This document shows, one piece after another, positions 1 to 64,000 of a stretch of 64,000 bases of DNA. The notes below the pieces were generated by a model. That model made no database searches and was not told the DNA's origin. It saw only the letters and a list, made by a program, of their open reading frames with translations. The stretch is from IMG/VR virus record IMGVR_UViG_3300003465_000003, positions 1-64,000 of that record, one strand, 5' to 3'. Source of the DNA: a virus. A program made the position numbers and the translations under genes. Numbering within the stretch: the stretch's first letter is position 1; each line of letters opens with the position of its first letter.

Positions 1-2
1 CA

Positions 3-575
3 AGAACAAAGAGTAAGACTATCCGGGTAACAGAAGAGGAATTAGCGTTATTGCAGGCAGCTAGAGAAGGCCGCTTAGCAGTTAAGGAGTCGGGAACAGA
101 TCAGGATGGGGCAACAACCCTTTCTGCCGCCGCAACACCGACTGAGGCACAACAGGCTCTGGCAGATGCGTTCGTAAGCGCGATCGAGCGGACCAAGCCA
201 CCAGAGAAGAAGACAGTTGCTAGCCGTAAACGCAATTCTCCATGGACGCCTAGGGACGGCTCTCCAAAACTGAAATTTAAGCGTCCAATGTATCAGCATG
301 GGATTCTAATTTCAGAGGAAACAGTATCCAATGAGGAAATCGAGTTACTAAATAAGATTAAGCCTGGGGTTTACTGCGAAGGAACTGTTCAGGTCATCTT
401 ACGTAAGGACCGAGCATTGGACATTGACTGGCCAGTTCGTACAAATGCGCAGCGCCTAAAACTTGTCAACAAGTTCGGGTTACGCAGTTTCACTGAAGTC
501 CTACGTCGAGTCATTGACGAGAAGGAGAATCCCGGTAAGTATCGTAGGTCCGAGGACATGGACCTGTTCGATTAA
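3..575 (+). CDS. hypothetical protein, 5'-truncated by the window edge
   Basis: Frame is open from position 3 (RTKSKTIRVTEEELALLQAAREG...), so the TTG at 51 is probably not the real start; followed by a terminator. Confidence 0.75.
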   Translation, partial: RTKSKTIRVTEEELALLQAAREGRLAVKESGTDQDGATTLSAAATPTEAQQALADAFVSAIERTKPPEKKTVASRKRNSPWTPRDGSPKLKFKRPMYQHGILISEETVSNEEIELLNKIKPGVYCEGTVQVILRKDRALDIDWPVRTNAQRLKLVNKFGLRSFTEVLRRVIDEKENPGKYRRSEDMDLFD

Positions 576-611
576 GATACGTTAGACAATTTGGCGTATC
601 GCACCTACGTT

Positions 612-650
612 AAGGGGCTTGGTTTTCAGAACTAAGCCCTTTTATTTTTT
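612..650 (+). terminator. Rho-independent terminator
   Basis: AAGGGGCTTGGTT-TTCAG-AACTAAGCCCTTT hairpin followed by TATTTTTT. Confidence 0.8.
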
Positions 651-680
651 AATACCGTTGCCCATTTAGGGCCTAACTGT

Positions 681-962
681 ATGCCAGATCCACATAAGCT
701 TGAACAAGTGTTACTTAACAGAGAAGCCAACCAGCAACGGGAGGCAGAGTTCAAGAAGTGGTACGCTGCTGTAGCTAAACAGCAAGGATTAGATCCAGAT
801 CCTGATAACCCACTCCACTTCTACGATTACAGAGCTGCACATAGGTCCGGCGCAATGCCCGATAAGGATGGTCACTGGCCATCAGAATTCAAGCGGGAAG
901 GACATCCTAGGCTTATTGTTAACGGCGTTAACACTAAAACTGGAGAACGGGTAATAAAGTAA
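681..962 (+). CDS. small protein with N-terminal DPxxLEQVLLxRE motif
   Basis: First gene after the terminator; FKKW...YDYR...GHWPSEFK...HP domain; N-terminus shared with 964..1467 and 22737..23063. Confidence 0.75.
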   Translation: MPDPHKLEQVLLNREANQQREAEFKKWYAAVAKQQGLDPDPDNPLHFYDYRAAHRSGAMPDKDGHWPSEFKREGHPRLIVNGVNTKTGERVIK

Positions 963-963
963 C

Positions 964-1467
964 ATGCCAGATCCTCAGCCCCTCGAACAAGTCTTGTTGC
1001 AGCGGGAAGCGGTCCAGAGGACTCGCAAGCACGAGGACCCGGCCGTGCAACGCGCACTAGACATCGCAGGGCAAGATCTGAATCCAGTTAAACTTGTAGA
1101 CCCCATGGAAGCGCAAGCCATCTACAGCAAGACTATAGACGCTAAGCCGTCCCCGAAACTCCAAGGATTCCGAGCACCACAAAGTACAGACCCCACGATA
1201 TACGTCAACAGGGAATCTAACGTTTACAAGAATGCGGCAAAGAATCCGAATAACAAACTTGCACAATTGTTATTAGCTTCCCTACTGATACACGAGCAGA
1301 CGCATGACGAGGGCAGCAGCGAATTGGTCCCACAAAGGTTTGAAGCCGACTTCCTACGGAGCAAGCGGGACATGATAGGCTGGCCGGACAAAGGCAAGTT
1401 GGACGAAATGGTAGCTTCCATAAACCGGTTCTTAGAGCCGTCAGTCAGCACAACAGGTAAGAAATAA
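964..1467 (+). CDS. putative zincin-like metallopeptidase with N-terminal DPxxLEQVLLxRE motif
   Basis: LLIHEQTH (HExxH) followed by a downstream Glu; starts 1 nt after the upstream stop. Confidence 0.6.
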   Translation: MPDPQPLEQVLLQREAVQRTRKHEDPAVQRALDIAGQDLNPVKLVDPMEAQAIYSKTIDAKPSPKLQGFRAPQSTDPTIYVNRESNVYKNAAKNPNNKLAQLLLASLLIHEQTHDEGSSELVPQRFEADFLRSKRDMIGWPDKGKLDEMVASINRFLEPSVSTTGKK

Positions 1468-1468
1468 G

Positions 1469-1672
1469 ATGGCCAAGAAAAAGTTATTGCAGGGCAAGAG
1501 CCCAGACGTTGTGGACGCGAATATCCGCATGCTAAAAGACAGTGGTTATTCCCACGCCAGAGCAGTCCGGTGCGCCTTGTGCCACGCCAACAAGAAGCAC
1601 GATAAACATGCCGCAGACGTTGCCAAGAAGGTTGTCAAAAAGGGTAAGGCAACCGAGATGAGATTTAAGTAA
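1469..1672 (+). CDS. small basic virion-associated protein
   Basis: GKSxxVVxANIRxLxxSG...AV pattern typical of small basic phage head-module proteins. Confidence 0.6.
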   Translation: MAKKKLLQGKSPDVVDANIRMLKDSGYSHARAVRCALCHANKKHDKHAADVAKKVVKKGKATEMRFK

Positions 1673-2322
1673 TGACACTCAATGAAATGACGTTACATAT
1701 CGCGGATGCTCTGAACCTCAGTAGCGCTGAAGCTAAAGCTCGCATTGCTCGTAACATTAATACCCGCTACAAGCGAGTAACTTCCGCTATTGGATTGGCT
1801 CCATCTCGTCGGGAAGAAGTCTCCAAAGTTGCTACCATCGGAAACCGCTATATTACCTTCTCCGGCGTAGAGAAGCTGGAGTCGGTTTACCGTAAGGTTG
1901 GAACCAAGCACATAATGTTGGACGAGATTACTCATGACGAGATGCTAGAGCTTAGCGTTAGAACTGAGCCACCAACCAAGTATGCAGTATTCTCCATAAC
2001 GCAGACTGGCATCACATTAATGATTGACTGTTCACCGACAACAGCTTTCACTTTATACGCCGCCAGCGTTGCAGACACAACTTCGTTGAGCAACAATGAC
2101 AGCCCCGCGTTCCCGGAGTCCTTCCACGACGTGCTTATCCACGGCGTCATGGCTGATGAATACAAGAAGATGGAAAAGCTTGATTACGCACGTGATTGCG
2201 AGCAGGATTACGAACGCCGTTTATCCGACCTACGCATGTTTCTAGCCAAGAGCGCATACTTGGAAATATATGCAGGGAAGAGGGCGAAGGCGGACGGTTG
2301 GTGGGACACGTCTGGGAGTTAG
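1672..2322 (+). CDS. head-to-tail adaptor (tail tubular protein A-like)
   Basis: MTLNEM start and C-terminal PxFPExFHDVLIHG motif; position ahead of the tail genes; TAATG coupling. Confidence 0.7.
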   Translation: MTLNEMTLHIADALNLSSAEAKARIARNINTRYKRVTSAIGLAPSRREEVSKVATIGNRYITFSGVEKLESVYRKVGTKHIMLDEITHDEMLELSVRTEPPTKYAVFSITQTGITLMIDCSPTTAFTLYAASVADTTSLSNNDSPAFPESFHDVLIHGVMADEYKKMEKLDYARDCEQDYERRLSDLRMFLAKSAYLEIYAGKRAKADGWWDTSGS

Positions 2323-2323
2323 C

Positions 2324-2560
2324 ATGGGGCAAACAGGTAAAGTCGGCAGCGTGGTAGAGATCAATGCGGTAGTCCGCCCACCATGCGTATGCGGCGAACC
2401 GTGGTCCAAGCACGGAGTATGCGGCGGATATCAACCCTCCGGCCCCGTTATCGATTACGGCACAGTTCACTTCCGCAGTAAGGATTGGTTGGCCAACGCA
2501 CTTTACACCGTAGAAAGTTTCATAAAAGGTCTACGCATTCGCAGAATGAGGAATAGGTAA
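2324..2560 (+). CDS. hypothetical protein
   Basis: ATG 1 nt after the adaptor stop; CxC...H...C; TAATG overlap with the next gene. Confidence 0.55.
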   Translation: MGQTGKVGSVVEINAVVRPPCVCGEPWSKHGVCGGYQPSGPVIDYGTVHFRSKDWLANALYTVESFIKGLRIRRMRNR

Positions 2561-2955
2561 TGCCTTTCGGGACAGATACAAAGATCACACACGGGGGCTC
2601 TGCAATTATAGCAGACCGCATCAAAAATACGCCCACTGTAGCCTCCCCACGCTGGGTCGGCATCGGCGTAGGCGCAACTGGCGCGGGTCGCACCGCCGCT
2701 AAAACTGATACAGGTTTAAGTACAGCTGCGGAATCAAGAGTAGAAGGCACGGAGTCCCGGGTTACCACAACAGAAACCAATGACACATATCAGGTCGTAG
2801 GCATTATCACTGCTACAGCGCCACGTGACGTTGATGAAGCTGGATTGTTTAATGCCTCCAGTGGTGGCACCATGTTCTTATCCGCGACATTCGCGGTTGT
2901 AGCGTTGGCTACAAATGACAGCCTTCAGCTCACTTGCAAGTGCCAGATAACATAA
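2560..2955 (+). CDS. tail structural protein (tail-collar/fibre attachment-like beta-sandwich)
   Basis: IGxG...AxxTDTxL...EAGLFNASSGGTM motif of phage tail-fibre-associated proteins. Confidence 0.65.
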   Translation: MPFGTDTKITHGGSAIIADRIKNTPTVASPRWVGIGVGATGAGRTAAKTDTGLSTAAESRVEGTESRVTTTETNDTYQVVGIITATAPRDVDEAGLFNASSGGTMFLSATFAVVALATNDSLQLTCKCQIT

Positions 2956-2956
2956 A

Positions 2957-3517
2957 ATGGCTAAATTAGGTCCGCCATTTGGTCGCATACCTTGGAACAA
3001 AGGATTAAAAGTAGGCGACAGAATTAGGAAAAATAAGCTTTACGCGGCGCGTAATTGCGTGTATTGTGACGCCGAGTTTTTCTGTTATCCATCCCAGAAT
3101 AAGCGTTACTGCTCACATAAGTGTAGAGCGCTTAAGACTAAGCCTTGGGAAAAGTTGCGTGGTAGAAAATTATCTACGCATCATAAAGAAAATTTGAGCA
3201 AAGCGCATATTGGTGTGCAATCTAAAGATAAACATCCGTTATGGAAGGGCGGACTCTATAAAACCGCTAGAGTAGAGGACATGGCCAACAACAATTACAA
3301 AAAGTGGCGTATAGCTGTGTTCAATAGAGACAATTTCACCTGTGTTGGTTGCGGACATGATAAATATGTGCAAGCGCATCACATCAAACCTTACGCTTCA
3401 CATCCAACACTGCGTTATACCGTAGAGAATGGGCAGACATTGTGTAAGCAGTGCCATTATATGCTGCATTTAGTAGCGGGGAATAAAAACACGGCAAGAG
3501 TAGAAATATGGCACTAA
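2957..3517 (+). CDS. HNH homing endonuclease with NUMOD3-like and Zn-finger motifs
   Basis: PWNKG; CxxC...YCSxxC; HKENLSKAH; RDNFTCxxC...HHIKP...NGQTLCxxCH. Confidence 0.9.
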   Translation: MAKLGPPFGRIPWNKGLKVGDRIRKNKLYAARNCVYCDAEFFCYPSQNKRYCSHKCRALKTKPWEKLRGRKLSTHHKENLSKAHIGVQSKDKHPLWKGGLYKTARVEDMANNNYKKWRIAVFNRDNFTCVGCGHDKYVQAHHIKPYASHPTLRYTVENGQTLCKQCHYMLHLVAGNKNTARVEIWH

Positions 3518-4692
3518 ACTGGGACGGCAAGAATAATTTCGCATATAGCGTTGTAGCGACTGCCCCGAGCCCTGCGGCTTCTGGCACGTCGCTTGTTGTG
3601 TCTGCGGGCGATGGAGCTAAGTTTCCTACACCGCCGTTTAACGCTGTCGTTTGGCCAACCGGCGTGCAGCCAACCACGGCTAATGCGGAAATTGTTCGTG
3701 TTACAGCAGTGGCTACTGACACATTTACAATTACACGTACACAGGAAGGAACTGCTGCCCGCACTATCCTTGTTAATGACCAGATCGCGTTAAACGTTAC
3801 AAAGAAAACATTAACGGACATTGAGGCCGCATTCGATACTGCCTCACAATTGACTACTCCAATCGGGTCAGTGTTAATGTGGTTAACAGGGTCCGCTCCA
3901 ACCGGTTGGTTATTAATGCAGGGCCAGGCTATAAGCCGCGCAACCTATTCTGCGCTATTCTCGTTGTGGGGAACTACATTTGGTGCTGGAGATGGTGCAA
4001 CAACGTTCAATATACCGGACATGCGAGCCCGCATTCCAATTGGACTTGGCACGTCTTCCCCGCTTAACGCGCTAGGAGCTACAACTGGTTCATGGGACCA
4101 TACACATGGGCCTGGAACTTTGGCAGTAGCTTCACACACTCATGGCGCAGGAACGTTATCCGTAGAAAGCCATACACATGGCCCAGGTACACTACAGGTA
4201 GCGTCACATACGCACGGGGCAGGCACCCTGACTGTAGCATCCCACGATCACGGTGCAGGAAGCTATGGTGCAGACAGCGGTGGATCGCATACCCATACGG
4301 GCACAACAGACAGCGCTGGTAACCATTCGCACACTGTAGGTTCTACATCGTCACCAGTCCAGAGCGGCTCTGGTAGCAACATTGTGGACTCGGTTGATGC
4401 TAATACCAGCTCAGGCGGCGCGCACACTCACGATTTCACTACTGGTAGTGGCGGCTCGCATACCCACACGGTATCCGGCACATCAAGTGGTAGTAGCCCT
4501 GCCGTAGACAGCGGCTTGACCGGAAGCACTGCGCCTCTTGTCAACGCGGGCGCTTCAGCAGGGACTGCCCCCGCTGTCACTGGCGGCGCAACTGGAGCCA
4601 CCGCGCCAGCAGTTGGCTCGGGCGTAACCGCAGCAGGCAACCCGCCGGTTCTTGTTGTAAACTTCATTGTTCGCGCTTTACGTGAGATCTAA
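3508..4692 (+). CDS. tail fibre with phage tail-collar domain and HxH needle
   Basis: PIGSV...APTGWLL..GQAISRATYSALF...GAGDGATTFNIPDMR collar domain; nine HxH motifs; C-terminal NPPxLVVNFIVR. Confidence 0.9.
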   Translation: MALNWDGKNNFAYSVVATAPSPAASGTSLVVSAGDGAKFPTPPFNAVVWPTGVQPTTANAEIVRVTAVATDTFTITRTQEGTAARTILVNDQIALNVTKKTLTDIEAAFDTASQLTTPIGSVLMWLTGSAPTGWLLMQGQAISRATYSALFSLWGTTFGAGDGATTFNIPDMRARIPIGLGTSSPLNALGATTGSWDHTHGPGTLAVASHTHGAGTLSVESHTHGPGTLQVASHTHGAGTLTVASHDHGAGSYGADSGGSHTHTGTTDSAGNHSHTVGSTSSPVQSGSGSNIVDSVDANTSSGGAHTHDFTTGSGGSHTHTVSGTSSGSSPAVDSGLTGSTAPLVNAGASAGTAPAVTGGATGATAPAVGSGVTAAGNPPVLVVNFIVRALREI

Positions 4693-5069
4693 TGTTAGGT
4701 TCTAATTACATTGGGCAGTTCTATTATGGTCAGGGGCCAGCGGTCGGATCTGGATTTACCACAAAAACTGTATCTGCCACAGCAATCGCGCTAGCGACCG
4801 TGAGCACTCAGGTACTCATCAATGCCAGTGTGGCGGCTACTGCAGTAGCTGTCGCCACAGTGCAACGCCAGGTAAACCGCACAGTTTCTGCCGTAGCTAT
4901 AGCGTTAGCCACGATATCCAGCGTATTCGTTGAGGCGCTCAATATACGGAATGCTTGGACCAAGTTCTTAACGACGACAAAGACAACACGCGGTATAAGC
5001 GGATTTAGCTATTCTAGTAAAGATCTAACAACAAAGAAAACCACTAGAGTCATTTTGGACGAAGAATAA
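4692..5069 (+). CDS. virion structural protein
   Basis: Ala/Val/Thr beta-repeat (VSATAIALATV x3); lies in the tail module. Confidence 0.6.
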   Translation: MLGSNYIGQFYYGQGPAVGSGFTTKTVSATAIALATVSTQVLINASVAATAVAVATVQRQVNRTVSAVAIALATISSVFVEALNIRNAWTKFLTTTKTTRGISGFSYSSKDLTTKKTTRVILDEE

Positions 5070-5071
5070 GC

Positions 5072-5392
5072 ATGGCAACATACGTAATCGTAGCTGGGAC
5101 TACCGCAGATTTGAACTTTCAGTTGTTAGACGCCGGGTCCCCAATAAACTTATTGGGGACTACGGTAACGCTTTTACTCTCGGATAGGACTGGTGCTACT
5201 GTAGCTTCTCCAGGAACAGTTAGTATCGTGGATTCAACCACGGGGAAAGTGAAGCTCGCCCCAACGGACGCCAATGTGTTCGTCTCAGCGAATGGGCCAT
5301 ACACGGCTCGTTGGAAGCTGACGGATGGAACTGGCAAGATTTCTTATGTTCCCACTGGACCGCGTGATATTTGGAGCATCGTAGGAGCGTAA
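5072..5392 (+). CDS. Ig-like/BppU-N-like tail protein
   Basis: GxT...L.D.G.PINLxGxTV...GKV...GxYxA pattern. Confidence 0.6.
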   Translation: MATYVIVAGTTADLNFQLLDAGSPINLLGTTVTLLLSDRTGATVASPGTVSIVDSTTGKVKLAPTDANVFVSANGPYTARWKLTDGTGKISYVPTGPRDIWSIVGA

Positions 5393-7410
5393 TGGCGCAG
5401 CCGGAGAATTTCGACCTTATCTCCCTACGTGGGGGTCTGGACGACACATCGCCATATATAGCGTTGGAGCCAGATGCCTGCGTATTAGCGGAAAATATAG
5501 AGTTTGTGAACTCTACGTTAGGAGAACGCAGAAAAGGTTGTACAGCGATCACGCTTCCATCTGACATTACTGGTAATAGTGCAATACAGGTTGTTACATG
5601 GATGTATCGGCATCTTCCAGTAAATGATGAGGGCGAAGCGGAGTTGTGGGTTCTGTCGCAGTCATTATCGACTAATGATAGTGTATTAGCGCGCAGGACC
5701 AAGACCGCATGGGAAACCATAGTTCCGGATAATGCTATCACAGTAACTGAGGCTCAAGGGCATCGTCTATCAGCGCAGACTCTGCACGGCAAATTGTTTA
5801 TTGCTTACAAGAGTTCTGTTGATAGGACACATGTCTTTGATGGCACATCGTTACGCAAAACTGGACTGGCACAGCCAGCCGCAGCCCCGTCAGTTGCTAA
5901 TACTGGGTCTGGAACATTTGCTACAACTAGGTATTACAGGGTTCGTTACGTAACGCTGAGTGGCAGCACAGTAACCCTGCGTTCTGAGCCTTCAGCTACG
6001 ACTACGTTTGCTCCATCTGGGTCCGGGTCCGCCGCACGGATCACAAAACCAGCGACCATTAATGAGAATGAGACACATTGGGAAGTAGAAGCATCCCTTA
6101 ATAACGCAGATTTCTACCGCATTGCGCGAGTGGTTGTCGGTACAACCACTTATGATGACTCAACTGCAGCGGCAACAGGATACGCTTCCGCCAACGTTTT
6201 ATCCGAAGATATTGGCGATTACTCTCTTATCCCATCAGGAAAGTTTTTGACTGCGGACCAAGACCGGTTAATTATAGCAGGTAGTTGGACCACGGCTGCA
6301 GAAGCGTCACGGGTCAGATGGACGCCAGTATTTGCAGGAACCGGCGCTGGCAACGATGAACGGTTAGAGTCAGATACCGACCCCTATCTGGATCTAGATG
6401 GTTATGAGGGCGGAGAAATAACTGGCATCAGCCGCGCGGTCAACGGTTACATCTACGTGTTCAAGCGTAGCCACATTTACCGCTTGGTACGTACGGGACA
6501 ACGTAGTAAAGCATATGAAGCGTTGCCTATCACCAAGGCGCGCGGTGCTATTATCGGCAGCTTAGTAGAAGCTATAAACCAGGTTGGGCAGCCATCACTT
6601 TACTTCTTAGACCCCTCAGTAGGCCCAACACGACTTAGTGCTAATGGTCTGCAGTGGTGTGGTCGAGACATCCAGACATTCTGGCGTCGGGTAAATGTGA
6701 ATGCCAAAGTTCCATGCCATGGTGTTTACTATAACGATAAACGTCAGCTACATTATTGGGTAGCCGTAGATGGCTCTGAGTATCCTAACGCCAAGATCAT
6801 TCTACATGTCAATGAAATGCGTGATACTGATGAGGGCGGTCGCAGGGGATGGGTCACGGTAGCCAAGGACAACCGTATTGCCACCGCGCATTGTTCATGT
6901 ATGTTCGCAAGCAATATTGATACAATGGACAAGAGGTCATTTGCGTTGGTCCCGTTTATTGGGAAGGAGCGCTGGACAGTAGGTGGTAGTACTATTAAAG
7001 ACTACATACAGCGTTGTGATACCGGCGGAACAGACGCGCATACATCTGGGGACACATCGTCAACTTACAGGGCCAAAGTAACGTCTAAGCCATTCGCGTT
7101 GGCTGGATTACTCAATCAGCATAAGGTCTTAGCGGGCGCGCTAGTTGCAAAAGCGGCCAGCTCACCAAATGGCGTGGTATTCGTTAAAGCCATACGCGAT
7201 TTTGGCAAGGAAGAAAAACAGGTCGCTGTGGAACTCTTCGTGGACAATAGCGCAGAAACGCACGTTATCAAACAATTAGATGACTTAAATTTCGCTGAGC
7301 TTTATACCATGCAGATTTCGCTAGGTGACCTGGATGACACTATTACCCCACCTGACACGTGGGAACTTCACAGATTGCAACTTAAGATTGGGAAGGGTTC
7401 AACCGCCTAA
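5392..7410 (+). CDS. tail nozzle / head-closure protein (P22 gp10 / tail tubular protein B-like)
   Basis: LRGGL...ENIEF...RRKG N-terminus; beta-propeller-like composition; TAATG start at 5392. Confidence 0.7.
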   Translation: MAQPENFDLISLRGGLDDTSPYIALEPDACVLAENIEFVNSTLGERRKGCTAITLPSDITGNSAIQVVTWMYRHLPVNDEGEAELWVLSQSLSTNDSVLARRTKTAWETIVPDNAITVTEAQGHRLSAQTLHGKLFIAYKSSVDRTHVFDGTSLRKTGLAQPAAAPSVANTGSGTFATTRYYRVRYVTLSGSTVTLRSEPSATTTFAPSGSGSAARITKPATINENETHWEVEASLNNADFYRIARVVVGTTTYDDSTAAATGYASANVLSEDIGDYSLIPSGKFLTADQDRLIIAGSWTTAAEASRVRWTPVFAGTGAGNDERLESDTDPYLDLDGYEGGEITGISRAVNGYIYVFKRSHIYRLVRTGQRSKAYEALPITKARGAIIGSLVEAINQVGQPSLYFLDPSVGPTRLSANGLQWCGRDIQTFWRRVNVNAKVPCHGVYYNDKRQLHYWVAVDGSEYPNAKIILHVNEMRDTDEGGRRGWVTVAKDNRIATAHCSCMFASNIDTMDKRSFALVPFIGKERWTVGGSTIKDYIQRCDTGGTDAHTSGDTSSTYRAKVTSKPFALAGLLNQHKVLAGALVAKAASSPNGVVFVKAIRDFGKEEKQVAVELFVDNSAETHVIKQLDDLNFAELYTMQISLGDLDDTITPPDTWELHRLQLKIGKGSTA

Positions 7411-10202
7411 TGTTTGGACTAGTAGGTAGAGGCGAGTTACCAAGAGTAACAGAAGACGAATTTGAGCAACTTAACTCACGTCTGAAGGCTCTTTGGCTTG
7501 TCGAGCACAACGAAGATGGCACACATGACATGGATGCTTCTGGCATCACGTCTGGAGTGTTGGAGCGGGAGCGCATACCGACCAGTGTCCTAAGCGGCTT
7601 GACTAACGTTGCTGAATACGGGGCGGTGGGAGATGGTGTAACCGATGATACGCTCGCGCTTATAAATGCTATAGCTTCTGGTAAATCGCTGGATTTCGGC
7701 AACGCGACCAAAACATATCGTGTAACGTCCAAGCTCACGTTCAACAAGTCCGGCGTGACCTACGCTGGATTTGGGGCGACAATTTTATATGATTTCCCTC
7801 AGTCAAGTTCTTCGGTGACTGGCAGGCTAGCGGATATCACTGGGTCCCGAACATTGTTCTTCGGGCTCATCTTTAGCGGCAATGCCAAGCAGGTAAAGGC
7901 AACATTACTATATATTGATGATAATGCTACGGAACCAAAGTTCTTCAACTGCAGATTCACCAATATTGCAGGGGTCCACGTTAATAACGAAACGAACGGC
8001 GACTCCAACATGCAGTATGCCATTATTATAAGTCCTTATGGAGTTCGTAACTTTGTGTTTCATGCTTGTGAATTTGACACGATAACAAATCGCAATAACA
8101 ACGTTGGAGTGGCGCAGCTCGAGGGACTAGGGTTTTGTGGTGCCTTATTTATTGGCATCCGTAGCGATTTAGGTAGTCCAACAGATCACCAGACCGTACC
8201 AACATCTGGGGTTATCTCTAGTTGTGACTTCCGCGATATTTACACTATCTTAGCCAATGGATTAACTACAAATCAGCGAGCAAGTTATGACGACGCAGAT
8301 GGTATAAGATTCTATGGATGGGTGTGGGACGTTGTCGCAGTAAGTGCTAGCAGCAACTGGTTCGAGATTTCAGGGAACTATACTTCAAAGTTTCCTAACA
8401 ACCAGGTATTCCGCACACGAATGACCACTGGAAACGATGGATCGTGGACTGTATCTTCAAGTAGTTATGATGGTGGGACGAATAGGACCCGTATCACAGT
8501 AACTGGAGATATTACCAGTGACGTGGCAGACGGTTGGGTTTTGGGTGCTTCTGATCTACCCATAGATATTGTAAACTGCAATTTCCGTGGGGTGTCAAAA
8601 CGTGCAATCAAAGGAAGCGTTAGCCATTTTGTGAATGTTAGGGACTGCTTCATTGATGGTTCGCAGCGCGATTACCCAATGGTAACCGCGATAAAGGCGG
8701 AGTACGGTTGGACAATAGAAAATGTCAAGATGTTAACAACCGCTGACAAAGCGTTTGATAAGGCATTCCAGACACACGATGTGTCACATCTAAGGATCAA
8801 TAATATTTATTGTTCCCATGTTGTTGATTTCTTCAATTTTGCGCCAACTGTTACAACCAACACGCTTTCAAATATTTCTATTGAAAATATCACTTGTCCT
8901 TATATAACAAGTAGTGGGTTTTCAAGTAGCACATCAGTTAAGGCTATTAAGTCTAGCAGATTCTGTAAAATGCGGCTGGTATCTGCGCCTAGCACACATG
9001 GAATGGCAGCGCTCAGCAACTTCTCTACCACAACCGATTATAACGAATCATATATTGGGGACATAGAGATCGTTAATGGAGAGTTGAAGGTTATCGGCAC
9101 GCAGTCAACAATTGATGACGTGCGGATAACTCTAGATGATGCGTCTTACACTGGCTCTAGTTCAGCAAGGGCATTAGTAGAAGTTACAGGCACACCAGGT
9201 ATTACTATCCCAGCGGCTCCAACCGCAGCAGATGGCGGCGGTGCTGGAACGGTAACCGGTCAGCGGTGGTATAAGGTTGCCTATACGGCTGGAACTAGGC
9301 GCTCAGATTTGTCAGCAGCGCTCGCGCACACTCCTGGTGGCGCAAATGCTGCAGTAGTAGTTACTAAGCCAGCAGCTATCGGACCCGAAACTCACTGGGA
9401 ATTGTATGCTGCTGGAGCGGCAACGGGGCCATTCAAGTTGATTGCGACTACGGTTGTAGGAACCACTACGTATAATGATGCAGTGAGCGGGACGCCGCCT
9501 GTCTATTCAGGTAATGCGGCCCCGCAATTAACGTGGAATCGTATCCGCAATTTGCGTGTAGATATCGTCAACTGCCCAAGCACGTATCTTAATGCTACCC
9601 GCACCAATTTGATCTGGTTATCTGGGGACAGGTTGGAAATTGATGGCATACGGCTGTTAGTCCCAGCGGAATTAAGCACGACACAGCCGCATATCACCAT
9701 ATATGGCCACTATATTGTTGCATCCAATATAGATTATTGGGGGGCTGGTTGGGTTAGCTGGATGTATGACAACGTATTTACACCAAAGTTTGAGGGATGC
9801 GTTCTGCGGAACTTCTCCAGGCTTGGCGGTAGAGCATCCACACTGTCTCCAATCTATTCCAGGCATGCTGCTAGGACCATATTGCAGAATATCTTCGATG
9901 ATTGCACGGGGGCAGCAGCGGTATTCGATATTACGGGTTCAGCGGCTGGTCAAAAGTATCATGTGCAGAACGTGGTTACCAACTCTACGGCAGACCCGAT
10001 TATCGTGGGTGGCGGACTGACTGGTATGCAGAACATCGCTAGGCACGGCAATGCTGACTATCTCACATTGACTAATGATGGAACAAAACCAGCGGTCATA
10101 AGTGGTGTAGTATCCATATATACTGAGACCAGTGGTGGTACTGATTATCTTAGAGCCCAATTCCCAAGTGGGACCACTAAGGACTTGGCTACGGACCCAT
10201 AA
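7410..10202 (+). CDS. tailspike with right-handed beta-helix (pectate-lyase-3-like)
   Basis: EHNEDGTH anchor; NVAEYGAVGDGVTDDTLALINAI motif; repeated NCxF/I.NI beta-helix rungs. Confidence 0.85.
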   Translation: MFGLVGRGELPRVTEDEFEQLNSRLKALWLVEHNEDGTHDMDASGITSGVLERERIPTSVLSGLTNVAEYGAVGDGVTDDTLALINAIASGKSLDFGNATKTYRVTSKLTFNKSGVTYAGFGATILYDFPQSSSSVTGRLADITGSRTLFFGLIFSGNAKQVKATLLYIDDNATEPKFFNCRFTNIAGVHVNNETNGDSNMQYAIIISPYGVRNFVFHACEFDTITNRNNNVGVAQLEGLGFCGALFIGIRSDLGSPTDHQTVPTSGVISSCDFRDIYTILANGLTTNQRASYDDADGIRFYGWVWDVVAVSASSNWFEISGNYTSKFPNNQVFRTRMTTGNDGSWTVSSSSYDGGTNRTRITVTGDITSDVADGWVLGASDLPIDIVNCNFRGVSKRAIKGSVSHFVNVRDCFIDGSQRDYPMVTAIKAEYGWTIENVKMLTTADKAFDKAFQTHDVSHLRINNIYCSHVVDFFNFAPTVTTNTLSNISIENITCPYITSSGFSSSTSVKAIKSSRFCKMRLVSAPSTHGMAALSNFSTTTDYNESYIGDIEIVNGELKVIGTQSTIDDVRITLDDASYTGSSSARALVEVTGTPGITIPAAPTAADGGGAGTVTGQRWYKVAYTAGTRRSDLSAALAHTPGGANAAVVVTKPAAIGPETHWELYAAGAATGPFKLIATTVVGTTTYNDAVSGTPPVYSGNAAPQLTWNRIRNLRVDIVNCPSTYLNATRTNLIWLSGDRLEIDGIRLLVPAELSTTQPHITIYGHYIVASNIDYWGAGWVSWMYDNVFTPKFEGCVLRNFSRLGGRASTLSPIYSRHAARTILQNIFDDCTGAAAVFDITGSAAGQKYHVQNVVTNSTADPIIVGGGLTGMQNIARHGNADYLTLTNDGTKPAVISGVVSIYTETSGGTDYLRAQFPSGTTKDLATDP

Positions 10203-10711
10203 TGCCTGATATTGTTGACGAGATTATACGACGAGAGGGCGGGGCAACGGAGACTAACGATCCGGATGACAGCGGTGGGCGTACCAAATATGGTATTAGT
10301 GAACGCGCACACCCAGAGGCTTGGGCAGACGGGGATGTTAGTTACGATGAGGCCAGAACGATATATGAGAAGGTCTATATCCTAGATGAAAAGTTTCATC
10401 TTATCCCAGATGAGAAGTTAAAACATCAAGTTATAGACTTTGGAGTTCCATCTGGACCAGATCGCGCTGCCCGTCTTCTACAACAGGTTTTAGGTGTTCC
10501 AGTTGATGGGTCTATAGGACCTAAGACATTGGAAGCCATAAAGAACTACCCCAGTGGGAAATTGTTTGGGATAGATGTTCCCGGTATCGTATTGCTAAAT
10601 TTAGCGTTCAGAGATGCTAGAGAAATTTACTACGCTGCTCTAGCCAAACGTAGACCCAAGGATCTTAAGTATTTGGTTGGTTGGCTCAGACGAGCACAGG
10701 AGTTCAAATAG
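10202..10711 (+). CDS. glycoside hydrolase family 108 lysozyme with PG-binding C-terminus
   Basis: REGG...NDPDDSGGRTKYGIS; LQQVLGVPVDGSIGPKTL; GWLRR. Confidence 0.92.
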   Translation: MPDIVDEIIRREGGATETNDPDDSGGRTKYGISERAHPEAWADGDVSYDEARTIYEKVYILDEKFHLIPDEKLKHQVIDFGVPSGPDRAARLLQQVLGVPVDGSIGPKTLEAIKNYPSGKLFGIDVPGIVLLNLAFRDAREIYYAALAKRRPKDLKYLVGWLRRAQEFK

Positions 10712-10719
10712 GATTTATT

Positions 10720-12429
10720 ATGGCAAACAGACGGCGTGGGCAAATTATGCAGGATTTCGCCAATGGCGGAGGTAATTCCGAGCAGAACGGTTATGGTCTA
10801 AACATGACGCAGGGTGGAGGCTCAGACGATTGGCGCTGGGATGATATCTGGAGCGGCGGCGGCGAGGACCAGAATGGGGGCACTAGTAATCGGCGTGGGT
10901 CCTATGATGGTAGCGGTATCACTGGTACCGCTGGTAGCAACCCGTGGGGAGGCGGCGGCGATGAGGGCATGACTGCTCCGCCCGAGGAACCTGGCTCTAA
11001 TCGCTCTGGTCAGCGTTCTATACGCTCCCGTGTGGGAGAGCCCATCGGTCAAGGGCGGTTATCTGATCCTAATCAGAAGTCCCCGAAGGACATCTTCTTG
11101 TCTGCCGCGCAGTATTATGATTATAACCCCCAAGAGGTTCTAGCTGCGATCCAAGCAGGAGAATTTGGTGAGGCTGGAAAGCAGTACTACACTGGTTGGA
11201 CAGCGGAAGGCGACAAACTCATCCCTCCAGCGGACAGGCGCGATGGCGTAAACGGTTGGGGAAACGAGTGGGGTGAGGCCGCTTACGCGGACCCTATTGA
11301 TGTCGTTGCCAATATGGGCGGAGAAAACCCAGATTGGTATTGGGGTGTGCAGGGCCGGTCATCTGCTAATCCTACAGGTGAAATGCGCAATGGCAACTTG
11401 CTAGGTAGCATGATTGGAAACGGCGGCTTAGCGCACACCAGGCAGCAGCAGGGTGTAGCAAATAATGCTGCAACTGAGACGACGACAAACGCTGGCAACG
11501 CTACAGATAACACCTATGCCAGTAATGCTGTAAATAGTCTTGCTAATGGGCAGAAATTGTACAGTACCCAGCAGAACCAAGCTAATGGACAGAACTTATA
11601 TAGCACTCAGCAGAACCAGGATAGCGTAGACAGCGCGCATGCTACTTCTGGAACATCTAGTTCTGGAGAAGTCGATCCGTTTGCTGCTATGGGCGGTGGT
11701 GTGAAACTTCCAGACGGTGGCTGGGTCCCGAAGGATCACCCCGCAGCGCAAGCATATCTGAATCAGAGCGGGTCAGGTTCTGGTAGCGGTTCAGGCAGTG
11801 GTTCAGGAACTGGAACAGGTAACATGAAGGATGACTTGTACCAGATGCTTCTAGAACGCGCAAAGCAAGGGACTAACGTGACTCGTGAGGATCAGAACGT
11901 TAGGGCTCAGGCCGATGCTTATAGCGCCCAGGAAGAGCGCGCGCGTAGGAATTACCTTGGCGATATGGCGGAACGTAATTCTCCGTATAGCACTGGATCT
12001 ATGGACCAAGCTGCTCGCATGACTGCGGAATCCATGGGACAACGTGTTGGTTCTATGGAATCGCAGTTGATCGGGCAGGAAATCCAGAATCGAAGGGCTG
12101 AAATCCAGCAAGCATTAGATAGTATGGGCAATCTGCTGACGGAAGATCAGCGTCAGGCTCTGATGAAAGAGCTTGCGGTTATGGACAATACCTTAAGACG
12201 TTATCAGATAGATACCCAAAACTCTCAGTTCGGGGCAGGGTTAAGTCAGGCTGATAGGCACTTCTGGGCCAATCTACATCAGCAGGACAAGTTCGGTGGT
12301 TGGGATAACGATTTCCGATGGGCGCAATTAGGCCAGAATAATAATCAGTGGCTTGACCAAATGGGCTTTAATGTTCAGCAGCAGCGTAACTTCTGGGATT
12401 GGCTACAGCGTGGCGGTGGGGGTCAGTAA
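10720..12429 (+). CDS. putative DNA ejection (internal virion) protein
   Basis: Gly/Asn/Gln-rich, with a C-terminal coiled coil; position after the tail genes. Confidence 0.55.
   Translation: MANRRRGQIMQDFANGGGNSEQNGYGLNMTQGGGSDDWRWDDIWSGGGEDQNGGTSNRRGSYDGSGITGTAGSNPWGGGGDEGMTAPPEEPGSNRSGQRSIRSRVGEPIGQGRLSDPNQKSPKDIFLSAAQYYDYNPQEVLAAIQAGEFGEAGKQYYTGWTAEGDKLIPPADRRDGVNGWGNEWGEAAYADPIDVVANMGGENPDWYWGVQGRSSANPTGEMRNGNLLGSMIGNGGLAHTRQQQGVANNAATETTTNAGNATDNTYASNAVNSLANGQKLYSTQQNQANGQNLYSTQQNQDSVDSAHATSGTSSSGEVDPFAAMGGGVKLPDGGWVPKDHPAAQAYLNQSGSGSGSGSGSGSGTGTGNMKDDLYQMLLERAKQGTNVTREDQNVRAQADAYSAQEERARRNYLGDMAERNSPYSTGSMDQAARMTAESMGQRVGSMESQLIGQEIQNRRAEIQQALDSMGNLLTEDQRQALMKELAVMDNTLRRYQIDTQNSQFGAGLSQADRHFWANLHQQDKFGGWDNDFRWAQLGQNNNQWLDQMGFNVQQQRNFWDWLQRGGGGQ
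11542..11619 (+). repeat. 39-bp tandem duplication (ANGQ[K/N]LYSTQQNQ x2)
   Basis: Two adjacent 13-codon copies that differ mostly at synonymous positions. Confidence 0.85.
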
Positions 12430-13331
12430 TGCGAAGACAAGCAAGGTTCCAGGATTTTGGTCCTGATCAAATAGCGCAGACATCTGATCCCTTTTATGGG
12501 GGAGGCTCTACCGGAACTCCGGAGGCCTCCTTACAATGGGCTCAGTCCGAGTTTGACGCCGGTAGACCCATCAATAATAAAGTTTACAATGTCAAGGATG
12601 GGAAGGTGTCTTTTACTAACGCTTTCAATCCCGGTATTACATGGAAGGATGCTGCACCGGCACTGATGGCTGCTGGCGGTTTGGGGATCGGGGCGCTAAT
12701 GGGAACTGGTATAGGGGCTGGAACAGCCGGTAGCGCAGCGGCTGGCGGCAGTGGAATAAACGCGGCGCCTTTAACCCCCATGACTAGGGATATCGCGGCT
12801 CCACTTATTGGAGCGAAAGCGCCTACAGTTGGTGGTGCCGCAGCAGGGGCTGCAAAAGGCGGCGGCTTCTTATCTAATCTTATGAAACCTAATAATTTAA
12901 TTGATATTGGTAAGGGGATTAGTTCCATAGGACAGTCACAGGCAAGCAATCGTGGTGTTGCACTTGACGCTCAGATGGAAGCGGATAAGATGCGCATGGC
13001 GCAGGATCAGCAGCGTCGTGACGACGAGGCCCATATCTGGAAGATGCTGCAGGCCGTTAATTACATCAAGGGCGGTGGAGCGCCGAAGTCTGGACCTGTA
13101 ATGAGTGCTTCTGGCAAGCCATTCACATCCTATGATTTTGGTCCTAGGGCAATTAATCAGGGCGACAAGGATATGGCGACTACGCTGGAAGCACAGTTGT
13201 TGAAACGGTTGCAGACAGTGCCACAGTTGCGGAATTACGACTCCAAGATGAAGCCAGGCAAGGTCGAGAAAGCAACCAACTGGCTAGGACCATTGCTGGG
13301 TATCGGCGGAATGTTGTTTGGTAAAAGGTAA
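12429..13331 (+). CDS. putative DNA ejection protein
   Basis: Gly/Ala-rich hydrophobic segments as in P22 gp7-like pilot proteins; TAATG coupling. Confidence 0.55.
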   Translation: MRRQARFQDFGPDQIAQTSDPFYGGGSTGTPEASLQWAQSEFDAGRPINNKVYNVKDGKVSFTNAFNPGITWKDAAPALMAAGGLGIGALMGTGIGAGTAGSAAAGGSGINAAPLTPMTRDIAAPLIGAKAPTVGGAAAGAAKGGGFLSNLMKPNNLIDIGKGISSIGQSQASNRGVALDAQMEADKMRMAQDQQRRDDEAHIWKMLQAVNYIKGGGAPKSGPVMSASGKPFTSYDFGPRAINQGDKDMATTLEAQLLKRLQTVPQLRNYDSKMKPGKVEKATNWLGPLLGIGGMLFGKR

Positions 13332-13336
13332 ATAAG

Positions 13337-14572
13337 ATGCCAAGATTTGATTTCCAGTCACCGGGGGCCGCGTTCGTAGATACGTTGACACGTGTGCTTG
13401 CTGAGCGCAAGGCTGAGGAGCGGCAGCAGATGCTGGACCGGCTTACACAGGCGGCAGAAGAGCGAGCTAACCGTGAGTCGCTGGACCGTAAGGCGTACCA
13501 GGACGCGCAGGTCAAGAATATGCAGCATAACCAGACGTTGGCCGACGCGGCTGAATCCCGAGCGAAAGAACAGCACGGTATGTCGATGGACGCCAACAGA
13601 CTAGCGTTTCTTGAGCGTGGTATGGAACCAGATACACCATTCTTTGGCGTGGAGAAGTCGCCAGAGGACTTAGCGTTATTGCAACGCGCAGGGGTTCTGA
13701 AAGCTATGCCCCCTCCACCAGACGCGCCAAATGTGGATAACACCCTTCCGGGGACCAGGATTTCTGCGCAACCGACCAGTTATCAGTATATTGGTTCTCC
13801 AGAGCATAGAGCAAAAACGCGGGAAAGAAATGAGCGCGGAGCCGCTATTGCAAAACTATTGCAGAACCCTGAGGTTGCAGGCTCAATTGGTAGTGGGCCG
13901 GGAGCAATGCTATCTAGTATCGTAGAATCTGGTGGTGATCCAACATCCGCCATGACTCAGTTGATCCCGCATACAATGCCGGGTCAAGAGGCTATGGTGT
14001 TTGATGAAGCCTCTGGCAAGTTTAATAAGGGGCCGATGGTTAAGCCGGGTCAAACGATTATACAGCGTAGCAGACCGCCACAGCAGCCAGCAAGCGCTAC
14101 TAGAAATGACTTAATTGGGTGGAACAACGAGGGCAATCCAATGTTCCAGCGCCCAGACAATAGTATCTATACAGATACCTCTGTCAAGGGTGGAAACCGG
14201 GATATGACTGATGATCCAATAAGGATCCCTGAGCAGACAAAGACTGCGCATCGCAGACTATTCGCAATGGTTCAACCACGCGAAACAGGTATGTGGGGCT
14301 TCCGTAGAATGTCTCCACCTGAACAGACCGATATAGATATGTTTAAGCAGGCTGCTATCACCTTAATTGAGAGCGCAGACCGCGTGCCCAGTAAAGTAAG
14401 ACAGGCTGCCATCGACTTTGTGCAAACAGGTGACTTATCAAGAGCATCTAACTGGATGGCGCAGCAAAGGTTCACTGATAACGAGGTTGCATTAACCAAC
14501 CGTTTAATCAATATCGCATTGCCTCCGGATTGGGAGACTATACTCAATCCACCTAAGCAGGACAATAAGTAA
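13337..14572 (+). CDS. putative DNA ejection protein
   Basis: Charged coiled-coil N-terminus; syntenic position. Confidence 0.5.
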   Translation: MPRFDFQSPGAAFVDTLTRVLAERKAEERQQMLDRLTQAAEERANRESLDRKAYQDAQVKNMQHNQTLADAAESRAKEQHGMSMDANRLAFLERGMEPDTPFFGVEKSPEDLALLQRAGVLKAMPPPPDAPNVDNTLPGTRISAQPTSYQYIGSPEHRAKTRERNERGAAIAKLLQNPEVAGSIGSGPGAMLSSIVESGGDPTSAMTQLIPHTMPGQEAMVFDEASGKFNKGPMVKPGQTIIQRSRPPQQPASATRNDLIGWNNEGNPMFQRPDNSIYTDTSVKGGNRDMTDDPIRIPEQTKTAHRRLFAMVQPRETGMWGFRRMSPPEQTDIDMFKQAAITLIESADRVPSKVRQAAIDFVQTGDLSRASNWMAQQRFTDNEVALTNRLINIALPPDWETILNPPKQDNK

Positions 14573-17500
14573 TGCCACAGGATAGCAAAAGCAGAGCAGA
14601 AGAAATAGAGCGGATGTTGCGTGCAAGCAGGGGTTCTACAAGTATCAGGACTTCTGTTCCAATACAAGACGAGGACGAAGAGACGCAGCCAGAACGTCGT
14701 TATAGGGGCGCTTTGGGTCGTGGCGGAGCTCTAGTTACTAGGATACTTGGTGGTATCGCTAGTGGTGTTGTTGGTGCTGTGCCGTCTATGGTAACAACCC
14801 CATCAGCTATGGGTATCGGAGCGTTTACCGAGGGCTTGGCGCAGAAGATGGAGTCACCGGACCCAATTGATAAGGGTAGGGTCGCACTAGAGTCTGGATT
14901 AGCCGCGATACCACTGGGCAAGGTTTACAAGTTGGGTAAGCCAATAATCACTAATATGCTGCGCGGTGCCGCAGTCGCTGAGGGTGGGCACATGGCACGG
15001 CGTATGTATGATACTGGCGATCCGCTGCCGGATAACGCGGATGACGCTAAGTGGGATGCGATCAATATTGGTTTGGGTGCATTAGGCGGAGCTATGGGTC
15101 ATAGGACCTTAAAGAATAAGCTGGATACGCCTCCGGCCCCAAAACCGCAGCGTGCGACTGTAGGCCCAGATGGTGTTAGACGTATTACGGCTACGCCACA
15201 GGAAACTGCCCGTAGTACTGCGCGCGTGTCACCTGATGACAATGTAGACCCAGCATTTATGGAGTCTGCAGCTAAGTCGGTATTGACCCCTGTTGGGAAA
15301 CGGCTGATTGACGCCGATAAGGCTAGAATCGCGCGTGAGGCGGAGCTGCGTACTGAGGTTATCAAACCGCCAGTGCTTAATCCGAAGGGCGAACCTGGGA
15401 AAGTTCTGCAGGTTACCGGTGGGCAGCGTGGAGCGCATGTTGGTGGCAAGGCTAATGATATAGATGGCGATTATCTTGATACAATACTGTATCGCCGTAC
15501 TCGGGATACTGGTGAAACGACAGAAGCAACTGAGACAGCGTTACGCAACTTAGAGACAGCAGGCACTACCGGTAAGCGCTCTTCTTATCGAGGATTGCGC
15601 CTGCGCACGTCTCAGCAAGCCGCCGAACAAAACTCCAAGAACCTCAATGCTGGGGATGATTTTGTAGAGAAAGCCATTAAGGATCGTGCAGCGGAACGCG
15701 CGCAGGAAAAAGCCGCTTCAGAGATACAAGAAGCGAAAAAGGGCCTGGAGCCTAACCCACCGTCTGTTACTGAGACGGTTAAGGAAACTACGCCTACAGG
15801 TGCTAATGTTCTCCGTAAGACGTTTACAGCCAAAGCTGATGATGCTGCGGATGAGGGCGGCAAAGGTGCGGGCAAAGGACCAAAGGATTTGGAACCAACT
15901 GCGCCAGCAGATGCTCCGATCAAGCCGCTAGATCCGAAAATCGCAGTGACAATGGGCTTTACCACACGCGAGAAGGCACTTGAGCACATTGCTATGACTG
16001 GCAGACGTGGTTATCCAGCAAGCACAGGTTCCGGTAGATACAAGTGGCGTATCGTTTTAGAGAATGTTGCGGAAGAGACGCCAACACCAAAACCTGTTAC
16101 ACCAGAAACCCCAGCAGCGCCAAAGACTCCAGAAGCAGCGCCAAAAGCTGGAGAGCCAACCCCCACGCCTAAGGCTCCGCCTGTTCCCGAGCAGCCTACG
16201 GCAGCAGCAGAGAATGTGTTCCCAACATGGATCAAGGCTCGTCATTACGCTAAGAAAACTGGTGGTACTGTTGTAAAGACCAAGGACGGTAAGTTCAAGG
16301 TTAACCCACCAGATGACACGACTCCGGGCGGGAGCGGTGGAACTCCGCCTCCAGCGGGTCCTGCACCGGCTCCTGTAAGACCAAAGCGTGGGCCTAAGGG
16401 TCCAGCGGGTGGGGCGCAGGCAAGCGCGGTTCCGCCAGCGGTAGTTGGAGCGCGTAGCACAGGAAACAGTTCTGTTGATGCTAGATTGAGGCGTCAGGCA
16501 GCAAGGGCGGCGGCGAAGCCTGTTCCGGCTCCTGTCGCACCAGAAGCACCCGCTCCGATTCCAGCAGCGCCTGTTCGTAAGACTCCTGTTGATATGAAGA
16601 AGCGGGAGATTGATGCAGTTACGCGAGAAGAGGTTAAGAACTGGACACCGGAAGAGCTGCAGAGCGCGCTGGCCAAGTGGCCTAATGATAAGCGTCTTAC
16701 AACAATCATTAATGATGAATTGAAGTTTAGGCAGGGCGCTGCTGGAAACGCGAAGCCCGCAGAAGCGCCACAACCTCCAAAAGTTGGTTCAGTTGGGGAA
16801 ACTCCTAATGATTGGGCAGCTAAGCACCCAGTTGGGTCTACGATTCACGCGTATGGTAGTGAGGGCACGGTCTTAACTCATGGGCCATCTGGTGTTAGGG
16901 TAAAGTTTACCAAGGGTCGGATGGCCAAGGAGCAAGGGGCTAACGGATACTTTGATGTTGACCCCAACCATATAAATACGACCATTGTTCCACCAGCAAA
17001 ACCCGCTGCGGTAAAAGCGGGTGATACTGCGGCTCCCGCTGTAACCGAAAAGCGATCTGATGCTTATGCGGCTTTGCAACGCACTGGAACTGCGCGCAGT
17101 GACGAGACCAATACTACAGTTAAATTGTTGCGGGATGCACCAGATGCGCCATATAAGATCGAAGTTGTAAGAGCTGGTAACCGCGTGGTTATAGGCACTC
17201 AGACAAAAGATCAGGACGACGCTATCGGATTCGCCATAAATGAATTGTTTAGATTTCCTGACAAGACAAGTCCTGTTCTAAAGGCTGCGCCAGTTTCTAA
17301 ATCTAAAACACCGGAAGCTCCAACAACTGCGCAAGTTGTGGAGAAGGCACATGGTAAGGAAGTCATTGTAGACCTTGCTGGCGTAAAGACGCCTAAGGAC
17401 GTAGTAGGCCGAATTTTAGACGTTCTGCGTAAATACAAGGATGAAGTAGATGAGGCCGGTCCCGCTTACCAGATGGTTGAAGGCGGGAAGAGGGTAGACC

Positions 17501-20040
17501 CGCGTGCGGCACTTAAGCCTATTGCCATCAAGATAGGTGCGTCACCCAATAGTCCAACCTATACTATTAAACCAGAACAGGTTGATAAGGCAATTGCGCA
17601 GTTCAGTTCCAAGGAAGCTGAGAGCGCATTTAGGAGTCTAGTCGGAAAGGCCCCCACCAAACCCAACACAATTCCAGAAGAAACCAATTGGGGACCAGCA
17701 AAGAAGCCAACCATTATGCGTCAGGGTGACGCAGATAATCTTCGTATGTCTCCGGATATTGTGGAGCATGATAAGCTGGTTGGGCCTAAGGCAGTTGGCG
17801 AAGAGTTTACGCCTAAGGGTGTAACAGTTCGTTACGCAGAGACTGCGGATGCGTTGCCGGCAAGCGCTAAACACGGTATTATGCGGACGGATAAGGACGG
17901 CAATACTACGCTGTTCGTATCCGACGACCCAAACAAGCTGACTCCATTTATTAGCAAGTGGAAAAAAGAGATACGGGCTTCTGAAGGCAAGTATGCTGCA
18001 AAACGTGGTGTAAAGGAAGGGGTATTGCCAGAGGGCGAAACCTCTTGGGCCAGCTACATGGCTAAGAGCAAGTTTGATGCATCTAAGGCAAAGTTTGGTG
18101 TTGTAGGTGAAGAGTCCTTCAAGCCGTTGCCGAAGGAAGTTGACTTTGGTCCTAACACTGTAGGCGCTGCGCAGAAGAAGGGTGCTAAAACATTACAGGA
18201 TAAGGTTAAGTCTAGCCCGGTCCTTGGCAGGTTCGCGCAAGAAGCTCCAGCGCAAGCTACAGCAGTTCCGGAGCGAACATTAAGTGAAGCAATTCAGGCT
18301 GAAGTAGATGCAGCCACACGCTACGGGTCCCTTAAGGACGCATTAGCTGAAGGTAAGGCAACTAAGGAAGAACTAAAGGCCGCCGGAGCAGAGCTTGGGC
18401 GAGTCCGCGCAGAAGTCGCCAAGAAAGCAATAGCATTGCTAGACTCTGGCCAAGTAACAGAAGGTCAAGTTAAGCAGGCTCTTGATCGATTAGCAAACAT
18501 TACCAAGCGCCCATTGAAGCAGGACCCAGATAGTTCTGATGTTATTTCCAAACTTCCACCAGAAGAGCAGGGAAAGCGACTAGCAGATATCGTTAGCCGC
18601 TACAAGGCCGGGAAGCAGACAGGTGCGGCTGTAAACGAATTGCTTATGCAGTCTGGTTTAGCTGTTGCTGGTGCTGTGACTGGTGCCGCAGCTACGCCGG
18701 AAGACCCACTTACGGGTGCATTGCTTGGCGGTATCGGGGCGTGGAGTGCCCCAACAGCATTCCGAGCATTAATCAATCATCTTAGTGATAATCCAAATCT
18801 ACCTCCAGCAGTAAGGCAGAGGTCTGCTGCTCGTGTGTCAGAGCAAATGCGTAATGCTACCAAGGACCTTAGCATTTATATGTTGCCGGATCTGTATAGG
18901 GCATCGCTGCTGACTGGTATGCCTAGCTTACCTATTAACGCATGGATAGGTCCGTATGGAGCAGCAGTTATGGCCGCTATCGAGCATGGTTTGGCTGGAG
19001 ACCCACGTGGTTGGCGCGCACTACGTTCATTAACTCCAGCTAATTTTAGTCGTGAGTTCCGCACATCGTGGAGTGAGGCAAAACACCTACTGCTAAACGC
19101 TAATGAACGTACTGAGGGGGTTATGGGGAAAACAGGCCCATTGTGGTTCCGGCAGGCAACAGCATTTCCAGCAACAGTTTTGACACAGGGGGACGTTGCG
19201 GCTAGGCGATTGCTTGTGCAGGCTGGATTCTCGGAACCAGAGGCTAGGGCCATTACTCTTACCAGTGAGCCATTGTCTAGATTTGCAGCCGCAATTGGTA
19301 ACTTTAGACGAACTAGGCAATACGGGCAACCATCAGTCTTAGCAAGCATGCTACTGCCGTTCTACAAGACAAATGCTAACCAGCTTGAGCAGGGGTTGAT
19401 GCGTATACCGTTAGTAGGGCCCCTATTCAGAAAACACTGGCATCAAATGCCGCTGCCTACACGCCATGTAGCAGTGCAGCAATTAATGAGTGGTAGCTCA
19501 GCGGGCGTGGCTACAGTATTTGGGTATTTTAGCGGCCAGCAGAATGAATATAACCCATGGGTAGATAGGCAGTTCCTAAAGATTACCAACAACTTTGGTG
19601 GCCAGTACGGGGCAACTATGGCACTTGGTTACGTCTTTGGTAGGGCCATGGCACAGGGTAAGAATCCTGTTGGAGCTACCGTGCAGCACGCTATACGAAA
19701 TGACTTGGCTATCCCGAGCACTGACGTATTTATGCAAGCATGGCGAACTGTTAATGAGTTAAGCGAAGGTAATTACGAAAAACTTAATCCACTTCATCCA
19801 GACACTATAGCGCCTTCTGGGTTGCCGATACCTCCAGTGGCCCGTGATATAGGTAATATTTATGACGCGACAACAACTGGTGTTACCGACCGCAGATTAA
19901 GGGGCCTCAGTCCCGGTCAACGGCGGGTAAAGTTAATGGAGTTAGAGGAAAAGAAGGTGCAGGACAGAATTAACCAGCGGATTAATGAGCAGGATAAACG
20001 GCTCAAGAAACGATTGAGAGAGCTGGGTATAGAAGAGTAA
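14572..20040 (+). CDS. large internal virion / ejection protein (1822 aa)
   Basis: Largest ORF; Gly/Ala hydrophobic helices at both ends and a long Pro/Ala/Lys-rich centre; last gene of the ejection block. Confidence 0.6.
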   Translation: MPQDSKSRAEEIERMLRASRGSTSIRTSVPIQDEDEETQPERRYRGALGRGGALVTRILGGIASGVVGAVPSMVTTPSAMGIGAFTEGLAQKMESPDPIDKGRVALESGLAAIPLGKVYKLGKPIITNMLRGAAVAEGGHMARRMYDTGDPLPDNADDAKWDAINIGLGALGGAMGHRTLKNKLDTPPAPKPQRATVGPDGVRRITATPQETARSTARVSPDDNVDPAFMESAAKSVLTPVGKRLIDADKARIAREAELRTEVIKPPVLNPKGEPGKVLQVTGGQRGAHVGGKANDIDGDYLDTILYRRTRDTGETTEATETALRNLETAGTTGKRSSYRGLRLRTSQQAAEQNSKNLNAGDDFVEKAIKDRAAERAQEKAASEIQEAKKGLEPNPPSVTETVKETTPTGANVLRKTFTAKADDAADEGGKGAGKGPKDLEPTAPADAPIKPLDPKIAVTMGFTTREKALEHIAMTGRRGYPASTGSGRYKWRIVLENVAEETPTPKPVTPETPAAPKTPEAAPKAGEPTPTPKAPPVPEQPTAAAENVFPTWIKARHYAKKTGGTVVKTKDGKFKVNPPDDTTPGGSGGTPPPAGPAPAPVRPKRGPKGPAGGAQASAVPPAVVGARSTGNSSVDARLRRQAARAAAKPVPAPVAPEAPAPIPAAPVRKTPVDMKKREIDAVTREEVKNWTPEELQSALAKWPNDKRLTTIINDELKFRQGAAGNAKPAEAPQPPKVGSVGETPNDWAAKHPVGSTIHAYGSEGTVLTHGPSGVRVKFTKGRMAKEQGANGYFDVDPNHINTTIVPPAKPAAVKAGDTAAPAVTEKRSDAYAALQRTGTARSDETNTTVKLLRDAPDAPYKIEVVRAGNRVVIGTQTKDQDDAIGFAINELFRFPDKTSPVLKAAPVSKSKTPEAPTTAQVVEKAHGKEVIVDLAGVKTPKDVVGRILDVLRKYKDEVDEAGPAYQMVEGGKRVDPRAALKPIAIKIGASPNSPTYTIKPEQVDKAIAQFSSKEAESAFRSLVGKAPTKPNTIPEETNWGPAKKPTIMRQGDADNLRMSPDIVEHDKLVGPKAVGEEFTPKGVTVRYAETADALPASAKHGIMRTDKDGNTTLFVSDDPNKLTPFISKWKKEIRASEGKYAAKRGVKEGVLPEGETSWASYMAKSKFDASKAKFGVVGEESFKPLPKEVDFGPNTVGAAQKKGAKTLQDKVKSSPVLGRFAQEAPAQATAVPERTLSEAIQAEVDAATRYGSLKDALAEGKATKEELKAAGAELGRVRAEVAKKAIALLDSGQVTEGQVKQALDRLANITKRPLKQDPDSSDVISKLPPEEQGKRLADIVSRYKAGKQTGAAVNELLMQSGLAVAGAVTGAAATPEDPLTGALLGGIGAWSAPTAFRALINHLSDNPNLPPAVRQRSAARVSEQMRNATKDLSIYMLPDLYRASLLTGMPSLPINAWIGPYGAAVMAAIEHGLAGDPRGWRALRSLTPANFSREFRTSWSEAKHLLLNANERTEGVMGKTGPLWFRQATAFPATVLTQGDVAARRLLVQAGFSEPEARAITLTSEPLSRFAAAIGNFRRTRQYGQPSVLASMLLPFYKTNANQLEQGLMRIPLVGPLFRKHWHQMPLPTRHVAVQQLMSGSSAGVATVFGYFSGQQNEYNPWVDRQFLKITNNFGGQYGATMALGYVFGRAMAQGKNPVGATVQHAIRNDLAIPSTDVFMQAWRTVNELSEGNYEKLNPLHPDTIAPSGLPIPPVARDIGNIYDATTTGVTDRRLRGLSPGQRRVKLMELEEKKVQDRINQRINEQDKRLKKRLRELGIEE

Positions 20041-20120
20041 AGAGGTAGCAAGAAAATACGCTCCTAGGTCATTGTAGCGGCTCTGGAGCGCCTTTTAATG
20101 CGCGTTTCGGAGTCACTATC

Positions 20121-20315
20121 ATGTTAGAGGGAATTGTGGGAGTTCTTGGAACAGGGTTATTGGCAGTTGTTGGATGGGCATTCAATCTTCAGAGCCGTGT
20201 GGCGGTTATGGAGGCCAATTATGCTAGCCTTGAGAAGTTATTGGAAGCTAAGTTAGACCCTATAAACCAGCGCTTAGAGCGTATTGAACGATATTTGAAT
20301 GGACATTTAGGCTAA
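20121..20315 (+). CDS. holin-like small membrane protein
   Basis: One N-terminal TM helix followed by a coiled coil (RVAVME...RLERIE). Confidence 0.5.
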   Translation: MLEGIVGVLGTGLLAVVGWAFNLQSRVAVMEANYASLEKLLEAKLDPINQRLERIERYLNGHLG

Positions 20316-20328
20316 ATTGTGTTACAAT
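20300..20328 (+). promoter_or_regulatory. sigma70-type promoter
   Basis: TGGACA-17 nt-TACAAT with extended -10 TG; AAGGAG RBS before the ATG at 20373. Confidence 0.6.
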
Positions 20329-20372
20329 AGTCTATTTATTGTGCGCAATACAACTTAGCTAAGGAGAATTAC

Positions 20373-20828
20373 ATGGCACTGCGACTAGGTGGAAGTAAGG
20401 GGAAAGAGAAGGATAAGGAGCCAAAGGAGAAGGCAGAGAAGAAAGAGGCTCCAGCGAAGGAACCAGCTATGGAAATGTCTATGGACGCCCCTATGCCAAT
20501 GATGGAGGGCGCTCCAGAAGATATGCCTATGGATCAAGGCATGGGCATGGAGATGGCCCCTCCGATGGGTGTCGTTGACCCCATGATTGCTGGTTATAAA
20601 GGTCCTGAAATGGGACCGTTTATGTGCGCCAACTGTCAGTTTTATGCTCCAAATGATGAACCTGGAACATGCCAGATAGTTGCAGGGCAGATTGACGAGC
20701 AGGGGTTATGCAATATGTTTAGTCCCATGCAAATGCCAGCCGAAGAGATGCCCATGGGTGAAGAGCCCATGCCAGAGGAAGCGCCATTACCAGCCGAGGA
20801 ACCGCCAGTAGAAGCCCCAGGAGTTTAA
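20373..20828 (+). CDS. Met/Pro-rich protein with HiPIP-like four-Cys domain
   Basis: CANCQFY...GTCQIVAGQIDEQGLCNMF. Confidence 0.6.
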   Translation: MALRLGGSKGKEKDKEPKEKAEKKEAPAKEPAMEMSMDAPMPMMEGAPEDMPMDQGMGMEMAPPMGVVDPMIAGYKGPEMGPFMCANCQFYAPNDEPGTCQIVAGQIDEQGLCNMFSPMQMPAEEMPMGEEPMPEEAPLPAEEPPVEAPGV

Positions 20829-20830
20829 CG

Positions 20831-21277
20831 ATGAAAAGAGCACAACTTGCAATAGTATTAACCATTTGTCTGAACGCGGGTTGTGCTCTGTTATATCCAC
20901 CACGGGATGTTATTGGTGTTAATCCTGAGCCAAGGCAGCCTTCTAAAGAACGGATCGCTGAATTGGCTGCCGTTTCTGTTGATACCAAGTATAAGGAAGC
21001 CCCGTTTGCTTTATCCTTCTACCCACAAGTTACGCTACCCGGTGGTAGTGTAAGGGTCACGTGCCATGTCCCGCCTAGTTGGGGCGCAGAGGCTATAGCA
21101 GTTAAGGGATTTCAAGGTAAGTTGGCCTATATGACACCAATGTACCTTTACGAACCGCGTGTTGTTGAGGGTGTTATCTGTGGGCAGAACGAGACTGTTT
21201 GCCGGGTGATGCTACCGTCTGGTCACGTCAAAGAAATAAGTAACGTTATGGAAGTTCCCTGTCCAGAGGATCGGTAA
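20831..21277 (+). CDS. putative lipoprotein
   Basis: MKR + hydrophobic stretch + AGC lipobox-like site. Confidence 0.5.
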   Translation: MKRAQLAIVLTICLNAGCALLYPPRDVIGVNPEPRQPSKERIAELAAVSVDTKYKEAPFALSFYPQVTLPGGSVRVTCHVPPSWGAEAIAVKGFQGKLAYMTPMYLYEPRVVEGVICGQNETVCRVMLPSGHVKEISNVMEVPCPEDR

Positions 21278-22206
21278 TGCCACAAGAGTTAGAATTAGTA
21301 AAGAAACCTAAGGGTTTAGAATTGCCAGCCAACGCCCCGCCAAGTAAGCGCGGGGATTCCCCAGTGTTGGATTTCATCAGCGGGTTCCTCAGTGGTCCGG
21401 ACCTATTTAGTCCTTCCACGGAACGTCCGCCTATGGACGCCCAGACCATTGGGGAGCTTTTATCAATGGGGTCGGTTGGAAGTTTGCGTAAGATCCCGCA
21501 AGTTGCGGGGCAGCTTGATAACGTCATTGACGCGGGAAAGCGCGTGGCTCCTAAGAGGGCTGCATTGGAGTTGGCCAAATTATTAGAAGGGCGCTCAGAG
21601 CGTGTCCCTCATGTTAGAACACCATATAACTGGACGGAGGAAGATGCTGTAAGGGAGGCATTACAAACCAGCCGTGTTACAAGCCAGAGCAGGCCGCCTA
21701 AGCCTACCCAGATACGCGTAGATAAGGGGCCTTACCTTAAGCCCACACAGGTGACATTAAGCAGGGACCCATTGTTACAGCAATTGTATCGGCGGTTTGC
21801 TACATGGGCAGGGAAAAAAGCTGTTAGGGACCCTGACTATTATGATAGCAAGTATATTAGCCAATATATTGATCCTCCTAAAAATACGATTATCGGGCCA
21901 GAAAGGCCATTCGCCACCATGGGTCGTGTAAGTGGTGAAAGTGTTCAGGAGGCGTTAACAAGGAAGAAGCCTGATATCACCAAACCGTCACCCATGACCA
22001 AGGTCTTAACTATAAGCGAGATGCGGAGTTTGGTAGAAGGTCCTAAGCGGGCATTACGCATGGGCGGGATATCCTCAGAAGAGGCGAATCGTTTAATCAA
22101 GATTGGGCGTAGAAAGATTGATGATTACCTCAATACATTACAACAACTTGACAAAGAGCGGCAATTAGAACAGTTGCGGAAGGCTATGCCAAATGAATTC
22201 AAGTAA
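21277..22206 (+). CDS. hypothetical protein
   Basis: 309-aa ORF with GAGGA RBS and TAATG coupling. Confidence 0.7.
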   Translation: MPQELELVKKPKGLELPANAPPSKRGDSPVLDFISGFLSGPDLFSPSTERPPMDAQTIGELLSMGSVGSLRKIPQVAGQLDNVIDAGKRVAPKRAALELAKLLEGRSERVPHVRTPYNWTEEDAVREALQTSRVTSQSRPPKPTQIRVDKGPYLKPTQVTLSRDPLLQQLYRRFATWAGKKAVRDPDYYDSKYISQYIDPPKNTIIGPERPFATMGRVSGESVQEALTRKKPDITKPSPMTKVLTISEMRSLVEGPKRALRMGGISSEEANRLIKIGRRKIDDYLNTLQQLDKERQLEQLRKAMPNEFK

Positions 22207-22756
22207 TACTAAACCTGATACCAATATGGATGCGGCGATCCAGAAGTTGCAAATGACGCAGCTTTCCCCATTGGAAGAGGCGCTGTTCCAGTCATGGGCC
22301 ATGGCGAACCAGATTGAAGATACCGATCAAGAGGGGAGCCAAGTAGATCTACGAGGGATATACAAGGCTTCCAGTGGGAAGGTTCTGCCTTTTGGAGAAC
22401 TGAAGCGTATCGTGGATGGTGTTAATAACGAGCGGACGTTAGAGGGTGTTTTGCGCGAACGTGCTATGAATGGCGATGAGGCACAACTGCGAATGAAGCA
22501 GGAAGAGCATGCCATGAAGATGCAGGAGAAGCAGGAAGACCGGATGCTCAAGCGTCAGTGGCAAATGGAAGACCGTGAAGAGAAGCGTCAGCAGCAGCAG
22601 GTCGATAGGCAGATGAAGTTGCAGCAGCAGTTGGAGGACAGGCAGATGCGGCTCCAGCAGCAAGCGCAGGATAGGGCTATTAACCAACAGTATCAGGCTG
22701 AAGACCGGGCTATAAAACAGGCGCAAGGAGCTGAAAGTGGGACAAGATCCGCATAA
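22193..22756 (+). CDS. hypothetical protein with Gln-rich QxEDR repeats; N-domain resembles 681..962
   Basis: EALFQSW...VDLRG compared with EAEFKKW...YDYRA; 11-aa periodic EDR/VDR/QDR repeats. Confidence 0.7.
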   Translation: MNSSNTKPDTNMDAAIQKLQMTQLSPLEEALFQSWAMANQIEDTDQEGSQVDLRGIYKASSGKVLPFGELKRIVDGVNNERTLEGVLRERAMNGDEAQLRMKQEEHAMKMQEKQEDRMLKRQWQMEDREEKRQQQQVDRQMKLQQQLEDRQMRLQQQAQDRAINQQYQAEDRAIKQAQGAESGTRSA

Positions 22757-23063
22757 CTTGGAAAGAATTCTGCTGCAGCGCGAGATGGGTAAAGGGGAGC
22801 CTGCGCCAACTCCCAAAGAGTTTCCTGCTGAAAAAGAATGGCGTAGGCAAGTCTGGCAAGTGCGCGAAGAGACCTTCATGCGAAATCGGGACGCAGAAAG
22901 ACGCGACAAAGAGGAACTGGCTACAGGTAAAATCAGCAAGGAAGAGTTTGACCGCAGGGACCAGGATAGACACTTGAAGCACGTAACTACAGATTACACT
23001 TCATTGGTGCCTAACAAGGTTCATGGTAAAGGTTCAGATGTTAAGCTGCCGGGGAAAAAGTAA
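22737..23063 (+). CDS. small charged protein with N-terminal DPHNLERILLQRE motif
   Basis: AAGGAG RBS + GTG; shared N-terminal motif. Confidence 0.75.
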   Translation: MGQDPHNLERILLQREMGKGEPAPTPKEFPAEKEWRRQVWQVREETFMRNRDAERRDKEELATGKISKEEFDRRDQDRHLKHVTTDYTSLVPNKVHGKGSDVKLPGKK

Positions 23064-23671
23064 TGGGACAGGAGCAAAGTAAACCAGACAAGTTCAGTCG
23101 TCCTGACATTCAGCGAAGATTTTATAGTTCCGCAGGACAAGATACTGATAGTCAGAATAAGAATAAAGTTGCAAATGAGATGTTGCGACTATTACTAGGA
23201 CCTCACATGAACGATACGTTCATGCAGGCGGCTCCACCCAAGTTCTTTGAGCCAATGGAAACAAAGTTTAACGACAGAGAATGGGAGCCCGGTCGTAGGT
23301 TCTACGACATGAAGTTTTCTCCAGATGTGCCGGAAGAAACTAAAGACTTAGTTTCTCTACTAGCTATGCATTGGCCCAAGGCGGCGACCAGCATATACAA
23401 TGTCTTCAACATTCCGGATGTTCAGGATAAACATGGTGGTCTATTGGGTGAGTGGCGTCCTGGTCAAATAAGTATTAGGAGCAATAACAAAGGAAAACCT
23501 ATTCCACGTCACGAACTTATTAGCACCATATTGCATGAGTTCTCGCACTCAAGGGGCGCTCCAGATACCTCATTATTGGCTGGTGACAAACGACTTGGTG
23601 CTTACGACATAGATATAGTTTACCCACGGGATATTTATACCGATATAAAGTTACCACCGGATAAGAAGTAA
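23063..23671 (+). CDS. putative zincin-like metallopeptidase
   Basis: GLLGEW...ISI...STILHEFSH (HExxH). Confidence 0.6.
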   Translation: MGQEQSKPDKFSRPDIQRRFYSSAGQDTDSQNKNKVANEMLRLLLGPHMNDTFMQAAPPKFFEPMETKFNDREWEPGRRFYDMKFSPDVPEETKDLVSLLAMHWPKAATSIYNVFNIPDVQDKHGGLLGEWRPGQISIRSNNKGKPIPRHELISTILHEFSHSRGAPDTSLLAGDKRLGAYDIDIVYPRDIYTDIKLPPDKK

Positions 23672-25672
23672 ATGAATTACTCAGGTGCTTACGCAGACGT
23701 AGTATTTCTTAATGGCCAACTACATGTGGTCACTGCAGAATCCGGCGTAGTGACTTGCTACAATGTGGATACTGGCACGGTTGCATGGCGTGTAGAAGCC
23801 CCTGAATGGGGTTACCTATTATTTCTCGCCGCAGGGCACAGCGCTACTGGGACTAAGATCTTGGCAACAGGCAAGATTAGCAATGGAAGTGGTGTGGGCA
23901 TTGTAGGGGAAGGCATTAAGCAGTTCCTTCCTACTGGCCCCGGAAACTATCCGGCATCACTGCGCAATGGTGTAGTTTACATACTACGCGGTCCTAACTG
24001 TGATATTGGTGAAGTGGGGAGATACCTCCCTGATGGAACCTTTATAGATAAGCAGAGTGTTCCCTCAGACGTTGCTGAAAATACGTCTCAGGGTATCCGA
24101 TTTATTGCGGATGACGGCAGGGTAGTTTACGGGGATCAGACGTTATCCTCTACTTTTGCTGGACAGACACTCTCTGAATGGATGCAGCGATCTGGGTTTA
24201 CTGCAGGTCAGGGTCCACGTGGTGGTATGACGGTAGTTACTCCAGACGGGAATTGGTTTGACGCGATAACGGGAAACACACTATTTCCTAAACTGGCTGT
24301 TAGCGGAGACCGTGTTGCAGTGTTATGCACTGATGCTATTGCCGCAACTAGTGTTGAATCTTACACTCCACCTTACCCAGTAACTACAACACCTGCACCA
24401 CCAGTTTTAGAGGATTTAATGATTAAAGCGTTCAGTCATTATGGATGGGTAGCACCGTATTTCTCGCATGGTAAGTTTGGGGATACCGATGACCATGTAG
24501 GGAACGCCATCTTACTTGTAGAAGACCCCGCAGATCCTAATCGGTTAGCAAATGATATTGCTAGATTGCATGGGAACATTCTTATCCTACAGGGGGACGG
24601 TCCTACACAGATGTCAGAGGACCAGCTTAACACTTGCGTCGCTTGGTGGTGCTCGGGGCGGAATGCTGAGGAACTTGATAACGCTGTTGGCCGGTGCGAG
24701 GAACGTCCTGAGCGGGCCATTATCGCCTACATGGATAGTGACGACTGGCCAGCACAGCGTCCGGCATGGGTTACTGAGCAAGTCCGTCCCAATGTACAGG
24801 CGTACAGGCGTCCAAACGAGCCCTTAAACGCGTTTAAAGTCCGTCTGGAAGGAGTTCTGGAGCGGGTCAAGGGGTATGGCAGGCCCTTCGGCATATCGCC
24901 TCGCTTTGACGATTTTAACGGGTCTGGGAGCGTGGAGCAGACGCTGGAGTGTATGCCCCTCTACGAAGAGTGGGTAAGGAACTACAGCTTGGTAGACTTC
25001 CTACCCTTCGCTGACCGGCGTGGGAACGGTATGGCCAAGGTTAAGGCTCTGCGAGACTGGGGTCGAGCGTTCCTCTACGCTTTCCCAGAACGCCCTAACC
25101 GCTTCAACTACTGGGTTCCATCTGCTTCGGATAAGAAGTCTCGTATACGGAACATTGCAGGGCAATCTCGCCTAGCCAAAGTATTCGAGAAAGATCTTCT
25201 GGACTATATCTTGGAGTTAGTAGAGAAGGATGGCAATGGCGGAGGGGGTGGAGGAACAAACCCGCCACCAGCGTTTGAGCCGCGTATGCCTAACAAGCTA
25301 TCCGTGGTCGAGCGTCTGCGCAATGAGTTCCCTGCAGAGTGGGACGCAGCTAATGCTGGACCAGATTACCGCTTCGTGCGCAGGTTGGCCAATGAATTGC
25401 GCAAAGAAGATTCTAATTGGGGTCTCGTAGGGCAGAGACTTAACGCCAATGACATAGGCGAAGATGTTCTCTCTTATCTTAATCCCACAGTAAACCCCAT
25501 TTACCGCAACAGTGAGGGCCAAATCGTGGAAACTCCAATGGACTGGCGCTGCGAAGTGGTTGATTTCATCTTAGCGCACGGGACTCCAGATGCACGTCCC
25601 GGTTGGTTAGTAATTACAGACGAATTACCCCCGCGAGGGAATGGAGCAGGTGCCTTATGGATAAAACCATGA
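23672..25672 (+). CDS. three-domain protein of unknown function
   Basis: Beta-rich N-domain, Pro/Thr linker, alpha/beta middle domain, poly-Gly/Pro linker, C-domain. Confidence 0.65.
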   Translation: MNYSGAYADVVFLNGQLHVVTAESGVVTCYNVDTGTVAWRVEAPEWGYLLFLAAGHSATGTKILATGKISNGSGVGIVGEGIKQFLPTGPGNYPASLRNGVVYILRGPNCDIGEVGRYLPDGTFIDKQSVPSDVAENTSQGIRFIADDGRVVYGDQTLSSTFAGQTLSEWMQRSGFTAGQGPRGGMTVVTPDGNWFDAITGNTLFPKLAVSGDRVAVLCTDAIAATSVESYTPPYPVTTTPAPPVLEDLMIKAFSHYGWVAPYFSHGKFGDTDDHVGNAILLVEDPADPNRLANDIARLHGNILILQGDGPTQMSEDQLNTCVAWWCSGRNAEELDNAVGRCEERPERAIIAYMDSDDWPAQRPAWVTEQVRPNVQAYRRPNEPLNAFKVRLEGVLERVKGYGRPFGISPRFDDFNGSGSVEQTLECMPLYEEWVRNYSLVDFLPFADRRGNGMAKVKALRDWGRAFLYAFPERPNRFNYWVPSASDKKSRIRNIAGQSRLAKVFEKDLLDYILELVEKDGNGGGGGGTNPPPAFEPRMPNKLSVVERLRNEFPAEWDAANAGPDYRFVRRLANELRKEDSNWGLVGQRLNANDIGEDVLSYLNPTVNPIYRNSEGQIVETPMDWRCEVVDFILAHGTPDARPGWLVITDELPPRGNGAGALWIKP

Positions 25673-25971
25673 ATGAATTAGCTTATAAGGTATGGGTAAG
25701 GTCTGAAGCAAAGAAGATTGGTGCAGACGGTTGCAGTGTTGTCTCTGAATGGAATCAGGATGCCTGCTTAGAGCACGACCTTGCGTATCACTATAAGAAA
25801 GATCCTAAACATGCTTACGACGTAGGTTGGGAAAAGGCTAGAGATATCTCTAAGTGGCGAGCTGATGGTCGGTTCTGGATGAACAACGCCAGGAAGAGCC
25901 CAACCAGAGCTACGATAAGGTATCTTGGTGTGACATTGGGTGGATGGGGTGCGTGGCTGAAGAAGCGTTAG
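25669..25971 (+). CDS. phospholipase A2-like / DUF1353-like protein
   Basis: DGCS...ACLEHDLAY...AD...Y.GV..GG motif; ATGA overlap. Confidence 0.6.
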   Translation: MNELAYKVWVRSEAKKIGADGCSVVSEWNQDACLEHDLAYHYKKDPKHAYDVGWEKARDISKWRADGRFWMNNARKSPTRATIRYLGVTLGGWGAWLKKR

Positions 25972-26036
25972 TCGTCCCCTGTGCCCAACTAATGCCTACC
26001 TGTATGCCTTACACCCTCAGAAAACACAATAAATCC

Positions 26037-26065
26037 TTGACAAATAGGGGTTTCTGTGTTACGCT
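26037..26065 (+). promoter_or_regulatory. sigma70-type promoter
   Basis: TTGACA-17 nt-TACGCT with extended TG. Confidence 0.7.
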
Positions 26066-26098
26066 GGTTGCTCAATTCCCGCACATTTTTAAGGAGAT

Positions 26099-26896
26099 TT
26101 GATGGCTGATTTGAAGAAGGCGGATAGGCCCCGCATCCTGATTTACGATTTGGAAACGAGTTACAACGTCGTGGCGGCCTTCCAGCTTAAGCAGGACGGC
26201 TACATCCCCCATACGAATATTTTGAGGGAACGTTACATTATTTCGGTAAGCTGGTGCTGGCTAGGAGAGAAGGCGGTCCACGCGGTATCCGTTCTGGATG
26301 ACCCCAAGCGCTTTGCCAAAAACCCGGCGGATGACAGATTTGTAGTGGAAAAGCTACACGAACTGTTCTCGGAAGCCGATGTTTTGGTCGCACATAACGG
26401 CTCACAGTTTGATGACAAGTATGTGGCTACCCGTTGCTTGTACCATAACCTGCCACCGCTACCGCCTGTCAATAGTATTGACACGTGCAAGGTCGCAAGG
26501 CAGAAGTTCTTGTTCAACAGTAACTCTCTAGACTATCTGGCTCGTTACCTGAAGATTGGTAAGAAGAAGGAGACTCCAGGAGGGTTATGGCTTAAGGCAT
26601 TGGCTGGTGATAAAGACGCTATCCGGGTTATGGTTGATTATAACAAGCACGATACGCTGCTGCTACGGAAGGTGTTCCTCAGGCTACGTCCTTATATCCC
26701 GAACTGCATGAACCGGGAATTGTTTGGACACGTAGGCTGCCCGGATTGTGGAAGCAAGAAGATTCAGTCTCGGGGAACCTACTACGCTGAGACACGCACT
26801 TATCGCAAGTGGCAGTGCCAAGCCAAGAACTGTATGCGTTGGTTCCGCACATTGAAGTCAGACCAGGGATCAACCACTAAGCATAGGATATTATAG
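26099..26896 (+). CDS. RNase H-like (DEDD) exonuclease with C-terminal Zn ribbon
   Basis: YDLET; AHNGSQFD; NSLDY; YNKHD; CPDC...CQAKNC. Confidence 0.85.
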   Translation: MMADLKKADRPRILIYDLETSYNVVAAFQLKQDGYIPHTNILRERYIISVSWCWLGEKAVHAVSVLDDPKRFAKNPADDRFVVEKLHELFSEADVLVAHNGSQFDDKYVATRCLYHNLPPLPPVNSIDTCKVARQKFLFNSNSLDYLARYLKIGKKKETPGGLWLKALAGDKDAIRVMVDYNKHDTLLLRKVFLRLRPYIPNCMNRELFGHVGCPDCGSKKIQSRGTYYAETRTYRKWQCQAKNCMRWFRTLKSDQGSTTKHRIL

Positions 26897-26898
26897 CA

Positions 26899-27303
26899 AT
26901 GTCAAAGCGGATCAAGGTTACGAAACAACGTCACGATTGGGATTGTGGGATCGCAACTTTGGCCATGCTACTTGATAAATCCTATGGGGACGTGGCGCTT
27001 GTTGTAAGAGATTTGGTAGACCCTGTGAAACTTCGTAGGCGGGGCACCATCATTGCAGATATGCAACTTGCCGCTGCGTCCTTCGGCGTTCCACTCAAAC
27101 TTGTATGGCGCAAAGAAGGATACTTAGACGGTCAAACTGGTATCTTGGGTATGAAGGGTGGAGAGATGGATAAGGCGGGCCACTGGGTAATAGTTAAGGA
27201 AGGAAAGGTTATTGTAGATACCGACAACGAAGTATGGGGATTAGACGATTACCTCAAGAAATTCAAATGTCGTAGCACAATCTTACTCGTAAAACATAAG
27301 TAA
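26899..27303 (+). CDS. peptidase C39-like cysteine protease
   Basis: QRHDWDCGIATLAM...GHWVI...D catalytic Q/C/H/D pattern. Confidence 0.8.
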   Translation: MSKRIKVTKQRHDWDCGIATLAMLLDKSYGDVALVVRDLVDPVKLRRRGTIIADMQLAAASFGVPLKLVWRKEGYLDGQTGILGMKGGEMDKAGHWVIVKEGKVIVDTDNEVWGLDDYLKKFKCRSTILLVKHK

Positions 27304-27318
27304 AATTACTTACGGTTT
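27297..27318. repeat. dispersed palindromic element, copy 1
   Basis: TAAGTAAAATTACTTACGGTTT. Confidence 0.7.
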
Positions 27319-27363
27319 AAAGAAAAGGAGCCTCTAGACCAAAAATCTAGAGGCTCTTGTTTT
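27319..27363. terminator. bidirectional terminator between the convergent arms
   Basis: 11-bp stem GAGCCTCTAGA/TCTAGAGGCTC, A-rich on the left and T-rich on the right. Confidence 0.85.
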
Positions 27364-27418
27364 GTACTAGCAATACGCTTTTAATGGATCGAACACTGTC
27401 TGATAACGCTCTTCGTCC

Positions 27419-27529
27419 TCACCTAACGGCTCCCATAGCTTCCATTACATTCTTCTGCACGCCCCATGCATCACTCTTTCCATTACTATTCATGGAACGG
27501 AATGGCCCTGCAACATATATAACTTTCAT
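27419..27529 (-). pseudogene. truncated nucleoside-deoxyribosyltransferase-like (DUF4406-like) fragment
   Basis: 36 aa MKVIYVAGPFRS...; starts like 28424..28825 (MKIYIAGP) but stops early. Confidence 0.5.
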
Positions 27530-27531
27530 TT

Positions 27532-28080
27532 CTACTCCCTCTGTTTGGGACCATCAATAAAGTAGTCCACTGGTTTATTGGCTCCATGCAGCTTCTTAAG
27601 GTGGGCAACAATCTCGCTCATTTGATCTATCACTTCTGATGCAGGTGTAGATTTAGGTCTATCATCAACCAGTTTCCCCGCATGGTGTGCATCTATGATG
27701 ATGCTTATACAGGCTAATGCGTTAGCAAGATGTGGCACTGTAGTCTTAGGATCAGCCCACTCACCCTCCTTGAACTTCTCCAGATGTCGCAAACAGGCAT
27801 CCACGTATATCATGGCCCGCGCACCAGCTTCACGCCAGTTCGTCCTACCGTACTTCAAATCCCCTTCTAAGTGCCCCACAGCAAGATACGCCATGGTGAT
27901 ACCGGGAACCAACCCCATTGGGACTTTGCTGCTTCCCACAATGTCCTTAGGATTAGAGGGTTTGGTGTCGGCTGCGTTATTTTTGAAATCAGGGGTCACA
28001 AATCCTGTAGCTCGATTTATACCGCCAACAACCCCAGGAAAAGGTAATTCCATTTGTAAAGCTTCTGTTTTACTTATCAT
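27532..28080 (-). CDS. dATP/dGTP diphosphohydrolase domain protein (DUF5664)
   Basis: NPKD..G..K.P..LVP...GxxKYGRxNWR...Y.DA..RHL...HLA.A.A. Confidence 0.85.
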   Translation of the reverse strand: MISKTEALQMELPFPGVVGGINRATGFVTPDFKNNAADTKPSNPKDIVGSSKVPMGLVPGITMAYLAVGHLEGDLKYGRTNWREAGARAMIYVDACLRHLEKFKEGEWADPKTTVPHLANALACISIIIDAHHAGKLVDDRPKSTPASEVIDQMSEIVAHLKKLHGANKPVDYFIDGPKQRE

Positions 28081-28443
28081 TTATCGTATATACCCCTCAC
28101 CAAACCGCTCCACTACTTGCCCCAACTCAGGGTGCCTTGATTGCAGCTTCTCTCTATTGGCCGTAAGCACGTCATCCATACTAATGTCCAGAATATTCAT
28201 AAGCTTAAGCATATAGAATACAACATCCCCAAGCTCCTGCGTGACCTTCTGCTTATGAAATTCTAGTGGCTTCTCAGTATGGTAAAGCATCTTCTTTACC
28301 TGGTCTGCTACTTCTCCGCCTTCGCCAGCTAGACCCAACGCCGCATTGTTCACATGGTCATTCCATGTATTGCAGCGCTTAGCATAATTCCAACACGGAG
28401 CTACTACTTCTTCATAATGCTTATTAAGGGCGTCCATAATCAA
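28081..28443 (-). CDS. mazG: MazG-like nucleotide pyrophosphohydrolase
   Basis: LGLAGEGGEVADQVKK...ELGDV.FY...N.EKL..R. Confidence 0.9.
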   Translation of the reverse strand: MIMDALNKHYEEVVAPCWNYAKRCNTWNDHVNNAALGLAGEGGEVADQVKKMLYHTEKPLEFHKQKVTQELGDVVFYMLKLMNILDISMDDVLTANREKLQSRHPELGQVVERFGEGYIR

Positions 28444-28825
28444 ATTCTAATACCTCCAGTTTCTTGATTGCATCTTCTACCGTATTTACGAATGAGTAAA
28501 GTGCAAGATAATGAAAGATATTCTTGGAGTGCTCACCCTGCTTACCAATAACAATGATAGGCTTCTCTTCAGCAATGGCTATACCCTGCTCAGTTGCCTT
28601 ACCTTCAGACTTTGCAGAGTTAATAACCACTACTACATCTGCACTAAGCACCCCATGTACGTCCTTTAACGCGCACTCAAACAGGAACTTCTTAGTAAGA
28701 TTATTCTCATCTCCCTCGAATTCCCACCATCTATGTGTAATAGTATGCCCAGCTCGCTCCAACTTGGCAGCAATAGCTGGCATATCATGCCTATGGACCC
28801 AAGGTCCAGCGATATATATTTTCAT
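28424..28825 (-). CDS. nucleoside 2-deoxyribosyltransferase-like N-glycosidase
   Basis: KIYIAGP; D..GV..AD; SEGKATEQGIA; NIFH. Confidence 0.75.
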   Translation of the reverse strand: MKIYIAGPWVHRHDMPAIAAKLERAGHTITHRWWEFEGDENNLTKKFLFECALKDVHGVLSADVVVVINSAKSEGKATEQGIAIAEEKPIIVIGKQGEHSKNIFHYLALYSFVNTVEDAIKKLEVLEFDYGRP

Positions 28826-29371
28826 TTACAATACCTCTTTGAACAACCGCAATGCAACCAGAGCCGCTTGTGCATCCCATAGCGCATCATGCTCGTTGTC
28901 AGACCCAAATATTGAAACCACCTTTTTCTTTAAGTCTTCCTTCAAGTCCTTATAAGACTTACCAGTTTTTACTTCATAGAATATAGCCAATGCTGTTAGA
29001 TCTACACACCTATAATGGAAATATTTAGCAGTTAGCGGCAACTCCTTATTTATGAATTGCATGTCGAATCCACCGACATTCCATCCAACTGGCGTTAAAT
29101 CACCACGCTTGAACCCAGCAGATGACAGTAACTTATCCAGTGAACGGTCTACCACACTGGTATGATCGGCTTTTCCAATACGAGTAAGCGTAAATTTATT
29201 AACAGCTAATGCTCTCGGGTCAATCATTATTGGACCCTCAGGCTGTATATCACGCCAGAATGCATGTGTATCAGTAGCAATACCGATTTGTATAATTCTA
29301 TGATGCTTGTCTGGGTCCAATCCTGTCGTTTCAATATCTACACCTGCCAAAATCATTTGTCCTCCTGCCAC
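28826..29371 (-). CDS. DEDDh 3'-5' exonuclease
   Basis: DIETTGLD; NVGGFD; HDALWDA. Confidence 0.9.
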   Translation of the reverse strand: MAGGQMILAGVDIETTGLDPDKHHRIIQIGIATDTHAFWRDIQPEGPIMIDPRALAVNKFTLTRIGKADHTSVVDRSLDKLLSSAGFKRGDLTPVGWNVGGFDMQFINKELPLTAKYFHYRCVDLTALAIFYEVKTGKSYKDLKEDLKKKVVSIFGSDNEHDALWDAQAALVALRLFKEVL

Positions 29372-29625
29372 AACATCTTCTGCATTAATTCTCTGGCCCG
29401 CTTACTTGGCTCTCTCGTGAGAAATCCACTCCCTCTGCCCTTAGAATAGTCTGGACGCCATCCCCGAAATTGCTTAGCAGTCGCGTCAAGTATGAGTCCT
29501 GATTCATGCCTAAGGAACCAGTGAGTGTCAATTGGAGTTCTAAGTCTGCAGGGCTTCCATCCGGATGTACTCCCTCCCAACAAATGAAATAGTGCTTCTG
29601 ATGTGACATAGCAATTTCCACGCAA
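29353..29625 (-). CDS. hypothetical protein (Cys-His-Asp pattern)
   Basis: GNCYVTSEA...THWFL...ILDAT. Confidence 0.65.
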   Translation of the reverse strand: MRGNCYVTSEALFHLLGGSTSGWKPCRLRTPIDTHWFLRHESGLILDATAKQFRGWRPDYSKGRGSGFLTREPSKRARELMQKMLWQEDK

Positions 29626-29814
29626 TTACTTACTCTCCGGAGTTGGAGCCGCTACAGGTTTAGGCTGTTGCGCTTGCTGCGCTCTAATAACCATGTTGAT
29701 CAGCTCATGATGATTCTGATGATCCTGATACAAATGCCATCCGCCAAATGCGATACCGAACCCAATAGCTCCAAACAATAACGCACCACCGAACAAATAA
29801 ATCTTATCTCTCAT
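29626..29814 (-). CDS. small membrane protein
   Basis: One TM helix; tight gene packing. Confidence 0.6.
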   Translation of the reverse strand: MRDKIYLFGGALLFGAIGFGIAFGGWHLYQDHQNHHELINMVIRAQQAQQPKPVAAPTPESK

Positions 29815-30226
29815 TCTTAAGCTCCTTAATTAATTCCTCCACTGAAAAGAACAAACCATGTGCGTATCGGTGCATTACATCTATACGTTCCGGCACAGAG
29901 TCATACAATATATAACTAGGTTTACCCCTACCTATTGCATATCCAAGCTCTAGGTGCCCTGACTTCCCACAAGGCATAACCATCACACAAACATCTGATC
30001 TATCAAGCCACATCTTGTCAAACTGCCAGATACATTCTACAGCAGCAGAAGCCATCGCGTCCTGAAATGTTTTGCCTCGCGCAGCGTAATGGTCCCGCAA
30101 GAAGTCATCCGCATCAGGTCCGGGACACTGCCAATCGGTAAACGGTGTTATGCCATTTGCTTCCAGTGCATTAGCCACTTCCACTACCTGCTTATTCTTA
30201 AGAGAAGATACCAAATATACTAGCAC
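29804..30226 (-). CDS. nucleoside 2-deoxyribosyltransferase-like protein
   Basis: GGAGG RBS + GTG at 30226; VYLVSS; D...LD.SD; PCGKSGHLELGYA.G.GKP. Confidence 0.75.
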   Translation of the reverse strand: MLVYLVSSLKNKQVVEVANALEANGITPFTDWQCPGPDADDFLRDHYAARGKTFQDAMASAAVECIWQFDKMWLDRSDVCVMVMPCGKSGHLELGYAIGRGKPSYILYDSVPERIDVMHRYAHGLFFSVEELIKELKNER

Positions 30227-38981: not shown

Positions 38982-39171
38982 GTGGGTTGCCGAGTTGCGC
39001 TCGCCCACTGGAGCCTTCTATCACATCACCCGACTGATGGGTTGAACTGTTATCGCTGGTTGGTTTCAACTAACGGGATTGTTTACAGCGCCCGTAATCA
39101 AATGGTGCGGTATTTTTGTCAATCTGGCTGAAGTTCCCCGCCCTCTTCAGTTCAGTTAGGCGCTACCTAAC
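38982..39171 (-). ncRNA. candidate six-hairpin structured RNA
   Basis: Six consecutive stems downstream of the SSB gene. Confidence 0.45.
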
Positions 39172-39181
39172 CTCTTCTAGC

Positions 39182-39796
39182 TTACTGAACCGGAACTCGC
39201 TTTGGCTCGTAGTCTTGGAAGTCTCCGATTTCCTTATACTTCCCTTCCGAACGCTTGTCCGGCTGGATTCGGAAATACGCGGTCTTACCAAACAACGGAG
39301 TCAAGTCAAGACCACCATCATCGGAACGATGGAACTGACGGACGCCAGCGATCTTCTGCAGCTTGGCCAACCGAGTCAAGGTCATGAAGGAGCGGAATAG
39401 GCCAGGACCAAATTCCGTGCCGTTTTCCTTGTTCTCCTGTCGTGCCTTGGCCACAGCCTGCACTACCTCAGCGGTTAGATCCTCTGGCTTATAGTTGATC
39501 AAGGTGCTGAGATTGAACGTGCGGCCATCAGACCAGCGCTTCAACTCTACCTGCAGCCGGATGTTCCGACCACTGCGCTGCGCTGGTGTATCCGATGACT
39601 CAAATACCCGCTCATTACCATTGTTATCTGTGAACTCACGCTTTGCCAAGATTGTGCCCTGATACCAACCATCGGCAAGTGGTTCCGGACGCTGGTCCTC
39701 TACTGCGCTAAGATCGGGGATATCCAACAAACTCAATACTGATTCACTCATGTTTACGATTTCTCCAGTTTCTGTGTTTACCGTTTCTGTGTACAA
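39182..39796 (-). CDS. putative single-stranded DNA-binding protein (DUF669-like OB fold)
   Basis: EPLADGWYQGTI N-terminal motif; follows the nuclease and annealing genes. Confidence 0.55.
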   Translation of the reverse strand: MYTETVNTETGEIVNMSESVLSLLDIPDLSAVEDQRPEPLADGWYQGTILAKREFTDNNGNERVFESSDTPAQRSGRNIRLQVELKRWSDGRTFNLSTLINYKPEDLTAEVVQAVAKARQENKENGTEFGPGLFRSFMTLTRLAKLQKIAGVRQFHRSDDGGLDLTPLFGKTAYFRIQPDKRSEGKYKEIGDFQDYEPKRVPVQ

Positions 39797-39865
39797 CGTT
39801 TTTACTCCAAATGGGTTTAGTCTATACGTGTTTACCTTATTTATGTGTGCAGTATGTTATCCTCC

Positions 39866-40540
39866 TTAATCGTCAACCACCATATCCGATGCGCCTGTTC
39901 CAAGCGCAAGTGAAATTGCCTTCTCACAACTCCGAGTCTGTAGCATATGTAACGGCTTGGCCTGCCACACAGGACTCTTTGAAACAAACCATTCACTTAG
40001 CCACGCTGTATACTCGGAGAACTCCTGATTCTTGGGGTCGCCTACGCGAATAGAGCACTTTATACCAATGTCTTTGGTAAAACCAGCTTGCTTCGCGCTC
40101 TGCGCGGTATCACTCATCTTAGCCAGCTTATCCCACGTGCGCTCCAACTCTTCAAACTTGGGAGGTCCAAGGTCAATACCCTTGTTCCGCGCCACCTGCT
40201 TTTTACCCTCAAGTGTAAGGTTAACTGTTGCCCTATTAGGATCAAACCAAACCTCACTACTGAACGGTGACACACCCAATTCGTAACAGCGTGTGGCAAA
40301 TAGGATAGCCTGCTTGAAGCTCAAATACATTGTTCCACCCTGAGACTGGAATGGCTTCTGCATAATTAACACGGCCAATTGCGGTGGTGTTAGCTGTTTC
40401 CAGTCCAGACCTTTCATATCCTTCATAACATTCAGGAGTGGCTTGTCCTGGTCCTTAACCATTGCACCAATGTCAGCGTCTCGCTTTGCTAACGCTTCTT
40501 CATTGACGACTTCACCTTCTCTTACTTCTACTGCACTCAT
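39866..40540 (-). CDS. putative single-strand annealing protein (RecT/Bet-like)
   Basis: F...C...G..PF..EV.F; W...P..ML.....KA pattern; adjacent to the exonuclease. Confidence 0.55.
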   Translation of the reverse strand: MSAVEVREGEVVNEEALAKRDADIGAMVKDQDKPLLNVMKDMKGLDWKQLTPPQLAVLIMQKPFQSQGGTMYLSFKQAILFATRCYELGVSPFSSEVWFDPNRATVNLTLEGKKQVARNKGIDLGPPKFEELERTWDKLAKMSDTAQSAKQAGFTKDIGIKCSIRVGDPKNQEFSEYTAWLSEWFVSKSPVWQAKPLHMLQTRSCEKAISLALGTGASDMVVDD

Positions 40541-40565
40541 TCATTTACCTCGTATCAGTGTTTGT

Positions 40566-41381
40566 CTATTTGCGTCTTTCTCTCTGTTTAAATCCATACT
40601 TTGTAAAATCGTTTAAGCCGTCAGTGCATAACGCCTCAAACTGGCACATGCTTGTTATGCCCTTAGTTACTAGACAACAACCATCTGGATGACATGGGTA
40701 ATTGTTTATATCGTCACCAAGACTATGTATGTAGTCTGCCAGTTTGTTAAGTTCCTGTTCCCATCCAGCCAACTGCTCTGCGCTTACTAATGATACTGGA
40801 CCTCGGAACAAGCCGTGTGGTGCGTCCTTAAATGCGAATTCTATTTGCCTCCCCTTAGCTTTAGCGAGCACGCAGTATAGCTTAACCTGTATACTATTCT
40901 CCACCTTCCAAAGCTGTCCAGCGAGTTGCGGTGAACGAGAGGTAGATTTCACTTCGTGAACAATTCCATCCTCACTTAACCCGTCAAGGTAGCCTAGGAA
41001 TCTGTCATTCTCTAAGAATAGCTCTGACTGGCTCTTTGTTCTCGCCCCATCATCTGGGCTGAATGTTTGATAATACGCATGACCCCAGGTTTCTAATGCT
41101 TTCGTTAGTCTATCCTTCGCTTTCTCTGGGACCCATCCATCGGTTTGATTATTCCAATCCTCCAGCGTTTTATCAAGGTTCTCCTTTTCTGCTACTTCAT
41201 TGTAGAATCTATGAACGAATTCAGCCCAGATGATACCGCACAGTTTATCGTGATCGTAGGTTGCGACACTCTGTTGTATCGGTGTTAGCTTAGCTATATA
41301 ACTCCAATAATACGCTTTTGGAGATCGTAAGAATGTATTTAATGCAGATGCAGATAGCTTACGTCTAGAATTCTGTTCCAA
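40566..41381 (-). CDS. PD-(D/E)XK exonuclease (RecB/Cas4-like)
   Basis: LSASAL..F...P..YY; GYLDG; EVKST; Q..LY; C-terminal Cys cluster. Confidence 0.85.
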   Translation of the reverse strand: MEQNSRRKLSASALNTFLRSPKAYYWSYIAKLTPIQQSVATYDHDKLCGIIWAEFVHRFYNEVAEKENLDKTLEDWNNQTDGWVPEKAKDRLTKALETWGHAYYQTFSPDDGARTKSQSELFLENDRFLGYLDGLSEDGIVHEVKSTSRSPQLAGQLWKVENSIQVKLYCVLAKAKGRQIEFAFKDAPHGLFRGPVSLVSAEQLAGWEQELNKLADYIHSLGDDINNYPCHPDGCCLVTKGITSMCQFEALCTDGLNDFTKYGFKQRERRK

Positions 41382-41817
41382 TGTATTCCTTGATATTGCC
41401 CAAGTTCCTTTCCAACCACCCTAACTTACTATTACACGACTTACACAATATCCCTCTAACTTTTCCAGTTTTATGGCAATGATCTAGACAAGGTTTTAGA
41501 CTATCGTCAAAATTTCTACTGCATATTTTGCAGCTTGGTGTGTCTCGCAATAGCGCATCATATTCATCCCTACTTATTTTGTAATAATGTTCTAGCGCCC
41601 AATTCATTGCCCGAGCCTGCATTAATCGCTTATTGGACCTATAATGCGCTCTTCGTCTGGCGTTTATCTCTTCCCTATTGTTTTCCAGATACACTTGCTG
41701 CCTTTTCCTACGTGTATCTCCATGCCTCAGATGATATTTTTTAGCCGCTTCTAGAATCTTATCTCTATTGCGTAAGTAATATTGTCTTCTATATTCCTTT
41801 GTTGTAGCACCACCCAT
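41365..41817 (-). CDS. endonuclease VII-type homing endonuclease
   Basis: CKIC...LDHCHKTGKVRGILCKSCN..LG. Confidence 0.9.
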   Translation of the reverse strand: MGGATTKEYRRQYYLRNRDKILEAAKKYHLRHGDTRRKRQQVYLENNREEINARRRAHYRSNKRLMQARAMNWALEHYYKISRDEYDALLRDTPSCKICSRNFDDSLKPCLDHCHKTGKVRGILCKSCNSKLGWLERNLGNIKEYIGTEF

Positions 41818-42014
41818 TAGTACACCTGTTCCACACACTTTACTTCTAGGCAGGACGCTCCACCTAAGGACTTTAGAACTTGATACTCAGCCTTTTTGTA
41901 AGCTGCTTCAAGATCGTTCGCTTCTACACGTAACTTTATGCTGGTCGCCCGCCATTGACACTTAAATATCCAACAGTGCTCTGGCGAGCGATTCGGTTTC
42001 TGTTTACTTGACAT
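41817..42014 (-). CDS. hypothetical protein
   Basis: ATG at 42014, just downstream of a promoter. Confidence 0.55.
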   Translation of the reverse strand: MSSKQKPNRSPEHCWIFKCQWRATSIKLRVEANDLEAAYKKAEYQVLKSLGGASCLEVKCVEQVY

Positions 42015-42027
42015 CGGAATAGAAAGA

Positions 42028-42056
42028 AGCGTATCACAACTTTCCAGATTTGTCAA
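42028..42056 (-). promoter_or_regulatory. sigma70-type promoter
   Basis: TTGACA-17 nt-TACGCT with extended TG; same hexamers as the promoter at 26037. Confidence 0.7.
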
Positions 42057-42071
42057 GAATTTTATGCTCCA

Positions 42072-43124
42072 CTAGGCAGAATCTTCTGCCGGATAAAATG
42101 CGGTTGGCATGTTGCGCGCTGCGGAACTGAATCCCATGTTCTTCCGCTTGAATTCATCCCCGGACTTCACAGCTGATGCCATGTCCTTAAGCCGGGCCAC
42201 AACATCTTCGTATGGCTGCTCAAGGCAATATACGGCAGCCACTAGCTCACGCAGATGAGCAATAGACATAGTTCTTGTGTCTGCAACCCACCGTGTAAGA
42301 TCATTTGAAGATAATGTTCCGTCTGTAGCTCGTACCAGATATGCTTTACGCGCTTCATCTGTTGGCATTCCAATTTCAATTCTACGGTCAAATCTAGACG
42401 GTCTATTAATGATACGCGCGCCAAGCAGTTCCGGATAATTGGTGGTAGCAATATTTAGAACCTTGTCTATATTGTTTTCACCATCAAGCATGGACAACAG
42501 GGACGCCTCGCCATTGGTAGCCTTAATCTCATCGATGTCCTCTAGAATCGTGATGAGATTACGATGCGGTTCAATAGCACGAATAGCCTTTAGCGCCAGA
42601 ATAGCAAGCTGCACATTGTTAACAACAAGCACAATGCCACCACGGGACACCAGTTTGTTCATTAACAACTTGATACAAGCAGTTTTGCCGCCACCTGGAG
42701 GGCCATACAGCAAGATGCCACGCTTAAACAATAGGCTATGTCTACGATACCGCAGCTCACTAGCCCAGAACTTTTCGGCTTCAGCAATAACAGCATTAGT
42801 AGCCATGTCTGGCAACTCATAGATCTCGTCACTGGTAATTTTCATCCGCTCTATGCCCCACATACCGGGGATTGCAAATGGCTCATAAATACCTGCTGGA
42901 ACCTCTTTAATGGTTGTACCAACGGGGGAAAACTTACCGTTAGGGCCTAGCGCCCACTGCTCATAGTTATCTTCCTTCACCTTCTTTGGTTCCTCACCCG
43001 TAGCCGCAGGCTCGAGCCCAGGGATGCTAGGTTGAGCTGGCTTGCCCATTACTTCGCGGAATTCACTATCATATTGTGCGCTTTCGAGGATGGCTTCTTT
43101 ATCTAGATTGTCTGTATCAGACAT
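42072..43124 (-). CDS. AAA+ ATPase (classical clade)
   Basis: KRGILLYGPPGGGKT; LEDID; LDG; TTNYPE.L..R..NRPSRFD. Confidence 0.9.
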   Translation of the reverse strand: MSDTDNLDKEAILESAQYDSEFREVMGKPAQPSIPGLEPAATGEEPKKVKEDNYEQWALGPNGKFSPVGTTIKEVPAGIYEPFAIPGMWGIERMKITSDEIYELPDMATNAVIAEAEKFWASELRYRRHSLLFKRGILLYGPPGGGKTACIKLLMNKLVSRGGIVLVVNNVQLAILALKAIRAIEPHRNLITILEDIDEIKATNGEASLLSMLDGENNIDKVLNIATTNYPELLGARIINRPSRFDRRIEIGMPTDEARKAYLVRATDGTLSSNDLTRWVADTRTMSIAHLRELVAAVYCLEQPYEDVVARLKDMASAVKSGDEFKRKNMGFSSAARNMPTAFYPAEDSA

Positions 43125-43127
43125 GGG

Positions 43128-43442
43128 CTACTCCGTATATTTATACAGTATATATTGCTTTTTGCCGGTTATCTTTATTGCTGCGAATTGAGAGAATGAT
43201 TCGGGTTTGAATATAAGTGTCTCCCGCACTTTCTTTATAATAGGATTAACCTTATCAGTTTTACATACCTTACATTGGAACAGGGCTACTTGTGGGCCTT
43301 GCTCAGACTCGCGCAATGCGATAAGATCGTACACTCCATGAGAGCCGCTAGCTCGTGTCACTAACCAACCTTGAGATTCTAGATCTTTCTTAAGCTGATA
43401 CTCAAATCTCCGGCCGCTCAAATAATTCTTGTTCGGCATCAA
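43128..43442 (-). CDS. Holliday junction resolvase (Hjc-type)
   Basis: GRRFE...L...GW.V.RA.GS.G..DLIA...QCK. Confidence 0.85.
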   Translation of the reverse strand: MMPNKNYLSGRRFEYQLKKDLESQGWLVTRASGSHGVYDLIALRESEQGPQVALFQCKVCKTDKVNPIIKKVRETLIFKPESFSQFAAIKITGKKQYILYKYTE

Positions 43443-44424
43443 ACTTTCTCCTCGCTCTACTTATCCGTGTCTGTGCAGTGCCCTCTAACATATTGGTCTT
43501 CTCTGCTAGTACCCGTGCTCTAGCTCTATCTGTAGCATATGTGGGGTCACCAAGCAAGGACGCTATTAGTTCATCGACTTCAGCTTGATGCATTTCTTGT
43601 TCTTTGGCTTCTGCGTCCCCCGGCCTATCTGTCTGCAATAAGACGATAGAACCTTCACTTGCAGTTGGCGGTTTAATATGTTCCCGTCTTAGCCATATGT
43701 CATCTGGTTCTTCATGATCCTTCTGCTTAGAGCAGAATAACTTTGCGTAACCCCTAAATCCATCTGGGTCCCTTGCAAGGGTGAACGCAGTGTCCATAGC
43801 ACCTTGCAGTGCCGAGGAACCCCGGTATTGAAGACCGAACTCCGTGTTCTTCTTCGTGTGGTGCAGCGCCAGAATCGCCATTCCCCGCTGCCGCATTCGG
43901 TCTGCGGACTCAACCCAAAGTCCCGCATCCACCTGGCTGTTTTCGTCCCGGCCCACGAAACTGCGAGCCAGCGTATCAATAATGAGCAGCCCCGGCTCGA
44001 AGCCGTCGGCGTCCAGGTCATCCAAAAATTCCGTAACTTCCCGCGCTGCAGCGAATTGCGGCACGTCGAAGGTCACGCGGAAGTTCGAGTTCAGCTTCCG
44101 GCGCTCGTCCGGGGTCAGCCGCCGGTGCCAAACCCACGCCTCGATTCGTTTCAGCAGGCTGGCTTTGCCTTCGCCGAGCGCGTAGAGGACTCTAGACGGC
44201 TCTGTGGCGCGTCCGTTCCACGGCTTGCCCAATGCTATGGACAGCGCCCAATCTATCGCCAGAAAGCTTTTAAACGCGGCTGGCGGGCCAACGAGCATGA
44301 CGAGCGCGTCCTTCTCGAATAGCCCTTCAATCAACCACTTCGGTGGAGGAAGATTGCCCAAGTCTTCCAACGTCAGGAAACGATTTTCCAAATCTCTCCA
44401 GAAAAATATTGCGCGTCTGCCCAA
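43402..44424 (-). CDS. RepA-like (AAA_25) replicative helicase
   Basis: WLIEG; GPPAAFKSF; GEG; LIIDTLAR; DENS; HHT.K; RGSSAL.GA.D; KQKD. Confidence 0.88.
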   Translation of the reverse strand: MGRRAIFFWRDLENRFLTLEDLGNLPPPKWLIEGLFEKDALVMLVGPPAAFKSFLAIDWALSIALGKPWNGRATEPSRVLYALGEGKASLLKRIEAWVWHRRLTPDERRKLNSNFRVTFDVPQFAAAREVTEFLDDLDADGFEPGLLIIDTLARSFVGRDENSQVDAGLWVESADRMRQRGMAILALHHTKKNTEFGLQYRGSSALQGAMDTAFTLARDPDGFRGYAKLFCSKQKDHEEPDDIWLRREHIKPPTASEGSIVLLQTDRPGDAEAKEQEMHQAEVDELIASLLGDPTYATDRARARVLAEKTNMLEGTAQTRISRARRKFDAEQELFERPEI

Positions 44425-44468
44425 TCAGACGCGAGTTTATGAAAGGTTTGTGGGCATGGGAAAGTGTC

Positions 44469-44497
44469 ACAGTAACAGATTTCTCTGCGGTTGTCAA
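44469..44497 (-). promoter_or_regulatory. sigma70-type promoter for the helicase operon
   Basis: TTGACA-17 nt-TACTGT with extended TG. Confidence 0.6.
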
Positions 44498-44514
44498 GCG
44501 AAAAGTGTCAGTCC

Positions 44515-44640
44515 GAAAAAATTACATGGAAATTACATGCGACTCGATGTAATTCCTGTAAGTCCCGCATTTTCAACAGGTTGCAAAAAATTACATACGC
44601 GCTACGCTAAGAGTAGAAAGACGTGTAATTGTAATTTTTC
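44515..44640. repeat. AATTACA iteron-like repeats, candidate replication origin
   Basis: Three direct and three inverted copies in the intergenic gap upstream of the helicase. Confidence 0.55.
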
Positions 44641-44642
44641 GA

Positions 44643-44981
44643 TCAGTACGAAGTACGATCCCCAGATTTCATCAACCGGGTCCAAGTCTCCAGATTCCCC
44701 CACGCTTCCCGAACAGCCTCTGGTTTGTGAACCACCACAGGAAGGTGCTTAAAACCCGCTAGGACGGCCGCTGCGTGACGATGTGTGCCGGACAATAGTT
44801 GTACCTTACCCCTGTGCTCATAACCCACCAGAACGGGTTTAAAAGGGTCCCAGCCGGTATCCCGAAAAGCTCGGGCCAAAGCGATAACTTGCTCCGGGCG
44901 TGTTATCTTGTGCGGTGGGATCACTGAGTCTATGAGGCATAGACGGATCTTTAACTTCTGATTCGAGGTCACTGGTAACAT
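44643..44981 (-). CDS. ParB/sulfiredoxin N-terminal domain protein
   Basis: LA..F...GW...P.LV.......LLSGTHR..AA..AG...LPV. Confidence 0.75.
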   Translation of the reverse strand: MLPVTSNQKLKIRLCLIDSVIPPHKITRPEQVIALARAFRDTGWDPFKPVLVGYEHRGKVQLLSGTHRHAAAVLAGFKHLPVVVHKPEAVREAWGNLETWTRLMKSGDRTSY

Positions 44982-45160
44982 AATTATACAACCATTCTAG
45001 TAATACTTCAGTATCTTTTTCTATATGCTTAGGTATAGATACGTACTTACTGGTGAGAACCTTTGCCATCTCTTGTTCATCAGCGTCTGGATGACGTTGC
45101 CTAAATTTATTTAAGGCTTCAGAGATTCTGGCTGTAGCTTCAGCAGCTTTTAGATCCTGT

Positions 45161-45349
45161 TCATAACTCATATTCTTGCTCCGGCTCTGATTCACTCCGC
45201 TCCGCTAAGGCTACGCTCCGTGCTTCAGAGCCTCCCTCGTCTTGCATTAGTTCTTTTAAGGTCTCTTTATCCAATACTTTACGTTTGTAATGTTTTGGTT
45301 TTGAGCATATCGCGCATTCGTTGTGCGGATGAATTTTATAGTTACTCAT
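45161..45349 (-). CDS. hypothetical protein
   Basis: CAIC..PK; short ORF. Confidence 0.45.
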   Translation of the reverse strand: MSNYKIHPHNECAICSKPKHYKRKVLDKETLKELMQDEGGSEARSVALAERSESEPEQEYEL

Positions 45350-45617
45350 AATTACATAGTGTACAATATATTGTACACCAGATCTTGTACACCTGTGCCC
45401 ATTTACTGCCTGACTGTATGTGATTTGATGTCTATGGTAGCATTTACAATCCTGCGTTTACATTTTGGGCACGTAGTTCCCCAGTGTCCATCAGGTTCAT
45501 AATGAAGACATTTACCACATTGAACTCCACCATTCCCCTAACCATCAAGGAGGTAAGTAATAGTTGTTGTATTGTTATTCTTCATTGGCTATTTCCAACA
45601 ACATATCAGCATGACAA

Positions 45618-45695
45618 GGCGGGCAGCCCACTCGCACTTATAACCTTTGTGTGGGGACTCCTTGCGGAATTGCTTTGCCCCACAGGTTTCCCGCC
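45618..45695 (-). ncRNA. candidate structured RNA element
   Basis: Nested stems GGCGGG/CCCGCC, AACCT/AGGTT, GTGGGG/CCCCAC and TTCC-GCAA-GGAG (GNRA loop). Confidence 0.45.
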
Positions 45696-45946
45696 AAGAT
45701 AATCAATAATTATCATTCATTGATACTAATCGAGTATTAATTAAATCAGAGATCACATTTGCCAATGTAGACACAGATAACTTATGTCTATCTACTATGT
45801 TTTTTAATTGTTCATTCCAGTAGTCGTTAAAACATTTTTCATTGCAAAAATCTGGATAAGCACCCAACGAATTCCAAACACGTTTGCATTTCAAACAATT
45901 CGTCATACTACTCCATACAGTTAGGCCATAGTTGGGCACAGCTATA

Positions 45947-46849
45947 CTAGAATGCGCCCTCTGCAACCTGCAAACACGTCAACCCCAACTCCCGCCACAT
46001 CTTGACCACACTATTCCTATCATCAAGAACAAATAGAACATTATAATCATTCCGGACATACTTATCAAACAACTCCTGCTTAACAATATAATCCTTCCTG
46101 AAATCTCCAGTAGGCCGCATCAAAAGTGGGCCACCAACTGGGCACAGATGCTTGGTCAAAAATGCTTCTGTTTGTGCTCTGAACTTATCTTCCCGTCCAG
46201 ACAAATAGATGATCTTATACCTACGGTTACACATGGCAGATATAACTTCATATACTGGCAGGTTCAGGTCATCATCTGCGCACTTGGCAGCATCATAAGG
46301 ACTACGTTTTCCATCAAATAATGCCAATGTCCCATCTAGATCGCATATAATTGCCAGTGGTGTTTCCGACTTAGGAACATAATGTTCCACCTTGGGGATC
46401 GCCACATATTTCTCATACATCTCACGGATGACTTTCTCTCCTACACGCTTCCCCTCAGGACGCTTACTATCCCTTTCAATACACGTCTCTAAGGGGACAT
46501 GGGTAAAGTCAACCACGCGGAATTCTGCACCATACTTCCTTGCCAAATCACTTAGGCGCTGCTTATGCTTCCCGAAGTTGCAGTCTGAGCAAATGACGGA
46601 TTCACCATGCGCCAACGCTCCCACAATAGCCTTATTACGGATTTCAATAACTTCCTTCTCCGTCTCATGTGACCACTTCCATCCTTGCTTAACAAGCTCT
46701 GCCCTAATATCATCCTTATTAACAATAACTACCTTTTCTCCACACGCCTTAGCATTGATAACTTCCTGCTCCGCCCACGTAGTCTTACCAGAGGCCGGGA
46801 TGCCTCTAGTCATCGTCAACGTCAGCTTCCTCTTCTTCCTCATAGTCAT
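45947..46849 (-). CDS. pseT: polynucleotide 5'-kinase / 3'-phosphatase
   Basis: GIPASGKTTWA; N.DDIR; CIERD..R; DLDGTLA; SGR; MR..GD.R.D..VK; DDR..VV.MWR. Confidence 0.93.
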   Translation of the reverse strand: MTMRKKRKLTLTMTRGIPASGKTTWAEQEVINAKACGEKVVIVNKDDIRAELVKQGWKWSHETEKEVIEIRNKAIVGALAHGESVICSDCNFGKHKQRLSDLARKYGAEFRVVDFTHVPLETCIERDSKRPEGKRVGEKVIREMYEKYVAIPKVEHYVPKSETPLAIICDLDGTLALFDGKRSPYDAAKCADDDLNLPVYEVISAMCNRRYKIIYLSGREDKFRAQTEAFLTKHLCPVGGPLLMRPTGDFRKDYIVKQELFDKYVRNDYNVLFVLDDRNSVVKMWRELGLTCLQVAEGAF

Positions 46850-46955
46850 CTTCTTCTAACTCCCGCTTAATGCGTTCTATTGCTTCCGCCGAATATCTCT
46901 TGCGCATCTCACTTATGAGTAAATCGATATCTGAATTGTTGCCCATAATATCCCT

Positions 46956-47156
46956 TTATAATTCTCTAAACAATGATCTGAAATTACGTATAGTAGTGGA
47001 ATAATTAAAACACCCCAGATTACTTACGTAACTAACATAACCATCTTTAACATCCTTTACAATAAACCAGAAGTCTCCAAATGGGTTATGTTTATCCATA
47101 GGGAACACCCATCTAGAACCAATCTTGGGTGGGGTAGCTAATAACCACTTTAACAT
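46956..47156 (-). CDS. hypothetical protein (paralog of 47182..47397)
   Basis: LATPP..SRW...NPF...V..VK.G.V.Y shared motif; AAGGAG RBS. Confidence 0.65.
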   Translation of the reverse strand: MLKWLLATPPKIGSRWVFPMDKHNPFGDFWFIVKDVKDGYVSYVSNLGCFNYSTTIRNFRSLFREL

Positions 47157-47166
47157 AAAACTCCTT

Positions 47167-47188
47167 ACACCGTAAGTAAATTTACTTA
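47167..47188. repeat. dispersed palindromic element, copy 2
   Basis: ACACCGTAAGTAAATTTACTTA. Confidence 0.75.
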
Positions 47189-47397
47189 TCGTTTAAGATT
47201 TCTTCATATTCAAATCTAAAAACTCGTATAGAGTAATAACTAACATCGCCATTTCTATCTATATAACGTACCCAACCACCTTTAACACCAGTCACAATTA
47301 CACGGTCTTTAACAAATGGGTTGCCGTAACGCAATAGCCATCTACTCTTTACTTGCGGTGGCGTCGCTAATATCCAATGCCAAATTGTCTTTAACAT
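47182..47397 (-). CDS. hypothetical protein (paralog of 46956..47156)
   Basis: Shared motif as above. Confidence 0.65.
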   Translation of the reverse strand: MLKTIWHWILATPPQVKSRWLLRYGNPFVKDRVIVTGVKGGWVRYIDRNGDVSYYSIRVFRFEYEEILNDK

Positions 47398-47932
47398 TTG
47401 CTCTCCTTACTCTAGCCAAAATTTCGTCCAAGTGTATTGGTCTATAATCAATAACCTCAACACTGACATTAATATATGGTATCACCCTGTCTCCAACTAC
47501 AACAGGTTCGTAATCAGGATTTTGGTGAATGTGGCCATGCACGTTGCAGATTGCAGACCCAAGGGACCTAGGATGAATGGGAATATGCGAGCATAGCACT
47601 CTCTCCTCACTGCGCCAAGTAGCATAAATCTTCTCGAAGCCTGCGTCTAAATACACCTTTACTGGCCAGTGGTCATGATTACCAAGGTATATCCGCTTAT
47701 GACCATTATATCGTGCTATCTCTTTACGGAACCATTCTCTGTCCAGCTTACCGCCACGCTTTATCGTTACGTCTCCTAGAAAGGATACATGGTCTTGTGG
47801 CTTCACCAACTCATTATGGTAAGTCACTAAGGCATCATGCATCTCTGCAAGATCCTTAAATGGCCTATTACCATACTTGATGATATTGTGGTGTGCCAAA
47901 TGGTGATCGCTACAGTACCATCTATCCGCCAC
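47342..47932 (-). CDS. calcineurin-like metallophosphoesterase
   Basis: SDHH..H; LGD; GNHD; SHIP; HGHIH. Confidence 0.9.
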   Translation of the reverse strand: MADRWYCSDHHLAHHNIIKYGNRPFKDLAEMHDALVTYHNELVKPQDHVSFLGDVTIKRGGKLDREWFRKEIARYNGHKRIYLGNHDHWPVKVYLDAGFEKIYATWRSEERVLCSHIPIHPRSLGSAICNVHGHIHQNPDYEPVVVGDRVIPYINVSVEVIDYRPIHLDEILARVRRANVKDNLALDISDATASKE

Positions 47933-48137
47933 TCAATATCCCCCTCAATTTGGCTTCAGCCTCTTGCCTAGTCTTACCCAAATACAATGGGTCGAGGCAT
48001 GTGCGGCATACAGTTTGCCAGTATGGACCACGATCCATATGATTCACAAATGTTACTCGATGGTCCCAAAATTTATCATGGCAAGAGCAATCTATTATTC
48101 TTGGTTTATTCAGCCAATTTAATAACCAATTAAACAT
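47922..48137 (-). CDS. hypothetical protein
   Basis: Short Cys-containing ORF in the operon. Confidence 0.5.
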   Translation of the reverse strand: MFNWLLNWLNKPRIIDCSCHDKFWDHRVTFVNHMDRGPYWQTVCRTCLDPLYLGKTRQEAEAKLRGILSGG

Positions 48138-48147
48138 ATCGTGCCTT

Positions 48148-48357
48148 TTAGTCCTCGTATGATCCTTGTTCTATCTTGTACATGTGATGAGTCCTTAAAT
48201 TATCTGCAGCTATACAACATGTACAACCACGACCATCACAATCACACACCTGTGATAATCGTATGATGGCGTCTTCAACAGCCTCATAAAAGGTTGGAGA
48301 TTCAAGCTGGCCAGTTGAATAGCGCTTCCTTGCCCGCTTCCTTATTAGTCTAGCCAT
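48148..48357 (-). CDS. hypothetical protein
   Basis: GAGGG RBS; CDCDGRGCTCC. Confidence 0.55.
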   Translation of the reverse strand: MARLIRKRARKRYSTGQLESPTFYEAVEDAIIRLSQVCDCDGRGCTCCIAADNLRTHHMYKIEQGSYED

Positions 48358-48358
48358 A

Positions 48359-48547
48359 TTATGCCCTCAACTCTTGCTCTAATCTAGCCACTTTTGCTAA
48401 AAGTGTGTTGATCATCGCATTCATTACTTTGTTCTCACTAACGTAGACTCTAAGGCTAGCTTCTACCTCTTTATTCCTGGCCCTCTCCTGCATATACAGA
48501 CTCTTGTAATAATCAACTTCTCTAATGTCGGTTCCAATATTGGCCAT
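48359..48547 (-). CDS. coiled-coil hypothetical protein flanked by 19-bp direct repeats
   Basis: GCCATATTATGCCCTCAAC at 48353-48371 and 48543-48561. Confidence 0.6.
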   Translation of the reverse strand: MANIGTDIREVDYYKSLYMQERARNKEVEASLRVYVSENKVMNAMINTLLAKVARLEQELRA

Positions 48548-48548
48548 A

Positions 48549-49178
48549 TTATGCCCTCAACGTCACATTAACCGGATGCCCAACCGGTTCATTCACTTCG
48601 TTCACATACGCTACATTATAAAACCTTGTATCGCCACTATCATATATTCCACGCGCTTCGTGTATATGCCCGCATACAAAGTTATCTGGTTTAATTACTT
48701 TCACTTTGTAAAGTGATTCCCGTGAACCCACGTTTTGGCCACTAATAACTTTGTCAAGAATACCCATCACAGGACCATGACTAAGCAGAATATCTAATCC
48801 TGCTGGGATAAGATCAAAGATGTCTCTCAATGCTGCCTCTGGCCGCATGAACGCCCAGGCTCCAAACGTTGGAGTCCATGGAGTGCCGTAAATCCTTACA
48901 CCCTCGATATTAACAGCCGCATCCTGCAAGTACGTCCAAGGCAAATCCAGGTGCTTCTCCTTAAGGATAAAGTCATGATTGCCTGCTATGCCTACTATGT
49001 GCCTAGCATCAATGCTTTCCAACCACTCCTTGAATGGTCCCAGCATGAACCGCTCTTGCTGATCAAGGTTTATCTTGTCGTTATAATCCCCACCAAGAAG
49101 CAGTAGGTCACACTTGGGGATCTCTGGCAAGTGACCATGTAAGTCACTAATTGCGAGAACATTCATCATTGGTCCCAA
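48549..49178 (-). CDS. metallophosphoesterase (MPPED-like)
   Basis: ISDLHG; GGD; AGNHD; YGTPW.P; DILLSHGP; CGHIHE. Confidence 0.9.
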   Translation of the reverse strand: MGPMMNVLAISDLHGHLPEIPKCDLLLLGGDYNDKINLDQQERFMLGPFKEWLESIDARHIVGIAGNHDFILKEKHLDLPWTYLQDAAVNIEGVRIYGTPWTPTFGAWAFMRPEAALRDIFDLIPAGLDILLSHGPVMGILDKVISGQNVGSRESLYKVKVIKPDNFVCGHIHEARGIYDSGDTRFYNVAYVNEVNEPVGHPVNVTLRA

Positions 49179-49338
49179 TCCCCCATTATAGGTCTATCAT
49201 ATTGTATATACCGTTCCATCCGCCAATCATCTTGCTTATAAGGGATGCCTAATCGCTTGGCGATTCTCTTTGCCTGTTCGCGGGTCTTGCCTCGCTTAAT
49301 CTGCCTTAGTCCCCTATTGTTATGATGCCTGCGGGTCT

Positions 49339-50184
49339 TCATGTTGTTGCACCTTCTGGAACTAGCCTACCGTTTTCTAACTTGTAACGTAGGTCCCTAG
49401 CCTTCCATTGCTGTAAATAAACATTGACCATCCAGCTTTCCACTTTTTCTGTATTAGGTTCGTCTGGAAGAGGAGAAGTTTCCAACAGATCCTTAAGTTC
49501 TTGATCAAGCTCCCCTGCTTTAGTGAGGCATTCCTGCAGTGTAGCTTTACCAGTCCTCACACCCAACAACCAACTACGTTCTGGTTCCTGCATTGGGCAA
49601 GACACTCTGCCAGTCTTCAATAGCTCTACACCCTGGAACCCAAGCCTAAGCATATGCATGGCATACTTAGTATCAAACCCATACTTTTCTACAAGCTCTG
49701 GCCTATTTATGTCCCGCTGCCCACGTTCGCCCAATAGTCTCTGCCGTTGTGCCTGACAATAACCAAGGAAAGCACGTCCAGCCTTCTTACTGATAATGTC
49801 TGGAGCCAGCTCCATTAGCCCAAAACCCAACGCATTAGACACCACAATTTTATCGCGCGGGGCAAACAATAGATTCAGGATTGTAGGATTACCACCTAAT
49901 GCCAGCCTGAGGTACTTCCTTAAACTATAGATAACGAGATCTAAATCCCCAGCACTGTTACGCGCATTATGTTTTTGTTCCCGTTCCGCCGCAGTCCGAT
50001 ACACAACCTGCTCAAACTGTGAGAGCCCAACCACATGCTGAATATCTTCTACACAGACTCCCATCTCATCACGGTCCTCCATCCCATCCTGCACATTTAA
50101 CCCGTGCAGTGTAGAACCTACGACCACTCTAAGAATTGTTGTCCGCTCCGCCATTTGTTGTAGATTTTGCATTTCCGTTCCCAA
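49339..50184 (-). CDS. Pol-beta-superfamily nucleotidyltransferase (YcgL/RlaP-like)
   Basis: VGS.LHGL....DRDEMG; GNP; G.DTKYAMH..RL. Confidence 0.85.
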   Translation of the reverse strand: MGTEMQNLQQMAERTTILRVVVGSTLHGLNVQDGMEDRDEMGVCVEDIQHVVGLSQFEQVVYRTAAEREQKHNARNSAGDLDLVIYSLRKYLRLALGGNPTILNLLFAPRDKIVVSNALGFGLMELAPDIISKKAGRAFLGYCQAQRQRLLGERGQRDINRPELVEKYGFDTKYAMHMLRLGFQGVELLKTGRVSCPMQEPERSWLLGVRTGKATLQECLTKAGELDQELKDLLETSPLPDEPNTEKVESWMVNVYLQQWKARDLRYKLENGRLVPEGATT

Positions 50185-50339
50185 GTCTTATATGACCATA
50201 CATGTCACATTTGTAGTCCCAACCGCCACAGACTGGACATATTCCAGCTCTGCGTTCTTTACATGAATGTCCCGGATGCCACATCAAACACTTCTTCCCT
50301 TGACAAACGCAACACCTACAGAATGGTTCCGGTATACAC

Positions 50340-50684
50340 TTACCACTCCAATTTGTAGAGTCCATCGGCATCTCTCCACTCTACATGCAACTCCCATTTA
50401 TCTATGAGCTTTTGGCACTCGGCACAGGGCCTAGACTTTATAATCTTTCCATTCCTGCGCCTGGCACTAGCCACGTAAATCGTAGCACCCAATAACCGCT
50501 TCTTGTTCGCTCGCTGAATGGCGTGGGCCTCGGCATGTATACCGTAGCCGGTAGGTCCCGGCCCATTCCACCCCCACGAGAATATTCCTTCTCCATCATC
50601 TATAGCAGCACCAACCTGAACGGCACACTGTGACCTACCCAATATGTCAGCCGCCAGTTGGTATCCGTCCATTGGTTTCTTCAT
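50340..50684 (-). CDS. cytidine/dCMP deaminase-like protein
   Basis: RS.C..QVGA; GWNG; HAE; PCAEC. Confidence 0.85.
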   Translation of the reverse strand: MKKPMDGYQLAADILGRSQCAVQVGAAIDDGEGIFSWGWNGPGPTGYGIHAEAHAIQRANKKRLLGATIYVASARRRNGKIIKSRPCAECQKLIDKWELHVEWRDADGLYKLEW

Positions 50685-50824
50685 CGTTGTTCCTTATGTT
50701 TCTTACTTGGCATTATTAATAATATCACGAATAAAACCATTAGAATCAGCAAAAACGTCATCCACTCTCCCGGCTCCGCCCCGCTCCGAGGCTTTATCAC
50801 TATATTTAATAAGACGTTATAATA

Positions 50825-51043
50825 TTATATTTTGGGCTCAGTAGTAGATCCTCTAAATCTGTTGGCCGTCTTCTTAAAGTAATTCATTGCTGAATGCAGA
50901 CCGGCAGATGCAGCCATCATCTCATGTCCAGCAAACATTGGGCACTCCTTGTTATTAGCAGCAGTTCGTATTTCAGTAATCAGCCCATTAATCCTGGCTA
51001 CATAACCCTCACAAATCGCTGCGACTTCCTTGTTATTAAACAT
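50825..51043 (-). CDS. hypothetical protein
   Basis: GGAG RBS; 72 aa. Confidence 0.5.
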   Translation of the reverse strand: MFNNKEVAAICEGYVARINGLITEIRTAANNKECPMFAGHEMMAASAGLHSAMNYFKKTANRFRGSTTEPKI

Positions 51044-51048
51044 TTGAT

Positions 51049-51327
51049 TTACTCCGCATCAAGATCCGGAATGGCATCGGCATCCAGTTCAACTTCATTC
51101 GCTACGCGCTCACGTTCTCTTCGCCTAGCAATATCCAATTGCACAATAGCCATTGACATCTCCGCGTTAACCCCAGAAGTAATAATAGTCATTACATTCC
51201 TAGGCGAAAACCCTCTATTAAACAAGGGTCTCAATAATCTGGCTACCTCACCAGCCATAGTTATACCGTTACCGTTATAATGTCCAGTTTCCGTAAACAG
51301 TGGTCTAAACATTGGACTCCCTTTCAA
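51049..51327 (-). CDS. hypothetical protein
   Basis: ORF in the operon; the later ATG (MFRPLF) is the probable start. Confidence 0.5.
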   Translation of the reverse strand: MKGSPMFRPLFTETGHYNGNGITMAGEVARLLRPLFNRGFSPRNVMTIITSGVNAEMSMAIVQLDIARRRERERVANEVELDADAIPDLDAE

Positions 51328-52267
51328 ACTGCGCCCGCAATAAGTAATCCTTATACCACTCTGCTACCCCACGTGTAATCTGTCTACTAATATGGGGCCA
51401 CGCATACTTAAACAGTACGTTCTTAATATCTTCCTCACACTCTTTAAGCACGTCCTGCGGGATCTCTCGCACCAATAATCCAATATCCTTCGGGTGGTCC
51501 TCAATTAATCCACGTTCCCGCAGATGCATGAGCGCTTTCTGCCAACGTGCTTGAGTCCCATACGCGTCTCCAAGCTTCTGGATAACATCTTTATTGCCTG
51601 GATTCGCATCCTTCCACGCGCTGCGATGAACCTCCTTAAACGCTTCACTTACGAACTTCCCGAACAACATCTTCTTGTCTGGTCCATAAAGTGGTGTCAG
51701 AGGCTTAATCACAACCCCTTCGATCTTCTGCCCTCCCAGTACGGACTCAGTATCCAGGAACTTCCTCAGTTCCTCGGCAGAGTTCACAGTCCCTTGATAG
51801 AGCTGAGGCACGACCTCAAGTTCTATACGCTCAGCTTCCGCTACAAGCTGGTCGTAGGGCAGATAGGTTTCCTGATCAGTCAAGATATCGAAGAGGATGA
51901 CGTTATCCTTTGGCACGCGGTCATAGGCCAGTGCATTATGCTTTGGTTTCGCTAGCACTTCTCCACGGTATTGCCAGCCTGGTTTCAGCAAATGCTGCCT
52001 AGCTTTAGCAGCAGCAACAGCAGATCTGAATAGCGCTTCAGGTGCATCTGCTATCATTACCGCACCCTTGCTGCGGACCTTAAGTTCATAGACTCCGGGA
52101 ACTTCCTTGAGCAGCCCACCCTCAGGTTCCAACAATGGGTACAGCCCAAACGCAAAGAAGCTCCCATCAACCTTCTCTTGTACCTGAACAGGGACGGTAA
52201 ACAATTCGCTAACCGCCCTGTGCCCAAGGTTGAAAATTGATTGAGGGCTGCAAAATGTAGTTGACAC
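51305..52267 (-). CDS. ATP-dependent RNA ligase (Rnl2-like)
   Basis: Motif I EKVDGS; YRGE; LFDI; EGVVIK; K.VS..FKE; GGAGG + GTG start at 52267. Confidence 0.8.
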   Translation of the reverse strand: MSTTFCSPQSIFNLGHRAVSELFTVPVQVQEKVDGSFFAFGLYPLLEPEGGLLKEVPGVYELKVRSKGAVMIADAPEALFRSAVAAAKARQHLLKPGWQYRGEVLAKPKHNALAYDRVPKDNVILFDILTDQETYLPYDQLVAEAERIELEVVPQLYQGTVNSAEELRKFLDTESVLGGQKIEGVVIKPLTPLYGPDKKMLFGKFVSEAFKEVHRSAWKDANPGNKDVIQKLGDAYGTQARWQKALMHLRERGLIEDHPKDIGLLVREIPQDVLKECEEDIKNVLFKYAWPHISRQITRGVAEWYKDYLLRAQFERESNV

Positions 52268-52290
52268 AAACCACCTCCCTGTGGTATAAT
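52261..52290 (+). promoter_or_regulatory. consensus sigma70 promoter of the antisense HNH gene
   Basis: TTGACA-18 nt-TATAAT with extended TG; ATG 8 nt downstream, no RBS. Confidence 0.8.
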
Positions 52291-52298
52291 GGGACATT

Positions 52299-52808
52299 AT
52301 GAAAACTAAGTACACTAAAGAACAACTGCAACCAATAATTGCAGACTCTGTATGTTGGAATGATGTATGTAGAAAGCTAAATCTCAGCCCCAATGGTGGG
52401 AGTATAAAAAGCTTTCTTCGCCGAATAGCTGACCATTTTTCTATATCCTACACTCACTTTTTAGGCAAAAGAAAGAATAAGTTATTGCGCACTACAGCAG
52501 TCCAAGCTCTTAGATGTAATTCAGGTTATAATCGTTCTACTATACGCAAAATAGTAGTGGAGGACGAACTGCTTCCATACAATTGTATTATATGTGGACA
52601 ACCCCCAATGTGGAATGGCAAGCCATTGACACTAATTCTAGACCACATAAATGGTAACTGTAGAGATCATGAGCTTAAAAACCTAAGGTTTGTGTGTCCA
52701 AATTGCGACACACAGTTACCAACTTATGCAGGTAAAAATTGTAAAGGTATCCCAAAGACGTTAACGACACCCAAGAAACCTAAAAGGGTAAACAAATTCC
52801 ACACGTAA
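52299..52808 (+). mobile_element. free-standing HNH homing endonuclease, antisense to the operon
   Basis: C..CG....WNGKPL.L.LDHING...D....NLR..CPNC. Confidence 0.9.
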
Positions 52809-52836
52809 TAATCTGTGGAGAATGCCATGAATTCAT
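52780..52836 (-). pseudogene. stranded 5' remnant of the RNA ligase gene
   Basis: AGGA RBS + MNSWHSPQI..., which repeats the SPQ(S)I of the ligase N-terminus across the HNH gene. Confidence 0.5.
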
Positions 52837-52845
52837 ATTTGTTTC

Positions 52846-53055
52846 CTAATCTGGCAAGGCCAAAACTTCTTTTATTGTAAGCAGCTTAATATTGCTACGA
52901 CGTGGTAACTGCGGAGTTGCCGCCTTGCCTGTTGTCATCTTTTCTATAACTCGTCGTAAAGACCCCTTAAGATCGTATACTTCGTAGTGTACGCCCATTA
53001 ATCCGCACAATTGTTCCACTTCATGAAATGGTGGACCCTCGGAATCCTTATTCAT
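52846..53055 (-). CDS. hypothetical protein
   Basis: GGAG RBS. Confidence 0.5.
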   Translation of the reverse strand: MNKDSEGPPFHEVEQLCGLMGVHYEVYDLKGSLRRVIEKMTTGKAATPQLPRRSNIKLLTIKEVLALPD

Positions 53056-53409
53056 TTTACTGCTCCAACTTTATCCGATTCGGTTTCCTGCGTTTGTCAT
53101 AACCCACGTAACTAATGATATACCCTGGTGCTTCGCTCGTAGGTTCTGCATAACTCCACACCTCAGCATTAGCTGCTTCTGGATGCGCCTGCTTAATCTT
53201 ACGCAGTAGTCGCAATAGTTCTTTCAATACCATTATAGTTCATCCACACTATATGTATCATAGTCCCGACCAGGGGTACTAATATTTGCAATTGCTTCGT
53301 CTAAGCGCTCCTGCCGATAATCAATATCTTCTAACTTACTTTCCAACCTTGCCAATGTTTCAATAATGAGGTTGAGCTTCTCAACCACTGTAGCTAGTTC
53401 GTCCTTCAT

Positions 53410-53733
53410 TTAATACCCCGACTTGTAATCGACTGCCTTATTCTTCATTGCTGTTGTTATTTCTACTGCGCCTCTTACGGATAGCCTAGTTGCGTAGTAG
53501 AAGTCGTTATAACTCATAATCTTTACTGTTTCGCCGCCCTCATAATTTACCTGCCTCAACGGATAATTAGCTCCTTTAATATGCAAAGTGGATGTGGTTG
53601 CCTTTAACCGACCGCGTACACTTCTAATCTCTACTTTGCCATCATTCAACATGATCGCAAAGTAACGCAGCTTTTTCTGAGCGGGGTTGTCAGTTTTCCG
53701 CTCAACATATTTATCCTTTACCAAGTAATGCAT
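53410..53733 (-). CDS. hypothetical protein
   Basis: AGGAG RBS. Confidence 0.6.
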   Translation of the reverse strand: MHYLVKDKYVERKTDNPAQKKLRYFAIMLNDGKVEIRSVRGRLKATTSTLHIKGANYPLRQVNYEGGETVKIMSYNDFYYATRLSVRGAVEITTAMKNKAVDYKSGY

Positions 53734-53741
53734 GGCTACTC

Positions 53742-54275
53742 CTACTTGCTTACTATCTGCCAGCTCACATCCACAGGGACAATAAAATCCTTCAAGAAAA
53801 GTTTAGTAGCCTGCAGCAACTTATTGGATACCTTATGCAAATGCTCTTCGCCAAAGGCACCAAAAACCCCAAACTTAACACCCTCAGGTTTGCTGATACC
53901 GACCAAACGTAGAAATGATAGGTTGGAAATAAGCTTCATTTCTGATAATCCCATGTCACTACGTACCTTACGTTGGATCTGTAGGTCAGAACCAGGATAA
54001 TCCAATGAATAATCGTAGCCTCGCACTCCAAGTGATTCACCACTTACCTTGTACATATGCAGAGGTCCATTGGACAATGGGTACCACCTGCTATCATATA
54101 GCGCTGGATCATCATTAGCTACGTCCCTACTTGCGTTGCGCATGAACTCTTCTACACTAGGGTCTGCCACAACATGCACGATACAACCCACGACATTCCG
54201 CAACGGACCCCGAATTGGACCCCTGCTTATCGACAATGAAACCCACTTGGTTGGTGTAATCTGCGTATCCATCAT
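53742..54275 (-). CDS. hypothetical protein
   Basis: AAGGA RBS; 177 aa. Confidence 0.65.
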   Translation of the reverse strand: MMDTQITPTKWVSLSISRGPIRGPLRNVVGCIVHVVADPSVEEFMRNASRDVANDDPALYDSRWYPLSNGPLHMYKVSGESLGVRGYDYSLDYPGSDLQIQRKVRSDMGLSEMKLISNLSFLRLVGISKPEGVKFGVFGAFGEEHLHKVSNKLLQATKLFLKDFIVPVDVSWQIVSK

Positions 54276-54281
54276 ATATCC

Positions 54282-54854
54282 TTACAAAATGAAGCAATCA
54301 ATACGTTCATCCCCATTGCGCAGGAACGTTACCGCATATTTATACAGCCGTTTACGAGGTTCCTTATTATCTGGAACTACTGGTTGAATAGGCGCGTTGC
54401 CAACATTAGCTCTAAACTCTACCACGGCCGGTACAACTAGTTGGCGTTCAACTCGCCGTTCAACTCTAAGCCCGCCATCCGGACCTCTTACAATAACGTC
54501 TTGCATTCCGAGCCACCGGCCAGCCATCATTTGTTGGTTGTCGGCCAGCGGAGCATTGTTGTTAAGCGGATCGGGCAATAACCGATCCGGTACTGGTTCG
54601 TCACCTGGATAATCAATCTTATGCGATTTGCCCCACATCTTTTCTAACACTTCTAGCAAAGTGGTAGGGTCCCCGCCATTATCTTCTCTATAGTTTAACC
54701 CATTAAGTGGGAGAAACCATAGATCCAGATCTTTATTGCTCATGCCCTTATTGACTACCCCACCACCTATCGTTACATGGTAGCCAAATTTCTTGGCTAC
54801 AGGTTGAATAGCCCTAAGGGTCATGATACCTTCATCTATATACCATGTCTTCAT
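54282..54854 (-). CDS. putative minimal nucleotidyltransferase (Pol-beta fold)
   Basis: V.IGGGV......KDLDL and C-terminal RIDCFI. Confidence 0.6.
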   Translation of the reverse strand: MKTWYIDEGIMTLRAIQPVAKKFGYHVTIGGGVVNKGMSNKDLDLWFLPLNGLNYREDNGGDPTTLLEVLEKMWGKSHKIDYPGDEPVPDRLLPDPLNNNAPLADNQQMMAGRWLGMQDVIVRGPDGGLRVERRVERQLVVPAVVEFRANVGNAPIQPVVPDNKEPRKRLYKYAVTFLRNGDERIDCFIL

Positions 54855-55297
54855 TAGACCCTCTGTTTATAATGTTCAGGTATGTTTGCAACCCACCACT
54901 GCTCCAGCGCAGTTTGGTCTGGACTCCATACCCATATCTGTGCCGTGGTCCTTGGATGTTGCTTCATATTGAACTTCGGCCCTAATGTTACCAGTTCTCC
55001 TAACTTGTTGTCAAGTATAAATTGTGCAAATTCTGTCCCATATTTCAACCAGTGCGCTTTGCTGTGGTGGCTTCCATTTGGGTGGTCATGCGGTACCTCT
55101 GGCCCACATGAAAATACGTAGAAATTAGCTAGCTTACCCATCTTGCCCACTTCCAGATTAGGCCGGAACTTATTGATAGTTCCCAGTTGTAGGCAGCAAA
55201 ACGTGACCATAGCAGCATTGGCATTAGTGTGATTTAGGGCTAGGTCCTTAATTCCCATAATAGCACAAGACCCAGCCACATAGTCCTGGATTTCCAT
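54854..55297 (-). CDS. hypothetical protein, paralog of 55307..55708
   Basis: SCAI..I.DL; FS; Y...A..I..N.LG; HP...I..W.P. Confidence 0.65.
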   Translation of the reverse strand: MEIQDYVAGSCAIMGIKDLALNHTNANAAMVTFCCLQLGTINKFRPNLEVGKMGKLANFYVFSCGPEVPHDHPNGSHHSKAHWLKYGTEFAQFILDNKLGELVTLGPKFNMKQHPRTTAQIWVWSPDQTALEQWWVANIPEHYKQRV

Positions 55298-55306
55298 TTA
55301 TGTCCT

Positions 55307-55708
55307 CTATTTATTCTTTTTGTACCACTCAATTAACCCCTTCGGACTTGGTGCCCAAATATAGATCCGCACCGTATGATCAGGGTGATTAACTCGATTC
55401 TTGCGTTTAACGCTTCGGGTTACAATCCCAAGGTTATTTTCGTTAATGTAGTCCGCAAGTTCCTGAGCATAACCAGTGTCCACGATATCATCATCGCCAT
55501 CTTTGTCACAATGCTCAACACCAGAAAATATGATGAATGCAGGAACTGACTCCGGTCTGATCTCTTGTCTACATCCCCATATTGATTTGGTTGGAGGACC
55601 CCAAAATTCCTCACATAACTGCTTCACAGTTTTGTGCGGTCTACCGGCGTTATCACGAAGATCTGAAATTTCTTCCATTGCGCAGCACGAGGTATTAACT
55701 AGACGCAT
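55307..55708 (-). CDS. hypothetical protein, paralog of 54854..55297
   Basis: SCCAM.EI.DL; FSG; LA.YI.EN.LG; NHP...IYIWAP. Confidence 0.65.
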   Translation of the reverse strand: MRLVNTSCCAMEEISDLRDNAGRPHKTVKQLCEEFWGPPTKSIWGCRQEIRPESVPAFIIFSGVEHCDKDGDDDIVDTGYAQELADYINENNLGIVTRSVKRKNRVNHPDHTVRIYIWAPSPKGLIEWYKKNK

Positions 55709-55785
55709 GATGAACCTTTAACATTATTCCTATAACGATTATGAAAACTAACAGATCGAATGCTAGATCGTAACCTGACACGGGG

Positions 55786-56670
55786 CTATTCGCCGCCCCG
55801 TGTCCACTTGATAATCGCGTCAGCATATGCGACAGATGTGTTATTTTCTACGCCCGGAGCGCGATTCACTTCCAACACAATGAACGAACCGTCTGTAAGC
55901 TTGCCCATGTCAACGGCACCGAAGTCCAACCCCAGCGCTTTAACTGCCTTAGCCGCAAGTTCACGCATAGGCGCGGTTGAACGGAACCCCTCATAGGCGA
56001 TGACCCAACCCGCGTCAAAGGACCGAATCCAAGGATGTGAAGGCTGCCCATTAGGAGCCTGCTGGCGCTGTCGTTTGATCCCTGCACGGATGGACTTCCC
56101 ATTGAACATGTGCAACCGATATTCCTCTACAATGTTCTCCTTCTTGGAGTAATAGTCGGGTGCGACAGGTGCGCGGAGCAAGTCGGAACCCCCGACGTGG
56201 TTGTTCCTGCGCGGAAGCCATTCGTCAACTACTGCAGGCTGCCGCTGCCACTCGGCGTAACGGCGGTTTTCCAGATCTGCAAACTCAATCAAGCGCTGTG
56301 CTTCGTCCCGCGCAGTGTTGCGAGTAATTGCCCGCAAGTCTATAACCCGCTCCTCAAATGGCGCTCTGGCCCTGGCGGCAGGCCGCGTCCGGCTAACCTG
56401 CACGGTAGTAACTCCAGCCCGCGCCAGTATCTGGGCTTCCTCAAACTTACTCACAGGTGCAACATTGTTAAGGACCTTAACTCCATTTGGCACCTGCGCC
56501 GGATACCGCTCACCCCAACAGATAACGAAGTCTCCAGCCGCAATGCGCTCCTGCATCAAACGTCCCTGACTCTTGCGAGCACGCACACCCTTCAAGAGAA
56601 TGTCCTCCGCCAACAGATTCGCTCCCTCACTAGCTGCTCGACGATAAACCCAAATCATCGCACCCTCCAA
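55786..56670 (-). CDS. ATP-grasp (RimK-like) ligase
   Basis: EYRLH.F.G; A.KAV.ALGLDFGAVD; VLEVN.APG. Confidence 0.88.
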   Translation of the reverse strand: MEGAMIWVYRRAASEGANLLAEDILLKGVRARKSQGRLMQERIAAGDFVICWGERYPAQVPNGVKVLNNVAPVSKFEEAQILARAGVTTVQVSRTRPAARARAPFEERVIDLRAITRNTARDEAQRLIEFADLENRRYAEWQRQPAVVDEWLPRRNNHVGGSDLLRAPVAPDYYSKKENIVEEYRLHMFNGKSIRAGIKRQRQQAPNGQPSHPWIRSFDAGWVIAYEGFRSTAPMRELAAKAVKALGLDFGAVDMGKLTDGSFIVLEVNRAPGVENNTSVAYADAIIKWTRGGE

Positions 56671-56882
56671 TCTCTCTGATATCCTGCACCCAATACTGCT
56701 GTACCCATTAGCTCACTGCGTCTAATTGGAAACCCATAGTAATCCGTAAGCTCGTCGTCCCAATAAGCATCTATAACTGAGGGATCAACTGCTCCTAGAT
56801 GCGCGTCACAGGGCGAACAGCCACTGGACTTCTGCCCGTCCCGAGCCTTGCCTTCACGTTCTTCAAATAGTTCTAGATCCAT
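56655..56882 (-). CDS. hypothetical protein
   Basis: AGGAG RBS; acidic 75 aa. Confidence 0.5.
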   Translation of the reverse strand: MDLELFEEREGKARDGQKSSGCSPCDAHLGAVDPSVIDAYWDDELTDYYGFPIRRSELMGTAVLGAGYQRDWRVR

Positions 56883-56883
56883 G

Positions 56884-57123
56884 CTAGGTTCTCCTTACTG
56901 CTTCTACCCAGATATAATCGAATGCATTCACGCTTGGTTTGAAGACCTCAAAGAAGAGTTTGCCGTCCTCCACCTTTACCTTGATTGCTCCCACAATGGA
57001 CTCCCCAAATTGCTCATCTTCCTGTTCCTCTCTAGTTTCAGCATCTTCTACTGAATCACATAGTTCTAGAAGAACGGAACCCGCCCCATCACTACGTAAG
57101 TAATACGGTATCTCAAACCCCGT
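56884..57123 (-). CDS. hypothetical protein with apparent ACG start (not in the ORF track)
   Basis: GAGGAG RBS + TAACG overlap; 79 sense codons fill the gap exactly. Confidence 0.5.
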   Translation of the reverse strand, partial: TGFEIPYYLRSDGAGSVLLELCDSVEDAETREEQEDEQFGESIVGAIKVKVEDGKLFFEVFKPSVNAFDYIWVEAVRRT

Positions 57124-57419
57124 TACTGCAACTCCTCGTAACCAGACGTTACGTCCTCGTTGTAAGCATGAAGCAGATCCGACATACGGATCATAGCTTC
57201 CCGCTCCCGCTTGCTAATTGTCCTTACCAAATCAGGGTCAGACATGAAATCAAGCAGCACTGTACACCTGCGGATAAGATTCACACCCTTACACAGATCT
57301 TCAAATGTCTGTGCCTGGGTTTCGTCAATATCCTCAGCATCTTCTTCTTCTTCCACTACCTCAGCTTCAACCATACGCTGGGCATGAAGCTCTTCAAGCT
57401 TCTCAACATCGACCATCAT
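57123..57419 (-). CDS. acidic hypothetical protein
   Basis: GGGAG RBS; poly-Glu tract. Confidence 0.6.
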   Translation of the reverse strand: MMVDVEKLEELHAQRMVEAEVVEEEEDAEDIDETQAQTFEDLCKGVNLIRRCTVLLDFMSDPDLVRTISKREREAMIRMSDLLHAYNEDVTSGYEELQ

Positions 57420-57546
57420 GCTTACAATCTCCCCATCAATACAAGCCCGCGCTCATTGAATGCTTTACGTGAATACGGGTTATTTGGATCATCCTCTGGG
57501 TCAGTAATTGTTACTGTGCTATTTCCAGCCTTGTAGCGCTTGCTGT

Positions 57547-64000: not shown

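Follow-up and report, generated by a model that had tools for sequence, protein, structure and literature searches.

Why should three otherwise unrelated proteins of one phage begin with the same short peptide? The window analysed here is a stretch of 64,000 nucleotides from the 99,793 bp record of an uncultured, podovirus-like soil phage of ~100 kb (G000), in which ORF681, ORF964, and ORF22737 open with MPDPHKLEQVLLNRE (681), MPDPQPLEQVLLQRE (964), and GQDPHNLERILLQRE (22737, from a GTG start), exactly as quoted in the original prediction. The three N-termini share the consensus M-x-D-P-x-x-L-E-Q-V-L-L-x-R-E, a 13–15-residue N-terminal helix referred to below as the tag, which the original prediction took to be a candidate signal for loading cargo into the phage head.

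The shared peptide and its genomic setting

In a six-frame translation of both the window and the whole 99,793 bp record, the pattern DP..LE..LL.RE is matched three times, in every case at the start of one of these ORFs. An all-against-all comparison of the N-terminal peptides of 197 ORFs gives pairwise scores of 47–52 within the trio (BLOSUM62, 13-mers), with the only comparable pair being two adjacent paralogues (43), and the remainder scoring 37 or less. BLASTP alignments among the three proteins are confined to the tag, with no full-length homology, in agreement with the prediction that their bodies are unrelated. The codon differences that had been taken as a sign of selection on the peptide are also borne out, with each pair of tags sharing 9–10 of 13 residues, 6 of these specified by different codons, at a nucleotide identity of 23–25/39. 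A degenerate DNA pattern for the exact tag found no match in IMG/VR besides the phage's own record.

Synonymous sites differ between the copies, and an element acting at the level of DNA or mRNA was rejected for this reason. A signal peptide was likewise rejected, as the tag is hydrophilic, no 19-residue stretch of the three proteins exceeds a hydropathy of 0.54, and the tag lacks the 10–15-residue hydrophobic core after a basic N-region that characterises a Sec signal peptide. The GH108 lysozyme-like ORF10202 begins with a similar-looking helix, MPDIVDEIIRREGG, which was not counted as a tag given its low tag-profile score, and which is presumably the ordinary first helix of the GH108 family.

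Conservation among orthologues, on which the original prediction depended, is found in P0003, an orthologue of ORF964 with 57% identity on a 95.5 kb contig, in P0007, an orthologue of ORF681 with 58% identity, and in the counterparts of the tagged proteins in G001, which together with G002 makes up a pair of related phages of 97–99 kb. The unrelated bodies, the retention of the tag in orthologues, and the existence of tag-free homologues of two of the bodies argue for a modular peptide under selection, and not for a recent duplication of DNA. That the tag is instead a historical by-product, with the 5' end of an ORF964-like gene duplicated onto its neighbours to leave a peptide without common function, is in our estimation very unlikely. 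Local duplication would have been easy with the ORF681 stop at 962 and the ORF964 start at 964, and the ORF964 family has the tag as a native feature; however, the copies have diverged at synonymous sites with their residues kept, ORF681-type and ORF22737-type proteins of other genomes still have the tag at identities of 58% or less, and tag-like N-termini are carried by differing bodies in G001 and G002.

Every tag carrier lies on the late structural strand. An SU10-type head-to-tail adaptor is encoded at 1672..2322 on the plus strand (PF24175, 29.2 bits against a cut-off of 27), which places the tagged pair ORF681/ORF964 at the junction of the head and tail genes, in a region from the head genes to the adaptor that is variable among relatives. 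A terminator-like hairpin with a T run (612..651, plus strand) is located between orf3 and ORF681, and may separate the expression of ORF681 and ORF964 from that of the head genes. ORF22737 is placed 3' of the gene for an 1822-aa protein, and the block after this giant protein also contains lysis-type genes, which in G000 encode a TM protein together with one that is lipoprotein-like, whereas G001 and G002 have endolysin genes there. A 12 kb megablast against cultured phages found no match, and the best match to the capsid protein in the phage collection is ~30% identical. The host is probably a bacterium of the soil, and may belong to the Acidobacteriota.

The tagged proteins and the origin of the tag

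ORF681 (681..962, plus strand; 93 aa) joins the tag (nt 687–725) to a small conserved domain with the motif FxxWY..DPDPDNP..YDYRAA..GHWPSEFK..GHP, and in its AF2 model (pLDDT 92.8) the tag forms the start of one long helix spanning residues 4–35. A fold search with ORF681 gave no PDB match and nothing useful in the ESM Atlas, tblastn against cultured phages found no match, and PHROGs and Pfam returned none for ORF681, ORF22737, or ORF964. Among 72 viral loci, the ORF681 domain is mostly found as the N-terminus of 900–2550-aa proteins within structural modules, with these giant proteins adjoining phrog_511 'internal virion protein' genes, and one of them bearing a RadC/JAB domain; the phage's own 1822-aa protein is without the ORF681 domain. 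A tag-like start is present in one of 18 ORF681 relatives (P0007) and at a few of the 72 loci, the others being without. None of the 72 loci has N-terminal peptides shared between its own proteins, and the tag is therefore not a general property of the ORF681 domain family.

ORF964 (964..1467, plus strand; 167 aa) carries the tag (nt 970–1008) ahead of a zincin-like HExxH domain, with H110, E111, and H114 invariant and E120 nearly invariant across 42 sequences of its family. The AF2 model (pLDDT 90.8) presents the tag as a short helix (residues 7–12, pLDDT ~71–77), followed from about residue 20 by a well-modelled core, for which the fold matches are weak and comprise selecase, jannalysin, YbeY, and the HExxH domain of ChlB (Foldseek E ~0.1, VIA Z up to 6.6). 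Eight representatives of the family have the tag, as counted with a profile trained solely on tags of the phage clade, and at least 16 have a signal-peptide or TM-like N-terminus instead, one of these homologues being located on a 279 kb Acidobacteriota MAG contig. A two-domain homologue of unknown source, P0049, combines a signal-peptide-like start with an internal tag-like stretch. The family was not found in IMG/VR, and three loci each from genome and metagenome collections gave an uninformative gene context. By sequence comparison, the tag is a native N-terminal extension of one branch of this small zincin-like HExxH family, and the phage copy of an otherwise exported enzyme, its export signal lost, could still reach the envelope if delivered by the virion.

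The native position of the tag in an HExxH family also accords with a proposal that we consider doubtful, namely that the tag is a recognition or cleavage site, or a pro-segment, for zincin-like HExxH proteins of the phage itself, with ORF964 trimming its own N-terminus and cutting or binding the others at R-[E/D/N] before a hydrophobic or small residue. Small HExxH proteins with tag-like starts are encoded in all three large genomes, at least one per genome, and in G000 a second HExxH gene, that of the untagged ORF23063 (23063..23671, plus strand; 202 aa), lies directly 3' of the tagged ORF22737, its start overlapping the ORF22737 stop. ORF23063 is weakly similar to a tagged HExxH protein encoded at the corresponding place in G002, and its match to the ORF964 family is limited to the HExxH helix. 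Zincins usually prefer a hydrophobic residue after the cut, a preference fitted by most tags, in which the closing R-[EDNA] has A, M, V, L, I, or Q after it; the tags of G002, however, are variable at the proposed cut site. Searches of the genome for other protease candidates, using the prohead protease families PF03420, PF04586, and PF00574, found no match, with PF03420 also silent in control genomes and hence uninformative. Against a cleavage site stand a case for catalysis that consists solely of the motif and the weak fold matches, HExxH proteins that are barely alignable between the three genomes, and a proposed linkage of tag and HExxH protein for which the comparison covers just these three genomes. 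Such a site would be compatible with loading, the T4 CTS being both an address and a cut site.

Tag-like stretches in other proteins and related phages

The third carrier, ORF22737 (22737..23063, plus strand; 108 aa), has a GTG start after AAGGAG, and consists of the tag (nt 22746–22784) and a charged helical body. The protein is an orphan, without a homologue among 5.8 billion proteins, its sole relative being a 62-aa ORF in G001 in which the tag is kept.

Scanning related phages with a motif profile, as proposed with the original prediction, found further tag-like N-termini in both large relatives. Leave-one-genome-out profiles, used at a threshold score of at least 8 with ~0.5 matches per genome expected by chance, gave four matches in G001, three of them within 4684–6198, and four in G002, all within 67278–72904. 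These tag-like N-termini are found on different bodies, and are clustered in the block after the giant protein. The more distant 50 kb relatives are without N-terminal tags, and a relaxed regular expression applied to all fetched loci found tags in G001 only. A G001 match on an AAA ATPase (84739) was treated as chance.

The weaker echoes originally noted in ORF13337 and ORF22193 are real as weak profile matches. ORF13337 (13337..14572, plus strand; 411 aa) is a core protein whose gene directly precedes that of the 1822-aa protein. Close to its N-terminus lies a conserved tag-like stretch (nt 13385–13411, residues 17–25) that is the best match beyond the trio to a profile of all tags (15.0), and that is kept in the orthologues of two related phages. 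In a scan with G000 left out of the profile, ORF13337 is second to ORF12399 (12399..13331, plus strand; 310 aa), in which profile scans place a tag-like stretch near the C-terminus (nt 13185–13211), with a similar position scoring in G003 and G004. ORF22193 (22193..22756, plus strand; 187 aa), the product of a core gene of the clade, is composed of a divergent ORF681-like domain, an internal tag-like stretch (nt 22439–22465, residues 83–91) scoring 9.2 against the all-tags profile, and a charged tail; its hhalign match to the ORF681 family is weak, and it is accepted as related to ORF681 only because its G002 orthologue is clearly ORF681-like. The internal copies in ORF22193, ORF12399, and P0049 suggest that a free N-terminus is not always required.

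Some tag-like copies being internal would also suit a helix that docks onto another shared partner unrelated to loading, be it through mutual hetero-oligomerisation or by way of a chaperone, a lysis or envelope component, or a host factor. The helix is short, amphipathic, and predicted to project from the body, with charged helical stretches following the tag-like helices of ORF22737, ORF22193, and ORF13337, and holin-like, lipoprotein-like, and endolysin genes are present in the block. We nevertheless hold a partner of this kind to be unlikely, as no candidate emerged, the tagged bodies are without TM segments, and ORF681 and ORF964 are positioned at the head-tail junction, distant from the lysis-type genes. 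Taken together, a tag native to a zincin, internal copies in P0049 and in core proteins, and lysis-type genes in the block leave room for readings other than loading.

A candidate docking peptide and known packaging signals

Part of the tag resembles the termini of another protein of these phages. The putative scaffold (95034–96146 in G000, where the portal is encoded at 90841–92886 and the major head protein at 96527–97471) is so labelled from its gene position only, and has no PHROG or PDB match. In all relatives, both of its termini carry L-E-[DEQ]-[VI]-I, and a profile built from the first half of the tag retrieved the scaffold N-terminus of L006, a close relative, as the top match of 170,965 windows (M-S-D-P-V-D-L-E-Q-V-I). 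Profiles trained on the scaffold termini did not retrieve the tags. The likeness does not go beyond the first half of the tag; it was spotted post hoc.

The reading that we favour, tentatively and with slightly less than even confidence, is that the tag is a portable docking peptide copied onto late proteins, most likely binding one shared particle-assembly partner for enclosure in the procapsid. The late-operon location, the kinds of body that carry the tag, and the partial likeness to the scaffold motif suggest indirectly that it is probably a docking label bringing accessory proteins into the particle. The partner, the encapsidation, the ejection, and any cleavage are all inferred: a tag from one branch of the HExxH family would have been copied onto other late proteins in the phage lineage, with selection on the peptide retaining the copies, and would bind one shared assembly partner, either the putative scaffold or inner shell or an internal (ejection) protein complex, such that the procapsid would take up the tagged accessory proteins and the next host cell would receive them. 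A bolder version, which we think improbable as a whole, has a podovirus-like phage without a recognisable head protease loading a changeable accessory set that includes a zincin with exported homologues, the zincin-derived helix imitating a terminal motif through which the scaffold and internal proteins of the phage bind, and the zincin perhaps cutting the tag.

Accessory-cargo choice by short-tailed phages is poorly understood outside T4 and P1. If the docking reading is correct, the label would list the delivered proteins of this lineage directly from sequence, would supply a minimal tag with which foreign proteins could be brought into a simple shell, and would indicate that such labels can originate from a copied assembly contact. 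Were the tag instead an HExxH recognition site, it would define a new phage protease-substrate set.

In the cargo-loading peptides of encapsulins and the C-terminal coat-binding helix of the P22 scaffold, a short helix binds the interior of an HK97-fold shell and recruits the protein fused to it. The partial resemblance of the tag to the putative scaffold termini would fit such a mechanism; however, those peptides are mostly C-terminal, and the tags here are missed by scaffold-trained profiles. In many viral contigs, the ORF681 domain is the N-terminal part of a polyvalent or giant internal virion protein, a kind of protein, for example with RadC/JAB domains, that probably enters the host after packaging in the particle. 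Here, the domain forms a stand-alone 93-aa protein with a tag.

P1 DarB is a large antirestriction protein that is ejected, and its first 30 residues bring both DarB and a reporter into the capsid with no known cut (PMC9024508). The DarB signal is N-terminal, as is the tag, but was described for one protein and has no sequence similarity to the tag. The T4 CTS directs internal proteins into the capsid (PMC3012670), and on its own suffices to bring foreign proteins into the head (PMC3012670; Mullaney and Black 1996, as cited in PMC9024508). In sequence, the CTS and the tag are unrelated, and the CTS is cut by the prohead protease (gp21, Peptidase_S77), a family not found here; with no prohead protease family found, the T4-style cleavage after Glu envisaged in the original prediction is without support. 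Furthermore, the phage described here is podovirus-like with an SU10-type adaptor, and its tag is zincin-derived. As in T4, where IPI-III and Alt carry the CTS, an N-terminal peptide of ~10–15 residues is common to several unrelated, fast-changing, late accessory proteins of one phage (three in G000), and the tag also ends in Glu. With all carriers on the late structural strand, the analogy of the tag to the T4 CTS is a reasonable one (PMC3012670).

The N-terminal tag in the virus genome

ORF681 (93 residues; positions 681–962), the HExxH protein ORF964 (167 residues; 964–1467), and ORF22737 (108 residues; 22737–23063), all encoded on the plus strand, share a 13-residue N-terminal tag, DPxxLExxLLxRE, and it is well supported that this peptide is functional and under selection. 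The three N-termini read exactly as quoted in the original prediction, and the pattern DP..LE..LL.RE matches three times in the six frames of the whole 99,793-bp IMG/VR virus record, the first 64 kb of which make up the window, with each match at the start of an ORF. When N-terminal peptides were compared all against all, the trio scored 47–52, followed by a pair of adjacent paralogues at 43, the one further pair of N-termini in the genome with a high score, with the rest at 37 or below. These paralogues (46956–47397, minus strand; 66 and 71 residues) have the N-terminus M-L-K-W/T..L-A-T-P-P in common.

The original prediction further held that the bodies of the three proteins are unrelated and that the codons of the tag have diverged. 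Both points are borne out, with BLASTP among the proteins aligning the tag alone, and with 9–10 of the 13 residues identical per pair, 6 of these with different codons, at a nucleotide identity of 23–25 of 39 per pair. The GTG start of ORF22737 is preceded by a good AAGGAG ribosome-binding site. Immediately 5′ of ORF681, and including its ATG, lies a 24-nt element, GCCCATTTAGRGCCTAACTGTATG (660–683), a second copy of which (96% identical; 61783–61806, minus strand) precedes a minus-strand ORF start 61 kb away; this element may act as a promoter or translation-start cassette common to both ORFs.

A nine-residue tag profile, with each genome scanned with its own sequences left out, retrieves exactly the three tags from the record (scores of 19.8–26.0), with the next best match scoring 5.8. 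The best matches below the trio lie in ORF12399 (near the C-terminus), ORF13337 (residues 17–25), ORF22193 (residues 83–91), and ORF10681. The stretch in ORF13337 is kept in two large relatives, G001 and G002, and ORF22193 is a core gene with a divergent ORF681-like domain, a relationship that is clear in G002.

Genomic setting and conservation

The late structural operon begins at the end of the record with the large terminase (89384–90835), followed by a portal-sized gene (90841–92886; 681 aa), an acidic 370-residue putative scaffold named from position alone (95034–96146), the major head protein (phrog_9953; 96527–97471), and a virion structural protein (98203–98670), and runs on into the plus strand at 1–27 kb of the window. 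There, orf3-575, ORF681, ORF964, and ORF1469 follow in that order, then an SU10-type adaptor (PF24175; 1672–2322), with a tail fibre, a phrog_511 “internal virion protein”, a pectate-lyase-like spike, and a lysozyme-like protein 3′ of it. Beyond these are encoded proteins of 582, 310, and 411 residues, then a giant protein of 1822 residues, with a block of small genes between the latter and a DNA polymerase exonuclease at 26099. No close cultured phage was found, the best capsid matches being ~30% identical.

The lysozyme-like protein (phrog_315; 10202–10711) is encoded within a run of putative internal-protein genes and not beside the holin-like gene, and may be a virion-associated wall hydrolase. 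Structural genes flank an HNH endonuclease gene (2957–3517), and an endonuclease VII gene (97535–98023 of the record) directly follows that of the major head protein; as both vary in position among relatives, they are likely homing elements. The block 5′ of ORF22737 includes three small genes (20121–21277) that may act in lysis or on the envelope: ORF20121, with a coiled coil and a single TM helix, ORF20373, rich in Met, Pro, and Glu, with a Cys motif weakly matching HIPIP (21.5 bits, cut-off 22), and ORF20831, with a lipoprotein-like signal.

G001 (98.6 kb) and G002 (97.2 kb) are both complete, with capsid proteins at 67–71% identity, and the profile was run on these two relatives as well, with a chance expectation of ~0.5 matches per genome. 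G001 shows scores of 17.4, 14.6, and 9.2 on three neighbouring genes (4684–6198), and G002 four matches (8.6–10.0), all within 67278–72904, on proteins of 781, 329, 65, and 147 residues, with both sets of genes lying in the block 3′ of the giant protein. A match to an AAA ATPase in G001 was taken as chance. The tagged HExxH protein of G001, encoded between the orf3 homologue and the adaptor, begins M-P-L-T-P-L-E-Q-Q-I-L. The ORF964 orthologue P0003 (57% identical; 95.5-kb contig) starts M-F-A-D-P-L-A-L-E-Q-V-M-L-E-R-D, and the ORF681 orthologue P0007 (58%) carries S-P-L-E-H-I-L-M-R-D; N-terminal tags are absent from more distant 50-kb relatives. The region from orf3 to the adaptor is variable among relatives, and in locus L006, whose capsid protein is 82% identical, the homologue of orf3 directly neighbours that of ORF1469, indicating that ORF681 and ORF964 are accessory genes.

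Families of the tagged proteins

The ORF964 family has 60 representatives. In 42 sequences, His110, Glu111, and His114 are invariant and Glu120 nearly so, and the AF2 model (pLDDT 90.8) gives zincin-like but weak fold matches. Many members begin with the same type of helix (M-x-D-x-L-E-Q-E-L-L-K-R-E), and a profile trained on phage-clade tags only detects the tag in 8 representatives, whereas at least 16 others instead begin with a signal-peptide or TM-like segment, one of them on a 279-kb Acidobacteriota MAG contig. On this distribution, the tag is native to the family and takes the place of an export signal. The two domains of member P0049, which has a signal-peptide-like start, are separated by a stretch that resembles the tag.

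The body of ORF681 is a widespread small domain, found in 19 proteins by protein search and at 72 IMG/VR loci, where it is mostly N-terminal and at times internal in proteins of 900–2550 residues, one such giant also containing a RadC/JAB domain. The three loci inspected lie in structural modules, adjoining phrog_511 and virion structural proteins. Nearly all proteins with the domain lack a tag-like start, with P0007 and a few others carrying one. In the AF2 model of ORF681 (pLDDT 92.8) the tag forms the beginning of one long helix (residues 4–35), and a search of solved structures gave no match to the fold. Many of the giants that start with the ORF681-like domain (among L036–L107; L094, L095, L100, L090, L056, and L088 included) have two or three tandem copies of a short peptide within the 20–80 residues preceding the domain, such as D-L-G-F (x3), V-x-F-[IV]-E (x3), I-R-S-x-F-E-S-V-G-S (x2), G-L-D-P-E-R-F (x2), and D-I-R-L-P (x2). 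The peptide varies from phage to phage, and these repeats look like multivalent short linear motifs. ORF22737 is an orphan, with no homologue among the 5.8 billion proteins searched.

Possible role of the tag

The role of the tag is an inference, and the favoured reading is that it would load the tagged proteins into the virus particle. This fits the late-operon position of the carriers, their location in a variable region, and the nature of their bodies, one being a domain that occurs in giant proteins of virion modules and another an enzyme whose relatives bear export signals, as well as the tag-like stretches in core proteins adjoining the giant protein. It also fits a resemblance to the putative scaffold, every homologue of which, down to 26% identity, has L-E-[DEQ]-[VI]-I at its N- and C-terminus, in longer form L-E-[DEQ]-[VI]-I-x-E/S at the extreme termini (L005–L025). 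Some of these N-termini resemble the first half of the tag, with that of L006 (M-S-D-P-V-D-L-E-Q-V-I) ranking first of 170,965 windows against a profile built on tag residues 1–9. This likeness in sequence is a lead only, as the comparison was made post hoc, once the resemblance had been noticed, profiles trained on scaffold termini fail to retrieve the tags, and database searches gave no support for the scaffold assignment.

Counting against loading, no prohead protease was found in the genome with PF03420, PF04586, or PF00574, the small-gene block contains lysis-type genes, some tag copies are internal, and a terminator-like hairpin lies 5′ of ORF681. In the main alternative, the tag would serve as a recognition or cleavage site for the small HExxH proteins, and each of the three large genomes encodes such a protein with a tag-like start. 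The two roles could be compatible with each other. Loading of the tagged proteins into the particle is also in keeping with T4 and P1, which provide precedents for the loading of proteins into the particle (PMC3012670, PMC9024508).

Follow-up and report, generated by a model that had tools for sequence, protein, structure and literature searches.

The start of the RNA ligase gene of this phage has probably been invaded by a free-standing HNH homing-endonuclease cassette, which lies antisense after ligase codon 8 and brings with it a replacement 5' end for its target. The window analysed is the whole 64-kb stretch, part of the 99.8-kb genome of an uncultivated phage. The native ribosome-binding site and codons 1-8 of the ligase persist as a dead stub, and the remaining ligase is intact. 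The elements of the locus, in window coordinates, are as follows:

51305..52267, minus strand: Rnl2-like RNA ligase gene in its present form, starting with GTG and encoding 320 aa (PF09414; EKVDGS as motif I)
52241..52267, minus strand: replacement 5' end of the ligase, codons 1-9 (V S T T F C S P Q), by direct reading
52261..52290, plus strand: sigma-70 promoter of the HNH gene (TTGACA, 18 nt, TGgTATAAT), 12/12 consensus match
52274..52279, minus strand: ribosome-binding site of the ligase, GGGAGG, 6 nt 5' of the GTG, by direct reading
52299..52808, plus strand: HNH endonuclease gene, 169 aa, antisense to every neighbouring gene
52809..52812, no strand: junction, with 4 nt separating the HNH stop codon from the final native codon of the stub, by direct reading
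52780..52836, minus strand: stub ORF, 18 codons, TAG stop at 52782..52780, by direct reading
52836..52813, minus strand: native ligase codons 1-8, MNSWHSPQ, within the stub, ATG at 52836
52843..52847, minus strand: original ribosome-binding site of the ligase, AGGAA, overlapping the stop of the upstream gene, by direct reading
52846..53055: upstream 69-aa gene, its stop overlapping the AGGAA

An earlier sequence-only reading of this DNA had described an upstream ribosome-binding site followed by a frame, MNSWHSPQI, that dies after 18 codons, a ligase that restarts 6 nt after a second ribosome-binding site, and ligase start signals complementary to the promoter of the HNH gene; all of these observations were confirmed in every detail. 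The upstream frame has its AGGAA, its ATG at 52836 and its TAG at 52782..52780, and after MNSWHSPQ it continues with ten out-of-context codons (IITCGICLPF) before the stop. Downstream, GGGAGG (52279..52274) precedes the GTG (52267..52265), from which the live ligase reads V-S-T-T-F-C-S-P-Q-S-I-F-N-L-G-H and aligns with the native M N S W H S P Q with one extra residue. As also noted before, SPQ is present on both sides in different codons, the stub using TCT CCA CAG and the live ligase AGC CCT CAA, and stub and replacement are identical at 9 of 21 nt. The ligase codons 1-3 are the reverse complement of the -35 box of the HNH gene, with the GTG corresponding to a CAC that begins with the two final bases of the -35 hexamer, and the ribosome-binding site of the ligase sits within the promoter spacer.

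This promoter is the sole perfect sigma-70 match in the window, where 0.04 such matches are expected by chance; at least one was obtained in 3 of 100 shuffles. A TG precedes the -10 box and the ATG of the HNH gene starts 8 nt past it, and an mRNA made from this promoter would be near-leaderless. The 99.8-kb genome contains three such near-leaderless promoter-ATG units, every one of them on an HNH gene.

The inserted gene encodes a protein that matches phrog_10822 'HNH endonuclease' (2.9e-44, PHROG), is about 40% identical to annotated phage HNH endonucleases (tblastn) and has the core CxxC...DH..N..CxxC, with C96, C99, D115, H116, N128, C133 and C136 invariant in an alignment of 14 sequences. 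The Pfam HNH models gave no match at E<=0.01, and both PF13392 (15.8 bits, cut-off 24.8) and PF01844 (14.8 bits, cut-off 21.4) were under their cut-offs, so the family assignment rests on PHROGs, motif conservation and tblastn. Several of its relatives carry PF13392 or PF01844. The gene is present in a single copy in the genome and has a GC content of 38%, against 49% for the genome. Close relatives were not found in an IMG/VR scan with the HNH protein alone. An alignment-based scan of the same database gave a best relative of 43% identity and no relative adjoining a ligase, and a genome-contig scan gave at most 43% identity over the full length, with short C-terminal matches of up to 62%.

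The target matches PF09414 with 58.7 bits against a cut-off of 27 (E 1.1e-15, Pfam) and the PHROG RNA ligase (5e-27). The top Foldseek match of its AlphaFold model is T4 Rnl2 (2hvr, E 1.8e-7), and a Naegleria RNA ligase was also matched (5e-6), both with a probability of 1.00 and a TM of only 0.35-0.40. Because residues 1-16 have a pLDDT below 50, the model is uninformative on the role of the N-terminus. A PDB sequence search gave as its sole match a TPR repeat, judged spurious. The EKVDGS motif is invariant in the ligase alignments, and all residues invariant in the alignment (A2) of the phage ligase with its 19 closest homologues, including motif I Lys32, are kept in the phage protein. The ligase is part of an RNA-repair cluster that also includes RlaP, and a working ligase is therefore probably of importance to the phage.

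We found 3307 ligase homologues. Among the 120 closest, 110 carry the W-H-S-P/Y motif and begin M-x-[SA]-W-H-S-P-Q-S-I-F-N-L-G-H, and most uninterrupted homologues start M-[SGN]-[SA]-W-H-S-P-Q-S-I-F-N-L-G-H. The closest one, P0002 (79% identical), begins MNSWHSPQ, the eight residues of the stub. HNH-free relatives thus have the MNSWHS-type N-terminus that had been predicted for them, instead of an MSTTFC-like start. Synteny agrees with this: against the loci L082 and L083, the stub corresponds to codons 1-8 of their ligases, whereas alignment of the live gene begins at codon 6. In tblastx, 52836-52807 matched codons 1-10 of both the L082 and the L085 ligase. The HNH gene is absent from the ORF starts of the 119 listed ligase homologues and from all 90 related ligase loci, which include the 10 loci of a metagenome scan and the relatives, of at most 58% identity, recovered by an alignment-based IMG/VR scan with the ligase. 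Judged from these sequence comparisons, the HNH gene is a presence/absence polymorphism at a conserved ligase site. Matches were obtained neither for the phage-ligase region among GenBank phages (megablast), nor for the single ligase protein in IMG/VR, nor for the ligase in a genome-contig scan, and a query with residues 1-40 found no further STTFC-type start alleles. One homologue, P0039, starts MTIHMSSHFSSPQ and may be a natural variant; as for its pairing with the HNH homologue P0123 as a second allele, the sole tie is the shared 5929 size of the longest source sequence.

The replacement 5' end had been taken for a recoded one in the sequence-only reading. Its SPQ codons are not unusual, given AGC CCA CAA in L083 and TCG CCT CAA in L082, and some natural homologues have F in place of the usual W (MSSFH.., MNSFSS..). 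With both features inside the natural range, the new N-terminus looks like a diverged homologous allele and not like designed recoding.

Two further HNH genes of different families have a matching layout in the same genome, one at a tRNA-Leu and the other at a zinc-ribbon gene. In each cassette the native 5' stub is followed by an antisense HNH gene, by its consensus promoter, which leaves almost no leader, and by a target that is complete but diverged; the native stubs of the three cassettes measure 24-27 nt. The layout is not due to chance, since the ligase stub matches the conserved N-terminus of its family and the arrangement recurs twice more in the genome. The elements of the second cassette are:

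61102..61187, minus strand: intact tRNA-Leu(CAA), the target (ARAGORN)
61198..61226, plus strand: promoter (TTGACT, 17 nt, TGaTATAAT), then 9 nt to the ATG
61236..61625, plus strand: HNH gene, 129 aa, PF13392, phrog_14913, antisense, of another family
61626..61651, minus strand: stub of 26 nt, 5' part of a different tRNA-Leu allele, by direct reading

The stub of this second cassette comprises the acceptor 5' strand and the D-arm and abuts the HNH stop codon directly, and a 21-mer from it recurs in 6 other viral contigs, where it occupies nt 5-25 of complete tRNA-Leu genes. Its acceptor strand, GGGAAGT, is unable to pair with the 3' strand of the live tRNA, CCTCAGT; the whole live copy is therefore a different allele, which favours import over local duplication. 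In the zinc-ribbon cassette, the stub MKCSNCDKE matches the homologue consensus M.C..C.KE, and TGT CAA doubles as the -35 box. This target was sought in five IMG/VR relatives and was not found.

In the mechanism that we propose, the cassette has three parts: a sigma-70 promoter of host type, the near-leaderless HNH ORF and a new 5' end for the target. The HNH endonuclease would be made early by host RNA polymerase and would cut endonuclease-free ligase alleles near codons 6-10. Break repair would then copy the cassette, with homology provided on one side by the stub and upstream gene and on the other by the body of the ligase, and the ligase would be translated from the new GTG start. The insertion splits the conserved W-H-S-P-Q-S-I-F coding sequence of the ligase; because the recognition site would be split in this way, the carrier allele would be immune. 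The replacement 5' end, perhaps as much as the first ~120 codons, may have been acquired by co-conversion from a diverged donor allele. The closest match to ligase residues 121-320 is P0002 (80-88%), but to residues 42-120 it is not, which suggests a foreign 5' third; the loop at residues 42-62 varies and is mosaic throughout the ligase family, so this apparent co-conversion tract is weak evidence. A simple deletion could not restore the old ligase gene, because promoter and start signals share bases and the stub and the new start have almost no DNA identity. We infer cleavage immunity, the cassette as the source of the new 5' end and a promoter overlap that would hinder loss, and from the architecture only that the cassette would be mobile and its 5' end derived from a donor. 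This model of origin does not explain the abutment of HNH stop codon and stub, which are 0-7 nt apart in all three cassettes.

A local origin of the new 5' end is unlikely, although several observations speak for it. Here a short duplication of the target 5' end would have arisen at the insertion, and the copy would have diverged in place with no import. The routes suggested include staggered cuts or endonuclease-driven tandem duplication, and the copy next to the promoter would have diverged under selection for promoter function and against direct repeats. In phage T6, SegB-driven tandem duplication of a tRNA-plus-endonuclease unit via microhomology has been shown experimentally (PMC13096335), and the three stubs are all 24-27 nt long. 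Selection on shared bases is plausible, since target codons double as -35 in two cassettes: those of the ligase serve as -35 box and upstream element, and the third cassette uses TGT CAA. However, only 9 of 21 nt are identical between ligase stub and new copy, the tRNA would need a compensatory change in all seven acceptor pairs on both strands, the ribosome-binding site is not duplicated, and the 5' third of the ligase is mosaic relative to its closest relative.

It is improbable that the insertion simply killed the ligase, leaving a fortuitous GTG and ribosome-binding site and a 320-codon frame that is a recent, undecayed pseudogene. The nearly invariant Trp-His of the family is indeed missing, and since it is replaced by Phe-Cys the activity of the phage ligase could be reduced; residues 1-16 also lack a confident placement in the structure model. 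Nevertheless, Phe at the Trp position is tolerated in natural homologues, every family-invariant residue is retained, and a GGGAGG at the ideal 6-nt spacing, a start codon and a realigning aromatic-x-S-P-Q peptide are unlikely to occur together by chance. In addition, both sister cassettes regenerate complete targets, including a tRNA that is intact according to ARAGORN.

We give still less credence to an HNH gene that is no longer mobile, either as a domesticated nuclease or as the carrier of a strong antisense promoter that mainly regulates the ligase operon by transcriptional interference. The HNH promoter does fire against the ligase-containing operon, and the common promoter and near-leaderless design of the three HNH genes suggests coordinated early expression. 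But the low GC, the patchy distribution, the three unrelated HNH families and the stub remnants are classic marks of recent selfish insertion, and regulation would have no need of stubs.

Removal of the 572-nt insert from the RNA, by a group I or II intron or other joining that restores MNSWHSPQ-SIFNLGH, is hardly credible: excising exactly 52812..52241 would restore the canonical frame, and HNH genes within introns are frequent in phages (an example is the CB7 table of PMC7344957), but Rfam gave no match at E<=1 on either strand over 51000-54000, the HNH ORF runs antisense under a promoter of its own, none of the 10 in-register SPQ-overlap junctions has a U exon end with a G insert end (direct reading), and the live ligase has its own ribosome-binding site and full N-terminus while the sister tRNA is complete unspliced. 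These same results bear out the earlier claim of an insertion without an intron. Taking together the starts of the homologues, the Rfam and junction results and the ligase's own ribosome-binding site, the best reading is an intronless insertion with a replacement 5' end.

The intronless homing of the free-standing endonucleases of T4-like phages (SegF, SegG, MobE and others; PMC2988022) resembles our proposal in the stand-alone gene, missing in relatives and of lower GC, and in the presumed cutting of a nearby endonuclease-free allele with spread by break repair and co-conversion. The T4 genes are intergenic, in sense orientation and transcribed from phage middle or late promoters, and the sole antisense case, segD, has no promoter of its own. 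The phage HNH gene, in contrast, lies antisense inside the coding start of its target, with a perfect host-type promoter, a stub and a regenerated start. Mobile ORF elements of fungal mitochondria replace gene ends, as in atp6 of Allomyces macrogynus and atp6, atp9, cox2 and nad3 of Glomus (PMC3630166). They share with the phage locus all three components, namely an endonuclease ORF, a diverged functional gene end and a displaced, untranslated native remnant, and also a remnant that is nearer to relatives than the functional copy (MNSWHSPQ as in P0002, against STTFCSPQ in the live copy). The phage cassettes are their mirror image: the fungal elements act at the 3' end, have the sense orientation, often in phase with the host gene, and code for LAGLIDADG or GIY-YIG enzymes, whereas the phage cassettes replace the 5' end, carry an antisense HNH gene with its own promoter and in one case target a tRNA. 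Replacement at the 5' end calls for new signals to start transcription and translation, and in the phage these overlap the promoter of the antisense HNH gene.

In Aeromonas phage Aeh1, mobE splits nrdA without splicing, as cited in PMC7344957. The HNH gene is likewise within a coding sequence, unspliced, with target function thought to be retained; both Aeh1 halves are translated and assemble, whereas the first piece of the phage ligase is only 8 codons long and is replaced, not reused. HNH endonucleases of group I introns of the I-HmuI type also interrupt a conserved phage gene at a conserved motif; unlike them, our locus gave no intron RNA match in Rfam, its ORF runs antisense from a promoter of its own, and the target is restored in the DNA itself. 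In integrative elements, attP carries a gene terminus that regenerates the end of the invaded tRNA or gene. The phage insert would similarly bring a replacement for the displaced gene end and the target would stay functional, but such elements have integrases and nearly identical duplicated ends, whereas the phage cassette is 0.5 kb long, with no integrase and with diverged copies. Our literature search found no earlier description in phages of 5'-end replacement by an endonuclease gene, which does not prove its absence.

It is quite possible, and we suggest it tentatively, that the three cassettes represent a distinct phage design, 'start-replacement homing', in which promoter bases double as the new start or 5' coding sequence of the target and on which three unrelated HNH families have converged in one phage. 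To our knowledge, the only refuges recognised for homing endonucleases have been introns and inteins within genes, and the spaces between genes. The ligase locus and its two sisters would represent a third route, in which the 5' end of the target is replaced in the DNA and the endonuclease promoter shares bases with the target start. If this is true, such cassettes can enter the very beginning of genes that are essential or useful, tRNAs among them, and need no intron; the endonuclease is hard-wired to the expression of its target, and the 24-27 nt stub marks the point of cleavage or insertion. Cleavage sites are predicted ~25 nt into three different targets. The cassettes also set a trap for annotation, as the ligase passes for a normal gene whose N-terminus is unusual, and the stubs are overlooked. 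They would offer a concrete, testable case of selfish nucleases that reshape the starts of genes and thereby make phage genomes locally mosaic.

The RNA ligase gene of this virus is interrupted after codon 8 by an insert, which leaves a stub of the gene's beginning upstream and carries an antisense HNH gene with a consensus promoter; the ligase body is intact, relatives free of the insert exist, and the arrangement recurs in the genome. The substitute ribosome site, start and N-terminus of the ligase overlap the HNH promoter. The virus record has 99,793 bp and is complete by CheckV, the window being its first 64 kb. Around 52 kb all genes but one, a plus-strand ORF of 169 codons, lie on the minus strand.

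Features of the ligase locus
52836 (ATG), minus: stub, AGGAA-N6-ATG, 4 nt past the HNH stop, reading MNSWHSPQ
52299-52808, plus: HNH ORF, 169 codons, PHROG 10822
52261-52290, plus: HNH promoter TTGACA-18-TG-n-TATAAT, perfect, ending 8 nt before the HNH ATG
52267..52265, minus: ligase GTG start, with GGGAGG 6 nt before
52267..51305, minus: RNA ligase, 320 aa, PF09414 RNA_ligase at 58.7 bits, motif I Lys in EKVDGS
49339-52267, minus: RNA-repair cluster with Rnl2-like ligase, two small ORFs, dCMP/cytidine-deaminase-like gene (PF00383) and RlaP nucleotidyltransferase (PF10127)

PHROG 10822, annotated 'HNH endonuclease', matches the plus-strand ORF at 2.9e-44, and a Pfam search at E<=0.01 gave no match. 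By tblastn the protein is about 40% identical to annotated HNH endonucleases of Staphylococcus, Gordonia, Enterococcus and Felix-like phages, and in an alignment with its relatives it keeps all invariant residues (two CxxC pairs, D115-H116 and N128). The gene's GC content, 38%, lies below the genome's 49% and the 50% of the adjoining ligase. Its promoter is the one perfect match in the 64-kb window, where 0.04 were expected. Transcripts from it would enter the 69-aa upstream gene (52846-53055, minus) antisense and may cause transcriptional interference. Beyond the HNH stop there is only a weak hairpin with a T-run at about 52853-52880 (within 52815-52880, plus). Only three of 74 IMG/VR relatives of this HNH gene are antisense to both neighbours and four have a promoter matching at least 10/12 positions, so the cassette design is atypical of the family.

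The predicted fold of the ligase is nearest to T4 Rnl2. The RlaP family PF10127 is described as an 'RNA repair pathway' family, and because the deaminase-like and RlaP genes follow the ligase on the same strand, we regard the ligase as part of an RNA-repair cluster.

A protein search yielded 3307 ligase homologues, whose N-termini were judged on the best 120. The sequence-only reading had expected relatives without the HNH gene to start like the stub, and 110 of these 120 do have W-[H..]-S-[P/Y] among their first residues. The usual start is M-S/G/N-S/A-W-H-S-P-Q-S-I-F/Y-N-L-G-H, and P0002, which at 79% identity is the closest homologue and lies on a 95.5-kb contig, has the N-terminus MNSWHSPQGIFNLGH. 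The MSTTFC-type start, which that reading considered contrary to its proposal, is absent, as none of the best 120 of 3307 begins STTFC. In the DNA of four metagenomic relatives (L082-L085), which share gene order with the window on both flanks of the ligase, the canonical start is continuous with S-I-F-N-L-G-H. By tblastx, the L082 and L085 ligases align over their codons 1-10 with window positions 52836-52807, and from codon 6 onward with 52249 downward; both segments cover S-P-Q, which is therefore present twice, as had been claimed. A relative of the HNH gene was absent from 90 of 90 related ligase loci. The stub-like starts, the uninterrupted DNA and the HNH-free loci together identify 52241-52812 as a 572-base insertion after codon 8. 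On this comparative evidence, the native ligase start is now a stub, replaced in the live gene by a substitute. Direct reading agrees with the proposed restart at GTG 52267, which overlaps the opposite-strand -35 hexamer and is preceded by a ribosome site formed by the promoter spacer in reverse, and with the proposed stub, in which MNSWHSPQ is followed by ten dead codons, antisense of the HNH C-terminus, and TAG.

In a scan of the whole genome for ORFs of 60 or more codons whose ATG lies 5-12 nt behind a near-consensus promoter, the only hits were the three antisense HNH genes. Each of their promoters has a TGn-extended -10, with 'CATT ATG' at a distance of 8-9 nt, and the three mRNAs are thus predicted to be near-leaderless. 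The stubs measure 24, 26 and 27 nt, with the HNH stop codon 0-7 nt from the stub end in every case.

Other HNH genes and cassettes
61102-61651: tRNA-Leu cassette (second), comprising tRNA, promoter, HNH and stub
61187..61102, minus: intact tRNA-Leu(CAA), the live target copy
61236-61625, plus: second HNH gene, 129 aa, PF13392, phrog_14913, a family other than that of the first
Genome 92873-93500 (92873-93713 in the wider span L172:2373-3214), outside the window: zinc-ribbon cassette (third), 3' of the portal gene
2957-3517, plus: fourth HNH gene, 186 aa, PF01844, sense orientation, among structural genes

Unlike the three antisense cassettes, the fourth HNH gene lacks its own consensus promoter. 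In the same scan no ordinary phage gene had a near-consensus sigma-70 promoter 5-12 nt before its ATG, a hint that the phage relies on other signals for its own genes.

In the second cassette (promoter TTGACT-17-TGaTATAAT, HNH ATG 9 nt on), a 26-nt tRNA 5' stub, made of the acceptor 5' strand and D-arm, directly abuts the HNH stop codon. Six other viral contigs have complete tRNA-Leu genes in which nt 5-25 are identical to a 21-mer of this stub. Its acceptor strand GGGAAGT is unable to pair with the live 3' strand CCTCAGT, and the live tRNA-Leu is therefore wholly another allele than the stub. In the third cassette, the stub has a ribosome site and GTG, reads MKCSNCDKE and then loses its frame; the antisense HNH gene (175 aa) belongs to a third family (phrog_374, 2e-59), and the first 17 codons of the regenerated zinc-ribbon gene contain its promoter, TTGACA-17-TGcTATTAT. 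That gene starts MEDNSIVCSKCQQKIF..WPFCPHG, and homologues without insert start M.C..C.KEL.I.DWPFCPHG, like the stub.

At the ligase, live V-S-T-T-F-C-S-P-Q aligns with stub M-N-S-W-H-S-P-Q plus one extra residue, with Trp replaced by Phe and His by Cys. Phe also occupies the Trp position in a few natural homologues (MSSFHTYPSIF, MNSFSSYSSIF), and the live S-P-Q codons (AGC CCT CAA) fall within natural variation, as judged from L083 (AGC CCA CAA) and L082 (TCG CCT CAA). The new 5' end thus has the look of a homologous allele that has diverged; in the HNH promoter its bases double as the -35 box and the upstream region rich in A/T. In one model for the origin of the first such cassette, the endonuclease lay immediately 5' of a diverged orthologue, with cleavage about 25 nt into naive genes and an irregular join on the stub side; this would account for the foreign live copies but leaves the tight HNH-stub junctions unexplained. 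Local duplication is another possible route, by analogy with the SegB-driven duplication of a tRNA-plus-endonuclease unit shown experimentally (PMC13096335). It would account for the uniform stub length but is at odds with how far the copies differ, most of all in the tRNA acceptor stem; the tRNA-Leu cassette favours import from a diverged donor. Of the recoded 5' end proposed in the sequence-only reading, the substitute end stands (9 of 21 DNA positions identical to the stub), and deliberate recoding of S-P-Q, like an origin as arbitrary cassette DNA, is disfavoured by the same N-terminal alignment, Phe variants and codons. The intron-less invasion that it proposed agrees with an antisense ORF under its own promoter, with no Rfam match at E<=1 on either strand of 51000-54000, and with none of ten in-register junctions within the duplicated S-P-Q having the exon-U and intron-G ends of a group I intron; having its own ribosome site and complete N-terminus, the live ligase needs no splicing.

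P0002 is the best match over ligase residues 121-320 (80-88%), and residues 42-120 are closer to other homologues. This is expected of a donor co-conversion tract, yet is weak evidence of one because loop 42-62 is mosaic across the whole ligase family. This hypervariable loop (window about 52144-52082) is of the LLEPEGGLLKEVPGVYE type, found also in the otherwise distant P0004, P0012, P0020, P0061 and P0095 and not in the closest homologue, a distribution that points to allele recombination. One ligase homologue encoded on Logan contigs, P0039, opens atypically with MTIHMSSHFSSPQSIY, and Logan contigs also encode P0123, an HNH homologue 61% identical to ours. The longest contig given for both has 5929 nt, and through this equal length alone, as a candidate link, they may represent a second carrier allele; the M-S-S start of P0039 would be compatible with an opposite-strand TTGACA box.

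With the insertion confirmed and its interpretation supported, we predict mobility, immunity and ligase function as follows. Host RNA polymerase would transcribe the HNH gene early, and the enzyme would cleave naive alleles of the ligase close to codons 6-10, where conservation is high, as it usually is at homing sites. Break repair would then copy the cassette, with the ligase body as one homology arm and the stub together with the upstream gene as the other. Because the insertion splits the recognition site, a carrier would be immune to cleavage. Translation of its ligase would start at GTG 52267. A simple deletion would be unlikely to remove the cassette, since stub and new start offer no useful repeat and the promoter occupies the very bases that serve as initiation signals.

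In T4-like phages, free-standing endonuclease genes are intergenic, sense and served by phage promoters, the sole antisense case being segD, without its own promoter (PMC2988022); the cassette HNH genes, in contrast, are antisense, lie inside the target start and have their own consensus promoter. For mobE in Aeh1 nrdA, as cited in PMC7344957, insertion splits the gene without splicing and both pieces are used, whereas here the native first piece is a replaced stub. A limited literature search found no phage precedent for replacement of a 5' end by an endonuclease gene. The closest analogue is provided by the mobile ORF elements of fungal mitochondria, which bring a foreign C-terminal gene segment with an endonuclease ORF (PMC3630166; also PMC6279837); the native C-terminus stays behind as a remnant that resembles close relatives, as in Allomyces atp6 and Glomus atp6, atp9, cox2 and nad3 (PMC3630166). 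The phage cassettes are their 5' mirror image, and because the beginning of the gene is replaced they need new start signals, supplied from the endonuclease promoter region. The design is clean, is seen three times in this genome and leads to sharp predictions.
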